Source: Rhodosorus marinus CCMP1338 (Eukaryota; Plantae; Rhodophyta). Taken from it: a stretch of 64,000 bases of DNA. The notes below the pieces were generated by a model. The model was not told the origin of the DNA and did not search any database. It saw only the letters and a program-made list of their open reading frames with translations. Position numbers and translations under genes: made by a program. The stretch spans positions 1,178,001-1,242,000 of the forward strand of contig JAMWBK010000004.1 in NCBI GenBank assembly GCA_029953675.1, written 5' to 3'. Shown here one piece after another: positions 1-64,000 of this stretch (position 1 is its first letter; each line of letters opens with the position of its first letter).

Positions 1-518
1 TCCGTGAGAGATACTGCGGATCCGCTGAAAAGTGCACTCCATGCTTTAGCTTGCGTGTAGCTGAACGCGGCGGAGTACAAGAATAGGAGTGGGTATGTGT
101 TGAATCGGGCGAAAACCAACCCCTTCTTCCCAAAGGCACCGTTGAACAATTCCGGGTACGAATGCACTCCTTCGTACTTCTGGTATCGCAAGCGCCAAAG
201 AAGGAAACCCGCACACATCGAGAGCCCCCAGCACAGCAAAAGAGTAAGATGTCCTGGTATCCATCCTAGCGTCGCGAAAGCGTTTGGAATGCTCAGCACT
301 CCCGTACCAACCATGTCCACGATCAGCAAAAGCATTGCAAGCGCAACGCTCAGATTCTCGCAGGTGTCATCTACGGCGTCCCCACTCTCTATGTCTTTCC
401 TGAGTTCCGCTGCTTCCTTCAAGTCATTAAGCGAGTCATCGGTGACATTGCCCACGTCCACAACAACGGCGCTCTTCAAGGTACACTCCTCACCAAGCTT
501 TGAATCAATTGATGCCAT
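1..518 (-). CDS. Amino-acid permease (AAAP/Aa_trans family), copy 1, 5' part (runs off the window edge)
   Basis: Near-identical to 20257-20774. ATG at 518 (MASIDSKLGEEC...VDMVGTGVLSIP). Same hydrophobic protein as the ORFs at 13320 and 19365. Confidence 0.9.
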   Translation of the reverse strand, partial: MASIDSKLGEECTLKSAVVVDVGNVTDDSLNDLKEAAELRKDIESGDAVDDTCENLSVALAMLLLIVDMVGTGVLSIPNAFATLGWIPGHLTLLLCWGLSMCAGFLLWRLRYQKYEGVHSYPELFNGAFGKKGLVFARFNTYPLLFLYSAAFSYTQAKAWSALFSGSAVSLT

Positions 519-840
519 TTTTCTGCACTATTTTCATTCACAATATGTCTCAGCCACTGATGCCGTCCTAGACAGCAGGTCACTCTTCAACGCTGATGAA
601 GAGTGACTATAAATCCTCTTCGTGAGAAGTTCGCATAGCGTGCTCGTTCCGGGGCTCGCTGTTGTGTCCGAGGGTAATAGCTGATCTAATCTACTGGAAA
701 CCTGCAAAATCCCAAAATAGCACCCAAGTACACTCATAGCGCTCCGGGAAAGAGCCCGAAGTGATCAGCCCATTGCGTATGCTTACCGCCGTGAGCTAAG
801 AGCATATTGGTTTAACTTGCTAGTCGCAATTGGCGGGTTC

Positions 841-928
841 ACATGTTTGTCAATCGATGGAGTTTCTTGACAACATGAGTGGACACATGTTTATCAATCG
901 ATGGAGTTTCTTGATAAGATGAGTGGAC
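841..928. repeat. 44-bp tandem duplication upstream of permease copy 1; also present upstream of copy 3 (~21097-21183)
   Basis: acatgttt(g/a)tcaatcgatggagtttcttga...gagtggac twice. Only one related unit is visible upstream of copy 2. Confidence 0.8.
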
Positions 929-1544
929 TGCTGACTATCTCAGCTGACAGCAGTCCGTTTCTAACTATCCCGTTTTCCTAGCGCTATATGGGTTGAACTT
1001 CAAAACTCGAGAAAGTCTTCCAAACACGCACAAGTCTCATCTTGTGCTGACTTGTTTCTACGAATATTCCGCAGATCATGTGGTCCGAAATACAACTTGT
1101 TACTCCTAAATTCCATCTGATTGTCACGTAATAATGCTATTCTGGACTGTACACAAATAATATTTCTTAAATAATTAACAGATATCAATATCAGAATACT
1201 CAAAATAAAGTGGCGACACTTAAAAAATTGAAAGCATCCTCACCCCAAGAAAGGAATTACACCTTTCTGTCCCTAATCAGTCTGTCAGCAAAGAAGCAGT
1301 TTTTGGTTTCGTGAGGGTGTATGGTGCTGGCTTTTGGTGGTTTTGAGTCGCAATTGTGTTCTTCGGTGGGAGGCGCTTCTTTCTGCAGCCTTTCCCCCGC
1401 ATCTTCTAGTGGTGTGGTGCGTGCTGGGGGTTGCTAGCGCCCCTTGGAGGTCGTGGTGGTTTTTCTTTGGTTGCAAACGTTGGGAACAAGTTCTCTTTTT
1501 GGGGGTTTCGTGGGGGAATCGGTTTTTCACACCTTCCAATCGTT

Positions 1545-2843
1545 ATGGTTGGGGTTTCCCCACCCATTCCGGCGGACGGAGCCGTTCTCTCAGCGCGCGT
1601 GGAGCTCAGCGTGGGCGGGTTTAGTACCGCGGGCACCCTCACGGACTGCGCTGACGAGTTAGCCCATGGGATCTGCTCGAAACTGACGAGTCTTCTTGTG
1701 ACTGCTTCCCAGGAACACCGCCTGCCCCTGCTGATCGCCTATTTGGAGCGCTTCTCCGCCTCCGCGCCTGCCCCATACCCCCCGGTGCCCGTCCCCGCGG
1801 ATCCGCACGGTACAGCGGGGCCTGCCTCCACCCGACCCGAGCGCTCCGCTCCGGTCATTCCTGATTCCGACTGGCCTACCCCTATTCAAGGACAGACGCC
1901 TCCTGGGCCCGCGTCGGGCCCGAATCCTGCTCCCTCCAGTGCCCCACGTGCGACCTATTCGCAGGTCCTACGCAGGGGCTCTTCTGAACAACGCACGACG
2001 GCAATGGTGCGTATGATGCCACAACACATCCCTATTGACTCTTCTCGCCAACTATCTCCGTTCCACTTTGTTTGGATGACGAACGTGCGTCCCCAGACCC
2101 CCTCTCGTGGTCGGGGCCGCGCGCCCGTCCACTACCGCGATTTTCGCGACACCATGGCTTCCTCCCTTGGGGTCGCCCCGTCTGAATTCCTATATGTGGA
2201 CTTCACGGGCCCTCATGCCTGTTTTCTTGTTACTGACTCGGCTTACCAGTTCCTTCAATCCCTTGTAACCACCCCCGCGCCCCAGCGCTCTGCTCTGGCC
2301 AACATGATACTGACTCGTTCTCATGTCTCTTTGTTTGTCGAGTTCGATCGTTTTGACGCCGGCTGGGTTCCACCGTCGGCCTTGCAAAACCTGGATGCCT
2401 CGCAGGTTTCGGTTGTCGCGCTACACACTCATGCGGCGCGGCTCTCGCGCATACAGGCGAGCCTCTTCGCGCGTTTTCCTCCTCGCGGGGTCCTCCGCAC
2501 CGCGCTAGAGGCCTTCCTCTCCACTGAGGCCACCCTGCTGGAAGCCCACCCTGCGTTTGACCTTCTGCCGCCGACTCCTGAGCACCCTTCCTCCCCTCGC
2601 CCTGTCTCCGAGGCTCGTGACACCGACATGGCAGAAGCACCATCGGCCTCTCCCAATCCGCTGGCTCTGGACACCCTCAGTCAAGACTCCGCTGCTGAAA
2701 ACCCTGTGTCTACTTTCTTCAGGTCTTTTAGTTCCTTCGTGCGCCCTCCACGTAAGCGTCGTGCGGCTCCTGAGCCTCCCTCCGAGGCACCTCCTCCGGA
2801 TATTCGATCTGCCTTCCCGACTGAGGGGAGGCCCGATGTCTGA
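1545..2843 (+). CDS. Family A ORF1 (~432 aa, Pro-rich, central domain possibly RRM-like, no CCHC knuckle seen)
   Basis: The track ORF starts at a TTG (1431). The first in-frame ATG (1545, MVGVSP) matches the MVGVSP start of the related element at 25489. The central block aligns by eye with 24490-24927. Confidence 0.75.
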   Translation: MVGVSPPIPADGAVLSARVELSVGGFSTAGTLTDCADELAHGICSKLTSLLVTASQEHRLPLLIAYLERFSASAPAPYPPVPVPADPHGTAGPASTRPERSAPVIPDSDWPTPIQGQTPPGPASGPNPAPSSAPRATYSQVLRRGSSEQRTTAMVRMMPQHIPIDSSRQLSPFHFVWMTNVRPQTPSRGRGRAPVHYRDFRDTMASSLGVAPSEFLYVDFTGPHACFLVTDSAYQFLQSLVTTPAPQRSALANMILTRSHVSLFVEFDRFDAGWVPPSALQNLDASQVSVVALHTHAARLSRIQASLFARFPPRGVLRTALEAFLSTEATLLEAHPAFDLLPPTPEHPSSPRPVSEARDTDMAEAPSASPNPLALDTLSQDSAAENPVSTFFRSFSSFVRPPRKRRAAPEPPSEAPPPDIRSAFPTEGRPDV

Positions 2844-5800
2844 GTCTTCCTCCTCCGCGTGCGTGTCGTCCCGGTTACCCCTGTTTACCAGTGACCGCTC
2901 AGCCTGGCATGAGCGTGTTCTCTCGTGGTTTTCGCACCTTATCGCCTCCTACCCGGACGGTTCCCTTCCCCTTTGTCGTCAGAGCACGGCCGTACGGCTC
3001 CCTCGTCGACTTCATAAGCCCCTAGGATTGGTGTTGGATTTTCTCTGGCAGCAGGTCGCCGCGAACCCTCACTGCTCTCTTCGCTGGGAACTCTTGTTCT
3101 TTTTCCCCGCTTCGTGCTCACATCCTCTACCGTCCCCCTCAACCCACATCCTCGCCGGGTCCACCCTCGCCGAAAACTGCAAATGTTCCTTTCCGGCGAC
3201 TTTGAGGACCTCGAACGTCTTTATTTCGCTTCTCTCTCTTCCTTTTCTCCTAGTGCTTCCTCAGCTTTTAGGTCTTCGCGACAGAATCGGGCGCGTCACG
3301 CGGTGGCAGGCGGTGATCTGCGGCGGGCAGCCGGGATCCTCCAGCAGCGGCAACCTGTGGTTCCATACTCCGATGATCTTTCTTCACCGCTCCGTTTGCT
3401 CTTTCCCTCGGAAGGCTCCCCTTGGGACTCCTCGTTTGAATCAGTGTTGGAAGAGTACCGCGCCGCGCCACATCCCAGTGCGCGGTTAGTGGTCAATCTG
3501 GAGGCGGTGCGTGAGTTGGTTCATGATGCTCCGAAGGGCCGTTCCCCAGGGCCCTCGGGGCTGCGGGTGGAATATCTCCGTTTCTTAAGTGATGAAGGTT
3601 TGAAGGCGTTGGCGTGGGTGGTCGAAGCGCTTGTGAATGGTGATCCCCTGTGTGAGTGTGCGTGGTTCTTGGTCGGGCGTTCGCAGTTGTGTCTGCTTTC
3701 GAAGCCCAGCCAGACGGCCTCGAGCCCTGCTATTCGCCCTATTGGCCTGGTTGAGGTGGTCCGCAAATTGGCGGCGCGATGGTTAGTGAAAATCCTGGTT
3801 CCCGAATCCCGCCGTTTCTTTGGGCACGTGCAGTTAGGCGTGGGCTATCGTGGTGGCTGTGAGTTGTTGTCTGTTTTACTCCGTTCGGAAATGGCGTACT
3901 CCCCAGATTCTGGGCTCCTCTCTGTAGATTTTACCAATGCGTTCAACCGCATCTCTCGTCCGGCTCTCATGCACGTGGTGCGCGAAGTCTTCCCTGTAGG
4001 CTTTCCCTTTGTTAGTAGACTTTATTCTCCGCTTGGTCGTGGGGCTACCTATGACACCCTTGGCGCTTCCTCACACACGTTTGCGGCGCGCACAGGGGTA
4101 CAACAGGGTGATCCCTTGTCCCCTTTCCTACATGCCTGTGGACTACAACTCGTCTTGCTTTGTCTTCGCTCCGAATTCCCGCAGGTTCGTACGGTTGCAT
4201 ACCACGACGACGTGTGCCTGCTGGGGCCCCCTGATACTCTAGCGCTCGCTTATGATCGTCTCCGCTCCTTGGCTTCGCGGGTTGACCTGGAGGTTAATCA
4301 TCACAAATCGTTCTACTGGGGAGGTGTAGCTGCACAAGAGCAGCAGGTACCTGCGTCGTTCCAGGATATTTGGAGACCGGATGGTTTTGTCCACTTAGGC
4401 ATCCCCTACGGGTCGCCGTCCTTCGTTGAAGGCGAGTTGCTGCAGCTCCTCGGTAAGCACAGACAGCTGGTTGCAGAGCTTCGACGGCTACCTCCGGGCT
4501 TTCTCCAGTGCTCGTTGTTGCTGTTTCGGTATTGTTGCAGTCAGCGGTTAACCTATTGGCTTCGCTCACTTCCAACTCATTGGGGCCGGTGGTTGGCCAC
4601 TCGTGCGGATGCTGAAAGTTTCCGTGACCTGGGGTATTTTCTCGATGAAGAGCTGAGCGCTCTGCCGCGACCCACCTGTGATGTTGTGCGCGCCCAGGTA
4701 GGCCTCCCATTGCGATTGGGGGGACTGGGCCTCTGCAATCGTGTTGTGGTCCAACCTGCAGCCGCAGTAGGGGCCTGGGGAACCGCACTTCCCACTTTGA
4801 GCAGCTTGGGTATCTCGAAGTTCCGCAATTTGATGGCGAGCCTCTCGCGGGGTGTCTTGCTTCCCAGCGTACCGGAAAGCGCCCAAGACTTGTTTCTGGA
4901 GCTCCAAACCGCCCTGAACTCCTGTACTAGTCTCCCCGAAACCGTTCAACCCCGTCTTCCTGACTGGCGAGCTGTATTTGACCGCTCTCGAGGCTCCGCC
5001 CCGGGGATTCGTCCTGCGCCTGAACCTGTTCTAGGGGAGATTGACCCAGTGGTTGCCGCAGAAGAAGAAGTTCCAGTTGATCCTCCTGATGATTCCCAGC
5101 GCGCTGGGAGCCGAGCTCAAGCACGCACGGATGCGCTGCAAAATATCCTTTCTTGGGACTTGCACCGTGCTGCATATGGCCGACTCCTCGCGCAGATGGT
5201 CTCATCTTCTCGCGCTCGCGCCCGCCTACGTAGTCTTGGAGGGGTTCTTAGCTCTCAGTGGCTCATGACCGTACCAGCCTTTCCGCCACTCACACTGTCG
5301 GATTTCGAAGTGCGTACTTCACTGCGCTTATACCTCGGCTTACAGCAGCCCCCTTGGCCGTACGAGATGGGTTCGTCGTGCCCTCTCTGCTCTCAGACTG
5401 AAGACAACGCAGATTTTGGCGCCCACCTGCTCGCTAGTTGCCCGGCGGTGAAAGGTGCTCGAACCCGCCGCCACACACGGATCTTGAACCTGTTATACCG
5501 GGAACTTCGGCCTATAGTCCAGCAAGCCGGTCTGGAAATCGAACGTGAGAAACCTTTACCCGTCGCGGGCTTTCAAAATGATGAACGCCGCGTAGCCGAC
5601 CTGGTGATAACCTGTGACGACAGCCGCCGTACCACATACGTTGATCTTGCTGTTCCCAACCCTCAAGCTAGTCGTTATCTCCCGGCTGCGGGGGAGCGCC
5701 GTGGATCTGCCGCCGCCAGCATGAGACGCCGCAAAGAGATCAAATACGCGGGGGCTTTGTCTTCCCCTGGTGTTCGTGCTTCGGCACTAGCACATCGCTT

Positions 5801-5978
5801 GGTACCCCTGATCATTGAGTGCTTTGGGTTCATGGACTCTGTTGGTTCTCGCTGGCTTCGGGAGTTGTTCCGCGAACGCCCTGACCGTCTTCAATCGTTG
5901 TTTACCCGCTTAAGTTTCCTGCTGTGGCGCATGAATGCCGCTTTGATGTTGGAGGCGCGAGTACTTCGCCGCGCTTAG
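2836..5978 (+). CDS. Family A ORF2: reverse transcriptase plus CCHC finger and RLE (PD-D/ExK) endonuclease, with one frameshift near 3105
   Basis: GVQQGDPLSP, AYHDD, LPLRLGGLG, CPLC...HLLASC, RRH, ADL...YVDLAV. The ATG at 2836 overlaps the ORF1 stop (ATGTCTGA). The frame changes at ttctttttcccc. Confidence 0.9.
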
Positions 5979-6109
5979 TCTTTTTTTCCCCTCGGGTTTT
6001 TTTTTTTTTTCAGCCTCCGATTAAACCATTCATTCAATCAGTCTGAGATCAGCATCCACATCTTCCAAAACAACACGGTCTACGATGCTACCCTTAAGCG
6101 GACAATTGT

Positions 6110-6169
6110 ACCATTCGTTCGGTACGAACGAATGGTTTAATCGGAGGCTGAAAAAAAGCCTCCGTTCGG
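6110..6169 (-). mobile_element. 60-bp fold-back micro-insertion of the family A 3' terminus
   Basis: Contains gaatggtttaatcggaggctgaaaa (reverse complement of the A 3' end). Flanked by a 15-bp direct repeat taagcggacaattgt (6095-6109, 6170-6184). Confidence 0.75.
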
Positions 6170-6486
6170 TAAGCGGACAATTGTTCTAGGTTTTAAACAA
6201 TTTTCACCTTTTCAATCATATATATGTAACCTCGGGGGGGTGATGGGCGTTCTTGACATGCGGGAAAAACTGAATCTGGACGGCAAAAAGTTCTTTATAT
6301 GGTTTTATTGTGGTACTATTTGGTGATGTATGTTTTTGGGTTAAATTGTAAAAGCCGTTATTTGTGGAATGAAGCGAGCATTTTGTGAAACTCCTGATTG
6401 GCTTAAGTAATATTGAAAATATATTGTTTTATGACAAGTTTAGGGCTGGGCCCCTTTTTGAACGAATTTTGGTTTGAGTGTCTTCT

Positions 6487-6834
6487 GAATGAATGGTTTA
6501 ATCGGAGGCTGACAAAAAACCCCGAGGGGAAAAAAAGACTAAGCGCGGCGAAGTACTCGCGCCTCCAACATCAAAGCGGCATTCATGCGCCACAGCAGGA
6601 AACTTAAGCGGGTAAACAACGATTGAAGACGGTCAGGGCGTTCGCGGAACAACTCCCGAAGCCAGCGAGAACCAACAGAGTCCATGAACCCAAAGCACTC
6701 AATGATCAGGGGTACCAAGCGATGTGCTAGTGCCGAAGCACGAACACCAGGGGAAGACAAAGCCCCCGCGTATTTGATCTCTTTGCGGCGTCTCATGCTG
6801 GCGGCGGCAGATCCACGGCGCTCCCCCGCAGCCG
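6487..6834 (-). mobile_element. 5'-truncated family A copy
   Basis: ORF 6539-6796 is identical to the ORF2 C-terminus. 11-bp TSD gagtgtcttct at 6476-6486 and 6835-6845. Confidence 0.95.
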
Positions 6835-7041
6835 GAGTGTCTTCTAGGGTTCTTCTACGGCGCGGGGGGGTGGGAGTCGGGCGTGTCCGGTGAGGACGTG
6901 CGTTTTTTTATTGATAATGCGCTGTGTGAAGGAGTAGCTTGGTAGGAATACTTTAGTATTTCGTTTGGTATTTTTTAGAACGTTTGAGGAGGGTCCTCGG
7001 TGTTGTTCCCGGGGTTTTGCTCGCCGGGGGAGGTTTTCGAT

Positions 7042-8528
7042 ATGGGTAGCACCGGGAACGCCCTGGAGAAGTTGGTACGTTGTCTTTGAGGACGGGCTTG
7101 AGTCGATTAAATTCTCTTATCTGACTCCTTGATCTCTTTTGTGGGGCGGCTTTTGCTTTGCTTTGCTGGGCTTTTGTCGCAAAACCGCTAGCCCTTGCTT
7201 GATTGCAAGTATGAGAGCCGGGCGGAATCAAAAGCCAATAGACGCAGAGCGGTGACGGGTATCGCTCTTATGTGTGCCGCGTCTGTGAGCTTCGCGGCGA
7301 TGGCTACCACAGTGCGATGGGGGTCGGCAAGTTTGTCCAGCCCGTACTTGGCGTTTACGAGAGCCCTCATGCAAGGGCTATTTGCGCTCCTGTATTGTGC
7401 GAAGTTCAGAATCAATCCCTTTGGGCCGAAGGAAGCACGTGCTGTCCTGGCGCTGCGAGGCGTTACTGGGTTTATGAATGCCACGAGCTACTACTTCACG
7501 CTTAGGTTTCTTCCGATTGGAGACGCCAACGGTAAGCACCCAGCCAGCAACACCCACACCTGCCCTGAGAAACAGCAGCTTTCTTCCATTTTTTTTGGAT
7601 AGCATTGACCTGTACTGGTCCAATTATTACAATGGTCATGGCGTCTATATTCCTTGGCGAGAGCTTTCGTTATTTCCATGTCTTCGGCGCAGCAGCGGCC
7701 TCGATTGGGGTACTTCTTGTTCCTGGCCCCAATGAAATTATTAAGAATCTTAGCAGCTCAGCAGGAGGGATGACGAGGCTCATTGGAACATGCTGCGCGC
7801 TCAGTCAAGCAGTATCCGGTAGTATGTCTTATCTTGCGATTAGGACGGTCGGCAACAAGGCGAGCTTTGCTTGTAGCGTCTTTGCGTTCAGTCTGTACGT
7901 AGCCTCTCTGATGGCAGTGGAAGGCTACATCTTGGGAACGCCCGTTTTTATGCTGCCCAGGAGCTCGAGGGAGTGGCTTGTTATCCTACTAGGCGGTTCG
8001 TTTGCACTGTTGGCTAACAGTTTGCTCTCGATGTCTCTGCAGATGGTGGAAGCGAGTAAGTCACCATTTTCCGCGTTAATACCTCTAGATATAGATTTAC
8101 TTCATTGCTCATGCCAACTTAAAAGGAATAGGGAAACTCTCGCCCATGAGTAACCGGTCGTTAGTGGACCGAACCCGTTTCTTCCGAAGGCTTGACTTTT
8201 TTAGTATATATCCGGCTAACCGTTGTGTTGCTTCGCAGGCAAATCTGGACCCGCGAGGAATCTCCAGCTGCTCTTCGCGTTCGTTTTCGGATGGCTATTC
8301 TTGGGAGAAACGCCAAAGATCGAGTCGATTATCGGATCATGTATTATTCTATCAGCAATATTGTGCATTGGGTACAAAACCCTCGAAGAGGAGAGAAACG
8401 AATATCCAGACTCTCCATCCCCGTTTCCACCTGAGACCCCAACCCAGACATGTAGCGATGTGTGTAGTAGCTACCGTGTGGCTAGCTGGAGGCGATCCAG
8501 AACATTATTCACAGAGAAATGTCCTTAG
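7042..8528 (+). CDS. EamA/DMT-superfamily membrane transporter, spliced (probably 4 exons)
   Basis: Hydrophobic exon ORFs with LRG..G, LPIGDA, GPIIT and LQLLFAFVFGWLFLGETP motifs. GT..AG introns at approximately 7075-7191, 7532-7602 and 8058-8238. The first exon (MGSTGNALEKL) is inferred. Confidence 0.8.
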
Positions 8529-9509
8529 CAAATTTCTTCATTTGATACTAGTAAATGCCAACTGCAACCAACAGGTTTTTTCGGGCAACAGTATGGTATG
8601 CAGACTCACCGGCCCACTCGACTAAAAAAACAACAAACCGTAAATCTCCATCCATTCAGGTCCATCCCGAATTCATTCACCCTGTTACGGACCTGGCCTA
8701 TCCGGGAAATGGAATCAACTTGCGCGACATAACCCGACCTTCATCCCACAACATCGACTCTCCCCCCCACCCCCCTTCCCCTCCCGGACGGATCCATCTC
8801 ACGCTGACACAACACGTCAGTCCAATCCAATAAGAATCCTAGTACCCAGTACGCACACACAACTTGTCAAATATATTCTTTTGATATTAAACAATTTATT
8901 CCTTTAAGGGACGTCCAAATCTTCAACAAATAGGAAAATCGATTCAAAATAATTTGTAATTCATCACATTTGAGATAGAACCCTTGACCAATCCCATGTG
9001 GAGCCTTCCGACGAACCGGCGATGAAACGACGCGGACAGTCTGTCCTGTCCGGACGACGAAGATTTTTTTATTATTGAATAGTTTATTAAAAAATTAGCT
9101 CACCGGTTGGGAATAATTAAAAAAACGAAAAGGATGATGTGGAGACTTGTCAGATAATTGTTTTTCAAAATGAGAACAAATTCTTCTTGTATTTTGGGAA
9201 AAGGAACGTGAAATTCTGCGATTTTTTTGACATTTCTGTTTTTTTTTCTGGGATTTTGGATGTTACAGGCTGTCATGAAACTACCATTGGCCATTCGGGA
9301 TCGGGGATTTCGTGGATTGACGGAAGAAAGTAGGATTTTTTTTTTTTTGGCCGGGCGGGCGGAGGAGGAGGTTGAAGACGATGGAACCATTTGGAGACTC
9401 TGTCATGCTTTCTGCAGTTCAGTGAAGCGCTATGGTACTGTTTTTTGTTGACCTCTGCCATGAGTAAAGCCTCCACTGACGAAGCTTATAAAAAGGAAGA
9501 AAAACGCAA

Positions 9510-10203
9510 CCCGATAGGGGGACATCGAGACCTCTAGCCCCCTGGACAACAGGGGGCTAGAGCTGTCCAATTGCCAAGCGCTCGGCAAGGTCAGTGTTTA
9601 TTGTACGAGCTGCTTGTCAGATCAGGTCGTGGACTGGATAAGCACCATACTCACTGCCGAGATCGTTTAGCCGCGTGTGCAGCCAGCCATAATGCCTAGC
9701 AAAGGAGTGGAAATTGCTGAGAGACAGTTGTGAAACTCAGACTGAACCTGGAGCTCTTACCTGCTCTCGTCGTCTGCTACTTGTAAAAGTTCATCATAAA
9801 AGTCTTCCGGCATTTCCACGTTGCTGAACCGAACCATCGCGTCCCAGCACAGATTTATCGCGTTCAGCTCGACGTGAGCTAGCGAATGCAAATATAATAA
9901 TATTGCGGAGCCTTCGGCTTCCTTTGGTTTCGGCATTTCGGGTGGGTCCAGTACAGCTGGCCGCTCGATTCTAGCCCACGATTCAGGTGCTTCAGCTGGG
10001 GCCAATCCACGAACACGCAGATTCCCGCCCATAAACAGCTTTCTAGCCTCATGAGTCAATACTTTCTTCTGCCAGGGCTCTTTCTCTGTCAAAACAGCCC
10101 TGCCATACTCAAGCAAGGACTCCAAGTATACACGGCTCGTACTCAACGCTTTTCTCCCTCCGTTCCTACTTAAACAAATACGAGCACAAAAAGCAAGCCC
10201 CAT
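9510..10203 (-). pseudogene. DUF455 / ferritin-like domain protein, disrupted
   Basis: Exon 1 reads LHSLAHVELNAINLCWDAMVRF...MPEDFY...VADDESR|gtaag. Exon 2 (from 9695) reads HYGWLHTRL..LG.EYG...HDLI*QAA...DLAERLAI..L*...ARGLD, with TGA at 9617-9619 and TAG at 9557-9559. Confidence 0.75.
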
Positions 10204-10342
10204 ACCCGCTGAAAACGCCTCAAGCTTGAACTGACTACTGCTCAGCTCCAAACGGTTGTTATCCCAATCGAACGATCACACCGCGCTTTTCTACCTGAGA
10301 ATCTTCGGTGCTACTAATCTTGCACTCGACTAAGCGCCACTG

Positions 10343-11930
10343 CCACTAGTAAAGTCCAGTAGACACCAGTCCAGTAAAGCCATTCAGCACCTACCCGACA
10401 GCATGCTGCAATCGGCCTGCTTGCTTTCCGGCTTTTGTGCCGGTCCCAGACTCAACTACTGGTTGCGCAGCCTGCCTCCAGCTTGGGGCTCGTGGATCGC
10501 GGCTAAAGCCGACGAGATGACCCTGCAAAACTGGGGAACGCTCTTGGATGAGCTCCTCGATCTTGAAGCTGCTCCCGACAGGGACTTGATTCGTGCACAG
10601 ATCGCTCTACCGTTGCGATTAGGGGGATTCGGCGTCGCAGACCGTGGGCTGGTATGCTCGCGAGCGGCGGTTGCCTCCTGGGCTACCGCGCTGCGAACGT
10701 TGGTGACCTTCCAGATGCGAAGTGCCTGCCTCTTGGCTCGAGCTTTGACCAACGAGGATCCAGTGACCCTGCCGCCCCCGCTTTTGACAATTTATGATGG
10801 TCTTCAACACGCGTTCAGGAGGTGCTACGCCGTGCCGGACGCAAATCGGTCCCGCTTTCGTTCCTGGAGGGAGCTGATATGGGGACGAGCTGAAGCGTTT
10901 GAGGATTCTCCCCTCGACCGAGTTCTTGCCGATGACGGAGAGGCTAGCCCCGGGTCACCTGTTGCAGACTACCCGGGTTTGAGCCGATTGTGGAGCTCCT
11001 GCACTGATGTGATTCAACATAGCCTCACCTGTGGCCAACACAGTGCCGCTCACACAGTCATGCTCAATTCTCCTTTCACGCCGCCTACCACTGCCGCTCG
11101 TCTCCGCGGCATGGCAGGCCACCTCTCTCACTTGTGGTTAACCACTCTACCGTCGTCATTGAGTCATCGTCTCGATGCTTTCCAGTTCCGTTCTGCCGCA
11201 CGGATCTATCTCGGTTTGCCACAGGCTCCGTGGCACTCTAATCGGCCGTCTTTCTGTCAGGGATGTGAGAGCCGGATTGACGCTTGTGGCTACCACTTCC
11301 TGGGTTCCTGCGGACTGTTGAAAGGTCTCCGTACGAGGCGTCACACTCGCCTCAAGTACATCCTCAGCGAATTTTTGACTCGGATAGGGCATACGGTTGA
11401 GGTTGAGTCGGAACTGCCCAGATCAATCTCGGACTCTGCACCGCCCCGTTGTATAGCCGATCTCCTCGTCTCCGACGCTGCTGCCAGACGCTCAACATAT
11501 GTGGACCTTGCGATTACCTGCCCCGTGGCCAGCGCCCACCTCACCGCAGCCGCCCGCCGCCGGGGGGCCGCGGCTTCAGCCCTTCGAAGAGTTAAGGAAC
11601 GACGGTATGCTGAGAGCATGGCCAGTCTGCCTTGCGCTGAGGGTCGCTCTCACCGGTTCCAGCCATTCATTGTGGAAAGCTTTGGTCACGTCGATATGTC
11701 GGGTTTAGAGTGGTTGCGGAAATGTTTTGCTGAGCATCCTACGGAATATTTGGCGCTCTTGAGGCGTTTAAGTGTCTCCCTTTGGCGATATTCCAGCGAC
11801 ATGCTTTCCGAGGCGCGCCATCGGCGCCTGGGGTTGTATGCTTCCCTGCCTAGTTATTAGTTCATCTTCACGCCTTGCGTAGCGCTTCAGGCTATGCTAG
11901 TAAAGTCCAGTAAAGTCCAGTAAAGTCCAC
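10343..11930 (+). mobile_element. 5'-truncated RLE non-LTR retrotransposon, 'family B'
   Basis: Open 485-aa frame (10403-11860) homologous to the A ORF2 C-terminal half (RLNYWLRSLP, LPLRLGGFG, CQGC...HFLGSC, RRH, ADL, YVDLAI). ~38-nt 3' UTR, then (AGTAAAGTCC)x3. Confidence 0.93.
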
Positions 11931-12080
11931 TGAATGAGCACATTTTGTTAGCTTTTTACTCACTGTAGCGAAATTTTGGTGTGCATTTTTTGCTGGAATG
12001 GCGCATTCGTTGAGCATCCGGTAAATTCTGGATTTAGATTGGTGAAAATATACACAAAATGGACGTTGGGATTTGTTGGG

Positions 12081-12510
12081 CTTTACTGGACTTTACTGGA
12101 TTTTACTAGCATAGCCTGAAGCGCTACGCAAGGCGTGAAGATGAACTAATAACTAGGGAGGGAAGCATACAACCCCAGGCGCCGATGGCGCGCCTCGGAA
12201 AGCATGTCGCTGGAATATCGCCAAAGGGAGACACTTAAACGCCTCAAGAGCGCCAAATATTCCGTAGGATGCTCAGCAAAACATTTCCGCAACCACTCTA
12301 AACCCGACATATCGACGTGACCAAAGCTTTCCACAATGAATGGCTGGAACCGGTGAGAGCGACCCTCAGCGCAAGGCAGACTGGCCATGCTCTCAGCATA
12401 CCGTCGTTCCTTAACTCTTCGAAGGGCTGAAGCCGCGGCCCCCCGGCGGCGGGCGGCTGCGGTGAGGTGGGCGCTGGCCACGGGGCAGGTAATCGCAAGG
12501 TCCACATATG
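12081..12510 (-). mobile_element. 5'-truncated family B copy
   Basis: ORF 12146-12529 matches the B C-terminus. Tail repeats at 12081-12107. Likely 9-bp TSD ggatttgtt on both sides. Confidence 0.92.
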
Positions 12511-12884
12511 TGCTAGGATTTGTTTGCATCGATCGAAGTGAAATTTGGAGACAGATTCTATGCCCCTAAGATTAGTTTGATAAGCGACGCCGCTTGAGCT
12601 CCTTTCTCTTCGTTCTCTTCCTTCCCAAAGCCTGCTTCGTGAAGGTCCGCCAGTTTTTGTCTTTCAGTAATGCTGGCTCTCCGGTACTTGTAGTCGTCGG
12701 GCCCCGTCAGCTTGAACCATCTCAGGAAACATGTGACAGAATCCATACTCTTTGCTTTGTTTTCATCATCAGGCAAATTCTGGATTTAGATTTTGTTTTA
12801 TATCACAAAATGCATATTGGGAGTCTTTTCATACATCGAAGTGAAAACAGGGTACAGAGCCTGTATACTATATGAAGAGAATCT

Positions 12885-13215
12885 AGTGCAAGCGCTACGT
12901 AGGGTGTAAAAAGGAACTAGGAACTAGGGAAAAGCGTGCAACCCCGGGCGGCGCGGTGGCGCGAACTCAGTGAGCATGCTGCTAGAATATCGCCAAGGAG
13001 CGAAGCTTTATCTGCGTAGGAGTCTGAGACCTTCAACAAGGGTCAGTAAAAACATTTCCGCACTCACTCCAATCTTGACTGTTCCAGATGCCCAAAGCCT
13101 TCCACAATGCAAATCTGGAACCTTTGGGAACGGCCCTCTGCCCAGAGGGGACAGTCCATGCTCTCTGCACACTGTCGTTCCTTCGCCCTGCGTAGCATTT
13201 CAGGCCACGTACATA
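12885..13215 (-). mobile_element. Degenerate B-like 3' fragment
   Basis: Patchy similarity to the B 3' end (gcgctacg, gcatgctgctagaatatcgcc, aaaacatttccgc, ccaaagcttccacaatg). Confidence 0.65.
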
Positions 13216-13319
13216 AGATAAAGCAACTCCTGTGCAGGTATGGTCAGGCAATTTTGTCATTTCCCATCACCCGATTCAAAAAAATTTGGTGCAAGTTATT
13301 TATTCAAGTATGCTCATAA

Positions 13320-14729
13320 CTAGTTCCGTATAATCCCAGCAATGTCACCATATAGTCCCAATATTAGGGCCGTCAGTCCAAACATGATTATTACCACGCT
13401 AAGTGCGGTGAAAAGATGCTCCTTTCCCTTTCTCTCTCTAGCAAACGCATAAATATCAATACCCGCAGGCCAAAGCATCATGGTCTGAGAGGCAATCAGA
13501 GAAGAAATAAGAGCTAGATAGATCTTAAAAGATGGAATTACAGTATTCACAAGGGTTTCTAGCACAACCACGATGAGGGCCCATAAAAACCACCACAGCA
13601 ATGCCGCAGGTTTCAAACTCGTCAGTTTTGCAACCTTGTATGGACCGTTGTCTTTGCCAAAAACAATTCGTTTAACAAACGGTTCAGCAGCCCTCTGGAC
13701 CCCAGAAATCAGCACTTGACCCGTCACAATTATCGCAATCGCTGCGTGTATAACAACACAAACATCGGCTACGATCGCAGCTGCTCCTGGCTGAAGCGAG
13801 TTCGTGAATGGAGATACCAGCCACGTCGCATCTCCCGCAAGCCCGTACACTACAGAGCCAGTAGTCGCGTAGAACAGGTACGCAAAGGTCTGAGAAAAGA
13901 CCAACGAGTATGGAAAATTCTTAATAAACTTCATCGCGCTCATAATCTCGAGGAATACGACCGCACCGGCAAACGCGTACAGAATATCCATTGCAGCGAT
14001 TACGCAATCTGATGTTCCATAATACGAAAACAGTACTCGTTGCCCGACCGGATACGCTACTGGATCCTTCACCATGCTCGCAATCACGAAGAAGGAAATT
14101 ACAACTGGAATAATGATAGTCGCAATGGCGATGACAGAAGTGAACGCCATTGCCTTGAAGCTCCTGAGCTGCAATACAACAAGAGAGACGAATCCAGCGA
14201 TGACCATCCACTCTGTGAGAGATACGGTGGATCCGCTGAAAAGTGCACTCCATGCTTGAGCCTGTGTGTAGCTGAACGCGGCGGAGTACAAGAATAGGAG
14301 TGGATATGTGTTGAATCGAGCAAAAACCAACCCCTTCTTCCCAAAGGCACCGTTGAACAATTCCGGGTACGAATGCACTCCTTCGTACTTCTGGTATCGC
14401 AAGCGCCAAAGAAGGAAACCCGCACACATCGAGAGCACCCAGCACAGCAAAAGAGTAAGATGTCCTGGTATCCATCCTAGAGTCGCGAAAGCGTTTGGAA
14501 TGCTCAACACTCCCGTACCAACCATATCCACGACCAGCAAAAACATTGCAAGTGCAACACTCAGATTCTCGCAGGTATCATCTACGGCGTCTCCGCTCTC
14601 GATGTCTTTCCTATGTTCCACTGCTTCCTTCAAGTCATTAAGCGAGTCATCGGTGACACTGGCCACGTCCACAACGACGGCGCTCTTGAAGGTACACTCC
14701 TCACCAAGCCTAGAATCAACTGATGCCAT
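13320..14729 (-). CDS. Amino-acid permease (AAAP/Aa_trans family), copy 2, 469 aa, intronless
   Basis: Long multi-TM ORF with VGTGVLSIP..F..LGW..G and FAFAGAVVFLEI.S.MK-type motifs. Confidence 0.92.
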   Translation of the reverse strand: MASVDSRLGEECTFKSAVVVDVASVTDDSLNDLKEAVEHRKDIESGDAVDDTCENLSVALAMFLLVVDMVGTGVLSIPNAFATLGWIPGHLTLLLCWVLSMCAGFLLWRLRYQKYEGVHSYPELFNGAFGKKGLVFARFNTYPLLFLYSAAFSYTQAQAWSALFSGSTVSLTEWMVIAGFVSLVVLQLRSFKAMAFTSVIAIATIIIPVVISFFVIASMVKDPVAYPVGQRVLFSYYGTSDCVIAAMDILYAFAGAVVFLEIMSAMKFIKNFPYSLVFSQTFAYLFYATTGSVVYGLAGDATWLVSPFTNSLQPGAAAIVADVCVVIHAAIAIIVTGQVLISGVQRAAEPFVKRIVFGKDNGPYKVAKLTSLKPAALLWWFLWALIVVVLETLVNTVIPSFKIYLALISSLIASQTMMLWPAGIDIYAFARERKGKEHLFTALSVVIIMFGLTALILGLYGDIAGIIRN

Positions 14730-15044
14730 TTTTCTGCACTATTTTCATTCACAATATTTCTCAGTTACTGATGACGTCCTAAACAGGAGGCCAGACTTCA
14801 ACGCTGATGAGGTGTGACTATAAATCCTCTTCGTGAGAAGTTCGCATAGCATGTTCCTTGCCGAGTTCACCGTTGTGTCCATGTAGAGAATAGCTGATTG
14901 GATCTATCGCAAGCCTACGAAATCCCGAAATAGCACAAAAGTACTCATAGCTCTCCGGGAAGGAGCGCAAAGCGATCAGCTCATTGCGAGCGCTCACTGC
15001 CGCGAGCTAAGCGCATATTGATTGAACATGTGTGTCTTGTCCAC

Positions 15045-15061
15045 TGGACTGGACTTTACTT
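15045..15061 (-). mobile_element. 17-bp tail-only family B micro-insertion
   Basis: tggactggactttactt flanked by a 10-bp TSD tcttgtccac (15035-15044, 15062-15071). Confidence 0.75.
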
Positions 15062-16802
15062 TCTTGTCCACCGAGTCCATATCTTTATAAATCGATGGGG
15101 TTTCTCGAGAAGGTGAGTGGACTGCTAACTATTTCAGCAGACAATAGTCCATACCTAGCCATTTCCTCTGCTCTGTATGTTTTGAACTTGGGAACTCGAG
15201 AAACTCCTTCAAACCCCGCCTTCAATGCTGCACAAGTCCAGTTCTTCTTCTCCTAACTTGTTTCTACTATTATGGAGCAGATCATTTAGTCTGACATACA
15301 ACTTCTTGCTGGAGTTATCAGGCATGCAGGATCTAGCACCACGTTGTGTATCCAGGGGGGTACTTCAATTGTTGTGCCCGAACCCCTTCGTTTCGGAGGT
15401 TGTTTGTGAAGTATCCACAGCTAGTAACCCAAGACAAGGGCAGTCGAAGTGCAGCAAAAAAAACGATCATAATATTACTGTAAACGATACGCCCAATCAG
15501 AATAGTATTGTCAACTGCATTCCCATTCAAAACCAAACCTTCTCGCAGTCCACGCCAGTCCAAAAATATATACTAGACAAAATGCTCGTTTTCTCCGAGG
15601 AATGGTTTCTATTCGTAGAAAGGACCCGGGGAGAAATCAACAATGCCCCGAAGGCGATATCCTAGGCAACATCATAGCTGAAGTAGACTACCACCGCCTT
15701 TGTTTGCAGGTTTTACTGCCTCATATCTAGATCAGATTACTCCCACGCGGTCCGATTAAGTCTGAGTTACTACAACCACTACCACCTCCCGAGGGAGAAA
15801 AAAAAAATCGCGTCCCCTCAAACGTTGAAAAAGCGTTTATACGCCGCATGAGAATTCGGTTAAACGGCGAGGAGAGCGAGTCGAGGCTCTCACGGAACAT
15901 TTCGCAGTGCATATCTCTTGGTGTTAAAGCGCACGAAGAGTACCAGTGATGCACTGCGGTACGCAACTAACTGCTGAATAAAGTTTTCCTGCTAGAGCGC
16001 ACAAATAGTGCTCGTTGTTCGCTGCCCTGGGTAGCTGCTGAATAAAGGGTTGAACAGATCTGACTAGTTAATGGATATAACACGAGCTGTCAGCCTCTCC
16101 AAAAGAGAGCAAAGAGGTATCAGCCCCTCCTAAACAAGTCAAAGAGCTGTCAACGAGCAGCTAGGCAAACCCACCACCAACCGAGAAAAGTCCTGAATTT
16201 TTCTCCGTTCACGCTCGGAGAATTACTCGAAATACGATACGACGACAATGTCCCTTTTCACGCGAATATTGTTTTGCGCAACTTTTAAAGCAGTAGCTTA
16301 AAATAGTATGACGGGCCCAAGGGGAAAGGAACAACTGGAGAAAAACTTCAATACCGCGGCATCTATAAAAGTACTCTGAAACGGCAAAATATGCGATTAA
16401 GACCCTTTCTTTTTCACGAGCATTGTTTTTTAACAAAATTTGCTGTGGGAGCTTAAAATAGCTTTTTTCTAATTGATCCAGGAGAATGGGGCAATGAGGC
16501 ATGCCCCATTAAAGGGGCCAGCCGCATTACTACGGAAAAGCTGTCGATGGGTCACCCTCTCTTTTTAAGTTTACTTAATACATGTGGAAAGGCTGTCCCA
16601 GTTCTATACGCCCCCATACTACAAAATACAATATATTGAGCTTATTCTTACAAGGAAAAAAAGCTTTGATTGCAGGTTGCCAATTGAACTATTAAACTGA
16701 AACGTATTAGACTGGCAATAGGTAACTAAACCAATTCGTTTCATCCGGTATGGCGGTACTTATTTTAACGGGTTCGAGGGAACTTGTGCCTTATCGGATG
16801 GG

Positions 16803-17088
16803 ATATGCGGGGCCTTTGTCTCCCCCAGGCATTCGTGCTTCGGCTCTAGCTCCTCGCCCGGTACCTCTGGTCATTGAGTGCTTTGGGTTTCTGGATTCGG
16901 TTGGTTCTCGCTGGCTTCGGGAAGTATTCCGCGAACGCCCTGACCGTTCTGTCCTCGTTGTTTACTCGTTTAAGTTTCTTGCTGTGGCGTATGAACGCTT
17001 TGATTCTGGAGGGCGCGATCTTCGCCGCGTTTAGTCTTTTTTTCCCCTCGGGGTTTTTTCTTCCGTCTCCGATTACACAGATTCATTC
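16803..17088 (+). mobile_element. Older 5'-truncated A-like copy
   Basis: Translates VPLVIECFGFLDSVGSRWLREVFRERPDR. A-type 3' UTR and ATTC tail. 10-bp TSD atcggatggg (16793-16802, 17089-17098). Confidence 0.88.
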
Positions 17089-17288
17089 ATCGGATGGGCA
17101 AAACGGTTCAAATCAGTATCTCAACGAGCATAGAGCGTGCCCTATTACCGTTCCAATACATTTCAGCCGAATAATTTATTTGATAATAGGGCACGCCCTA
17201 TGCGGATGGCGGTAACTGATTTCAAAGGTCCCGCCTAAAGTTGTGCCCTATGATATGGACCAATGGTCGATTTCGACAGGCTTAAGCT

Positions 17289-17345
17289 TTGATACCTTAT
17301 ACGTGCCTTGATACCTTACACGTGCCTTGATACCTTATACGTGCC
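17289..17345. repeat. 19-bp tandem repeat x3
   Basis: ttgatacctta(t/c)acgtgcc three times. Confidence 0.9.
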
Positions 17346-18899
17346 CTATGGAGCACTATCGCCCATGGCAAGCTGTCTTCGTTGTGAAACACATAGAGCA
17401 GCTGAGGGGCTGTTGCATGGATTGCATAGGTCTCGAGCTGTTAAGACTGCTTCTGTTGGATTTTTTAAGGGCGTAAGAACAAAGAACACTGAATATGGTC
17501 TAGCAAGAGTGATTTGGCGGAGGCGTATCCGTTTAGCGGTTTTGAATCAGACGTTTATCTTCTTGTCAACTACTCGTTGATCAAGCGAAGAGCTCTTCGT
17601 GTTTGGAGAGCTGAGATGTACTGTGCTTGTTGGGCGCGTTACTTCTTGCAGTCGGTGTGAACCAGGAGACTTGCGGCTGAGGGCTTTCCTGGATAAGCCG
17701 CTTTTGGGGGGGTTATGTGTGGCTGTGGCTTGCCCCATTAACCATGTGGAGCATCTTTCGCGCTGCTTTCTGTTGCGGAGCATCTCTTCTAATGCGCTGT
17801 TTGTCTTCGTTTTCATGATCTCGGGCCTTTTGTCTTTGAGTACACGATGATGATGTTATAATACTACAGCATGCTTTTTTTTGAACATTGACTTCTCCAG
17901 TCTGGTCCTTTGATTCCTCGAATTCTTTCAAGATCTGTTCTTTCTCAGTCTCAGATTAATCAAATTCATTCAATCACGGATTTGCGAGGCTTACAATTAG
18001 AATTTATTTCATTGTAGTAAAGTGTCACCCTATTATAATCGGAAAATCTCAGAATTTTGACTACCATATATTATTATTTGGAATTTTAAAGCGTATTCAA
18101 TCTTTATAAGTGCGCATATTGAGGAGACGTATAAATTGAGTTATGGATCATATAGATTGGTTTGGGGGTATATTTTTTAATTCGTTGTTTATCTAGAAGG
18201 TAAGCTGTCCAAAACATGCTCGCTTTTAGTCGATCAAGAACCCTCTTTCACTCCCTCTCCGATTAAACCATTCGTTCTTTCCGGGAAGGGTCCTTACTGG
18301 AGCAGGGCAAATTCCGCGCATGGCGAACGCTTTGTGATGCGCACTTGAGCCCGTTGAAAAGCTGGTTCTACCCTGAACTCATGATGTTGTTAATGCCTAT
18401 GATTCTGTACAAGGTGTTAATGGAAAACAGGGCTGGGTCAAGCACCTACAACTGCTAGATTGTGGTGCGTTCGTTGAAGAGCGAAAGAGAGAAAGAGAGA
18501 GTGGGGCTGGATAAGTCCCTAGCCTCTGCATTAGCCGATTTGAAGACGTTTGAAAATTTCGAAGGACATTTTGTCTTACGCTTGGTTTGGCCAACTGTAA
18601 TGCACATAGTTTAATGCTCTGCTTCTCACCGCCTGAAAGGTGAATGCTTAAATGCTCGATGTAGAGGGCGATGCTTTCAAACAGCGGTACTGAGCTGGCA
18701 ATCAATGTTGCCCCAGCGCGGCTCCAGTCTACCACGTCACGCATCGATGACTGAAATCTTGTGCTGCGGTGCTGTACATGCTCGATAGATTTCAGCAGTA
18801 TGTGATATTGCGATTAGCTAAGCAAACTGTACTGTCCTCCCCTTCTATCGAACCATACTCACAACGAGCTGGTAGTGGTGGTGGTTTTACTTGCATAGA

Positions 18900-19245
18900 G
18901 TTCAGCGCTACGCAGGGCGTGGTTTAAACTAGGAACGAGGAACGAGGAACGAGGAACGAAATTGTGCAAGCAAAGGCGACGGTACAGAGCCTCGGCTAAC
19001 GTCTAGAATATCGCCATAGGCGACTCTGAACCGGCGATAAGGACAAAATACTGGGCGGGAAGGTCAGTGAAACATTTACGAAGCCATTCTAAACTTGGAT
19101 TTTCAAGGTGACCAAAGCTTTCCACGATGAAACGCTAAAACCTTTGGGCCCTGCCCTCAGGGGGAAATTGGCCTTCCTTTCCCAGCGTATCGACACTCCT
19201 TATCTCGGCGGGCATAGCAGCTGCTGCAACCTGGCATAGCGCAGC
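18900..19245 (-). mobile_element. Degenerate B-like 3' fragment with an (AGGAACG)n expansion
   Basis: cagcgctacgcagggcgtg, ctagaatatcgcca and gaccaaagctttccac match the B 3' region. Confidence 0.6.
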
Positions 19246-19364
19246 AGACCGGAGATTGATATTTTGCACTGGGCAAGTGACGGCGAGGTCATCATATTCA
19301 CAGTGTGGGTCGCACTATCCAAAAATATTAGTCCAACGGATTTATTCGGAAAGTGTACTAATAG

Positions 19365-20774
19365 CTAGTTATCTATAATCCCAACAATGCCACCATATAG
19401 TCCCAATATTAGGGCCGTCAGTCCAAACATGATTAGTACCACGCTAAGTACAGTGAAAAGATGCTCCTTTCCCTTTCTCTCTCTGGCAAACGCGTAAATA
19501 TCAATACCCGCAGGCCAAAGCATCATGGTCTGAGAGGCAATCAGAGAAGAAATAAGAGCTAGATAGATCTGAAAAGATGGAATTACAGTATTCACAAGGG
19601 TTTCTAGTACAATCACAATGAGGGCCCATAAGAACCACCACAGCAACGCCGCAGGTTTCAAACTCGTCAGTTTTGCAACTTCGTATGGACCGTTGTCTTT
19701 GCCAAAAACAATCCGTTTAACGAACGGTTCAACGGCCCTCTGGACTCCATAGATCAGCACTTGACCCGTCACAATTACTGCAATCGCTGCGTGTATAACA
19801 ACACAGACATCGGCTACGATCGCAGCTGCTCCTGGCTGAAGCGAGTTCGTGAATGGAGACACCAGCCATGTCGCATCTCCCGCAAGCCCGTACACTACAG
19901 AACCAGTAGTCGCGTAGAACAGGTATGCAGAGGTCTGAGAAAAGACCAACGAGTATGGAAAATTCTTAATAAACTTCATCGCGCTCATAATCTCGAGGAA
20001 TACGACCGCGCCGGCAAAAGCGTACAGCATATCCATTGCGGCGATTACGCAATCCGATGTTCCGTAATACGAAAACAGTACTCGTTGCCCAACCGGATAC
20101 GCCACTGGATCCTTCACCATGCTCGCAATCACGAAGAAGGAAATTACAACTGGAACAATAATACTCACAATGGCGATGATAGAAGTGAACGCCATCGCTT
20201 TGAAGCTCCTCAGCTGCAGTACAACAAGTGAGATGAATCCAGCGATGACCATCCACTCCGTGAGAGATACTGCGGATCCGCTGAAAAGTGCACTCCATGC
20301 TTTAGCTTGCGTGTAGCTGAACGCGGCGGAGTACAAGAATAGGAGTGGGTATGTGTTGAATCGGGCGAAAACCAACCCCTTCTTCCCAAAGGCACCGTTG
20401 AACAATTCCGGGTACGAATGCACTCCTTCGTACTTCTGGTATCGCAAGCGCCAAAGAAGGAAACCCGCACACATCGAGAGCCCCCAGCACAGCAAAAGAG
20501 TAAGATGTCCTGGTATCCATCCTAGCGTCGCGAAAGCGTTTGGAATGCTCAACACTCCCGTACCAACCATGTCCACGACCAGCAAAAACATTGCAAGTGC
20601 AACGCTCAGATTCTCGCAGGTATCATCTACGGCGTCTCCGCTCTCGATGTCTTTCCTATGCTCCACTGCTTCCTTCAAGTCATTAAGCGAGTCATCGGTG
20701 ACACTGGCCACGTCCACAACGACGGCGCTCTTCAAAGTACACTCCTCACCAAGCTTAGAATCAATTGATGCCAT
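19365..20774 (-). CDS. Amino-acid permease (AAAP/Aa_trans family), copy 3, 469 aa
   Basis: Co-linear and highly similar to copy 2. Confidence 0.92.
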   Translation of the reverse strand: MASIDSKLGEECTLKSAVVVDVASVTDDSLNDLKEAVEHRKDIESGDAVDDTCENLSVALAMFLLVVDMVGTGVLSIPNAFATLGWIPGHLTLLLCWGLSMCAGFLLWRLRYQKYEGVHSYPELFNGAFGKKGLVFARFNTYPLLFLYSAAFSYTQAKAWSALFSGSAVSLTEWMVIAGFISLVVLQLRSFKAMAFTSIIAIVSIIVPVVISFFVIASMVKDPVAYPVGQRVLFSYYGTSDCVIAAMDMLYAFAGAVVFLEIMSAMKFIKNFPYSLVFSQTSAYLFYATTGSVVYGLAGDATWLVSPFTNSLQPGAAAIVADVCVVIHAAIAVIVTGQVLIYGVQRAVEPFVKRIVFGKDNGPYEVAKLTSLKPAALLWWFLWALIVIVLETLVNTVIPSFQIYLALISSLIASQTMMLWPAGIDIYAFARERKGKEHLFTVLSVVLIMFGLTALILGLYGGIVGIIDN

Positions 20775-22857
20775 TTTTCTGCACTATTTTCATTCACAAT
20801 ATTTCTCAGCCACTGATGCCGTCCTAGACAGCAGGTCAGTCTTAAACGCTGATGAAGAGTGACTATAAATCCTCTTCGTGAGAAGTTCGCATAGCATGCT
20901 CGTTCCGGAGCTCGCTATTGTGCTCTGCGGGGAATAGCTGATCTCATCTACAGGAAACCTGCAAAATCCCGAAATAGCACCCAAGTATTCATAGCGCTCC
21001 GGGAAAGAGCCCGAAGTGATCAGCCCATTGCGTATGCTTACCGCCGTGAGCTAAGAGCATATTGGTTTAACTTGCTAGTCGCAATTGGCGGGTTCACATG
21101 TTTGTCAATCAATGGAGTTTATTGACAACATGAGTGGACACATGTTTATCAATCGATGGAGTTTCTTGATAAGATTCGTGGACTGCTAACTATCTCAGCC
21201 GACAGCAGTCCATTTCTACCTATCACGTTTTCCTAGCGCTATATGGGTTGAACTTCAAAACTCGAGAAAGTCCTTCCGAGCACGCGCAAGTCTCATCTTG
21301 TGCTGACTTGTTTCTACGATTATTCCGCAGGTCATGTGGTCCGAAATACAACTTGTTGCTAGGGTTACTAGGTGCGTAGGATCAAGCACCACGTTGTGTC
21401 AAGGGGGTTACTTCAGTTGCTGTGCTCCAAACCTTTCGTTGCGAGGGTTCTTCGTGGAATATCCACAGCGAGCAAAGCCGAAATTCGAAGTGCAGCAAGA
21501 ACCCAATCATAATAGAACTGTAAACGGTACGCCCAATCAGAATACCACTGTAACTCTGCGTCCAATCAAAAGCCAACCTCTCAGCAGGCCGTGTCAAGGC
21601 CCAAAAATATATATAATAGACAAAATGTTCGTTTTCTCGGAGGAACGTTTCTATTCGGAGAAAGAACCGAGGGAGAAAACAAAAATGGTACTGAAGGCGA
21701 TCTGCTAGCAGCATATTAACTGAGGTTGGTTTACCGGCGTCTTGGTTTGTATGTTTTACTGCCTTATGTCTAGTTTGCATTACTCCGTACCGCTTACGAC
21801 TGTGGCAGTAAACTACCACCACCACAACTAAAGGAGAAAATCGCGCGGTCTCCAAAACTGAAGCAGCGTTAATACGCCACGTGTGATTTCATTCATTCCT
21901 TCCATTAATACGGCACAACAGGAAACTTAAACGGATAAACTGCGAGGAGAGCCGGTCGCGTCGGCGGAACACCTCTCGCAATGCATTTCCTTTGGGGTGG
22001 CAAAGCCCGTGAGTGATAGCTTGTATGTTTTCATTCGAGTGCTAGTGGTGCGGTGCGTTGTGCGTTTTATTCAATAGACCTTCGGCTTTAGGTCATCGTC
22101 TGGTAGCTTTCTCAATTTAGTGTTTTGGCTTTATGGACTCCGTTGGTTGCCATTGGCTTCGCGAATTGTTCCTCTGAGCATCCCACACATGCTTTCCTCG
22201 TTTTCAACCCGTTTAGTCTTTCTTCAGTAATCTTTCTTCAGTCTCCAAATAGACACGTTCATTCGTGCTATGTAACGGCCGAATAAAAGTTTGCTGCTAG
22301 AGCAGACATAGTGCTACCAGTGCCCTGCGCGAGGTAACTGCTGAATAAAAGCTACAGGGTTGCTCAGATCTGACGAGCTTATTGGTTAAAACACGAGCCG
22401 TTTAGCCGTTAGCCTCTCCGAAACAAAGCAAAGGTTTCAGTCCCTCCAAAACAAGCTAAAGAGCTGTCAGAGGGAAGCATTGCAATAGAAAAATTTCCAC
22501 TTCTCCAGCTGGCGAAAATTGTTCTCTAAAATAGGATATGTACTCAATGAAAATGCTTTTTTACGTAATTTGCTGTAGGAGCTTAAAATAGAAACACGTG
22601 CCCTTTCGGAATGGAGAACTAAGAGAGAAAAATGCTGAAGGTCGGCATTTTTGGAAAAAGTACTCTAAAATGAGATATGGGGCGAGGCCCGTTTTTCAAA
22701 CAATCGTTGTTTTTAACCAATAATTTTTGGAAGAGCTTAAAATAGAATAACGGGCCCCCGGGGGCAATGGGGCAGCGAAGCATGCCTCATTAAAGGGGGC
22801 AGCCATACGGTAGTGTAAACTTTCGATGGGTCATAGTTGATTTTCTGGGCACAATGA

Positions 22858-23010
22858 ATGAATGAATTTACTTTATCGGAGGCTGAAAAAAACAAACCCG
22901 AGGAGCAAAAAAGGACTAAGCACGGCGAAGATCGCACGCCTCCAACATCAAAGCAGCGTTCATACGCCACAGCCAGAAACTTAACCGGGTAAACAACGAG
23001 GACAGACGGT
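22858..23010 (-). mobile_element. A-like 3' fragment
   Basis: gaatgaatgaat...atcggaggctgaaaaa...ggactaagcacggcg is the reverse complement of the A 3' end. Confidence 0.8.
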
Positions 23011-23224
23011 TAGTGCACTGGGGCAGGCCCGAAGATGAATGTATTCAATACATACATGAAAAAGTTGTACCATTGATATATGCTTTACTACAACGAAAAC
23101 AATATATCGATGTGAGAATAAATTGATTGCCCCATTGACAAATGAACTATTGAACTGAAATCCAATACAAAGATGGACCTGCTACTTGAAAGGCCGGCAG
23201 TCTTTCATGAACGGGTGTGATGCG

Positions 23225-25790
23225 TACGCAAAACGTAAAAGGAACTAAGCGCTAGGAAGAAGAGCATGTAAGCCCCAAGCGACGGCGGCGCGCCTCGGCG
23301 AGCATGTTGCTAGAATACCGCTGAGTGCGATACTTAAACGGCGGAGGAGCACCAGATATTCTCCGGGATGTTCGGTAAAACGCTTACGAGCCTGAAGGCC
23401 CAGGGGAACGTCTCCGGCGGGAGGTACGGAGAATTTCCTCCAAATCGGACTCGCGAAGCGTCATATCTATGCGAAGTGGGCCAACTCTGGTCGGTCGAGA
23501 AGGGCAGCAAAATTGGGCTGGACCTCCACATCGGACCACGGAAATAAGGCGGATACCAGTTCCGCCAGGTCATCATAGGGGAGGACAGGCGCCGGTCCCT
23601 CCAAAACCGGTACCCCTCGACTCAAATCGCCAACCTCCCCAACTTTTTGCACCCGAGCCGTCACTTGCGAGGCACCCGTGGACTGGGCCGTGCGCGCCGA
23701 GGCCTCGAGCGACGTCATACACAAACTTTTGCAAAACCTCAAATTCCCCTCGCAGGACCATTGCGGCCGGTCCCGGACATGCCAGCTACGCGCTGATGTG
23801 CGAGCAGGGGCCAGGATCAAACGCGGCATTATCCCCAAGAATTCCCATATAACCACATCCCGCAGATTGCGGGCCAAACCCGCAAATATGAAGTCCAAAA
23901 TACACCCAGCCTGTAAGAGCTCCTTGCAAGGCAGTACTACCGGTGGAATCCGGCCCCTCGGAGGAAGTGCGCCCCCAAACGAAGAAACCCACCTCCGAAG
24001 CCAACTCCGAAACTGCGTCCTCCAAACACCCCGGTTCCCTCCCACCTGCTCAACGTTACCCTTTAGGTCCAGGGGCTGCGACAACGCAGCCGTACCAGAG
24101 GAGCTAACGATCGTTCTCCCCCTTAGACCCTGGGGAGTCGGTCCTTACTCGCTTGCCTCGTAGTCGCACTAAGGTATTGGCTCTTCCACTGCGCGAGGCG
24201 CGCGTGCATATGCCCGGGGCGTCCACGAGGCTCGTTGGAGTATCCTCCACCGATATTCCATCCAGCTCCCGTTCATTGTCCCCCTCCACGGAGGTAGTGG
24301 TGGCGCTTGAACCCTCAAGCACGTCCATGCGCTGTAAATCCCCCTTGTAGCGCGACTGCAATACCAACGGCCGCTCTCGATCAAAGAGAATCGACACCGC
24401 CTCACGAAGATGGCGCGGACCGGACCGAAATCGCACCAACAGGAGCCTCTCAAGGAGGTGAATACGGAACCAACGGATGGCCGCCGCCTTCACACTGCAC
24501 TCCCTCTCAGAAGTCCGGCAATCTGTCCCGGTGCCAGGAAATGCCCCGAGAAACGGTCAAAGGCAAAATGGAGCAACACCTGGGGGTTCTCGCGTAACCA
24601 GCGGGCACTTACTGGCCACAGGTCTGTTGGCTTAGGAAGCAGCGCCTGAAGATACGCGTCTGCAGTCGATGTCACAACGAACAGAACACCGCGTCCCTCG
24701 TAGTTTGCGAAAAAGAAATCCTCGCGCTTGCAGTCCATTGATTCCGAAAAGGTATGTCTAAAATCCGGCGTTGACGGGACCTGTCCCCGTGTGGGCTCCG
24801 GACGCACATTGCGCACCCAAAGAAATTCCAAAACTGTTGCCGAGTTTCCCTCAGTCTCCTCACGCGGTGGTAAAAACCGGACCATTGCAGCTGTTCGCGC
24901 TGAAACGTTAGCGCCGTGCCTCGACACCGAACAGTACGAGGGAGCCCCCCTCGGGACACCTCCTTAACCTGGGTGGAGGGGACCTAACTGCTGAATGTCC
25001 TGCCAACGTAGGGTAAAAATCTTCACATACGTCTAAAACGGCGCCCGTAGGTGGACCATCTCGGTCAGCACCAGTCCCCGAACACGGGTACTTGTTGGGA
25101 ACCCCCTTTCCATAAGCAAAATCCACACTGTCCCGAGCGGATTCAACAGCCCTCGCCTGTCCCGGGACAAGTGCATATTGACTGATCCCTGATTTTGACT
25201 GCTTCATGCCTTGCGGCCAGCGTGGCCACGTGGTCCGCCGTCAGCCCCGATTCCAGCGCACAGAGACGCAGAGTGAGCTGCGGTAGGACGCCCTTATCCC
25301 CGGCGGCGGTGACCAAACTGGTCACTGCCGACAAAAGGACACGCATTTGTGTGCCAGACGCACCCTGCAGATCCACCACCGTCGAGAACGTGCCTGAGCT
25401 CAGGTAAACTCGAATTCCGCTGCTGTCAACACCTCCTTGCTGTGAAGCTCCGTGCCCAAGGGAGCGGGGCCCGGGGAGACCCCAACCATCACGAGAGAGT
25501 GTGGTGAGGAAACTTTCCACAAAAGAACCCCGGCCAAAAACCAACCCAACCCAACCCGAAAAGAAAAAGACCGCACAACGCACCCCCAATAAGAGAGAAA
25601 GCCGAAGGCGCAAACCACACAACGCGAAACAACGGAAGAAGAGAGAAAGCCCCAGGCGAAATCCACACAACGCGAAACAGCGGGGGGAAAGGCAACAAAA
25701 GGAAGCGCCTCCCATGGAAGAACACAATCGTGACCGAAAACGACTCAATTCCCGAACCTCGAGAACTCAAAAACCAAAACCCGTCGTCTA
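23225..25790 (-). mobile_element. Internally deleted CRE-like element ('C'): 5' UTR, frameshifted ORF1 and ORF2 N-terminus joined to a B-like 3' end
   Basis: 5' UTR motif shared with A. ORF1 starts MVGVSP at 25489. ORF pieces at 24490-24927 and 23467-24084 align with A ORF1 and ORF2. After ...RSPGPSG (~23390) the sequence becomes RKRFTEHPGEYL (B: RKCFAEHPTEYL). Confidence 0.8.
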
Positions 25791-26788
25791 CAGAGTTTTA
25801 GGTACTTCATTGAATGAATTTGTTTTATTGGATAAAGGCCACAGAAGACCAGCTTCTCAGCTTCTTCTGCAGCGAACCACACCCCCCAAATCAAGTATTG
25901 AATGAATCAAGTATTGTGGCATCAGAATCTGAACGAAGAGGTTGGAATCGTCGACATGGCTTCCCAATGAGGCCATTGTTCTTTTGAGGAATTGCGTCTA
26001 TTTATTCAAATTTGTTTATTTCTTAATGTCCGTACGAAGGTATTTATATCGGCGAAACATAGACTTCACTAGAGAGTCCTTTAGTGAAGTGTTCACGGTC
26101 AAATTGTTGCGACATATCACGCAGGTTGGACCCCTGGAGACCCTGAAAGCAACACTACTCTGGAGCCAGATTCTCTACCGACCATCGGAGCACAACTGCA
26201 ACCTTGGGAAGTGCTCACTCTTCGGCTGTCACCCTGCCCCCAGACTGCTCACCCGAGATACCTGTAGGCGTGACCGTTTCACGAGCGGGCGTGACCATCC
26301 ACTCCATCCGGATTGGGACAAGGCAATATGGAAGAAGCCCAACGACAACTGCAAAATACACATGCCAAACCTTTCGAGGAGATTGCACATACCTTCGTCC
26401 GCAAGAACTGACCACCTCTGTTGCGCTTTTAATCAGAGACTAGACCTGACTACACATTGCGGACACTGGCGTTTCAATTTGGGCGCACATTGGCACGCGA
26501 AGCGGACTCCCTGTCGAGGTTACATCTCGAATAGGTTACTTGGATGCTGTAAACTTCGGCTGAATAAGACCCGGATGGTACACACCCTGTCTGGAAGCAA
26601 GTGGAGTCTCTGCAGATGAGGTGGCCTGGGCTTTGTCACACGACGACGAACCCAACCTATTGCATTCTGTACTGGATGGTTTAATACTTCCAAGTTAATC
26701 AAGGGCACTGGCCCTGCCTAGAACTGGTCAAACAACGGACCCTCGAAGCTTCCCTACCAGCCGACAGCAAAACCCCCCTCGCCTACAT

Positions 26789-28292
26789 GGACTTTACTGG
26801 ACTTTACTAGCATAGCCTGAAGCGCTACGCAAGGCGTGAAGATGAACTAATAACTAGGGAGGGAAGTATGCAACCCCAGGCGCCGATGGCGCGCCTCGGA
26901 AAGCATGTCGCTGGAATATCGCCAAAGGGAGACACTTAAACGCCTCAAGAGCGCCAAATATTCAGTAGGATGCTCAGCAAAACATTTCCGCAACCACTCT
27001 AAACCCGACTTATCGACGTGACCAAAGCTTTCCACAATGAATGGCTGGAACCGGTGAGAGCGACCCTCAGCGCAAGGCAGACTGGCCATGCTCTCAGCAT
27101 ACCGTCGTTCCTTAACTCTTCGAAGGGCTGAAGCCGCGGCCCCCCGGCGGCGGGCGGCTGCGGTGAGGTGGGCGCTGGCCACGGGGCAGGTAATCGCAAG
27201 GTCCACATATGTTGAGCGTCTGACAGCAGCGTCAGAGACGAGGAGATCGGCTATACAACGGGGCGGTGCAGAGTCCGAGATTGATCTGGGCAGTTCCGAC
27301 TCAACCTCAACCGTATGCCCTATCCGAGTCAAAAATTCGCTGAGGATGTACTTGAGGCGAGTGTGACGCCTCGTACGGAGACTTTACTAGCATAGCCTGA
27401 AGCGCTACGCAAGGCGTGAAGATGAACTAATAACTAGGGAGGGAAGCATGCAACCCCAGGCGCCGATGGCGCGCCTCGGAAAGCATGTCGCTGGAATATC
27501 GCCAAAGGGAGACACTTAAACGCCTCAAGAGCGCCAAATATTCAGTAGGATGCTCGGCAAAACATTTCCGCAACCACTCTAAACCCGACTTATCGACGTG
27601 ACCAAAGCTTTCCACAATGAACGGCTGGAACCGGTGAGAGAAACCCTCAGCGCAAGGCAGACTGGCCATGCTCTCAGCATACCGTCGTTCCTTAACTCTT
27701 CGAAGGGCTGAAGCCGCGGCCCCCCGGCGGCGGGCTGCTGCGGTGAGGTGGGCGCTGGCCACGGGGCAGGTAATCGCAAGGTCCACATATGTTGAGCGTC
27801 TGGCAGCAGCGTCGGAGACGAGGAGATCGGCTATACAACGGGGCGGTGCAGAGTCCGAGATTGATCTGGGCAGTTCCGACTCAACCTCAACCGCATGTCC
27901 TATCCGAGTCAAAAATTCGCTGAGGATGTACTTGAGGCGAGTGTGACGCCTCGTACGGAGACCTTTCAACAGTCCGCAGGAACCCAGGAAGTGGTAGCCA
28001 CAAGCGTCAATCCGGCTCTCACATCCCTGACAGAAAGACGGCCGATTAGAGTGCCACGGAGCCTGTGGCAAACCGAGATAGATCCGTGCGGCAGAACGGA
28101 ACTGGAAAGCATCGAGACGATGACTCAATGACGACGGTAGAGTGGTTAACCACAAGTGCGAGAGACGGCCTCCCATGCCGAGGAGACGAGCGGCAGTGGT
28201 AGGCGGCGTGAGAGGAGAATTGAGCATGACTGTGTGAGCGGCACTGTGTTGGCCCCAGGTGAGGCTATGTTGAATCACATCAGTGCGGGAGC
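26789..28292 (-). mobile_element. Two head-to-tail 5'-truncated family B copies (26789-27380 and 27381-28292)
   Basis: ORFs 26847-27332 and 27427-28317 are near-identical to the B C-terminus. The tail of the right-hand copy abuts the truncated 5' end of the left-hand copy. Confidence 0.93.
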
Positions 28293-28492
28293 TATGACGG
28301 AACAACTCCGTACGCAAATCCTCTGCGCAAGCGCAGGGAAACGGAGAAGGCTCGGGGAGGAAACTCTTCCGAGCAGCCTGCTGGTTGAGGGTTAATAGAG
28401 CCTCCTAGGATTGCAATTTGTTCTTCCTTGTATATGGAATCATGTTTTTACTTTGAAACGGGACTGGGCAGATTCTTCGAAAAGTTGAGCTC

Positions 28493-29053
28493 TCAAGCCA
28501 TACCTGCTTTGCAAGCCTCTAGATCAGCTTCAAGCGTTAGGACGAGGAGCTTTTTTGCATCTCTTTGCTCTTCTATGTCGGCGACCACTGACTCCCGTGC
28601 TTCAAAGCGGCTCCTATACAGATCGGCTTGGGCTTGCGCCTTTTCAATCTTACCGATTCTGAAATCGATCGTAGCCTGCCTGCGGTCAATTTTCGCCTGG
28701 AACTCAGCTATTCGAACGATGTTACGGGCGATCCTTTCTTCCTTGTCGTCCGAGGATATCTCCCCTGCCAATAGTTTCCTGTTTATCTCCTCAAATCTTG
28801 CCAGCCATCCTTCCGAGATAGATCTCTGCTCAATTAGCCGACCAAGGTATACTTCGTTTTGTCTGGCCTTGTCCTCCCAACTACGTATTCTGCGACCGAC
28901 ACGGCGTTGTATTTGCCGCAATTCTACTAGCTCATTCGCAAGACCTCCGAGGGAGGTTTTGCTCCTACCAAGCTCCTTCATAAGCTCGTCACATTCTCCG
29001 AGCGCTATTCCAACCGACAGGAATATCAACACGCAGGCGATTTGCGGCTTCAT
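28493..29053 (-). CDS. Hypothetical secreted coiled-coil protein, 186 aa
   Basis: ATG start, signal-peptide-like N-terminus (MKPQIACVLIFLSVGIALG), E/K/R/A-rich helical body. Confidence 0.65.
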   Translation of the reverse strand: MKPQIACVLIFLSVGIALGECDELMKELGRSKTSLGGLANELVELRQIQRRVGRRIRSWEDKARQNEVYLGRLIEQRSISEGWLARFEEINRKLLAGEISSDDKEERIARNIVRIAEFQAKIDRRQATIDFRIGKIEKAQAQADLYRSRFEARESVVADIEEQRDAKKLLVLTLEADLEACKAGMA

Positions 29054-30409
29054 CTCAGTTGTGTGGATTCGTGAAATGACCCCAAAAACGCGCAGACAAT
29101 TTTCATGGTTAACCTATTCTGACCACCAGTCTCCTCGTCTCTGCTTCTCCCCCTCACCTCAGTCCCACTTATTCTACGAAACGTACCCAGTGCGACTTGA
29201 GGACCTAATCACATACAACTTCCATAAGCCGACTCTTATATAGAGCAAGCTACCCAGAATTCCATTGACTTCAATCGCAATATACAAGCCACTATACGAG
29301 CCGCACTGTTTAGATTAAGATTTAGCCAAGCTCTCTCGAGTTCTAGTCCTCACACAATGCATCAGTCCCAAACCAGCTGTGAGAAAGAAAAACTCAAAAC
29401 ACCCCGCTACGCGAATTGTTACGAGTTTAGCCGCATCCAGAATTACACACACCTCCATCTAGGAGTGCGCACAACTCCGTCCAGAGGAGTACACGTAAAG
29501 CCAGTCGCTCCCAGAAGCATATCTGTAAACAGCACGCTATACATTAATTTGAATGAATCTGTTTCATCGGAAATTAGTTTGGGGTCAGTAGTCCACCCAC
29601 TCATCCAGTTTGGGGTTAGGACTTTGGAATATTGACGCTGTAATGCTGAAGTTGGATTCTTTAAAAGCGGTTGATTTGCATATATGACATTACGAGAGGC
29701 TTTGCCTGCAGATGGATGGGGCTCGGAAACTGAACCCGAAGATCACCCCCTTCGAGCACCAACGCTGTTTCCATACAAGAACAAAATTAGCAGGAGTTCA
29801 TATTCTGGTAAGCTTTTTCTTCCAAATTCAAACCACTGGGGGAGGCGAGTGTCCTAAGGGGCGACTCTCCCCAATTGAGAGCTTGGGTGAGGACAATTAC
29901 TTGCACAAACTTCACGGTCCAATGGGGGGCTCCCTACATAAAATTCTCAAGAGCGACCTACGTAAAAACTGGAATCCCCCCTTGGACCACCCAGGAAAGG
30001 GTTAGATTCCTCATCTGTAGCATCTTGTTTTACAATATTGTATATTGTGGTCTTTCATAGTGTGTAGCAGTCTATCTTCTTTTAAGATAATTTCGTCGTG
30101 TGTGTTGCGATAATTGGAGCGCTGGCTCCGGTTTGAGAAGATTTGAGATTGGATGTTTTGACTTTCCTAGGGTGTCTGGATACTTTACCATAATTCGATG
30201 ACTGGCGCTCAAGGCGAATACTGTGCGGCAACAGCACTTTCCAGCTGGTAATTCTGGTATTTTCTCTGGGTGAGAACAACGTAGAGCTTACAGTTCGATT
30301 CTGAAAGGGATGTTCGAGAAGAGCCCCTTTTTTGAAGATAATCAAGATTGCTTGTGGGAGTGGCGCCCGTCAGGTACGTATCAATTAGAAAGATTGCTGC
30401 CAAAAAACA

Positions 30410-30597
30410 CACTGATGATTCGGGAGTTGTTCCGCCAACGCCCTGACCGCCTGTCCTCGTGGTTTACCCATTTAAGTTTCTTGCTGGGGCGTATGGCGCT
30501 GCTTTGATGCTGGAGGTGCGCGATCTTCGCCGCGCATAATTTGTTCTTCCCCCTCCGGGGTTTTTCTTTCACTATCCGATTAAACAAATTCATTCAG
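30410..30597 (+). mobile_element. A-like 3' fragment
   Basis: IRELFRQRPDRLSSWFTHLSFLL and the tail ccgattaaacaaattcattc. Confidence 0.8.
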
Positions 30598-31090
30598 ATA
30601 GATCTACTGTCCATCGGTTTTCGGAAACCGCATCACACAAAAAAGTCAAACCCGAATCAACCCAGAACTGTTGGTTGATAAAAAAAAGACCATCCATCTA
30701 AAAACAGCAAGGGGCTCGTCTAGGTTGGATGCTGAAGAAATTCGTAAGACGATCGGTTGACCAGTCTGTATCATTCAGTCAATATCAGCTGTCGGAAGTG
30801 GCGTTTTGTTTTTCGTTTGGGGTATACTTTCGTGAAGCTTCCTGGAAGGACCGTTGCGAGTTTGCCCTCGGCTACCTGAGGGCAGAGTATCCGAGAACGA
30901 ATTGAGCAACTGAACTCAACTCTTTGCATCCAAGCCTCTCTGCATTTCGGCAATACGCGAATGGGTTTGTTTCGCCAGCGTACTCATCGGATGGATAGAT
31001 GGGTGGATGGCACGCCTATCTCGCCATTCCCATCGATAGTCCCCGAACTGCAGCGAATATAGTCTTCTTGGCTCGGAGTAACTTCAATCT

Positions 31091-31265
31091 TGACGTGATC
31101 CTCATAGAATCGACGGTGTCCCGATTTGCACTAGGAGCAGGGTAAGTCAGCCTTGACGAGCTCCTCGTAGAATCGCGGAATCCCGAATTGCACTAGGAGC
31201 AGGGTAATTTCAGCCTTGCGTGCTCCTCATAGAATCGAGGAATCCCGAATTGTACTAGGAGCAAG
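31091..31265. repeat. ~62-bp tandem repeat x3 inside a probable decayed gene on the minus strand
   Basis: cctc(a/g)tagaatcg...cccga(a/t)ttg(c/t)actaggagca three times. Minus-strand units read LLLVQFGIPRFYEE in shifting frames. Confidence 0.8.
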
Positions 31266-33896
31266 GTTTTCTTGGTCAGTCATTTCCCCGTCCAACCCCC
31301 GGGGATCCAGACACCATGCGAATAGTGGATTTCAGCCACGATATCGTTGACCTTCCGCTTGAGGAGCGCTACTACGTCCGATCGCCGTTCGTGATTCGCA
31401 ATGAACCAGACTCAACGAAGTTGAATAGCCGGGCCCACGGGAGTGCTACATAGCCTGGATGAATCGTTCTCGTCTCCGCCAAAGCTTAGACCAGAGTCAG
31501 TGATTGGCCCATCCAGTACATGGTGTCCATAGTCCTCCATAACAGCTCATCCAAGAGAATTGTCTGAAGCTTCTCCATGGACTTCATCTTTCGGAATTTC
31601 TGCTACAGGACGGAGCATTTGATCCATTCCTCGATCTTGAGCAGCTGCCCGAATACAACCAATAGCGAGTACCACCTGGTGACTGTTGTGCAGCCACACT
31701 GCAATAGCTTGCTTCCCCGTGCTTGTGGCAATGTCCTTCCGGAGAGCGCTGCTTCTTCGGATCATCTTCGCCACGTGAAATGAACTGTCCGAAATCTCTC
31801 CGAACTTTCCTACTTTGACCATGACTGCTCGGACAAGAAGGTTGGTCTGATGAGCCAAACAAGTACCTACGCGAACACAAATCCAAATTCAATACCTCAA
31901 ATCTGTAATCCAAAGTGTTCGTAACGAACATACGTCTCGAAGAGAGGGCGAACTAGTCATCAAGTAATAAGCCAGCACCATAAGAACGAGGTTTACCATC
32001 GACAAGTACGTAGCTGGAAACAGTACTTTCTAAACATAATTTAATCGGCTACTAAACAAGCGTCAAAGAACGATCGAAAGAGTTATCCTATCCGTGCGCT
32101 GCGAAATTGCTTATTTGCGATTAACCCTCTCCCGTAGGACTCCACGACCAGTCGCCTCGCCTTGTCGGTCGTAAGGCCGACAATAGTCCCTCTACCTGCC
32201 TGATTGTCTCGAGAATATCCTTCGACAGCTTCTCTGCTGTTGCAGTAACAGGAGAGGAATGCAAGTCCGGCAGACAGAGTTGCCCATCTTCCCTCACACT
32301 GGCCACGCTAAGCGTGCTCACCAGCGACCGTTGTCCAACCATCCACCACGATTGTGCATTTCTTGGGACTGTTCAGGAAGCCTGCCAACTCCTTTTCGCC
32401 ATTTCCAACAAGCTGTCCAGTGTACTACCCGCGAGTGTATGCCTATCCGGTATCGCCGCGTCGAACTGAAAACCCGTTGCCTAGTCCCGAAAGTAAGGGA
32501 AGTTTGCAACACTACACCCAGAAACGGACGCAAGTGGGTCAGCCTCCAGAACGCAACAATTAGTTCCCGCGCTATCCCTCTCTGTATGGGAATTGCCGAG
32601 TGTGAGCCAAGGATTTGTAGGGATTGGAGCAAGTTTAGTTAAACGAAACAATCCCCATAGTCAGGGTCAGCAGGAGCTCTCATTCTGCTTCATTCTTTCG
32701 GGAGGGGACATCCTCCTGCAGTTAAAATTCTCTACGCCGGATTCCGAACGCATCCGTGCACGCGGAGACGCGACTCCCAGAGCCCAGTCCACCATCAGGA
32801 GGATCACGAGGGACCTCTTTTTCCTCAGCAATCACAGGATCAAGCGCGGCAGGCACAGGACCAGCAGCTGTTTTTTCGCGGGGCCGCGAGCCCGGGAAAA
32901 ATCGGCTTGCCAGCCGCCAGCCGCCAGCCGCCAGCCGCCAGCCGTGGGTGCGGTCGGCAGGGAGACTGGTACAAGATGACATCGCCGATTGGAGCTCGAG
33001 AAACAAACCGCGGGCACTTTCAGAGACGCTAGAGTAGTAAAACCACACCAGAGTGTAGATCATCGCTGGAAAGACTGAACAATATCGGAAACTAGACACC
33101 CAACGCGCTCAACGTCGGGAGGGAGGTGCCCCAAGACCCAACCACGGCCGCTGGTTGGGTAAAAGCTCGGTTAAAGAGGCCTAGACCGCCTAGTCGTAGG
33201 GGTAGGCCCACTTGGGCACGAACGATATCACGGGTGGGGCACTGAAAATGACCCAACTCCTCATCTAAGAAATATACCAGCTCTCCAAAGCTCTCGTCGT
33301 CGGCACGGGTTGCTAGCCACCGGCCCAAGGGAGTCGGGAGCGAGCGGAACCAATAGGTGAGCCGCTGACCGCAACAATATCAGTACAGCAACAACGAAAA
33401 TAGCAAGAAGCCGCGAGGCAGCCGACCGAGCTCCGAGACCAGTTGCCGGTGTTTTCTCAGAATTTGCGGCAACACACCCTCCACAAACGACGCGGACCCA
33501 CAGAGGGTGCCCAGGTGGACAAACCCTGCCCGGCGCAAATATCCCGGAAACGCGCGGGGTCCTGCTGCTCTTGAATATCCACTCCTCCCCAGTAGAACGA
33601 CTTCGCATGATTGACTTCGAGATCGACGAGGGATGCCAGTGTGTGGAGACGATCGTCAGCCACCGCGAGGGTATCTGGAGGCTCAATGAGGCAGACATCA
33701 TCGTGGCAACCCACTGTGCGGACCTCCGGGAACTCTGAACGCAGGCTAAGCAAAACGACCTGAAGCCCACACGCGGGCAAAAAAGACGCCAACGGGTCAC
33801 CCTGTTGAACCCCGGTCCGCGACTCGAGGGAGTGCGAGGAAGGGCCGAGGGGTGCCATAAGTTGTCCCTTGACCCATCAAAAGAGAAAAGGCTACT

Positions 33897-34095
33897 GGAC
33901 TGGACTTTACTAGACTTGGACTTTACTGGACTTTACTAGCATAGCCTGAAGCGCTACGGGGGAAAAGTCGCTTGCGCGACGAAAAAAATTCTTGATGCGC
34001 GAGTGTTGGTAGCTAAGCCCGGTCTCCTTTAGTAAAAAGCGAAAAGAGAGTTCGTACAAGACAGAGCTACCTCGCGGACTTTACTAGCATAGCTG
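33897..34095 (-). mobile_element. Chimeric retro-insert: B 3' stub + U5 snRNA copy + B 3' end and tail
   Basis: 10-bp TSD aaaggctact at 33887-33896 and 34096-34105. Removing the insert restores continuity of the host A-like sequence. Confidence 0.85.
33967..34075 (-). ncRNA. U5: U5 snRNA copy (retro-pseudogene)
   Basis: Minus strand has the stem UCUCUUUU/AAAGGAGA closing the 11-nt loop CGCUUUUUACU (canonical CGCCUUUUACU). It also has internal-loop ACGAAC and CCG, outer helices GGUAGCU/AGCUACC and GCGAG/CUCGC, an Sm-like AAUUUUUUUC, and a 3' hairpin GUCGC-GCAA-GCGAC. Confidence 0.85.
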
Positions 34096-34508
34096 AAAGG
34101 CTACTAACAAAGGGAAAAGCTGCCGGGAAGACCTGGCGCACCACATGCTTAATGGCCGGTCGAGAGACACGATTAAAACCAATACTAAAGTCGACAGATA
34201 ATAACCCGTAATCCGGTGAGTAGGCCAGATCCCGAAGAGGCATGGATAGCAATTCACCGCCGCCACGATAGCCCACGCCCAACTGCGCGTGTCCAAAAAA
34301 GCGACGGGATTCGGGGACCAAAATCTGGACCAACTATTGACATTGGATCAGGTCCTATTCCGGCGAAGCGACCTGAAAATCAGCTAAGATGATTTTGTTC
34401 GAGGAAGGAATGAAACAACAAAGCGGAATTGAGAGTTACCATTACACTCGGGCGCGTAAAACTATGTTCGTACATCGATTATCACGTAGTTGAAATTAAC
34501 CCCCGGAG

Positions 34509-35159
34509 CTAGTAAAGATGTATTGAGGGTCTTGGATAATTCACGTGGAGACTGACTACCTTCTTGTCAACGGATACTTGCGTATTCTCTTCGCCTTCCA
34601 ATCCTCGGCCTGACGAGCTACGCTTATCTTGGTTCGTGCCAGATGGTTTTTTTTGTTGACGCTTCACAACGCGTGGCTGAACCAGCAGGTTGGTATTGCC
34701 CATTGAAACAGCGGAGATCATCTTCGTAGCTTCCTGTACCCCAAACCTGTACCCATCTTCGAAGGCTAGTCTACAGTCGCGCTCTACAAACTCTGCGAGC
34801 TTTCGAAGGATCCTGTTCCAGCCATTCATTGTGGAAAGCTTTGGTCACGTCGATAAGTCGGGTTTAGAGTGGTTGCGGAAATGTTTTGCTGAGCATCCTA
34901 CTGAATATTTGGCGCTCTTGAGGCGTTTAAGTGTCTCCCTTTGGCGATATTCCAGCGACATGCTTTCCGAGGCGCGCCATCGGCGCCTGGGGTTGCATAC
35001 TTCCCTCCCTAGTTATTAGTTCATCTTCACGCCTTGCGTAGCGCTTCAGGCTATGCTAGTAAAGTCCAGTAAAGTCCAGTTTAAGTTAGTTAAAAAGACT
35101 CCAGATCGGTGTAAGATGCTACATGCCAGTGGAAACAGTGTCCGGACATGGATTGCGTT
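34509..35159 (-). pseudogene. Unknown ORF split by a family B insertion
   Basis: Deleting 34817-35074 joins ...HRSGVFLTNLN to WNRILRKLAEFVERDC... in one frame. No start codon was identified. Confidence 0.45.
34822..35074 (+). mobile_element. 5'-truncated family B copy
   Basis: Identical to the B 3' end with two tail units. 5-bp tccag repeat at 34817-34821 and 35075-35079. Confidence 0.92.
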
Positions 35160-35531
35160 TTAGCGAACCGTACCACGGCATAGTCGTCGTTTCAAATCCA
35201 CTTGCACTAGTGCTTATGCGTCCGCTTTGCGCTCTAGACGTTCCGTGCTACTGGGAGGAAAGCTTTGTTGCGACTTGATCAAGTCAGCCAAACCCTTCAA
35301 CGGAGAAAGGCACAATTGGAAGTCATTCTGTTCTCCGATGGCGATCACGATATCTAGCTGGCTTCTCTGCTTCAACTGTGTACTAATTTTCTTCCAGGTG
35401 ACCCAATTATTTCCCATCCTTTCTTTAGAGTTTCAAAATACTCCCGTATATCCCCACCAGCTCAAAGGACTACTTTCTGCTTCGTTTTCTTCTTTCTTCT
35501 TGCAGTCTCACAAACTTCCCTATTGATACGC

Positions 35532-35548
35532 TAACCATTCATTCATTC
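35532..35548 (+). mobile_element. 17-bp tail-only family A micro-insertion
   Basis: taaccattcattcattc flanked by a 10-bp TSD attgatacgc (35522-35531, 35549-35558). Confidence 0.78.
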
Positions 35549-35719
35549 ATTGATACGCGCCACCCTGCTCCTGAACCCTCGAAAACGGGTTCACCGTCCT
35601 GTTCCCCAATAAAAATGTGGCAAGGCCATTAAAATTTACACCCGAACCCATCCAAATGCTAAACGGACGAAGTGGAATCGTCTATTCCTGTATCCCCGAC
35701 TAATTCGGCTCTGGCTCAT

Positions 35720-36728
35720 CGCCTGGTACCACTGGTCATTGAGTGCTTTGGGTTTATGGACTCCCTTGGTTCTCGTTGGCTTTCGGGAGTTGTTCCGCGA
35801 ACGCCGTGACCGTCGCTAATCGCTGTTTACCCGTCTAAGTTTCTTGCTGCGATTACATGCCCTGTGGCAAGCGCCCATCTGACGGCTGCCGCCCGCCGCC
35901 GGGGAGCAGCTGCTTCGGCCCTTCGCCGCGTGAAGGAACGACGGTATACTGAGAGTATGGCCAGCCCGCCTTGAGCTGAGGGTCGCTCCCACCGGTTCCA
36001 GCCTTTCATTGTGGGAAGCTTTGGTCAGGTGGAGAAGTCGGGTTTGGAGTGGTTGCGGAAATGTTTCACTGAGCATCCTGTTGAATACTTAGAACTTTTG
36101 CGGCGCTTAAGTGTCTCTCTGTGGCGATATTCGAGCAGCATGCTTGCCGAGCCGCGCCATCGGCGCCTGGGTTTGCACGCTTCCCTACCTAGTTCTTAGC
36201 TCCTTTTCACGGTTTGCGTAGCGCTGTAGGCTATGCTAATAAAGCCAGTTTCTTGCTGTGGTGTATGAACGCTGCATTGATGTCGCGATCTTCGCCGAGC
36301 TTAGTCCTTTTTTCCCCTCGGGGTTTTTTCCGTTAGTCTCCGCTTGAACAAATTCGTTCGATTCCCCAACCAAGTCGGTGGGGATAACGACCCTCTTTTT
36401 GCACATTTCCCCACCTAGGGGTAAGCAGTATCGAAAAACTCTTCCCATTTGATCCAGCCCTACTGACCGTCCTTTTCATTCACTGACCGTCTGTCCAAAC
36501 GTTTTTTTCCCGCTTAAGTTTCTCGCTGCGGCGTATGAACGCTGCTTTGATGTTGGAGGGGCGCGATCTTCGCCGCGCTTAGTCCCTTTTCTTTCCCTCC
36601 GGGCTTTTTCTTCAGTCTCCGATTAAACCAATTCATTCACTCACAGTGTGAGTGGACTATCCAAAAGTTTTGGTGCAACCTATTGTTCCGTCTGCGTAGC
36701 TGTTCAGGCTATGCTAGTAAATCCATCC
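35720..36728 (+). mobile_element. Pile-up of short A-like and B-like 3' fragments
   Basis: A-like pieces at ~35720-35850, 36240-36360 and 36500-36640. B-like pieces at ~35860-36245 and a ~35-nt stub at 36693-36728. Confidence 0.75.
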
Positions 36729-36776
36729 ATTTATTCGACTTGCAAACCACCACCATTTATTCGGAAACGTACACAA

Positions 36777-38186
36777 CTAGGTTTGTATAATCCCAACAAT
36801 TCCACCATACAGTCCCAATATAAGGGCTGTAAGTCCTAACATGAATATTACCCCGCTAAGTACAGTGAAAAGGTGCTTCTTTCCCTTTCTCTCTTTGCCA
36901 AACGCATAAATATCAATACCCGCAGGCCAAAGCATCATGGTCTGAGAGGCAATCAGAGAAGAAATAAGAGCCAGATAGATTTCGAAAGATGGAATAGCAA
37001 TATTCAAAAGGGTTTCTAACACAACAACAATGAGGGCCCATAAGAACCACCACAGGAACGCTGCAGGTTTCAAGCTCGTCAGTTTTGCAACCTTATATGG
37101 AGCATTGTCGTTCCCCAGAAAAAGCCGTTTAACAAACGGTTCAGCAGCCCTCTGGATCCCATATATCAGTATTTGACCCTTAATTACAATCGCAATCGAT
37201 ACATGTATGACAACGCAAACATTGGCTACGATCGCAGCAGCCCCTGGCTGAAGCGAGTTCGTGTATGGAGACACCAGCCACGTCGCATCTCCCGCAAGCC
37301 CGTACACTGCAGAACCAGTAGTCGCGTAGAACAGATACGCAAAGGTCTGAGAAATGACTAACGAGTATGGAAAATTCTTAACCAACTTCATCGCACTCAT
37401 TATCTCGAGGAATACGACCGCACCGGCAAAAGCGTATAGAATGTCCATTGCGGCGATTACGCAATCCGACGTTCCGTAGTACGAAAACAAGACTCGCTGC
37501 CCGACCGGATACGCCACTGGATCCTTCACCATGCTCGCAATCACGAAGAACGAAATTCCAATTGGAAGAATGATAGTCACAATGGCAATGATGGAAGTGA
37601 ACGCCATTGCCTTGAAGCTCCTGAGCTGCAGAACAACGAGAGAGACAAATCCAGCGATGATCATCCACTGCGTGAGTGATACAGCGGATCCGCTGAAAAG
37701 TGCACTCCATGCTTGAGCCTGCGTGTAGCTGAACGCGGCGGTGTACAAGAATAGGAGCGGGTACGTGTTGAATCGGGCAAATACCAACCCCTTCTTTCCA
37801 AAGGCACTGAAAAACAATTGCGGGTACGAATGCCCTGATTTGTACTTCTGGTGTCGCAAGCGCCAAAGAAGGAGACCGGCACACAGCGAGAGCCCCCAGC
37901 ACAGCAAAAGCGTAAGATGTCCTGGTATCCATCCAAGCGTCGCGAACGTGTTTGGAATGGTCAGCACTCCCGTACCAACCACATCTACGACAAGCAGAAA
38001 CATTGCAAGGGCAACGCTTAGATTTTCGCAGGTCTCATCTACGGTGCCTCCACTCTCGATGTCTTTGGTGTGCTCCACCGCTTCTTTCAACTCATCGAGC
38101 GACTCATCGGGAACGCCGGCCTCGTCCACAAGGAAGGTGCTCTGCACAGCACACTCATCCGCGAGCTTAGATTCAACTGATGACAT
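36777..38186 (-). CDS. Amino-acid permease (AAAP/Aa_trans family), copy 4, most diverged
   Basis: Co-linear with copies 2 and 3. The ATG at 38186 (MSSVES) corresponds to the MAS start. The track start at 38204 is a GTG. Confidence 0.92.
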   Translation of the reverse strand: MSSVESKLADECAVQSTFLVDEAGVPDESLDELKEAVEHTKDIESGGTVDETCENLSVALAMFLLVVDVVGTGVLTIPNTFATLGWIPGHLTLLLCWGLSLCAGLLLWRLRHQKYKSGHSYPQLFFSAFGKKGLVFARFNTYPLLFLYTAAFSYTQAQAWSALFSGSAVSLTQWMIIAGFVSLVVLQLRSFKAMAFTSIIAIVTIILPIGISFFVIASMVKDPVAYPVGQRVLFSYYGTSDCVIAAMDILYAFAGAVVFLEIMSAMKLVKNFPYSLVISQTFAYLFYATTGSAVYGLAGDATWLVSPYTNSLQPGAAAIVANVCVVIHVSIAIVIKGQILIYGIQRAAEPFVKRLFLGNDNAPYKVAKLTSLKPAAFLWWFLWALIVVVLETLLNIAIPSFEIYLALISSLIASQTMMLWPAGIDIYAFGKERKGKKHLFTVLSGVIFMLGLTALILGLYGGIVGIIQT

Positions 38187-39719
38187 TGCACTATTTTCAT
38201 TCACAATCCTCCTCAGCTACTGACGCCATCTTAGATAGCAGGCCAGGCTTCAACGCTAATCGGGAGTGCCTATAAATCCCCTCTGCGAGAACTTCGCTTA
38301 GCATGTTTCTTGCCTAATTTGCTGCGGCGCCTCTTCGAATAACCCGTTCTCGTTTGTTGATCCCAGTTACCGCAAGTCAGGCCTGAAAATTCTCGAAATA
38401 GAACCAAAATACTCACCGCGCACTTGGAAAAGACCCGAGAAGAAAGATCAGCCCCATCGCTTGTACTCGCCTCCTCGCGCTAAAGACGTTGATGCCCAGC
38501 GAAGCTATAGTTGAATGAATGGTTATAGTTAGGGTTGTCATAAAACCGTCCGATTAAAGGCTCCCGGATGCGTCCTATTAAAACAAAGAAAACATAACCT
38601 GGAATGAATTAGGGCAGTCATAAAACGTCCGATAAATTTTATCAGACAACTACGGGAAGTTCATCTATATGTAATAAACAAAAACATTTCGTGCGTAATT
38701 CATAAAACTATTTCAAAAAATGTCTGGTATTGTCTTTTATATAACAGTTCTCCCGTGATTTGCCCTAGAGGGCACCTGAATTCTGTTAGTTCGAGTTCCA
38801 TGTTAAATCTACTAACAGCCGTACTAGGTGTCTTATTGGACGTCACGAGCCTAGCAAGACGCAACCAATCGATAGAGTCTGAAGGAGGCTTAGCAGGCAG
38901 TTGCTGCGGAGCTCTGACAGGGGTCCAACAAGTGTTTTTTTTTTCTTCAATTTCTTCACCAAGCAGTAAAGCTAGTGCAGGAACCTCTGCAATCTTGAAC
39001 TTCAAAACTCGAATACTCATCTAAAACACACCCCCATCTTGGGTTGAACCGCTTAAACTACAGAGTAAATAATGGTGGAAGTTCCGGTTCCATTTAGGAA
39101 TTCCAACAGATCATATCCACCGACATGTGCAACTCGATGTTGGGGTCACCACGTGAGCAGGATTTAGCAGGACTGTACACGTCTCGTGCTGTGCGAAAGC
39201 CCTAAAATCTGATTGAGAGTTCGCTATGGGATATCACTGATATCCCATGAACGTAGCTGATAATATCAGCTACATTGAGCGCACAGTCCGTGGTTGACAC
39301 TAAGTTTGAAGATCTACTGATTCTGTTTACAGAAAAAGCCTGGATTTGCAAAGAGTCCAATCGAAATACTTCGGCAAGCCATACATCCAATCATAATCTA
39401 AGATTTACGTTTCTCACGAACATCTAGGTATATATATATACTAAACATTACCCAATCTATATCTCTGACGTGTTTTATTGGATCACAAACTGTCAGCTTC
39501 TTCAAAAAACAAATTAGCAAGCTCTGAGGTCAAGCAAAATAGAAAATTACCCTGAAATGGTATTTTCGAGCAGTATGCTCAATAGGAGCGTCCATTTCGT
39601 TTTTCACAAGTTTTGGTCACGGAGCTTAAAATATAACTTGGCAAACAAGAGCATGCAAATTGGACATTTTGCCTTGCTGGATTTAGCTGCGGTCGCGGAT
39701 GGGCTGCGGCAGCTCAAGT

Positions 39720-40190
39720 TGATAAATCAATAAGCCGAAAATTGGGAATAAATTTGACGACAACTGAAATATACTGTGACAATCAATCATCTCTGAAGTG
39801 GTTCGTTGGTAGTGGAACGTCCTTCCCCGAACACGCGGAGAGAGCATGCAGATATGTCCGAGGCACGAGGAACTGGGAAATGGTACATCTACGTCCATGT
39901 CGTTGGACTAACAATGTTTTTGAGGTTTTCAAAAAAGCGATATCGAGACCAGCACTGCAACGACATTGAAAAGGCTTGGGAGTTGCACAACGAGGCCTAT
40001 AGATGATGGGATGCGGTGTGTGTCAGCACAGGGTACGGTCTTGTCTGATGCAAGTATCGGATACTGTCTGACACGTAGTCAATATAGGAGATAGTACACG
40101 ATAAGACTGTCATATCAGTTGATACCCCAGCGCAAGATGCGACGCGTGTGGATACCATGACTGATAGCAGTACGTATGCACACTATGAAT
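39720..40190 (+). mobile_element. Decayed Ty1/copia RNase H C-terminus and possible start of the 3' LTR
   Basis: LGINLTTTEIYCDNQSSL...RYVR...TNNV..VFKKA.SRPAL...LG resembles the copia IYCDNQSA...RYHFVR...AD.FTK.L motif set. A purine-rich stretch followed by TG occurs near 40005-40020. Confidence 0.7.
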
Positions 40191-40557
40191 GAGTCAACGT
40201 GTTCATTCGGAGACTGGAAACAAAAAATGAGAGGGGAAAAAGACTATTGAAGGCGAATGTCACGCGCCACCAATATCAAAGCAGTTTCCATACACCACAA
40301 AGGCAACTCAAAGGTGCAAACAGCGAGGAGATGCCGGTCGGGCTCGCACACTGAGCGCTTCATGAATATGAGAGTGGAATAAGAAGTCTATAAATACCAA
40401 GCCAGGTGGTCTATTTTGGGGGGAGCCTCCAAGAAAACTAAGTCCTAATGTATGTACGTGGCTTTATTGTTTGCTCACGCACTGTCAGCGTCTTCTAAAA
40501 TCCAAAGAGGAAATCCTAACTGTACGCATCACCGAATTGGTTTTTCTTTTTACTCTG

Positions 40558-40583
40558 GACTTTACTAGCATAGCCTGAAGCGC
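40558..40583 (-). mobile_element. 26-bp family B micro-insertion
   Basis: gactttactagcatagcctgaagcgc flanked by tactctg (40551-40557, 40584-40590). Confidence 0.8.
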
Positions 40584-41119
40584 TACTCTGCAACGGGATT
40601 CGCTTCAAGATCGCATTAAAGACGCCTTCTCATACGAATAAAAAAAAAAAGAAGCAAAATCTTGATGTTTCGAACGACGATATACATGGACGAACATTCA
40701 TGGACAAAGAGCACTGTAACGAGTAGATAAGGAGCGCCTTTCTTGAAGATGTAGGAAGTTAGTAAAACCAACACCGGGGGGGGGCAGACTAGCCGCTAAT
40801 TTCTCGGCAAAGGTATCCTAACTATAACAGCCAGTAGTTGATCCTTTATGTCCATGAGTGATCCAAACCCTTCACGAAGATATGGATAGTGCGAGAAGTA
40901 AGCTCAGGACAAGAACACTGCGGGGCAAAAGAGCGGCGACTGCGTGTTATTGTTCGGGATCTTGAGCATTCCATAAAGAATTCTCAATTTTACCGCTGTC
41001 ACGGGCTATCACAACCTGGATTAAGGATACCACCACGTCTGGTTTGTCGGAGGCGGGAATACCTATGCCCAAGTCCGAACTTGGCCCAGCGGTAAAGTAG
41101 CGCGGCCTTAGCTGGTTTT

Positions 41120-41990
41120 TGCTAGCATAGCCTGAAGCGCAAGGCGTGGACTGTAACTAAGAAGTCGGGAGAGAAACATGCAAACCCAAGCGCGGATGGC
41201 GCGCCTCGGCAAGCGTGCTTCTAGAATATCGCGACAGGGCGACACTGAAATTCCATAAGATGCTCAGCAAAACATTTCCGCAACCACTCCAAATCCGACT
41301 TATCCACGTGGCCAAAGGTTTCCACAGCGAAAGGCTGAAACCTGTGAGAACGACCATCAGCGCAAGGCAGACTGGCCATACTCTCAGCATACCGTCGTTC
41401 TTTCACTCGGCGAAGGGCCGAAGCGGCTGCTCCTCGGCGAAGGGCCGAAGCGGCTGCTCCTCGGCGACGGGCGGCCGAGCTGAGATGAGGGCTGCACAGG
41501 CATGTGGTCGCGAGGTCCACATATGCTGAGCGTCTGGCGGCAGTATCGGAGACGAGGAGATCTGCGATGCAGCGAGGCGGTGCCGTGTCCGAGACCGATC
41601 TGGGCAGTTCCGATCCCACCTCAACCGTATGCCCTACCCGAGTCAAAGATTCCCTGAGAATGTACTTGAGGCGAGTGTGAGGCGTCGTACGAGGACCTCT
41701 CAACAGTCCGCATGAACCTAAGAAGTGGTAGCCACACGCGTCAATCCGACTCTCACATCCGTGACCGAAAAACGGCCGATTAGAGTGCCACGGAGCTTGT
41801 GGCAAACCCAGGTAGATCTTTGCGGTGGTGCGGAGCTGGAAGGCGTCGAGACGGTGTCCCAGTGACGAAGGCAAAGTGGTTAACTACATCTGCGATAGAT
41901 GGCCTCCCAGGCCGCGGAGGCGAGCGGCAGTGGTAGGCGGTGTGAAGGGAGAGTTGAGCAAGATTGCGTGAGCTGCACTGTGTTGGCCTC
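41120..41990 (-). mobile_element. Older B-like copy with an internal 27-bp duplication
   Basis: ORF 41221-41874 aligns with B (GCESRIDACGYHFLGSC, CIADLLVSD). RRGAAASAL occurs twice. Confidence 0.88.
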
Positions 41991-42329
41991 TTCTATGGCC
42001 TTAGCTCGCACGCTTTTAGTTCCCGTTCCTAGTTTACGAGCTCGTACCGAAGCCTTTTCATCACAGGCATAAAACAACAGATGTGCATGGTCGATGCCAG
42101 GAATCCGATCGGGAATTCCATAAAGCAACTCGATCGCCGTTTCCCGGTACTGGCAGTTAGTTCTTAATACGCATGCTGCATTCGCCTGAGGTATAGACTG
42201 GTCCCATCTCCGAACCATTCCCTGCTATAAGTCACAGCAGTATCTCGTGAAATCTGCAATTCCCCCTAAGATTAGGCATGGGTTCCAATACTGAAGTTTA
42301 TTCTGGACCGTATCTTTCGTACCGTATTC

Positions 42330-43362
42330 CCTATTTCCGTTGGTTCTCGTTGGCTTCGGCAACGACGAGAGATGGCCCTGACCATCTGTCGTCATTGTTT
42401 ACCCGTTTAAGTGATTTGCTGTGGCGTATGAACGCTGCTTTGATGTTGGAGACGCGCGATCTTCGCCGCGCTTAGTCTAGTTTTTACCCCTCGGGGTTTT
42501 GGTGCATATGGCCGACTCCTCGCGCAGATGGTCTCATCTTCCCGCGCTCGCGCCCGCCTACGTAGTCTTGGAGGGGTTATTAGCTCTCAGTGGCTCATGA
42601 CCGTACCAGCCTTTCCGCCACTCACACTGTCGGATTTCGAAGTGCGTACTTCCCTGCGCTTATACCTCGGCTTACATCAGCCCCCTTGGCCGTACGAGAT
42701 GGGTTCGTCGTGCCCTCTCTGCTCTCAGACTGAAGACAACGCAGATTTTGGCGCCCACCTGCTCGCTAGTTGCCCGGCGGTGAAACGTGCTCGAACCCGC
42801 CGCCATACACGGATCTTGAACCTGTTATACCGGGAACTTCGGCCTATAGTCCGGCAAGCCGGTCTGGAAATCGAACGTGAGAAACCTTTACCCGTCGCGG
42901 ACTTTCAAAATGATGAACGCCGTGTAGCCGACCTGGTGATCACCTGTGACGACAGCCGCCGTACCACATACGTTGATCTTGCTGTTCCTAACCCTCAAGC
43001 TAGTCGTTATCTCCCGGCTGCGGGGGAGCGCCGTGGATCTGCCGCCGCCAGCATGAGACGCCGCAAAGAGATCAAATACGCGGGGGCTTTGTCTTCCCCT
43101 GGTGTCCGTGCTTCGGCACTAGCACATCGCTTGGTACCCCTGATCATTGAGTGCTTTGGGTTCATGGACTCTGTTGGTTCTCGCTGGCTTCGGGAGTTGT
43201 TCCGCGAACGCCCTGACCGTCTTCAATCGTTGTTTACCCGCTTAAGTTTCCTGCTGTGGCGCATGAATGCCGCTTTGATGTTGGAGGCGCGAGTACTTCG
43301 CCGCGCTTAGTCTTTTTTTCCCCTCGGGGTTTTTTTTTTAGCCTCCGATTAAACCATTCGTT
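42330..43362 (+). mobile_element. Young 5'-truncated family A copy (42503-43362) directly behind an older A-like 3' fragment (~42330-42500)
   Basis: ORF 42528-43310 differs from A ORF2 at only a few residues. Tail ccattcgttc. Confidence 0.92.
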
Positions 43363-43384
43363 CGAGGTATGGAAAACAAAACAA

Positions 43385-43466
43385 ACCAAGAGTGGGATTC
43401 GAACCCACATCCTTAGAGGTTGGATGCCTCAGCCCTCGCCGCCTTTGCCCAGTACTCCAGATACCG
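43385..43466 (-). other. tRNA-like remnant: intact T-arm, degenerate remainder
   Basis: GTGGG-TTCGAAT-CCCAC at 43392-43408 followed by T runs, plus an A-box-like TGGAGTACTGG. Acceptor and anticodon stems do not pair well. Confidence 0.3.
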
Positions 43467-44094
43467 AGGATCAAAAGCGACGAGATTTCCCTCAAAACTG
43501 ATTTTTCCCTTAGATATATGAGGATCAGGGACAGATTTGTGTAAATATTCTAAAATAGTGTACGAAACTTCAATCCAATCAACAATTTTGGAAGAACTAT
43601 GATACAAACACTAAATTATAGATTTCTACGACAAAGCAATGAAATCCAAAACTGCATTGTGCTGATGGATTTAGCGCAGCGAAATTTATGAGGGGTTCTA
43701 AATACTAGTTCCATTCTCGAAATATCCTTTACAAAACTTATTTATTTGACGAAATGACAATTAACGGAAGAGGAGCAAAGGGTAATGGTCTGCATCGGTT
43801 CAGTGGTCTTGATGTGGATCTAACCAGAATCCTGCGGATTGAGATTAGGAGCGATGCCAATCTTTAACGACTGAAGGCAAGCGGGCTATAGGTGGAGTAT
43901 TAGGGGGCCCGGGAAGGGCGAAGGTGTGTCACGTACGGAGGCAGTGAAAGAGCTGAGGGCGTCCGGGGGTTGTGTGAAGTGAGAAGAGGGCAGGACCGGA
44001 GAAGGTGTGTCATTTATTCCGAGGCTGTAAACGCGGCTTTTGATCTTAGGAAACAGTTTAGTGTGATTTCAGGTACCTCGGTGATTGTACAAGG

Positions 44095-46153
<2,059 letters not shown>

Positions 46154-47027
46154 GGATATACCTTCCAAACGCGTGAATTTCCCTTTCAAAGAACTCTTCG
46201 ATGAGAGGATGTTTTGTTTCGTGAATTCAGCTACCACTAGCTAAACGTGGAATTGGAAGACATGCTCAGAAGCACCCTCCTGTAGTTGCTGAATGAATGT
46301 CTTCATTCGGAGAAAAAAGCCGAGGGGAAAACAAATGACCACTCATTTGCGTAAGTCAGGCGCCTTCAGCATCAAGGCAGCGTTTATACGCCACAACAGG
46401 AAAAAAAAAAAGTGGTTTTTTGTCGCCAACCGCTTTCAATGAGGACAAGCCTCGTATTCTGCGCTCGTTTGGCCACGATTCCGAGGAGAACGCAATTTCA
46501 CTATATCATTCCATTTCCAGCATGGCGTTCTACTCACAATGCTTTACAGCCGATTCCCATTTTACTATTGCACGAAAGTCACGCCCCCGTTAGAATCTGG
46601 TCAGGTTACCCTTTTTAGCCTCGTGGTATATTTTCGAATGCTACCCCTCGAGATGGAACGGCCCCCCCGCGCTGGCTCGAAACTACCTGCTCAGTGGTAC
46701 TTGGTTACTAGGTTAGCCCACCAGAATGCCCGTTATTCCCTCCACGCCCGATAAAATCGATTCCAGTGGCGTTGCTGAACTACCGCCGTTCTGAGAACAA
46801 TGTACGTTTGCCACCACTTTGTGTTACGCCTAGTTGAGGCGGTAGTACCCAAGGTCCAGTGTAGCGCCCATTCAGCGACGGGCGGTTGGCAGGTTCGGAA
46901 GTTGATTTATGCAGAATTTGTGCTGCATATGAGTAACGAACTTGAATTCGGAACATTGTTCAGATTTGCCGGGGCCTGGCCACAGTCTTGCACAATCTTA
47001 ACCTTGTATTGGTCGACGCTGGGTGAA

Positions 47028-48280
47028 TTAGGTTTCTGGATGGTGAGCGCACCCTCCAAAGTAAAATTCTGCGATTGCACATCTTATGTTTGAACAGGGG
47101 ACAACAGGCCCAGTCATTCCACTGCCCCGGTACTGCTCATCGGTGAAGCGACGGTTCAGTATTGGGGAAGCTTCGAACGACGCTTCCACAGTCTCGTTAC
47201 TCTCGTTCTCAAATTCAAGATCGGACCTAAACAACCAAATCCCTTTGTCTGCTCCGCCTCTTATCAGCAAGCGCGACTTTGGAAATCTGGACCTCGGATG
47301 TCCGCCACAGTATCGAAGCGTGATTTGTCGTCGCGGTGCGAGCTCCAGAGCTCGGGCATCTCCCGGATCGTGAGGGGGAAGCAAGTCCCGAGTAATCTCG
47401 TCCCCCGTCACCGCTTTTTGTATGCAGGTCTTTTGCAACGGCGAGGTTACCTTGACATCAATTATGTAGAGCTTCCTGGTCCGGGGTGTCAAGCTAGGAT
47501 GTCGGGGTGGAGGTGGCCCGCTGGGTAGTGCCCGGTCGGATCGAGGGTCACGTCTAGGCGCCATTGTCTGAGCTGCGTGGCCAATTCATCCAGTACCATA
47601 TTGTGTCGGAGTTCCGAGCTCCCTGTAGAATTAGTGCAGTGGTGAAGGCGTTGGAAACCTGAACGCCATCGGGGTGTGAACATTATAGTACCAGTACTAA
47701 GTATTCGTACATCTGGCAGTGGCAATTCAAGCAGTTCTCTCCGGCTTCGGCTTAGTTCGTCTGCGCTCAGACCTCGCGAGTGTCTCGTCGGTTAGTTCCG
47801 CAGGCAGGGAACGCCTCCGGATCCATTGGATGACCAAAGAGGCGCTTGTACGGTCTCAGTCATCAGCGGGTTGTTCCGCTGTCCACGCCATGCGTGAAAA
47901 TGATAATATTCGGGCACTGTTTTCCATAGAATGTAGTCTTCTCGCCCGCTCTGGGGTCTCCTTAGCCTGGCCTATGTTGCTTTTCTTGCGCATCCCTAGC
48001 ACTACATTCGGTAGTTGGAAGAAGCGGTACAAGTTCCTCGAGCGACGGTCGTGTGGCCTCCCGTTGGAAAGGAGTTTTTGTGTTGAACCGATCATGGATC
48101 TGTCGGATGGTGACCGCGGGTTCCCATCTTGTTGTTTACAAGCAAGCACTTTTAGCGTTCTGGGGATCCATCGTTTGAATCGGAGGCTAAAGTCCCCGAA
48201 CGAGGACTGTAGGAAGGGCGTAAAGAGCGCGCCTCGAAAACTAGGGCAGCATTACAGCGCCAAAGAGTCAGACTCAAAGT
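47028..48280 (-). mobile_element. Heavily decayed RLE retrotransposon 3' region, a family distinct from A and B
   Basis: RHNMVLDELA, HPDIL and YIIDVKVTSP in broken frames fit the RH / PD / DxK endonuclease pattern. Confidence 0.6.
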
Positions 48281-51200
48281 AACGTACAGGCGGGCCGGAA
48301 CAGGCGGGCGGGAGCATCAGGGCGGTCGCGGTAACACTCCCGCCATCGAGAATCCGCTATGTGCGAATCCAAAGACCTCTACCATAAGTGGAACGAACCG
48401 ACAAGCAAGCGCAGACTGCAAAGTCTCAGTGTTGGCTAGGGTCTCCGTGTACACTGACTCCTTATGCTTCTGCATAGTATTTGCAGCGGCAGCCCGAGTC
48501 CTAACACCCTTTCACCGCCCCACAGCTCGCCAGCAGGTGCTCCATCACAGCGTGTACGGTGGAGATGGTGAGGATGATTCGGTGGATCTTCTCCTGGCGG
48601 CTCCTCCTAGACCCTACTCGCCCCAGTACAAGAACGGATGTGCTCCAAAGAACCCTCCCATGGGATCGCCTATTCGACGTTGCTGTTGTCTTGCAGAGGA
48701 TCAGCGCACCCCCACAGTGCCCGTTCAAATCGCCAGTGAGAAGTATTGACACCTAGAAGAGAGGTTTCCTGACCATGGACGCTGGCTCACACCCAAAACA
48801 GAACTGAAGGCTCGTCCACGGCTCAAAGTCGGTGAGCGTGGTGTAGGGCATCAATGGTTGAGCGGGCCAGTTTGAATCAAGACGGGAATAGAGCAACAGG
48901 AAACAAAACCGTTGAAATCAGCACCGCTATGCACGTAAGTACCAGGGGCGGGGGGGGGGGGGGTTTACGGGGGTCGGAGGGCGGTCACACTAGAATTTGA
49001 TGAGGTCGAATCGAGTCTATCGCATCCACGATTTCATGGTACCTCCGAGACTTTTATGCGTTTTTTTATGAGCTACCTGTCAAGGGCGAACTGCTGCGCA
49101 CGTTGCTTTGGAGCCCTCCCGTCAAATATCTCCGTTGTAAAAACAAACTCACCAAACTCACGCTCTGGAGAAACCTCCTCCCTGGTTACTCCCTGACAAG
49201 GCGAGGCAGGATGTAGCACGCTGAGGCAAATGTAGTGCAAAACGGTGGAGATCCATATGAGAACGGAGCTTGCCCAATCGTCGATTCCAATCAGCCCGTA
49301 CTCCATCTGATGATCTACGTGCCTTATCGTTCTATCCTGGATACGTCCTATCCTCCGTTTCCACGCCAGTGGGCTCCCAAAACCCCTTTCGGAGGATTCC
49401 AGAAGCTTTGCTGGTGAGGTTAACAAAGATTATCTAGGCCAAATGGGGGTAGGAAAATCCTTTATTAAACATCGATCCTAGTTCAGATTTCATCTTAAAT
49501 ATAAACAAAAAAATCAGCAACCAATCTTCAATAGGAAAGTAATTCAACCGGAGGGTTGGAGAGAAATTGTGACAAACTCCTATCCTCCTCTTAGGTTTAA
49601 TCCCTCCTATATCTGAACTGCACAATAGCATATGAATTTTTTAAAATAAAATCAAACATATATTGAATAGGAAAATAATTTAAAAGGAATCCTAAAGATC
49701 AACAAAATACACATGACTTATTTTTTGGATATTTTCAACGAATCCATAACTATTCGCGATAGTACAAAGGGGTGGAAGATGGGTCTAGTAGTATATCTTA
49801 AATTCCTTGGAAAGAAGATCCGCATTGGCATATCTCCACCGACAATCAATGATTGGTGATTCGTGTTCATTGGATTTGAGGACAATTGAAGAGTGGCTTA
49901 GAAATCCGATTTTCTCTTTTCGTTTTGATATTATCTCAGTAAGCCCTTTTATGAAAATCTAAAATCCAACAGAAATGGCTTTTTTGAATAGCGAAGTAAT
50001 TTTGAGTAGGGTGAGGAGGGGATAGGAATGATTGAAATAGCTCAACGAATCATCGCCGTTTGAGACAGAGTTTTTCAAGTTATTCAACACTCAAGCATGT
50101 AACTGTAGCGAATTTTCCGAAAGTGAAAACTGAACCTCTGTTAATCAAATTTTATAAGTTATTCAGATACAGAAACGTGCACCTCAATCGACGCAGCGTA
50201 GTAATCTATTTCCTCTCGTCGTCCGCAGAATTACCATTTCCTTAATTTTTTTAGAATGTAATAAACTTTATTTGTATCGAGTGTAGCGAATTCCTGGTTT
50301 CCCGGCCTTTTTGTTAGGTGGGGAAGTCTACTTTCAACTCCAGATTCCCTCCCAATAATAATCTTAAATTGACTGACACTGGAAAAATGCAGGTTTTATT
50401 GTTGGGACACGCGTCATCAGAGTCCTATTTCGCTTTCAAAAATGGTAGTTCGGGTCTGAATAAACCAATGGTTTCAAAAAAAAAACGGAAAGGAAGACCT
50501 CAATCGGGAGTCGTGATTTTCATAACCGAAAACTTCATATTTCTCAACTGTTGGAGATATTTCCAAAGCGAGAACGGGGTGTGAACACGGGATTTTCTTC
50601 TATTGGTCTCAAGGATCATGTTTTGTTCAAATATTCCTGAATATATTTGCTTTCTTCAAGGCAAAAAGAACTCTTACGTACTTGACACACGCGAAATCGG
50701 GGACTCCGTCCTCTTTGGACATAGTAAGGTAGAGATCAATTGCACCAAAAAAAAAGCTCAAAGGCATAGGCTTGGTGTGTCTGCCTTGGACGAAGCTAAA
50801 TCTGCATCTTCTTCACCCTTTCAATTGGAAACGAAACTCTTTTTTGGTTGAGCTAATCAGTTTGGAGTTGCTTCGAGCATGTTCAGAGTATTTCGTTTCG
50901 CTGTGCCAGGGGCGGAGGGAAGGAAGGGGGGGAGGTATGGGTTAGTCATCGGAGTGGTCCTGTACGGCCCTTATAGTTGTGCCTGCTCGTCACATCGTGT
51001 GCATCATTTCGTAAGGCGGTTACGAACTAACTCACAGAATTTCGGTGAAAAACCAGGTACGAGCTACTTAAAACTTTCGGAATAGAACCGTATGTTCCCT
51101 ACTTTTGTCTGGAGCATCCACCCAGGGCCGTAGCCATCAAGTAACCTAACATCCTAAAAGACCTTCAAAACACCTAGTCGCCTGTCTCTTGAACCATCAA

Positions 51201-51542
51201 GTTGTATGTGCTGTGAACCGATTATCGTCCCGCTCCTCCACCGCAAGACGACGGCTAGCAGTTTCTCAGTTAACTGATTGAGTGACTAAGTGAATAGCTG
51301 CGTAAGGCATGCTCTGTACTTTTTGTGCGCCTTGCCAACGGCAGCTTTCACTGACCGGCGTCTGAAAAAAAAGAGAAATTGGTACTTACATCATTCCAGA
51401 AAAATCGTTCATCATGAAACCCACGGAGATGCAGCCACGTTCTGCGCCGTGCAATTTTTGTGAATCTTTTCAGCTGTCGTTCAATGCCCGAGCATCATCA
51501 CGTAGCGCACCCAGAGCAGTGGCAGGGCATCCAAGACGTTGA

Positions 51543-51642
51543 GAGAGACATTGGGGATTTTCTTTCGTAGAATTAGATCTATCAAACTACTTGAGAGACA
51601 TTGGGGATTTTCTTTCGTAGAATTAGATCTATCAAACTACTT
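51543..51642. repeat. Exact 50-bp tandem duplication
   Basis: gagagacattggggattttctttcgtagaattagatctatcaaactactt twice. Confidence 0.95.
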
Positions 51643-53200
51643 TCTTTGTTTGCACTTTCAAGGTTCATAGAACACATTCATGTCGAGGTACAAAAAGGGA
51701 GGGGGGAGGGAAGGGAGGGGAGATACCACGGCCGAATTATAAGACGATAATTAGTCAAGCATGCAAGCTGCAACAGTGAAAGAAGCATCACGTGGACTTC
51801 AAACGTTTCCGAGCGACATTGGGTTTTGAGGAAAACCAAGCGGAATCCAGAAAGGGCTTATGGAAGCGTGCTAGCCCTTAGCTGGCGCTAGCCATAGTAC
51901 TAAACTAACTCCAGCGGATTGCGCTTGTTTTCAACTCAGTAAGATTAGTTCATCTCAAAATCCAAGACAAGGCCTTTCGATACTGATATCTCCATCCTGG
52001 TCGTTTTCGGTTCCAATCGAAGTCCTTCTCGGGAGGTTTCCCTACCCCACCCAGTCCTCATCCAGGGAGGGGGGGAGAGAAGTCATTTAATCCGCTATTG
52101 AAACCCAAAAATCTTGTAGACTTTTTCACGCCTACGCCCTGATTTGACTTAAAACTGATCGTATAGAGTTGTGAAATAATATTAATAATAGCCAAAATTT
52201 GGGACCAAATCTCTGTCAACTCTTGGCAAGAACAACACCAATTTCAAGCGCCCAATTCCGAAACGAGTCCTCTCATGAAACAATTTCAGGACCCTTCAAT
52301 AAACTTCTAATAAAAATGAATGTTAACTTGGTGTTGGGTGGAATATATCACCTTCAACCCCATGGTACAGTATACACTTCTTGCAAATACGAGCCTCTCC
52401 AATCGGGAAGGTGGGGATTGATTCCTCGTCCAGACCCCTCCCCATCAAGGGCATGTCGTTTACTTTTTGCTCCTCGTTCAGCCGTAGCAGCAACAGCACC
52501 ACCACCTAACTGTTAGACGAAAAAAGCAAACGCAGTTTCAGTTTCGGGTGCACTTCCGGACAAGGGTTCCAATCAATCTTGGAGAGGGAGAGAGAGAAAA
52601 AAATATATATGTCTGAGTTTTTTCAAGAAACTTTTTTGTGTGCTGGGAAGAGGAGACCTCTGGCTCTGCTTTGTGCGTGGTTTTTTTTAAGTCAAAAGAC
52701 CCTATCGGGTTGACCAAGCCTAGACAAGTTGGGTAGGAGTTAGTTCGCGATGACAAATGCGTTTGTTCGTGAAAATCCAGAGAAAATCGTCAGAAGGTCG
52801 CGCTTGACAGATGATGTGGGAAATTCGTCACACAGGCGGCTGTGTGGCCTGTGCTCCGGCGTGGTTATAGGTCAAGCAGCTTGAAAACGCAGCACTATGG
52901 CAGCACAATTCGGTAATTTTTTCCAAAGTGCTTGTGGTCGGGGAAATCTACTTTTATGAACGTCTGCGTTTCTTTTGTATAAGTTGGTCATAACGCACCC
53001 GGTGGTGTGGGAGAAGACCCCGACGGATGGGTAGAGTGGTGGCACATATGGTTTTCATACGATGATGATTAGATGGAAGCAGCAGCCTCAGCCGATTGAA
53101 ACTAGCCTTGCCGGGGCTTAAGCGGCCCTGGTGGTCCTGGGGCGGTAAAGGAATCCCGCAAAGACACGGAAACCAACGAAGTTTATAACCTGAAACCAGA

Positions 53201-55513
53201 ATGGGGATCACTTTGGATATTAACCCCACGACGGTGAACGTGATCACGGACTTGGTGCTGATAATCATGCAATTGGTGTGGCTGAGGGCCATGCAAGTGC
53301 TATCCATTGCCGACATCAAGCGCCAAGTAAGGTTTGGGAGGAGAATATTCTCTTATGAGACGATGGGTAGCTTGGTCTACCTAAACTTTGGTTTGGCAAA
53401 ATATCGGAAGCTCAAGCGGGATGAGATAATGAGCGCCCGGGAACATCGTGGCTTTGTCTTGCGTCTTCTGTTTGCGACGCTAGCAATACTCATGAATCTA
53501 TCGCTTGTCCTCCTGCACGTGCTTATTGACTATGGTTTGGATTTCACGGTGACGATGCCCCTGTCAGAACAGGTCGCTTCATACGATATGAACGGTTTGT
53601 ATCCGGATACATCAATTCTGGAAGCGCTGGAAACGTACGAGAGGATGTCGAACAACCTGCGCGCAGAGATTGAACCACTCTGTAAAAAGGCAGGGCTCGA
53701 GGATGATGAATGGGCATGCGATATTGAGGGGCGCGAGGCGCTCAACTACTACGGAGACAAAATTCGCGAGAGCGTTAGGTTTGCGTCCTCAGTGTTTGAC
53801 ACAGGTTCTATTGAGCAACTCAACGCAGTGCAGAGCTTGGAAATAGACTACAGGCCTAGTTCTGACTCTGGGAGGGAAGCTCATACCTGTAGGGTCAAAG
53901 AGTTTGACAGCGCTGAGACTTTTTCTGGGGAGTTCGAGTTCGAGCGTCCGGACTGTGGCTTTGGTAAAAACCTAATTCGTGAGATCAGGTTCCAGATGGC
54001 GACGAAAATAAGTTTTCAGGAGATCGAGCTGCGCGTCGAGCCAGAGTTCTTGGGTGCAAACGCGAAGCCCAACCAGATGCGTCATCACTTGAACGCCAAG
54101 GATAAGCGACAGGTGCCCTCCACAGTTTCTCTCAAGCGCTTTGGGAACCAGACACTTGCTGGGGGGGACTTCGGTCCTGTTCAGGTGCAGTTAGCTCGGC
54201 TCAGCGTAGATACGAAGTTCGTTTTTGGGCCTGGTCAATCACAAACATTGGTGCTGAGGGACTTGACAAGGTTCAGAGCGGGGGTGTCTGACGAGCATGG
54301 TCTAAACATGAAGATGAACAGCACTACAGTACCCGTTCAAGTCACTACCGGACAGGCTGATAAAGGCTGCTACACGACGTTCAAGGACCAAGTGGTTTTT
54401 CGAATGAAACTGAGAGTGCACGGGCTGGAATGTGGAACCTACGAGTTTGTGCGGACCGCGGAAGAGTGCAACACTAGGCGAGTGCACATTGATGAGGACG
54501 GGAGGAAGAGCTTCCTGGTCGGTTTCCAGGCAACACGAGGCGCTGTAATGCTCTACGATAGTCTGGACGATTCGGAACGGGATGAGTGCTTGGCTCATAT
54601 TCGAGAAATGTACGCAGAGTATCTCGATGAGAGCATCCCAAAGTCGAATAGGGCTATCGGTGTTGCGGTCCAAGCGGGGCTTATTTGCGCGACACCGCTC
54701 GACCCGAATGCGGCAAAGGCAGTTTGTCCGCCCGGTGAAGACCATGAGCAGGGCTGTAGATTTTGCCAGATAGGCGGCAAAGTTGTGAAGCTCCATGAGG
54801 ACCATTGGGAGAGGCTTGAGCATCTCGAGAAAGTGGGCGATGTGGGATCTGATCCAAGAGTTTTCAAACTGGACGTTCGCCTTATTGCGCATTCCGTGCA
54901 AGTGGAAGGCGGGGACCCGGTCGTTATCAGGCAGGCTTTGGAGAACTTGGGTCCACTTGTGAAGGACCACTTTGCGACACTGCTGATACAGTTCTTGTCC
55001 TCCTCGACTTCTCGCAACAACCTCCTTGGTTTGAAAACGCAGTGGCTCATGCACGTGCTGATCTCGATGCTGTCGACGCAGATGAGACCTGAAGCTCGAA
55101 TGGTGAATCTGTACGAGTCGAAACAGGTAGCCGTTCTGGAGGAAGCTTACTTAGGAGGTCTTCTCGCGGTTTTGATCATCACGGCTTTAACCGTCCTAGT
55201 GACTGCGGTTAAGTACATGTACGAATTCGGAGTCTACTACAAGCTGAACTCGAGGATCCGGATACCCATGACCGTTACCGAGTGGATCGTCCTGGGCTTA
55301 AAGCAGATCAGTGCTCTTAAGGGTAATAGTTCAACTTATTATAACTACGATTTTACGGTCCTACCAATGGAAAACCTGGACTTTGGGCCTATGAATGAGG
55401 ATGAGAAGATGCGCTTCGGGGTGGATCGGAGATACAAAGAACTTGGTACAATATGCTTCTCTGATGAGCTGACGCCGGTGAGCCGAGGCGTTGATTATAA
55501 AAGCAGTCTGTAA
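53201..55513 (+). CDS. Hypothetical membrane protein, 770 aa, intronless
   Basis: Long uninterrupted ATG ORF. Hydrophobic segments near the N- and C-termini flank a large Cys-containing soluble region. Family not recognised. Confidence 0.85.
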   Translation: MGITLDINPTTVNVITDLVLIIMQLVWLRAMQVLSIADIKRQVRFGRRIFSYETMGSLVYLNFGLAKYRKLKRDEIMSAREHRGFVLRLLFATLAILMNLSLVLLHVLIDYGLDFTVTMPLSEQVASYDMNGLYPDTSILEALETYERMSNNLRAEIEPLCKKAGLEDDEWACDIEGREALNYYGDKIRESVRFASSVFDTGSIEQLNAVQSLEIDYRPSSDSGREAHTCRVKEFDSAETFSGEFEFERPDCGFGKNLIREIRFQMATKISFQEIELRVEPEFLGANAKPNQMRHHLNAKDKRQVPSTVSLKRFGNQTLAGGDFGPVQVQLARLSVDTKFVFGPGQSQTLVLRDLTRFRAGVSDEHGLNMKMNSTTVPVQVTTGQADKGCYTTFKDQVVFRMKLRVHGLECGTYEFVRTAEECNTRRVHIDEDGRKSFLVGFQATRGAVMLYDSLDDSERDECLAHIREMYAEYLDESIPKSNRAIGVAVQAGLICATPLDPNAAKAVCPPGEDHEQGCRFCQIGGKVVKLHEDHWERLEHLEKVGDVGSDPRVFKLDVRLIAHSVQVEGGDPVVIRQALENLGPLVKDHFATLLIQFLSSSTSRNNLLGLKTQWLMHVLISMLSTQMRPEARMVNLYESKQVAVLEEAYLGGLLAVLIITALTVLVTAVKYMYEFGVYYKLNSRIRIPMTVTEWIVLGLKQISALKGNSSTYYNYDFTVLPMENLDFGPMNEDEKMRFGVDRRYKELGTICFSDELTPVSRGVDYKSSL

Positions 55514-56368
55514 AGTGTGGCTTGGTTGAGGAAGAAGGTTGTCGATGCGCATCCTTGGACGCAACGGCGGGCTCCTTCGGGTTTAAAGATTCAGGAGCAC
55601 TGCGGTTGATTCGTCCCAGCTCGGAAACGGGTGATCGCGTGATCGACACGAGAGCAGAACTGAAACTTTATCTCGCTGCTTGTGGGGCCACGGTGTTCTT
55701 CTCAGAGATACTGGATGTGATCAATCTTGCTGCGTGCCACCGCGACCTGCAGAAAAGGTGTACTACGTAGTTCGTGTCGGGAACTCGACTTTCATAGTTA
55801 CCGCAACTATATATATAGATCTTTCTTTCATTGAGAATGATCAACGACGACTGGTTAACTATTTTTGATGATATGGTGCTATAGCTTCGCGACTTTATTC
55901 TTCTAGATCGGAAGCTTCTGCACTTCTGCAGCAGCATCCCCGGAGAAGCTCAACAACGCAGGGAAACATCTCTGACCCTAAAAAAAAAGAGTCAGTTGTT
56001 GGCATTCAAGAGCTACACCTCCCTCGCATGAGGCGTGCATTCATAAATTAAATCAACGATTTTGCGGAAGGAGCTCCTCACGCAAAGCATCAGAAGCTGA
56101 TTTAGATGGACTTGCGATGAAGTCCAATTAACCCAGCTTCTCATTTCAATGCTTACAGTTAAGGTCACTCGAGTGAGCGTGAATCAGTTACCGATCAGGT
56201 GCACCAAGTAGCTCCAATCACTTGCCTTAAGACCCAGTACTCGTGCTCCTGTGGTAGGCTTCTCCAGCTGTTTTTCCACCACACACATACGTCATCGTTT
56301 CAATTCGTCCTCGATGATTTGCTTTCCTCATGCCATTCAATAGACCCCCTTCAGCCCAACAGAGACGA

Positions 56369-57387
56369 TCAAAGAGCCAAATGAGACGAAATTGTCTGCC
56401 AGATGTGACGCGCCATTTTTTGTCCGCCAATATCACTTGGCTCTACCCGCTGAACGTAATCTTCCGTGTCTTTTGGATCCAGAGCTTCATACAATGCTAC
56501 GGGAACAATTTTCGTACCAGCTATCGTGATCTCGCTTGTCGCAGTGAGGTACAACTGCCTGAGCACGGCTTGCATCTTTGCAGGTTGGGCATCGTAACCA
56601 AGAACTCTCAAAGGAAGGTCTGCCCAAGAGCCCGTCTGATTTTCATCGGGAAAGTACAGCATACACACTAGAACCAGTCGCGGCTTTCGCAAGGAAACCA
56701 ATTTCTCAATGTACAGCCGCGTCTTCTCGCCGAACAATCTCACCATGTGCTTTCGTCCCCAGGCCTTGTCGAATTCATTCTCCAAGGTCTGGAGTCTGTT
56801 CAAACGTATAAGAGATAGAGCGCTTATGGCAGTGCGCAGGGTGGGTGAGTGAGCTACGTCATTGCCTCCAAGTGAAACAACTACGACATCACCCTCCATC
56901 AAGTTGTCGCGGACGATATTGTCGTGCGCGAGAAGCGACCCGCCCAACCTCTGCGCGAGCGTGGATTCCTCTACCCCGCAGTTTACGACCAATGCTCTGT
57001 CGCGTGCAGCTACGCCGAGGTGATAGGCAACGTCTGGACGTGCCAATGGAGGTCTAAGTATCGATGCGTACTCTGATTCAAGATCGCGAAGAGAGCATCC
57101 CTGCACCCAATACTTGTTATCCAGAGTTGAGTCACCACAAAGCCATACAAGCGGCCGATTTCCTGCCTCCTCGCGGAGAAATTTCGCATACCGTGCTAGG
57201 TCATGAATAGGGTGACCGTGGAACCTAGTTTTTATCAGACAACATTCAGAGCCTCAAGGTCAGAGCACGAGTGCAAGAGAAGAAGAAAAGGTGGGAACTG
57301 AACTGCTCAGCCCCAGGTTCCGCTGCTTTTTGTTCTCGGCCTTTCTTACTCTGCATAGAAACTCGAGCTTGAGATTTCATTCTTCAT
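56369..57387 (-). CDS. SGNH/GDSL-like hydrolase, 2 exons (~297 aa)
   Basis: Exon 1 57350-57387, GT-AG intron, exon 2 56369-57224, frame consistent. Motifs WLCGDSTLDNKYW and VSLGGNDVA, C-terminal D...EPS..GG.KMA. Confidence 0.8.
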
Positions 57388-57797
57388 CCTCGAAGATCTC
57401 CCCGTACGCGATTTGCGGGACTGGTTGACCTCGCCCGAGCCGGTCTTCTCTGATGAACTCATTAATCGCTGCTTGGCGGTTCCAGAAATGTCAGCCTGGA
57501 AGGCAAATGCCATTTTAATTCTCAAGCTACTTCATCCAACTGGAACCCAAAACCGTTTGCATGTACGTCCCGAGCATATTCTGCTTCATGCGCCAAGCAC
57601 GGTTCGTTTCGTTCGGATCTCGACCAGTGAAGGTCCGGGTGAAGAAGACGATTGTATGTCATGAACGTGGTCCAGCTGAATGACCATCAACTGTGTGCTG
57701 TCTTCAAGAGGCAAGGGCTCTGCTAGACGACATGCGAGATTACGAATCTGGCAGCCTGTTTCATGAGAGGAACTGTTTTGAACGACAAAACTATGAC

Positions 57798-58163
57798 GAC
57801 GGGTGGGTTCCTTGGACCCTGGTGTGGGTACTGCTCTAAACGAGGTCCCCAGGGATGACCGTGCAAATGTTGAACGGCACCGTCAGATTGGTGGACAAAT
57901 CTGGAGGTGCTTATGCAAATAATCGGAAAGGAGGGCAGGAATCCAAGTAGCGGACTGAGAGATGCGTGTAACGGGAACTAAACGACAGGTGGTTCCTTGG
58001 ATCCTGGTGTGGGCACTGTTCTCCGCAGGTCCCAAGGGATGAGCGTCAAATATTGGGCAGCATCGTCAGATTTGGTGGACAGATCTGGAGCTGTTTATGC
58101 AACTCTTGGGAAAGGAGGGCAGTAATCCAAGTCTGAGCGATGCGCGATGTAACGGGAACTAAA
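57798..58163. repeat. Diverged ~185-bp tandem duplication (57798-57983, 57984-58163)
   Basis: Shared blocks ggttccttgga.cctggtgtggg, ggtccc.agggatga, cgtcagatt, gaaaggagggcag.aatccaagt and tgtaacgggaactaaa, with indels between them. Confidence 0.85.
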
Positions 58164-58371
58164 ATTAAGAACCACAAAACTCAAACACTTAATGTCCCTC
58201 TGTATAATGAAAGATTTATTTCTATAAAAAATGTGAGTTATTTTGGTTAACCATTAGTGCTGGTGAAAAACTTATTAGTTCCGTGTCGTCTTGCGACTCT
58301 ATGTGCTCAAAACAGATTAAATATCCTTCTTTTCATCCGAGCTAGTATGGCGTCCGAGAAGATTGCACCAC

Positions 58372-58908
58372 TTAGTAGTAGTACGTGGTCTTGACTTCGC
58401 GATAACTGTCCATATGCGGAGAAGGTTCCATCGCGAGCTCCCGCCCTGAATTGTTCATGACTGGAACCTCCGCATCTGCGACCGATTGGAGGACTTGGGG
58501 TACAACGTGAACGGAATTTCGCATGCTCAAGAGGGTTTGCGCAATGTCTTCCTCAACGCTGTCCAACTGCATCGATAGTTTTGCAGGAGTGGTTTTCGAA
58601 ATTACCGGTACGGCGGATCGAATGGTCGGTGTTCCGCTCTTCTTCATTCGCTCCATTCGAAGGAAGTACTTCTGCGCATGAGATCTGATCTGGACGGCTG
58701 TCTTTGTGGCCACTTTCTGTTCGATAAGTTTCCATTCTCTTCCATGCATGGCAAGCGCCTTCACGAACCTAGAGTGCTCTTCTTCGGTCCAGTATTCCCG
58801 CCTCTTCGTGAGGACGTACTTCTTTCTCTTCCTAGATATCTCCGTAGCTTGTGGTACGCTGCGCAATCCTTCGGACCCGGAGCTAACACTGCTGGCCTCT
58901 TCCTCCAT
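58372..58908 (-). CDS. Single-repeat MYB transcription factor, SHAQKYF class (CCA1/LHY/RVE-like domain)
   Basis: KKYVLTKRREYWTEEEHSRFVKALAMHGREWKLIEQKVATKTAVQIRSHAQKYF. Confidence 0.93.
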   Translation of the reverse strand: MEEEASSVSSGSEGLRSVPQATEISRKRKKYVLTKRREYWTEEEHSRFVKALAMHGREWKLIEQKVATKTAVQIRSHAQKYFLRMERMKKSGTPTIRSAVPVISKTTPAKLSMQLDSVEEDIAQTLLSMRNSVHVVPQVLQSVADAEVPVMNNSGRELAMEPSPHMDSYREVKTTYYY

Positions 58909-61900
58909 TATATGATTCCTCGTTATTGGTTACCACCAACACACCCGCGAGTTCAAGCCAATCAACAAACAACAAGGTTTTCAGGTCTTGCAGTGAGCAA
59001 CAACGACCATAGAAGATAGGCAAAAAGTCCTTACTATTGGTTTCCTTTGTCCCTATGGCACGCAAATTTCCTCCGACCCAGCTCCGTAATGGAGTGCTGG
59101 GTTGGGTTAAATAATGTCGACGTTTCCGCCGAGCCGATTCGAAGCCAAACCCCAATCGTTCCAAGCGAAGCGATGCCCGCCGCAGAGAATTTCTTGAAAC
59201 TTTTTTTCATCTAGTTCTGTCGCTTCGGATACAGATTTGCAGAAATAAAACGGAGGATTTTACGCGAAGCGAACGCGAATCTCGCGGTTAAGATTATACG
59301 CAAACGCTTTTCATTGGAAGAAGTACGACTTTTCCAAGACGTAGAGGCGCTTGTATATTAAATATTAATCTATTCATCATATACGAAACGAGACAATTTA
59401 TTATTGGTCAACAGATACCCAATAAATGTCTTCTTCGTTTTCAAAAGACGGACTTGGTCGAATCATAATGTGTAAAGTGTGCTCCTTCGAAAATTGATAG
59501 AGCACAAGAACACCAAGGAAACCACACGAAAATCTGACCATCAAACAAAGGCCTGATAAAACCATACCTCGAAACGTCAGGCCTTATAAAACTTCAAAAA
59601 CATCAATTTATCAAAGTTCGATTTGCACTATGGCTTTCCACCATCCCCCCCCTTTCTCCATACTTCAAATACCTTGTCCGGATAATCCGGATTGACCTTT
59701 CGCGAATATCAAACAACGTCTCGAGTCCGCAGATTCAGGGCGTGGGAGCTCGCCATGGGGAAAATGTGTCCACAAGAGTCACCACATCTATTTCATCTTA
59801 AAACAAAACATATCAGAATATCTAACCATCGGGTAGGCCAGGGAATGACCAATCGTAATCAAATGCGTTCCTTCCCTTCGACCCAAACAAAAAACAAATC
59901 TACCAAATTTAAAACAAAACAAAACTATCTTGGACCCCATTGACTTGAGTGAAGATAACTAAAAACAAATTCGGCGTCATATGATTGGTCATCTATCAAT
60001 TTTTCATGAGTGGTTCTTGTTAACCATCACAGCGAGATTCATTTCGGGAGCGGGGAAGGAGAGGGGGCGGGGGAGGGAAAAAAAGTAGTCAAACAAATTT
60101 ATCCCCAAATTCTATAAGAAAAATATTATAAATTTTATATCTGGGATAAAATGAGATCCACTTTCACTTCTACCAGTATCTCAATGGGAACCATCTATTG
60201 TGGGGGGGGGTGGGATTTTGTATCCTGAACGATATATCTTGAAAAAGGTGAAAGCAAAACGAAGCCAAAAACTTGGTTTCGTATCTACCCCCTCCCCCTC
60301 CTCCCCTCCCCCTTTTTCCAACGTTTCCACCTGCACACCATCGTGTGATGGTGTGAAGGTGGAAACGTTGGAAAAAGGTTTCCACCAGGGGGTGTCCCCT
60401 TCAGTTTTTCCTACTAATGATGAAATGTCTAATACTAACCCCCTGTTGGCCATAATCTTCCTATTCCTATGTATTCTCTCTCTCTATCTCTCTCGGGGAT
60501 GGGAAGAGATTGCAACTTTATTAGGGTATTGGTTGGTCCCCTTGGATCCCCTTCCCGTTCCCGCGATCTTGCGTCGGAAAGGGTTACTTGGGAAACATTT
60601 CGTGGTCGATTGTGTGTGTGTGTGATGATCGACCTGTTTTTTCTTGGCTGAAAAGACAAAAAGACTGCCAGTGAGGAAAGGGAAAATGTGATTTGGATTT
60701 GGAATTTTCAAGAAGAGTCGAAGTGCGTTGAGTTCAGCAGCAGACACATGGGAGGTCTTGTCCCGTGTCCCGCTTTTCCTGTGTCCCAAGAACGTGTGGC
60801 GGCTTGAGACCGACTCTTCGGAGGGTATCAATGCAATCTGGAACCGCGGTGGGACGGGGGTAGTCTAATGCCACTTAGCCAGTCCTCACGGACCAATATG
60901 TTTTGGGAATGAGCCATACTTTCTATCCACTCTGGGACAGATTGAGCTGAGGGATTTGTACGGACTTGGATATCTCGGCTCGTCAAAATGGAAGTGGCAC
61001 TAAGCTGGCTTCCAGCGTTGGTTTTCAGCTTTCACTTACAAGCCCCAACCAATCACAGTAGCCACTTTCACCAAACCACGGTTGCTGGAGTTGGTGGAGA
61101 CTCACAAAGTCTTGTGACGATTGCTTCATAAAGGGTAGGCCCCTCCTGATCCTGTCATCGCACGGAGATCGAATTGTCCCGCAGTCACTTCGTAATAGTA
61201 CAAAGCTTGCGATCTTGCTTCACGATTAGTAGTTGAGAATCATTTCTCGTCTGCAATACGAGTCGAACGGGGTTTGCATTGTCAGGAGTATGTTTGCAGG
61301 AGTTCCTGTTAATGGTCAGTTAGCGAGTTGGTTGCAGTGTCGGAACTCTGGGCTCATGGTACACCCTCATCGAGCTAGTTTCATCTCCACGTCTTACTAC
61401 ATCCCGAAACCTGGGTATCCGACACTAGGGCTCCTTGGAAATGCTCCAAAATCCTGGGAACGGTCAGGCTCAGAGCATTTTGAGCAAATAGTCTCCTCGG
61501 TAGCGTCACTTTCTCAACGTTTCTAGTCCCTTATGAAATCACAATCAGTGACACATAGCGGAAACGAGAGTTCGGTTAGCTTTCGGAACCTTGGGGGTTC
61601 ACCCAGGCCCCATTCTATATACACTGACCACTCTCTGAGGTTTTATCGAATCTGCTCTTTATTCTCAACCCGGACGCAACTCATCATGGCAAACCTGGCC
61701 GGATCGAGCGGGCAGAACTGCCTGGTGGAATTGTACACGAATGTAGCTCTGAGTCCCAGATGAGCATGGAAATTGATTTTGATATGCTGGCGGCAGGCAG
61801 ATTCGCAAAATTTTCTTGTGCAGTCTCAAACTGCTACGCCAGTACAGAGCATGGGCGCCCTCATAGACAAAGCACTCACCCCGAATCCGGCAGTTGTTAC

Positions 61901-61943
61901 AAGAAAGCTGCGTTGCCCGCTGCAAAATGTCCAGACATGGGCT

Positions 61944-63205
61944 TCACATTCCCATCCTTGAACGACCCCGGTCAGCCTGAATATGCCGAGTTAAATAGAG
62001 CCACGGAGTGGATTCTTTCAGAAACCAATCTGAATAGGATTGAGTATTAAGCCTAGTCTTACCCGCAGATTCGGCAAGCACATCAAACGCTGGGACCTTT
62101 GCCTTGTCTTCGTCAACAACAAAAATTCGTCCCTCCGGTACCTTAAAGTCGTCCCGAAGGAACGCAGCCATCGTGGCCATGCGATCTCCTTGAATCTCTA
62201 GAGTGTCACGTTGGTCGGGAGCCTGTAAAAGATGTGATTGTAAGAGCTCGGCAAGTTTCCTCATCTGGAAAGCAACAGCCTGAAAGTAGCCGCCGCTGAA
62301 GGGAAGTAACAACACACTCACCTTCACGGCGGAAGCTCCACAGGAGAACTTTTTCTTGCAGACTTTTGCCACTTCCGGAATCTTCATGCCGAAGAGATCA
62401 AGGCCGTATACGATCTGGGTAACCGATAGAGAACCAACAGAAACTCATAAGTTCGCGGCACAACTCTTGAACGGATCTTTCGGCTCTAAAAGACTGTGCG
62501 CATTTCACTATCGTCGCTTTCTCGATGAGCTCGGACGTACAGTAACCTGCTTCCTTCCCTTTCGAGCGCTTTTCTGAATGACAATTTCAGGTTCAATGGC
62601 AACTCGTTTCTTCTTCTTCGACTCCTGAAAGGCGGATAACAGCATGTGGTCAGTTGCTTTTTTTCATTGCCAGAGAGCTCGGCTAGCAGTCCTGGATTGT
62701 GTTTTATGGTTTCTCACTTTTCCATCTTTCGCTGAACTCTTGGAAATTTTCGCACCGGCCAAGCTGGAGATATTCGAGAGACGAGAAATCAGGTTAGGGA
62801 ATTTCACAGCCGATCATCATCTCTCTATGACGAAACCAGCTCACTTCTCGGCGAGGGAACCGTCAACTTCCTCGAGTTTGAGATCGGGATACATTTCAGG
62901 AACGGTTACCGCCAGCCATGGTTTACATCTTAACCAAATCCCGAGAGAGCCAAGAAAAGAGTTCATTATGTGATACCGTAACACATTCTATATACGAAAT
63001 CCATCAAAAATAAAAAACGCAATCGAAACCAAGCATCATTCTTCATAGACAAAGGACCAGTTGTATCCCTCTCGTACCTATCAAAGTCCTGTGGAGTGTT
63101 GTACTCACACAGCTCAGGGGGCATCCCGCAGACACCACAATACAAGACCTGCATCGGATATCTAGGATCCTTCTCCTGAACCGTAACCACCTCCTCTCCA
63201 TCCAT
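61944..63205 (-). CDS. DENR: DENR/Tma22 translation reinitiation factor (SUI1 domain), multi-intron
   Basis: Exon 1 VLYCGVCGMPPELCEY. Later exons KPWL...YPDL, RKGRKQVT, GLDLFGMKIPEVAKVCKKKFSCGAS and LEIQGD. The 3' end is uncertain. Confidence 0.85.
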
Positions 63206-64000
63206 TGTCAGAAGATCTGTTCCTTCGGCGACTAAAGTAATTACACGAGTTGCTGTCTTAGCTATTCGCTTGCTCTCACCAGTTCCACTTTCTAGCAGTC
63301 GCCAACGACCTCCCCGCTACCCGTTCCCTGTGCAAAAAAAAAGCAGTACAATCGCTTCGGGAAGCGAGGGGAAGTTTATGGCGGTGTTCGCGTAGGTGAA
63401 GTTGGTGTCGTATGGCTTTTTTCCACTGCCCGTTGAGAATCGGATTCGAATCGTCTTTGGAGAGGCGCTTCCGTTCGACGTAAAAGTGCAGTCCTATCGA
63501 ACGAAATTGCCTGCTTTTCTCCTCACTTACGCGTTTTAAGACTGACTTCCTGGCAAACTGTTGGGAATTGAAGGACGCCGGGCACCGATCGGATTTCGTC
63601 ACGGATTTCTGACTGTGAACGGAGTGGATATCAGTCACTTGCATCTTCTACATTTCTACGCAACATTTTCATACCACGGTGAAATCCAGGAGTGATCCGG
63701 GTCGTCGCTTCCACAACGTAGGCAATCCAACAACCCGTACTCCCTTGGCTGGATTTTCTCTAGGGCCGCTCTTAGGTCGCATCAAGTCAAGGCATATCAC
63801 AGCAGACATAGGTCGTAGCGAGCCTTTCCATGAGGATAAGTGGACCCAAATAGCCTGCCCGATAGCAATCTCAACTGTCTCTAGAGGTCTTTTGGTGGGT
63901 GTGTATCCTCTGCTCTTTTCCCAATGTTTCTGCAAGTTGCGGCGGGGACTCTTGCTCAGCTTTTTCCTTCGGACGCATCGGCGTTGCAACCATTTGACAA

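Follow-up and report, generated by a model that had tools for sequence, protein, structure and literature searches.

A non-LTR retrotransposon of the red alga Rhodosorus marinus appears to insert into the tails of its own older copies and to have formed a U5 snRNA chimera

Non-LTR retrotransposons with a restriction-like endonuclease fall into the R2, R4, NeSL, HERO, and CRE clades. Members of the CRE clade (CRE1/2, SLACS, and CZAR) target spliced-leader RNA genes. In Chlorella, Zepp elements form clusters, later copies lying within poly(A) tails left by previous ones. Many members of the restriction-like-endonuclease group target repeats, microsatellites included (PMC4640811). Tandem R1 arrays in Drosophila rDNA, whose members are separated by TSDs, have been put down to new copies entering the TSD of a previous one (PMC2718515). 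For R2 in human cells, "PRINT" insertions include "extra template" U6 fusions and "tandem insertion" 5' junctions (PMC11371274). LINE template switching has yielded the U6/L1 chimeras of mammals and the WEIRD, Mg-SINE, and MGL chimeras of Magnaporthe (PMC2104539, PMC4476161). SINEU is described as having an snRNA-derived head joined to a LINE 3' recognition end (PMC4494074).

The sequence examined here was 133 kb of the genome of R. marinus, a red alga (PMC10250338). Unless another locus (L002 to L004) is named, positions are those of the window, a 64,000-nucleotide stretch of contig JAMWBK010000004.1 analyzed whole. Family B appears to be a non-LTR retrotransposon of this alga; downstream of its reverse transcriptase come a CCHC motif and what looks like an R2-type endonuclease region. 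We found an RVT_1 domain in the ORF of a second family, A, and in the B-type copy of L002 (gene 1645-2055), and the B ORF shares 37% protein identity with the C-terminal half of the A ORF. For the A ORF, the PDB search gave R2 proteins (E = 1e-12), and a further part of it aligned within the R2 CCHC/endonuclease stretch; to this R2 stretch the B ORF aligns weakly (E = 0.77), keeping the pattern C..C...H.LG.C...G.R.RRH (the C..C / H...C / RRH motif). A Pfam search found no Exo_endo_phos domain. The restriction-like-endonuclease (R2-type) group would be the sole class membership supported for B. The original prediction had called the element CRE-like, but B does not insert site-specifically into spliced-leader RNA genes as that clade does: no spliced-leader gene was found among its targets, which were the A-like element, a spacer of the Aa_trans array, older B tails, and others.

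In other respects B has the hallmarks of a LINE: 19 common 3' ends, differing 5' starts, short TSDs, and no LTRs. TSDs of 6 to 12 nt flank c2, c6, c7, the solo tail, insertion (iii), and the L003 copies. The 3' end consists of a 7-bp hairpin, energetically not significant (z = -0.62), followed by one to three copies of AGTAAAGTCC. With at most one mismatch, this unit occurs 19 times in the window against 3.5 expected, a count reached in 0 of 100 shuffles. Its exact copies in the window all lie at B ends or in mini or solo-tail B insertions, and none was found there away from B-derived insertions. Outside Rhodosorus data, the nearest database proteins, which are unnamed, reach identities of about 34% at most, and some come from the red alga Pyropia; the family seems to have been unannotated until now, with close relatives only in Rhodosorus sequence data.

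The B copies of the window and related features are listed in Table 1. The tail-only insertion at 15045-15061 corresponds to a 27-column gap at the same place in paralogous copies of the array. Copy c3 is identical to c5 across 267 nt, and no TSD was found for c5. Copy c6 sits within an older family A copy, while c7 has the TSD AGCTAAGGCC and 8 extra nt (atagaaga) at its 5' junction.

Table 1. Family B insertions and associated features, in window coordinates
Feature	Position	Strand	Remarks
Junction (i) tail block, 33 nt	10347-10379	+	tagtaaagtcc / agtagacacc / agtcc / agtaaag; immediately before B copy 1
B copy 1	10380-11929	+	longest B copy in window; 5'-truncated within ORF
B copy 1 ORF	10403-11860	+	
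B copy 1 hairpin	11877-11897	+	GCGTAGC-gcttcag-GCTATGC
B copy 1 tail	11898-11929	+	T(AGTAAAGTCC)x3 A
B copy c2 region	12069-12524	-	body 12077-12511; ordinary insertion, non-tail site
c2 TSD AACAAATCC	12069-12077 and 12516-12524	-	4 extra nt (tagc) at 5' junction
Tail-only insertion aagtaaagtccagtcca	15035-15071 (insert 15045-15061)	-	flanked by two GTGGACAAGA copies
B copy c3	26788-27385	-	downstream member of tandem (ii); two-unit tail; 5'-truncated at B position 11322
B copy c4	27380-28293	-	upstream member of tandem (ii); tail cut after ctagtaaagt(c) at c3 start
A2, decayed A-like reverse-transcriptase element	32746-34333	-	host of composite insertion (iii)
Composite insertion (iii)	33887-34105	-	inside A2
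(iii) outer TSD1 AGTAGCCTTT, two copies	34105-34096 and 33896-33887	-	
(iii) ca + gctatg + CTAGTAAAGTCC	34095-34076	-	between TSD1 and U5
(iii) U5 snRNA, then ttcccc	34078-33965, then 33964-33959	-	
(iii) B hairpin + tail	33958-33914	-	cgtagcgc...agtccaagt
(iii) second CTAGTAAAGTCC, then agtcc	33913-33902, then 33901-33897	-	
B copy c5	34812-35080	+	269-nt 3' fragment; two-unit tail; flank begins AGTTTAAG
c6, B2 subfamily	35838-36258 (copy 35848-36249)	+	85% identical to B
c6 12-nt TSD AGTTTCTTGCTG	35838-35849 and 36247-36258	+	
Mini-B, hairpin + single tail unit (ctgcgtagctgttcaggctatgctagtaaatcc)	36692-36724	+	
Mini-B starting at hairpin base (gtagcgcttcaggctatgctagtaaagtcc)	40557-40586	-	(C)AGAGTA on either side
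B copy c7, diverged	41104-42006 (copy 41114-41988)	-	about 80% identical; tail unit AGCAAAAACC

At three places in the window, (i) to (iii), B tail sequence lies upstream of a body. All three junctions are real, with the coordinates first given for them off by no more than 1 nt. Positions 10347-10379 at (i) read tagtaaagtccagtagacaccagtccagtaaag, and the body starts at 10380 (ccattcagc); the tail-to-body join stands, while the end proposed for the tail, 10380, overshot by 1 nt. Copy 1 is 5'-truncated here, since relatives in L002 and L004 have further sequence before this point (...gacgccattgagc). AAAG microhomology had been claimed for (i), but tail and body overlap by a single G. The block can be read as the left portion of an earlier insertion of B tail alone, or as a jumped tail copy. 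Its unit agtagacacc is unexplained.

At (ii), on the minus strand, c4 (28293 to 27380) ends in ...gctagtaaagt and runs directly into c3 (27385 to 26788) at ctccgtacg, where the intact body reads ttgaaaggtctccg. This is the tandem join originally described, though not of a whole second copy, c4 being about 914 nt long, c3 about 600 nt, and both 5'-truncated. In the 573 nt common to them, the private substitutions number 7 in c4 and 2 in c3, a difference that is not significant (two-sided p about 0.18). Neither (i) nor (ii) contains a diagnostic variant tail unit, and both are compatible with serial insertion and with a template jump; their inner "TSDs" (agtccagtaaag; AGTAAAGTC) are indistinguishable from ordinary tail.

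The tail-before-body arrangement recurs in R. marinus at 3622/3623 of L002 and at 3922, 3557, and 7663 of L003. Two of the L003 tandems have the downstream copy between two repeats of a mutated unit from the tail of its older upstream neighbor (AGTAAAACC in one, AGTAAAAGCC in the other). Along the minus strand from 3680 to 3380, ...caggctatgttAGTAAAACC is followed by a young 135-nt copy (...gctagtaaagtcc), then AGTAAAACC, then accatc; from 7860 to 7580, ...gctAGTAAAAGCC is followed by agcgaat and a mini copy (...gctaataaagcc), then AGTAAAAGCC, then aattgg. Because the variant unit forms a separate TSD, we conclude that these two tandems are serial insertions into an existing tail. Identity to the B reference, upstream versus downstream member, is 72 versus 97.5%, 86.9 versus 93.0%, and 97.9 versus 98.8%; a fourth pair (73 versus 100%) is barely informative, its downstream mini measuring 21 nt. 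In no pair is the upstream member the less diverged of the two, an order that may reflect subfamily and not age. The downstream bodies begin at B positions 10380, 11322, about 10693, 11780, 11741, and 11878, and because these breakpoints all differ we regard the tandems as independent events.

The "U5 copy" beside the tail at (iii) was confirmed as a full-length U5 snRNA at 33965-34078 (Rfam RF00020, 61.4 bits against a gathering score of 40, model positions 1-117), immediately preceded by 34076-34095 (minus strand cagctatgctagtaaagtcc). The 12-nt CTAGTAAAGTCC brackets the U5-B unit (34087-34076 and 33913-33902), is nested inside the AGTAGCCTTT pair, and includes the T that is elsewhere confined to the boundary of unique sequence and tail. 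What remains when the inner unit is removed, agctatgctagtaaagtccagtcc, has an end exactly like that of two tail-only insertions, one at window 15045-15061 and one at L004 4546. An uninterrupted counterpart of the site is present in family A at 4013-4022 (agtagacttt). An irregularity, aagt, in the tail sequence at (iii) is unexplained. Both copies of CTAGTAAAGTCC are B sequence, and a three-jump model could yield them; such a model would leave their TSD-like length of 12 nt unaccounted for.

The 3' end of U5 is joined via ttcccc to a B fragment starting exactly at the 3' hairpin base, and this start (cgtagcgc...) is also that of the minis at window 40586 and L003 7663. A LINE-mediated chimeric retrocopy is recognized as a full-length small RNA whose 3' end is fused to a 5'-truncated LINE 3' end. 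Such a fusion is found here; U5 and the B end share one orientation, and direct repeats enclose them, CTAGTAAAGTCC and further out AGTAGCCTTT. The U5-B junction is one real template switch, and the B machinery can therefore switch templates and did so at least once. It is one example in 133 kb; no repeated U5-B family was seen in the available sequence, and because a single copy was found we treat it as a one-off chimera.

Does template jumping explain the tail-before-body arrangement, as first proposed? The U5-B switch bears it out for one event; as a general cause it gives way to serial insertion, which the separate inner TSDs favor. Tandem copies do not share one TSD pair where the comparison can tell, since inner TSDs are present in L003 (AGTAAAACC, AGTAAAAGCC) and at (iii) (CTAGTAAAGTCC); for (i) and (ii) the comparison is uninformative. 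Insertion of B into older B tails probably accounts for most of these junctions. B would insert by target-primed reverse transcription of an RNA ending in a short hairpin and then the repeat AGUAAAGUCC, and we infer that priming is best where the 3' end of the nicked strand pairs with the repeat start (AGT...). TSDs at non-tail sites begin AGT, AGC, or AG, like the tail unit, and this match suggests that the nicked target anneals to the B RNA tail. These TSDs are AGTAGCCTTT, AGTTTCTTGCTG, AGCTAAGGCC (at the copy with tail unit AGCAAAAACC), (A)GTGGACAAGA, AGAGTA, AACAAATCC, and ATAATT; in them the first 1 to 4 nt continue the tail register. DNA tails of earlier B insertions would pair perfectly and so become hot spots. 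New copies, mostly 5'-truncated, would be placed within older tails to give head-to-tail tandems, the old tail ending up immediately upstream of the new body; events at (i) and (ii) may have followed this order. Often, the reverse transcriptase would halt at the 5' base of the hairpin, a presumed stop or switch site, leaving "mini" copies. There it would once have switched to U5 snRNA, and the U5-B chimeric cDNA would have inserted into the tail of an older mini-B lying in the A-like element.

An unlikely alternative is a single event in which the B reverse transcriptase, having completed one B RNA or broken off, moves to the 3' tail of a second (at (iii), U5 and then B), giving a concatemeric cDNA. 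R2-type enzymes do so in vitro, and in cells they produce head-to-tail "tandem insertion" junctions and U6 fusions (PMC11371274); the U5-B junction also points to such switching. Moreover, one point in the tail, after TAGTAAAG(T), is used repeatedly: at (i), (ii), L003 3922, and possibly (iii). The junctions have 0 extra nt and 1 to 3 nt of microhomology. The L003 composite at 3887-5147 has one outer repeat pair, ATAATT, but such a pair is equally expected from nested insertion and does not discriminate. However, jumping does not predict inner TSDs derived from an older copy's mutated tail unit, as in the two tandems. The 12-nt inner repeat with its boundary T at (iii) also counts against it. 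Nor does it sit well with two upstream members about 72 to 73% identical to B beside partners at 97.5% or more, or with downstream units at (i) and (ii) that start at internal body positions and not at the RNA 5' end, contrary to the "end-to-end" jumping originally envisaged.

It is doubtful, too, that the B reverse transcriptase switches templates often in vivo, preferring the hairpin 5' base, with (i), (ii), the minis, and the tail-only insertions as aborted or multi-template products. Were this so, the locus would hold a natural genomic record of R2-type template jumping in a red alga, U5 capture included, and U5-B could seed a U5-headed SINE.

Very little speaks for the upstream "tail" being chance tail-like host sequence, merely a TSD with no earlier B insertion. 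B TSDs do begin AGT or AG, as the tail unit does; the family A copy at 36483 has the A tail ttcattca just upstream of its 5' junction as well as at its 3' end; and the L002 composite has gtaaagtccagt upstream and tagtaaagttca downstream. But a B origin of the upstream tail follows from its continuity with unique B sequence (gctatgc or an entire copy) in (ii), in (iii), at L002 3622, and in three cases from L003. The confinement of exact AGTAAAGTCC in the window also counts against host sequence, as does the 33-nt block in (i), which far exceeds the family's TSDs. Hardly credible is an origin after insertion or at the RNA level (unequal recombination, gene conversion, or trans retrotransposition of a tail-body read-through transcript): L002, a 5-kb transcriptome-type contig with host genes and a B tandem, indicates that B-containing read-through transcripts exist, P0002 comes from the MMETSP Rhodosorus transcriptome, and c3 equals c5 over 267 nt, but each tandem has its own downstream-body breakpoint, none copies another, and recombination would not produce inner TSDs.

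If B does insert into its older tails, a tandem-repeat tail would let a retrotransposon make its own past insertions preferred landing sites, confining damage to junk DNA and building small head-to-tail clusters. U5-B, for its part, would be a clean natural case, from outside animals and fungi, of an R2-type element making a chimeric snRNA retrocopy. Because both processes are already known in principle, from R1 arrays, U6/L1 and Magnaporthe chimeras, and the "PRINT" junction classes of R2, the value of these findings is mainly descriptive. They add an unannotated red-algal family, and a caution that tail sequence at a 5' junction is by itself no sign of template jumping.

B resembles R2-type elements in its reverse transcriptase followed by a CCHC motif and a putative endonuclease region, with R2 giving the best solved-structure matches, and in its apparent target-primed insertion, 5' truncation, structured 3' end, and 5' junctions with microhomology or a few extra nt (compare PMC2718515). 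Unlike them, it is not tied to one target such as rDNA, spliced-leader, or snRNA genes but occurs at varied sites that have only an AGT-like start in common, and it has 6- to 12-bp TSDs and a 10-nt tandem-repeat tail. Its arrays, like those of R1 and Zepp, are head to tail, and an earlier insertion would recreate or supply the preferred target; that target is B's own 10-nt repeat tail, not a host-gene TSD or poly(A), and the B arrays seen are short, with two members each. An snRNA head and a LINE end are common to U5-B and to SINEU, no repeated family of U5-B having been found in the sequence examined. Like the LINE chimeras, U5-B has a full-length snRNA fused in the same orientation to a 5'-truncated 3' end between direct repeats, and the switch apparently takes place at a favored point of the first template (PMC2104539, PMC4476161, PMC11371274). 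It differs from the U6 chimeras in its partner, U5, in its element of apparent restriction-like-endonuclease type and its red-algal host, and in being nested in an older mini-B tail.

Insertions of family B, a non-LTR retrotransposon with a 3' hairpin and repeat tail, had been noted to carry B tail sequence 5' of the body at three junctions, and the original prediction took this as a record of frequent template jumping. All three junctions are present as described, with coordinates within 1 nt. Template switching is documented once, at a junction between B and a U5 snRNA, but insertion of B into the tails of older B copies is the best account of why tail sequence recurs at 5' junctions.

The window is part of the nuclear genome of Rhodosorus marinus, a red alga (contig JAMWBK010000004.1 of GCA_029953675.1, an accession linked to this species in PMC10250338). 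Amino-acid transporter genes (Aa_trans) form a tandem array in it, and many copies of two related retrotransposon families, A and B, lie in between. The Aa_trans repeat copies are 84-96% identical and are separated by retrotransposon debris; the window begins inside a fourth copy. Local tandem duplications found by self-comparison at 57789-58163 (about 187-nt units, 81%) and 31089-31267 (about 63-nt units, 87%) appear unrelated to either family. Among solved structures, family A matches R2 proteins best, including a second match that falls on the CCHC/endonuclease stretch of R2, and its closest relatives elsewhere, red algal Pyropia proteins among them, are at most 34% identical. B shares 37% protein identity with the C-terminal half of A. 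Its alignment to that stretch of R2 is weak and retains the C..C / H..C / RRH motif. An RT domain is present in a longer, decayed B-type copy of L002, a transcriptome-type contig. These alignments suggest that B belongs to the restriction-like-endonuclease (R2-type) group; the narrower label 'CRE-like' in the original prediction is at most tentative.

Only two B homologues were found in the protein collection, both of them Rhodosorus transcriptome-type sequences; therefore, B-containing RNA exists. L002 (JGI 3300016967, Ga0186194_100052) joins, at 1-5040, a decayed B tandem (1466-3790) to a host gene and to a gene on the opposite strand, so B sequences do reach R. marinus RNA, as read-through at the least. 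Its long B copy is preceded by gtaaagtccagt. No match came from an exact look-up of the B ORF, from a metagenome DNA scan with the B 3' end, from a protein-guided metagenome scan for B, or from looking up two ORFs near the window end.

In all B copies the 3' end reads ...GCGTAGC-gcttcag-GCTATGC, then T(AGTAAAGTCC) one to three times, often closed by a trailing A or the half unit AGTCC; in normal tails, a T stands before AGTAAAGTCC only where unique sequence gives way to tail. The 7-bp hairpin is the centroid fold, and in L002 a G-to-A change converts a G-U pair to A-U. Its folding energy is not significant. The tail decamer is strongly over-represented in the window (19 matches versus 3.5 expected), and every exact match lies at a B end, in a mini B or in a tail-only insertion. 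An isolated exact copy of the unique/tail boundary 10-mer gctagtaaag lies at 34508-34517 (+) with no other B sequence nearby; with about 0.1 chance matches expected, it could be a micro-insertion or a coincidence.

Features of the array, families A and B, and B tandems. Positions are those of the window unless a locus is named; identities are to B, upstream versus downstream member.
Feature	Position	Strand	Detail	Identity (%)
Aa_trans array, tandem or segmentally duplicated	1-1101, 13280-15743, 19321-21786, 36755-38314			
Complete Aa_trans ORFs	13320-14729, 19365-20774, 36777-38204	minus	469-475 aa	
Family A, near full-length RT element	about 1102-6040	plus	ORF 3114-5978 with RVT_1	
Family A fragments	6486-6835(-), 16803-17089, 22855-23016(-), 30419-30596, 35704-35849 + 36247-36362, 36483-36652, 42336-43363			
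Mini B (hairpin + tail)	40557-40586			
Mini B (hairpin + tail)	36692-36724			
Tail-only insertion	15045-15061			
Junction (iii) insert		minus	AGTAGCCTTT / ca / gctatg + CTAGTAAAGTCC / U5 (114 nt) / ttcccc / cgtagcgcttcaggctatgctagtaaagtccagtaaagtccaagt / CTAGTAAAGTCC / agtcc / AGTAGCCTTT	
B tandem	L003 3680->3380	minus	old copy ends ...caggctatgttAGTAAAACC; young 135-nt copy ends ...gctagtaaagtcc; AGTAAAACC again; flank accatc	72 vs 97.5
B tandem	L003 7860->7580	minus	old copy ends gctAGTAAAAGCC; 7 extra nt agcgaat; mini; AGTAAAAGCC again; flank	73 vs 100 (downstream mini only 21 nt)
B tandem	L002			86.9 vs 93.0
B tandem	c4 and c3			97.9 vs 98.8

Three further 21-kb R. marinus loci (L003, L004 and L005) were reached via Aa_trans paralogues, and the B survey, L002 included, covered 133 kb in total and 19 B-type 3' ends. 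Six of the 19 run directly into another B 5' end. Two of these tandems, both in L003, are decisive because the older tail holds a mutated unit. In both, the variant unit lies on either side of the younger copy and is a TSD derived from the old tail; the mini at 7860->7580 belongs to another subfamily, with tail taataaagcc. Template jumping had been expected to leave tandem copies sharing one TSD pair; the two L003 tandems have separate TSDs, the pattern of serial insertion into tails that the original prediction had itself named as evidence against jumping. The upstream member of every tandem pair is no less diverged from the B reference than its downstream partner.

Junctions (i) and (ii) fit nested insertion as well. 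At (i), 33 nt of tail-type units (10347-10379) adjoin the body of copy 1, the longest B in the window (10380-11929, +), which is 5'-truncated at 10380, since relatives in L002 and L004 extend further upstream. Tail and body overlap here by a single G, not by the proposed AAAG(T). At (ii), on the minus strand, c4 (28293->27380) ends gctagtaaagt and c3 (27385->26788) starts ctccgtacg; both are 5'-truncated fragments, of about 914 nt (c4) and about 600 nt (c3), and neither is the whole second copy described in the original prediction. Under nested insertion, B would have entered an older tail-only insertion at (i), which would have read tagtaaagtcc agtagacacc agtcc agtaaagtcc a, and the inner TSD would be agtccagtaaag; at (ii) it would have entered a one-unit c4 tail, giving AGTAAAGTC as the inner TSD. 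A single-event jump from RNA to RNA also fits (i) and (ii), because neither carries a diagnostic variant, and the unit agtagacacc in (i) is accounted for by neither model. One outer TSD pair would be expected under nested insertion too, and so does not tell the models apart; we looked for a TSD pair at the c4+c3 composite, c5 and copy 1 and found none. CCACT(G), the sole sequence shared by the copy 1 flanks, was rejected as too short to trust. Over the shared 573 nt, c4 has 7 private substitutions versus 2 in c3, which is suggestive but not significant.

Two apparent extensions of B near these copies were dropped. Homology of c5 seeming to reach 34750 was a tblastn artefact, and a reading of 26783-23218 (minus) as a full-length B with its 5' end against the c3 tail (26788) gained no firm support: the segment is an old, internally deleted A/B-like element whose 5' end is undefined. 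This decayed element (about 25800-23218, minus) has an ORF1-like part (24963-24493) and the RT ORF from its start to a PGPSG motif (about 23390). From there it passes straight to a B-like 3' end, of which the final ~190 nt remain (23442-23218); the entire RT and endonuclease region is deleted.

Why would B enter its own tails? The non-tail TSDs are AGTAGCCTTT, AGTTTCTTGCTG, AGCTAAGGCC (c7, whose tail unit is AGCAAAAACC), (A)GTGGACAAGA, AGAGTA, AACAAATCC and ATAATT. Their first 1-4 nt keep the tail-unit register, by our own count of these TSDs a mean of about 2.8 nt versus roughly 0.3 by chance. We infer that, before reverse transcription starts, the RNA tail would pair through its initial AGUA... 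with the nicked target strand at that strand's 3' end; an existing DNA tail would offer perfect pairing and become a hot spot for new B insertion. At the solo-tail site 15035-15071, paralogous array copies show a 27-column gap, equal to a 17 nt insert plus a 10-nt TSD, within diverged flanks, consistent with the solo tail being an insertion.

Family A ends ...cccctcgggg-T run-cagcctccgattaaaccattcattca, and its 5'-truncated copies have clean 9-nt TSDs (GAAGACACT, TCGGATGGG). The A tail sequence ttcattca lies just 5' of the 5' junction of copy 36483, so A also seems to pick tail-like targets. In a head-to-tail A pair (+), an old fragment (42336-42500, 80% to A) breaks off within its 3' T-run (cccctcggggtttt), and a young copy, itself 5'-truncated (42500-43363, 98%), follows with nothing in between. 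We sought the final ~35 nt that the old copy lacks 3' of the young one (43363) and did not find them, so simple nested insertion does not explain the 42500 junction. Immediately 3' of the young copy's end at 43363 is a tRNA T-arm-like motif, gggattcgaacccaca (43392-43408), called as a tRNA by neither ARAGORN nor Rfam. Inverted A 3' ends at 5682-6036 and 6486-6835, a perfect or near-perfect pair, share 322 nt at 100% and lie 450-510 nt apart. Similar tail-to-tail pairs occur in B, with 147 nt between copy 1 and c2, and 9 nt between L003 5147 and the old B-like tail that it faces.

Junction (iii) differs in its partner: 34076-34095 precedes a U5 snRNA at 33965-34078 that is full length (61.4 bits in Rfam). 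When aligned with family A, the surrounding sequence proves to be a decayed A-like element, A2 (32746-34333, minus), with a single interruption. Because family A has a single agtagacttt at the matching site, AGTAGCCTTT is a true 10-nt TSD. The U5 3' end is fused to a B fragment starting exactly at the hairpin base, a start also seen in minis at 40586 and L003 7663. Such a fusion is the classic mark that a template switch leaves when it passes from retrotransposon RNA to small nuclear RNA. The U5-B unit is bracketed by a 12-nt direct repeat, CTAGTAAAGTCC. Since the boundary T is unique to the unique-sequence/tail border, the best reading of the downstream CT-AGTAAAGTCC is that part of an older mini B was duplicated. 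With the inner unit and one repeat taken out, agctatgctagtaaagtccagtcc remains between the two AGTAGCCTTT copies, a remnant that ends just as the tail-only insertions at 15045-15061 and L004 4546 do. Given this remnant and the duplicated boundary, (iii) would most simply reflect two successive events, a mini-B insertion and then a U5-B chimeric cDNA entering that mini-B's tail. We sought further snRNA copies in L002-L005 and found none.

B thus appears to be an undescribed red-algal member of already known kinds of behaviour. Restriction-like-endonuclease elements commonly target repeats (PMC4640811); the targets of B are not spliced-leader genes. For R1 tandem arrays, the accepted origin is re-insertion beside an earlier copy (PMC2718515). 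U6/L1 and Magnaporthe chimeras bear the same template-switch signature as U5-B (PMC4476161; PMC2104539), and the U5-B fusion also matches the 'extra template' junctions with U6 that R2 produces when it mediates insertion in human cells (PMC11371274).

Follow-up and report, generated by a model that had tools for sequence, protein, structure and literature searches.

How a complete U5 snRNA came to lie between two pieces of a retrotransposon 3′ end, within the RT coding sequence of a second retrotransposon, is the question raised by a short block of DNA from the red alga Rhodosorus marinus. The window, which is the whole 64-kb stretch that was analyzed, is R. marinus nuclear DNA. On the minus strand of the window the block reads TSD, 5′ piece of family B, U5, TTTT-CCCCC, last 30 nt of B, tail repeats and TSD, with a block length of 209 bp between a perfect 10-bp duplication, AGTAGCCTTT, whose two copies (34105–34096 and 33896–33887; all positions of the block are given on the minus strand) are identical at 10 of 10 positions. 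The first TSD copy is followed by a 5′ B-tail piece, CAGCTATGCTAGTAAAGTCC (34095–34076), which corresponds to the last 21 nt of family B minus one G (20/21), and then by the full-length U5 snRNA retrocopy found with Rfam model RF00020 (34078–33965), the 109-nt core of which spans 34075–33967. The TTTT at the end of U5 and a run of five C together make up TTTTCCCCC (33966–33958), where the CCCCC that fills the junction from U5 to the B module occupies 33962–33958. The family-B 3′ module itself, GTAGCGCTTCAGGCTATGCTAGTAAAGTCC (33957–33928), comprises the last 30 nt of B, including the first tail unit and the greater part of the 3′ hairpin, and is followed by an irregular tail of AGTAAAGTCC, AAGTCT, AGTAAAGTCC and AGTCC (33927–33897) that runs up to the second TSD copy. 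All of these segments had been listed in an initial annotation of this DNA, and every one of them was present at its coordinates, base for base.

The same annotation had claimed that the U5 is complete, and a cmsearch with RF00020 confirmed this, returning a score of 61.4 bits, above the gathering score of 40, over model positions 1–117 with no truncation (E = 8e-8 in the search of the whole window, 8e-10 when confined to the local region). U5 was the sole hit in an Rfam scan of the 64-kb window. The 5′ stem-loop I holds loop I, CGCUUUUUACUA, at 34041–34030, and the Sm site, AAUUUUUUU, is located at 33990–33980, followed by the 3′ stem-loop GUCGCGCAAGCGAC and UUUU. The MFE fold of the copy is −32.7 kcal/mol (z = −2.6) and standard pairs are formed at 26 of the 30 pairs of the U5 model; two of the four non-standard pairs are common to a U5 of another red alga (L002), with the other two located at the base of the 3′ stem-loop. 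Comparison with both U5 genes of that alga (L002 and L003) revealed six compensatory pair changes and no one-sided breaks; this comparison was made from Infernal alignments, in preference to a poor MAFFT alignment. It is proposed that the retrocopied U5 snRNA was of mature length, with a possible 3′ end at ...GCGACUUUU.

Loop I of the copy reads CGCUUUUUACU, which departs by one C-to-U change from the consensus YGCCUUUUACY quoted in PMC6461891. At the outset this unusual loop had been taken for the U5 sequence of the lineage, which is very likely correct, as the two promoter-bearing U5 genes of the other red alga, L002 and L003, share GCUUUUUAC. Because both genes carry the same change, the C-to-U is interpreted as a lineage variant and not as decay, and on the strength of this sequence agreement GCUUUUUAC is probably the genuine U5 sequence of the R. 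marinus lineage; if the R. marinus source genes were instead to read GCCUUUUAC, the U would be a copy error. The retrocopy and the two independent genes together point to GCUUUUUAC as the sequence of this loop, usually called invariant, in at least two red-algal lineages, a variant that can be checked directly by splicing researchers. The invariant loop has been reported as retained in Cyanidiophyceae (bioRxiv 10.64898/2026.05.17.725761).

The host of the insert is related to an intact family-A ORF of 954 aa (3114–5978, plus strand), which comprises RT, CCHC and an RLE-like C terminus and matches Pfam RVT_1 with an E-value of 7.6e-11. The longest family-B copy in the window (10367–11929, plus strand) is 5′-truncated, with a 485-aa C-terminal ORF containing a CCHC motif, and ends in the reference 3′ end and a (AGTAAAGTCC)3 tail. 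Over about 490 aa, 37% of residues are identical between the B and A proteins, and the CCHC motif is found at residue 756 in A and residue 285 in B. The best matches of the A protein among solved structures in the PDB are R2 proteins (E = 1e-12), with L1 ORF2p next, and its CCHC-RH stretch aligns to R2 proteins at a collinear position, although with weak domain E-values. No Pfam endonuclease of either kind (RLE or APE) was hit, and the closest match in a homolog search with the A protein was 34% identical. The R2 matches, which extend over RT and the collinear CCHC/RH region, support the assignment of A and B to the R2-like non-LTR retrotransposons with a C-terminal restriction-like endonuclease (RLE), in line with the RLE-type mobilizer that had been suggested for the insert; family B would be a young element of this R2-like (RLE-type) class. 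Insertion targets observed in this DNA comprise B tails and AGTA-like sites; spliced-leader genes are not among them.

The insert lies in a degenerate family-A-like copy (34333–32746, minus strand), which was delineated by tblastn with the intact A protein. Residues 224–311 aligned at 34333–34073 and residues 309–425 at 33870–33520, with further pieces to 32746, and the identity of these pieces to the intact protein was 48–72%. The RT coding region of the host is split at codons matching FVSRLY of the intact paralog, where a single AGTAGACTTT at about 4015–4030 provides the reference for the empty site. When the block is taken out and a single TSD copy left in place, the flanks of the host are collinear with this paralogous, not allelic, empty site, with no gap at the junction and 74% identity. 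The perfect 10-bp AGTAGCCTTT enclosing the composite and the empty site in the A paralog bear out its earlier description as a TSD-flanked retrotransposition product.

U5 had also been described as fused in the sense orientation with B's 3′ module and tail, and this proved accurate: the 30-mer of the insert is identical at 30 of 30 positions to the 3′ ends of five B copies in the window (at 11879, 35038, 26828 and others) and leads into AGTAAAGTCC repeats. The 18-mer core of this sequence occurs eight times in the window against none expected, and in B the 12 nt upstream of the 30-mer would read TTCACGCCTTGC. B copies range from 26 nt to more than 1.5 kb, with one common 3′ end, TSDs of 7–10 bp and a tail of (AGTAAAGTCC)n. 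Mini-B copies at window position 40586 and at L007:7662 begin, like the 30-nt module of the insert, with GTAGCGC, giving three cases with this 5′ end in all; L007 is one of three loci (L007–L009) of other R. marinus DNA that were reached via amino-acid-transporter paralogs. The copy at 40586–40557 is a lone mini-B of 26–30 nt, and the presence of the repeat CAGAGTA on both sides identifies it as a plain mini-B in unique DNA. Its interpretation as a second chimera, with a 530-nt RNA, was rejected (the 530 nt contain no ORF, have no Rfam match and occur only once in the window), as was a weak 8-mer "TSD," AAAAACCA, which would define a 560-nt insert and is at chance level. A tRNA-like T-arm at about 43392–43408 is not a tRNA gene.

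Two sites in L007 show that B inserts into its own tails with 10-bp tail-unit TSDs. At L007 3587→3446, a B-like element ending ...T and AGTAAAACCA is directly followed by a 5′-truncated B, which ends ...GCTAGTAAAGTCC, and then by a second AGTAAAACCA and CCATC. At L007 7700→7620 the sequence reads ...GCT, AGTAAAAGCC, AG-CGAATC, a 30-nt mini-B, AGTAAAAGCC and AATTGG. At each of these sites it is the variant unit of the host, and not that of the insert, which has been duplicated, and the repeat is therefore a TSD. Further B tails are found at 5′ junctions at window positions 10340–10380 and 27380 and at L007 3880–3925.

No promoter-like sequence was found upstream of the U5 copy, where a B tail and family-A RT coding sequence are located instead. 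In the L002 and L003 U5 genes a TATA and upstream blocks are conserved, at −60 to −1 and −125 to −85, and Pol II snRNA genes have no known internal promoter (PMC4494074). The U5 of the window is a promoterless U5/LINE chimeric retrocopy. A second U5 copy was not found in 128 kb, made up of the 64-kb window and 64 kb of other R. marinus DNA, the latter (L007–L009) containing at least seven B-like 3′ ends and no U5. Nep1 is the neighbor of the U5 gene in L003, and a synteny search for the R. marinus U5 gene via Nep1 led to contigs of relatives, L004 and L005, without U5.

The block is very probably a dead-on-arrival U5 chimeric retrocopy that was made and integrated by the RT/endonuclease of B. 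Target-primed reverse transcription would have begun at a B RNA tail and taken in the final 30 nt of that RNA, as far as the base of the 3′ hairpin, after which four to five G would have been added to the cDNA, visible as C in the sense strand, and a U5 snRNA of mature length would have been copied from its 3′ end to its 5′ end. The CCCCC filler is unlike both the sequence upstream in B (TTGC) and the U5 model, and as the last C may be B's own, four to five nucleotides are extra. It appears compatible with non-templated addition by an R2-type RT, by analogy with an enzyme that adds up to five non-templated nucleotides and jumps end to end between RNAs, with dGTP favoring jumping (PMC8594491). 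That U5 was reached by template switching, and not by RNA ligation or read-through, is inferred, as are the source of the C run and the sequence of the steps; ligation of U5 to B RNA, or read-through from a U5 gene with a downstream mini-B, would give the same DNA.

Two sources come into question for the 5′ B-tail piece, CAGCTATGCTAGTAAAGTCC: an earlier mini-B insertion and a second template jump. In a nested, two-step origin, a 25-nt mini-B (CAGCTATGCT-AGTAAAGTCC-AGTCC) would have entered the RT gene of an old A copy, creating the 10-bp TSD AGTAGCCTTT and an intermediate reading TSD-CAGCTATGCTAGTAAAGTCCAGTCC-TSD, without U5. The U5/B chimera would subsequently have entered the tail of this mini-B and duplicated the 10-nt unit AGTAAAGTCC, such that the second AGTAAAGTCC of the tail (33911–33902), which matches 34085–34076, would be its 10-bp TSD. 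Because other R. marinus loci show insertions of B into B tails, nested insertion explains the 5′ piece at least as well as the second jump onto another B RNA put forward in the initial annotation, which is possible but not required; it also accounts for the "irregular" tail, although irregular units such as AGTCC are found in simple B tails too. As the tail units of host and insert are identical at the U5 locus, the internal TSD is indistinguishable from an ordinary tail repeat. The nested origin of the 5′ piece is the favored account and is considered to have about an even chance, and the full account, in which a B-mediated U5 chimera is combined with the nested step, is likewise evenly balanced. 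The chances are rather against a single event, in which 30 nt of B tail, U5 from end to end and about 20 nt of a second B RNA would have been copied in succession and the cDNA joined to the target by microhomology (CTT/CAG); in its favor, one perfect TSD encloses the whole composite, U5 is present end to end, and the 5′ B piece stops exactly at the end of a tail unit (GTCC), with 0–2 nt of possible overlap with U5. Moreover, serial end-to-end jumps are performed by an R2-type RT in vitro (PMC8594491), a TSD-flanked tripartite LINE chimera has been documented in Magnaporthe (PMC2104539), and the irregular units of simple B tails mean that the odd tail needs no special cause. However, two jumps are needed, and tripartite chimeras were 1/34 in the fungal survey (PMC2104539). 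Nested insertion yields the same architecture here, with demonstrable 10-bp tail-unit TSDs, and the one-base deletion in the 5′ piece, compared with the 30/30 match of the 3′ module, agrees somewhat better with a separate, earlier insertion.

Origins that dispense with a template switch onto U5 were judged against the same evidence. A master gene, consisting of a U5 gene with a 30-nt mini-B just downstream whose read-through RNA (U5-CCCCC-B30-tail) was mobilized in trans, is an unlikely source and would imply a U5 gene with the 3′ flank TTTTCCCCC-GTAGCGCTTCAGG. Mini-B insertions of exactly the 30-nt module do exist (window 40586 and L007:7662), the copy carries the B hairpin and tail, and SINEU demonstrates that snRNA-headed SINEs are possible without an internal promoter (PMC4494074). 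Nevertheless, the U5 copy is single in the 64-kb window and absent from the other 64 kb in spite of the B-like 3′ ends there, it has no promoter whereas the L002 and L003 genes depend on their upstream blocks, and the homopolymer of 4–5 nt at the junction has the appearance of a product of non-templated addition. It is similarly doubtful that U5-CCCCC-B30-tail founded, or belongs to, a SINE-like family headed by U5, with an RLE-type, tail-targeting LINE as its mobilizer; such a family would be the first SINE of U5 origin, and snRNA-headed SINEs would for the first time be known outside vertebrates. Fusion at the RNA level, with the 3′ end of U5 ligated to a 5′-OH fragment of B broken at the hairpin base and the product copied in one pass, is very unlikely. 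The 5′ end shared by the three 30-nt modules could mark a preferred site of RNA cleavage, but an RT stop after the hairpin explains it equally; the extra CCCC(C) is not explained by ligation, and, unlike U6, U5 is not known to bear a 2′,3′-cyclic phosphate end. The precedent for such a fusion is the U6/L1 chimera, where RNA ligation by RtcB precedes retrotransposition (PMC6789731). It is most improbable that the block contains a functional U5 gene lying between two independent B-tail insertions: the fold of U5 is fully intact and its loop is a genuine red-algal variant, but the block is missing at the paralogous site, one perfect TSD is found inside RT coding sequence, and a B tail, with no promoter-like sequence, directly adjoins the 5′ end of U5.

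The composite had been put forward as lacking precedent for an RLE-type element or an alga. As a kind of product, the U5/LINE chimeric retrocopy is known, U5/L1 having been described in mammals and a fungus having yielded tripartite LINE chimeras, and only the narrower claim stands, in that no report was found for an RLE-type element or a red alga. U6/L1 is the commonest of the mammalian snRNA/L1 retrocopies, and U1, U2, U4 and U5/L1 are also known (PMC11838501, PMC4476161). As in these, a full-length snRNA is found in sense, 5′ of a 5′-truncated LINE 3′ end, with one TSD; the mammalian copies are the result of one insertion event, and their fusion has been put down to template switching or RNA ligation. 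The R. marinus chimera differs in its RLE-type mobilizer and 10-nt repeat tail, as opposed to the APE-type L1 with poly(A), and in its LINE part of only 30 nt, the four to five extra C, the additional 5′ B-tail piece and the red-algal host. MGL, the LINE involved in the fungal chimeras, is a different, non-RLE element. The MGL/WEIRD/Mg-SINE chimeric retrogenes of Magnaporthe grisea are bipartite and tripartite (Gogvadze et al. 2007, PMC2104539), with one TSD-flanked tripartite element taken as evidence of a double template jump. Common to both systems are LINE 3′ fragments combined with an abundant non-coding RNA and a recurrent junction nucleotide beside predicted hairpins, whereas the MGL fragments are 230–5461 nt long compared with 30 nt in R. 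marinus, where the third part may stem from nested insertion and not from a jump.

SINEU, the U1/U2-headed SINEs of crocodilians that are mobilized by Tx1 (Kojima 2015, PMC4494074), likewise have an snRNA-derived 5′ part and a non-LTR mobilizer, which is sequence-specific in SINEU; their tandem or nested copies sandwich a TSD, and template switching has been invoked for addition of the snRNA. Unlike SINEU, which form multi-copy families with diagnostic deletions and master copies, the R. marinus chimera is present as one copy with no evidence of a family, its head is U5 instead of U1/U2 and its partner is an RLE element instead of Tx1. The R2 RT is capable of serial end-to-end template jumping and non-templated addition (PMC8594491 and Eickbush-lab work cited there). 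A and B have the domain order of R2, with RT, CCHC and a putative C-terminal endonuclease region, and the chimera resembles R2 products in consisting of end-to-end RNA copies with up to five extra nucleotides at the junction; in contrast to the rDNA-specific R2, A and B are dispersed and B shows a preference for its own tail repeats. Array-forming LINEs such as Zepp of Chlorella and GilM/GilT of Giardia insert into the 3′ tails of earlier copies and build head-to-tail stacks of 5′-truncated elements. B differs from these in using a 10-nt repeat unit, exactly one of which is duplicated as the TSD, and the likeness may serve only as a lead.

With U5 joined to B by template switching, the locus would provide in-genome evidence that an R2-like (RLE-type) RT joins separate RNAs in vivo, leaving the marks familiar from R2 biochemistry, namely RNAs copied from end to end and a few extra nucleotides, in a red-algal lineage in which retrotransposition has hardly been studied. 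Tail-unit targeting and the recurrent 30-nt minimal 3′ module probably define what the B enzyme recognizes, and are of use for the annotation of red-algal repeats and in the search for compact RT recognition elements. The 3′ hairpin of B (GCGUAGC/GCUUCAG/GCUAUGC) folds without statistical support (z = −0.3 to −0.7) and without covariation, and in related families its stems are invariant and the loop alone varies.

The only Rfam match in the whole window is to the U5 snRNA (RF00020), at 34078–33965 on the minus strand, with a score of 61.4 bits (gathering score, 40) and an E-value of 8e-10 for the local region. The match covers all 117 positions of the model without truncation and bears out the U5 identity proposed in the initial annotation, whose parsing of the surrounding 209-bp block proved exact to the base on the minus strand. 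With its flanking duplication included, the block reads as a direct repeat (TSD), AGTAGCCTTT (34105–34096), a 5′ piece of retrotransposon family B, CAGCTATGCTAGTAAAGTCC (34095–34076), the 109-nt U5 core (34075–33967), a U5/B junction stretch, TTTTCCCCC (33966–33958), a B 30-mer, GTAGCGCTTCAGGCTATGCTAGTAAAGTCC (33957–33928), an irregular tail, AGTAAAGTCC AAGTCT AGTAAAGTCC AGTCC (33927–33897), and the second copy of AGTAGCCTTT (33896–33887), all on the minus strand. Five family-B copies in the window share this 30-mer exactly at their 3′ ends, and its 18-nt core occurs eight times, compared with none in shuffled sequences. The 5′ 20-mer corresponds to the final 21 nt of B minus one G.

The flanks of the block belong to another retrotransposon, a degenerate member of family A, of which an intact paralog has a 954-aa ORF (3114–5978) with a Pfam RVT_1 domain. 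When the block is removed and one repeat kept, the flanks align to this paralog without gaps at 74% identity, so the block is an insertion disrupting RT coding sequence. The paralog has a single AGTAGACTTT at the position matching the insertion point, in agreement with the earlier reading of a TSD-flanked insertion. The insert and the disrupted ORF have the same orientation, and no promoter-like sequence was found ahead of the insert. The block is thus well documented as a young, promoterless U5/LINE chimeric retrocopy.

The A and B proteins share 37% identity over ∼490 residues, and in each of them the RT is followed on its C-terminal side by a CCHC motif and then an RH-containing stretch. 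In a search of all solved structures with family A, the top hits were R2 retrotransposon proteins, with L1 ORF2p ranked below; the R2 match includes the RT (E = 1e-12) and the CCHC-RH stretch in a collinear position. As a Pfam search also found no APE or other endonuclease domain, these comparisons support the RLE-type label that had been given to the mobilizing family. Upstream of its apparently intact 954-aa RT/CCHC ORF, the family-A element at 1431–6040 has an ORF of 470 aa that matches nothing in Pfam. Family A ends in a CCCCTCGGGG hairpin, a T run, and a ATTCATTCA terminus unrelated to the B tail, and its short 3′ fragments are numerous, with ends at 6486, 17089, 22855, 30596, 36639, and 43363. 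A T-arm-like GUGGGAUUCGAACCCAC directly follows a family-A 3′ end at 43385–43415; a tRNA there was rejected, as neither ARAGORN nor Rfam calls one.

Copies of B are 98–99% identical to one another, 5′-truncated at all lengths from ∼26 nt to >1.5 kb, and terminate in (AGTAAAGTCC)n. Directly 5′ of the tail is an energetically weak 7-bp hairpin (GCGUAGC/GCUUCAG/GCUAUGC), for which no covariation was found; across related families the loop alone varies. Diverged B-like families (window 36218–36249, 36696–36722, and 41117–41143; 3568–3587 and 7681–7700 of L007, a further R. marinus locus) have a common GCTTCAGGCTATGCTAG core with differing tail units, AATAAAGCC, AGTAAATCC, AGCAAAAACC, AGTAAAACCA, and AGTAAAAGCC. 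Two facing B 3′ ends, ∼150 bp apart, form a 99.3% identical inverted duplication (11495–11929 and 12077–12511), which could have originated by rearrangement or twin insertion.

The insertion habits of B were investigated in three further R. marinus loci (L007–L009, 64 kb). At L007 3587→3446, a diverged B-like copy ending in GCTATGTT and AGTAAAACCA directly adjoins a 5′-truncated B that terminates in GCTAGTAAAGTCC, AGTAAAACCA, and CCATC. At L007 7700→7620, a B-like copy ending in GCT and AGTAAAAGCC is followed by AG-CGAATC, a 30-nt B 3′ end (mini-B) beginning GTAGCGC, and AGTAAAAGCC with AATTGG. At both sites the repeated 10-mer is the variant tail unit of the host copy and not that of the insert, and is therefore a TSD. 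B thus enters B-like tails that are already in place, duplicating exactly one 10-nt unit. B copies at window 10340–10380, window 27380, and L007 3880–3925 likewise have B tails at their 5′ junctions. Family B and its relatives prefer the tails of older B-like copies, so that truncated copies become stacked head to tail. Outside tails, target sites start with A, AGT, AGTA, or AGTAAA, a pattern suggesting that nicked DNA primes on the tail repeat. One free-standing mini-B of 26–30 nt (40586–40557, minus strand) lies in unique non-coding DNA with CAGAGTA on both sides; this flanking repeat marks a plain mini-B insertion, and the site was rejected as a second chimera.

This behavior bears on the origin of the 5′ B piece. 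In a nested, two-step history, a 25-nt mini-B (CAGCTATGCT AGTAAAGTCC AGTCC) would have inserted with the TSD AGTAGCCTTT, and a U5-CCCCC-B30-AGTAAAGTCC-AAGTCT chimera would later have entered the mini-B tail with the TSD AGTAAAGTCC. Such a history, which we consider to have an even chance of being correct, would account for both the irregular tail and the two TSDs, each of 10 bp. The initial annotation had proposed a single event, in which the RT jumped a second time, to another B RNA, and so made the 5′ piece of a tripartite chimera. Its U5/LINE chimeric retrocopy stands, whereas for the second jump the B-into-B-tail insertion at L007 offers an alternative. Because host and insert have one and the same tail unit at the U5 locus, the single event stays compatible with the sequence, and we regard it as possible but somewhat doubtful.

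Under either history, one RNA-RNA junction needs explaining: U5...GCGACUUUU-CCCC(C)-GUAGCGC. The B part of the chimera starts at the hairpin base, the G of GTAGCGC (33957), and the same start nucleotide is found in the mini-B at L007:7662 and, within TSD ambiguity, at window 40586. This recurrence suggests a strong or preferred stop, a run-off point, or a template end ∼30 nt from the tail. Two of the three short B copies have 4–8 unrelated nt before GTAGCGC (CCCCC; AGCGAATC or CGAATC). An R2-derived RT adds 2–5 non-templated nt at template ends and makes serial end-to-end jumps between RNAs, with jumping maximal in excess dGTP (PMC8594491); R2-type enzymology would predict 4–5 G on the cDNA, with U5 then copied end to end. 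In the MGL LINE of Magnaporthe, chimerization points recur beside hairpins (PMC2104539). The junction could instead have been made by RNA ligation, as for U6/L1 (PMC6789731), or by transcription running through a U5 gene into a mini-B downstream.

The U5 copy is complete at both ends, with the Rfam alignment beginning ≤3 nt from the B/U5 junction and spanning the Sm site (AAUUUUUUU) and the 3′ stem-loop. Its loop I reads CGCUUUUUACU; the literature consensus is YGCCUUUUACY (PMC6461891), and the invariant loop is reportedly kept in Cyanidiophyceae (bioRxiv 10.64898/2026.05.17.725761). As a check on decay, a metagenome collection was scanned for the stem-loop with Y at the variant position, so that neither base was favored. 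Both matches have U and lie on contigs of GCA_013332695.1 from an uncultured red alga (L002:1–300 and L003:7209–7508), with identical U5 sequences of 53.4 bits each. These look like real, dispersed U5 genes, because their upstream regions conserve two blocks, one with a TATA (−60 to −1) and the other at −125 to −85, and the neighboring genes differ. One upstream block contains TTTGTATAAATACC. The U5 3′ end is precisely where each contig stops, which would fit an assembly break at a repeated gene. Of the two genes, one has ∼180 bp downstream a Nep1/EMG1 gene, whose product is 62–66% identical to that of Gracilaria, Gracilariopsis, and Agarophyton, 57% to Porphyridium, and 48–50% to Rhodosorus, placing the organism, on these identities, as a different, distantly related red alga. 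Over Rfam columns, its U5 and the window copy have 67% identity, with six fully compensatory pair changes, no one-sided breaks, two shared non-canonical pairs, and the same loop. The window copy thus preserves a functional-type U5 free of decay, and GCUUUUUAC is very probably the true R. marinus loop; the unusual loop I had been put forward as that of the lineage, and both promoter-bearing genes carry U.

The closest published parallels are the catalogued mammalian chimeras of snRNAs with LINE-1, U5/L1 among them (PMC11838501; PMC4476161), fungal LINE chimeras with TSDs, both bipartite and tripartite (PMC2104539), the snRNA-headed SINEs (SINEU) that Tx1 mobilizes in crocodilians (PMC4494074), and the serial template jumping established in vitro for an R2-type RT (PMC8594491). 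What is new here is an RLE-type, tail-targeting mobilizer, a red-algal host, and a LINE part of only 30 nt; a limited literature search found no earlier snRNA/LINE chimera for an RLE-type element. One U5/B chimera is present in the window and none in the further 64 kb, which holds at least seven B-like 3′ ends. A low-copy SINE family in the 31-Mb nuclear genome of R. marinus, a unicellular member of the Stylonematophyceae (PMC10250338), would be compatible with so small a sample. Because the insert carries no promoter and has a homopolymer junction, a one-off event is favored, and a U5-headed SINE family is improbable. By-products of the locus are the family-B insertion rules and a red-algal variant of U5 loop I.

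The window also includes amino-acid transporter (Aa_trans) genes at 1–1101, 13280–15743, 19321–21786, and 36755–38314, at least three full copies and one partial, 83–96% identical, within segmental duplications interleaved with retrotransposon debris; more tandem paralogs are found on contig 3 (L008). Self-comparison revealed short local tandem duplications of 80–87% identity at 31089–31267 and 57789–58163.
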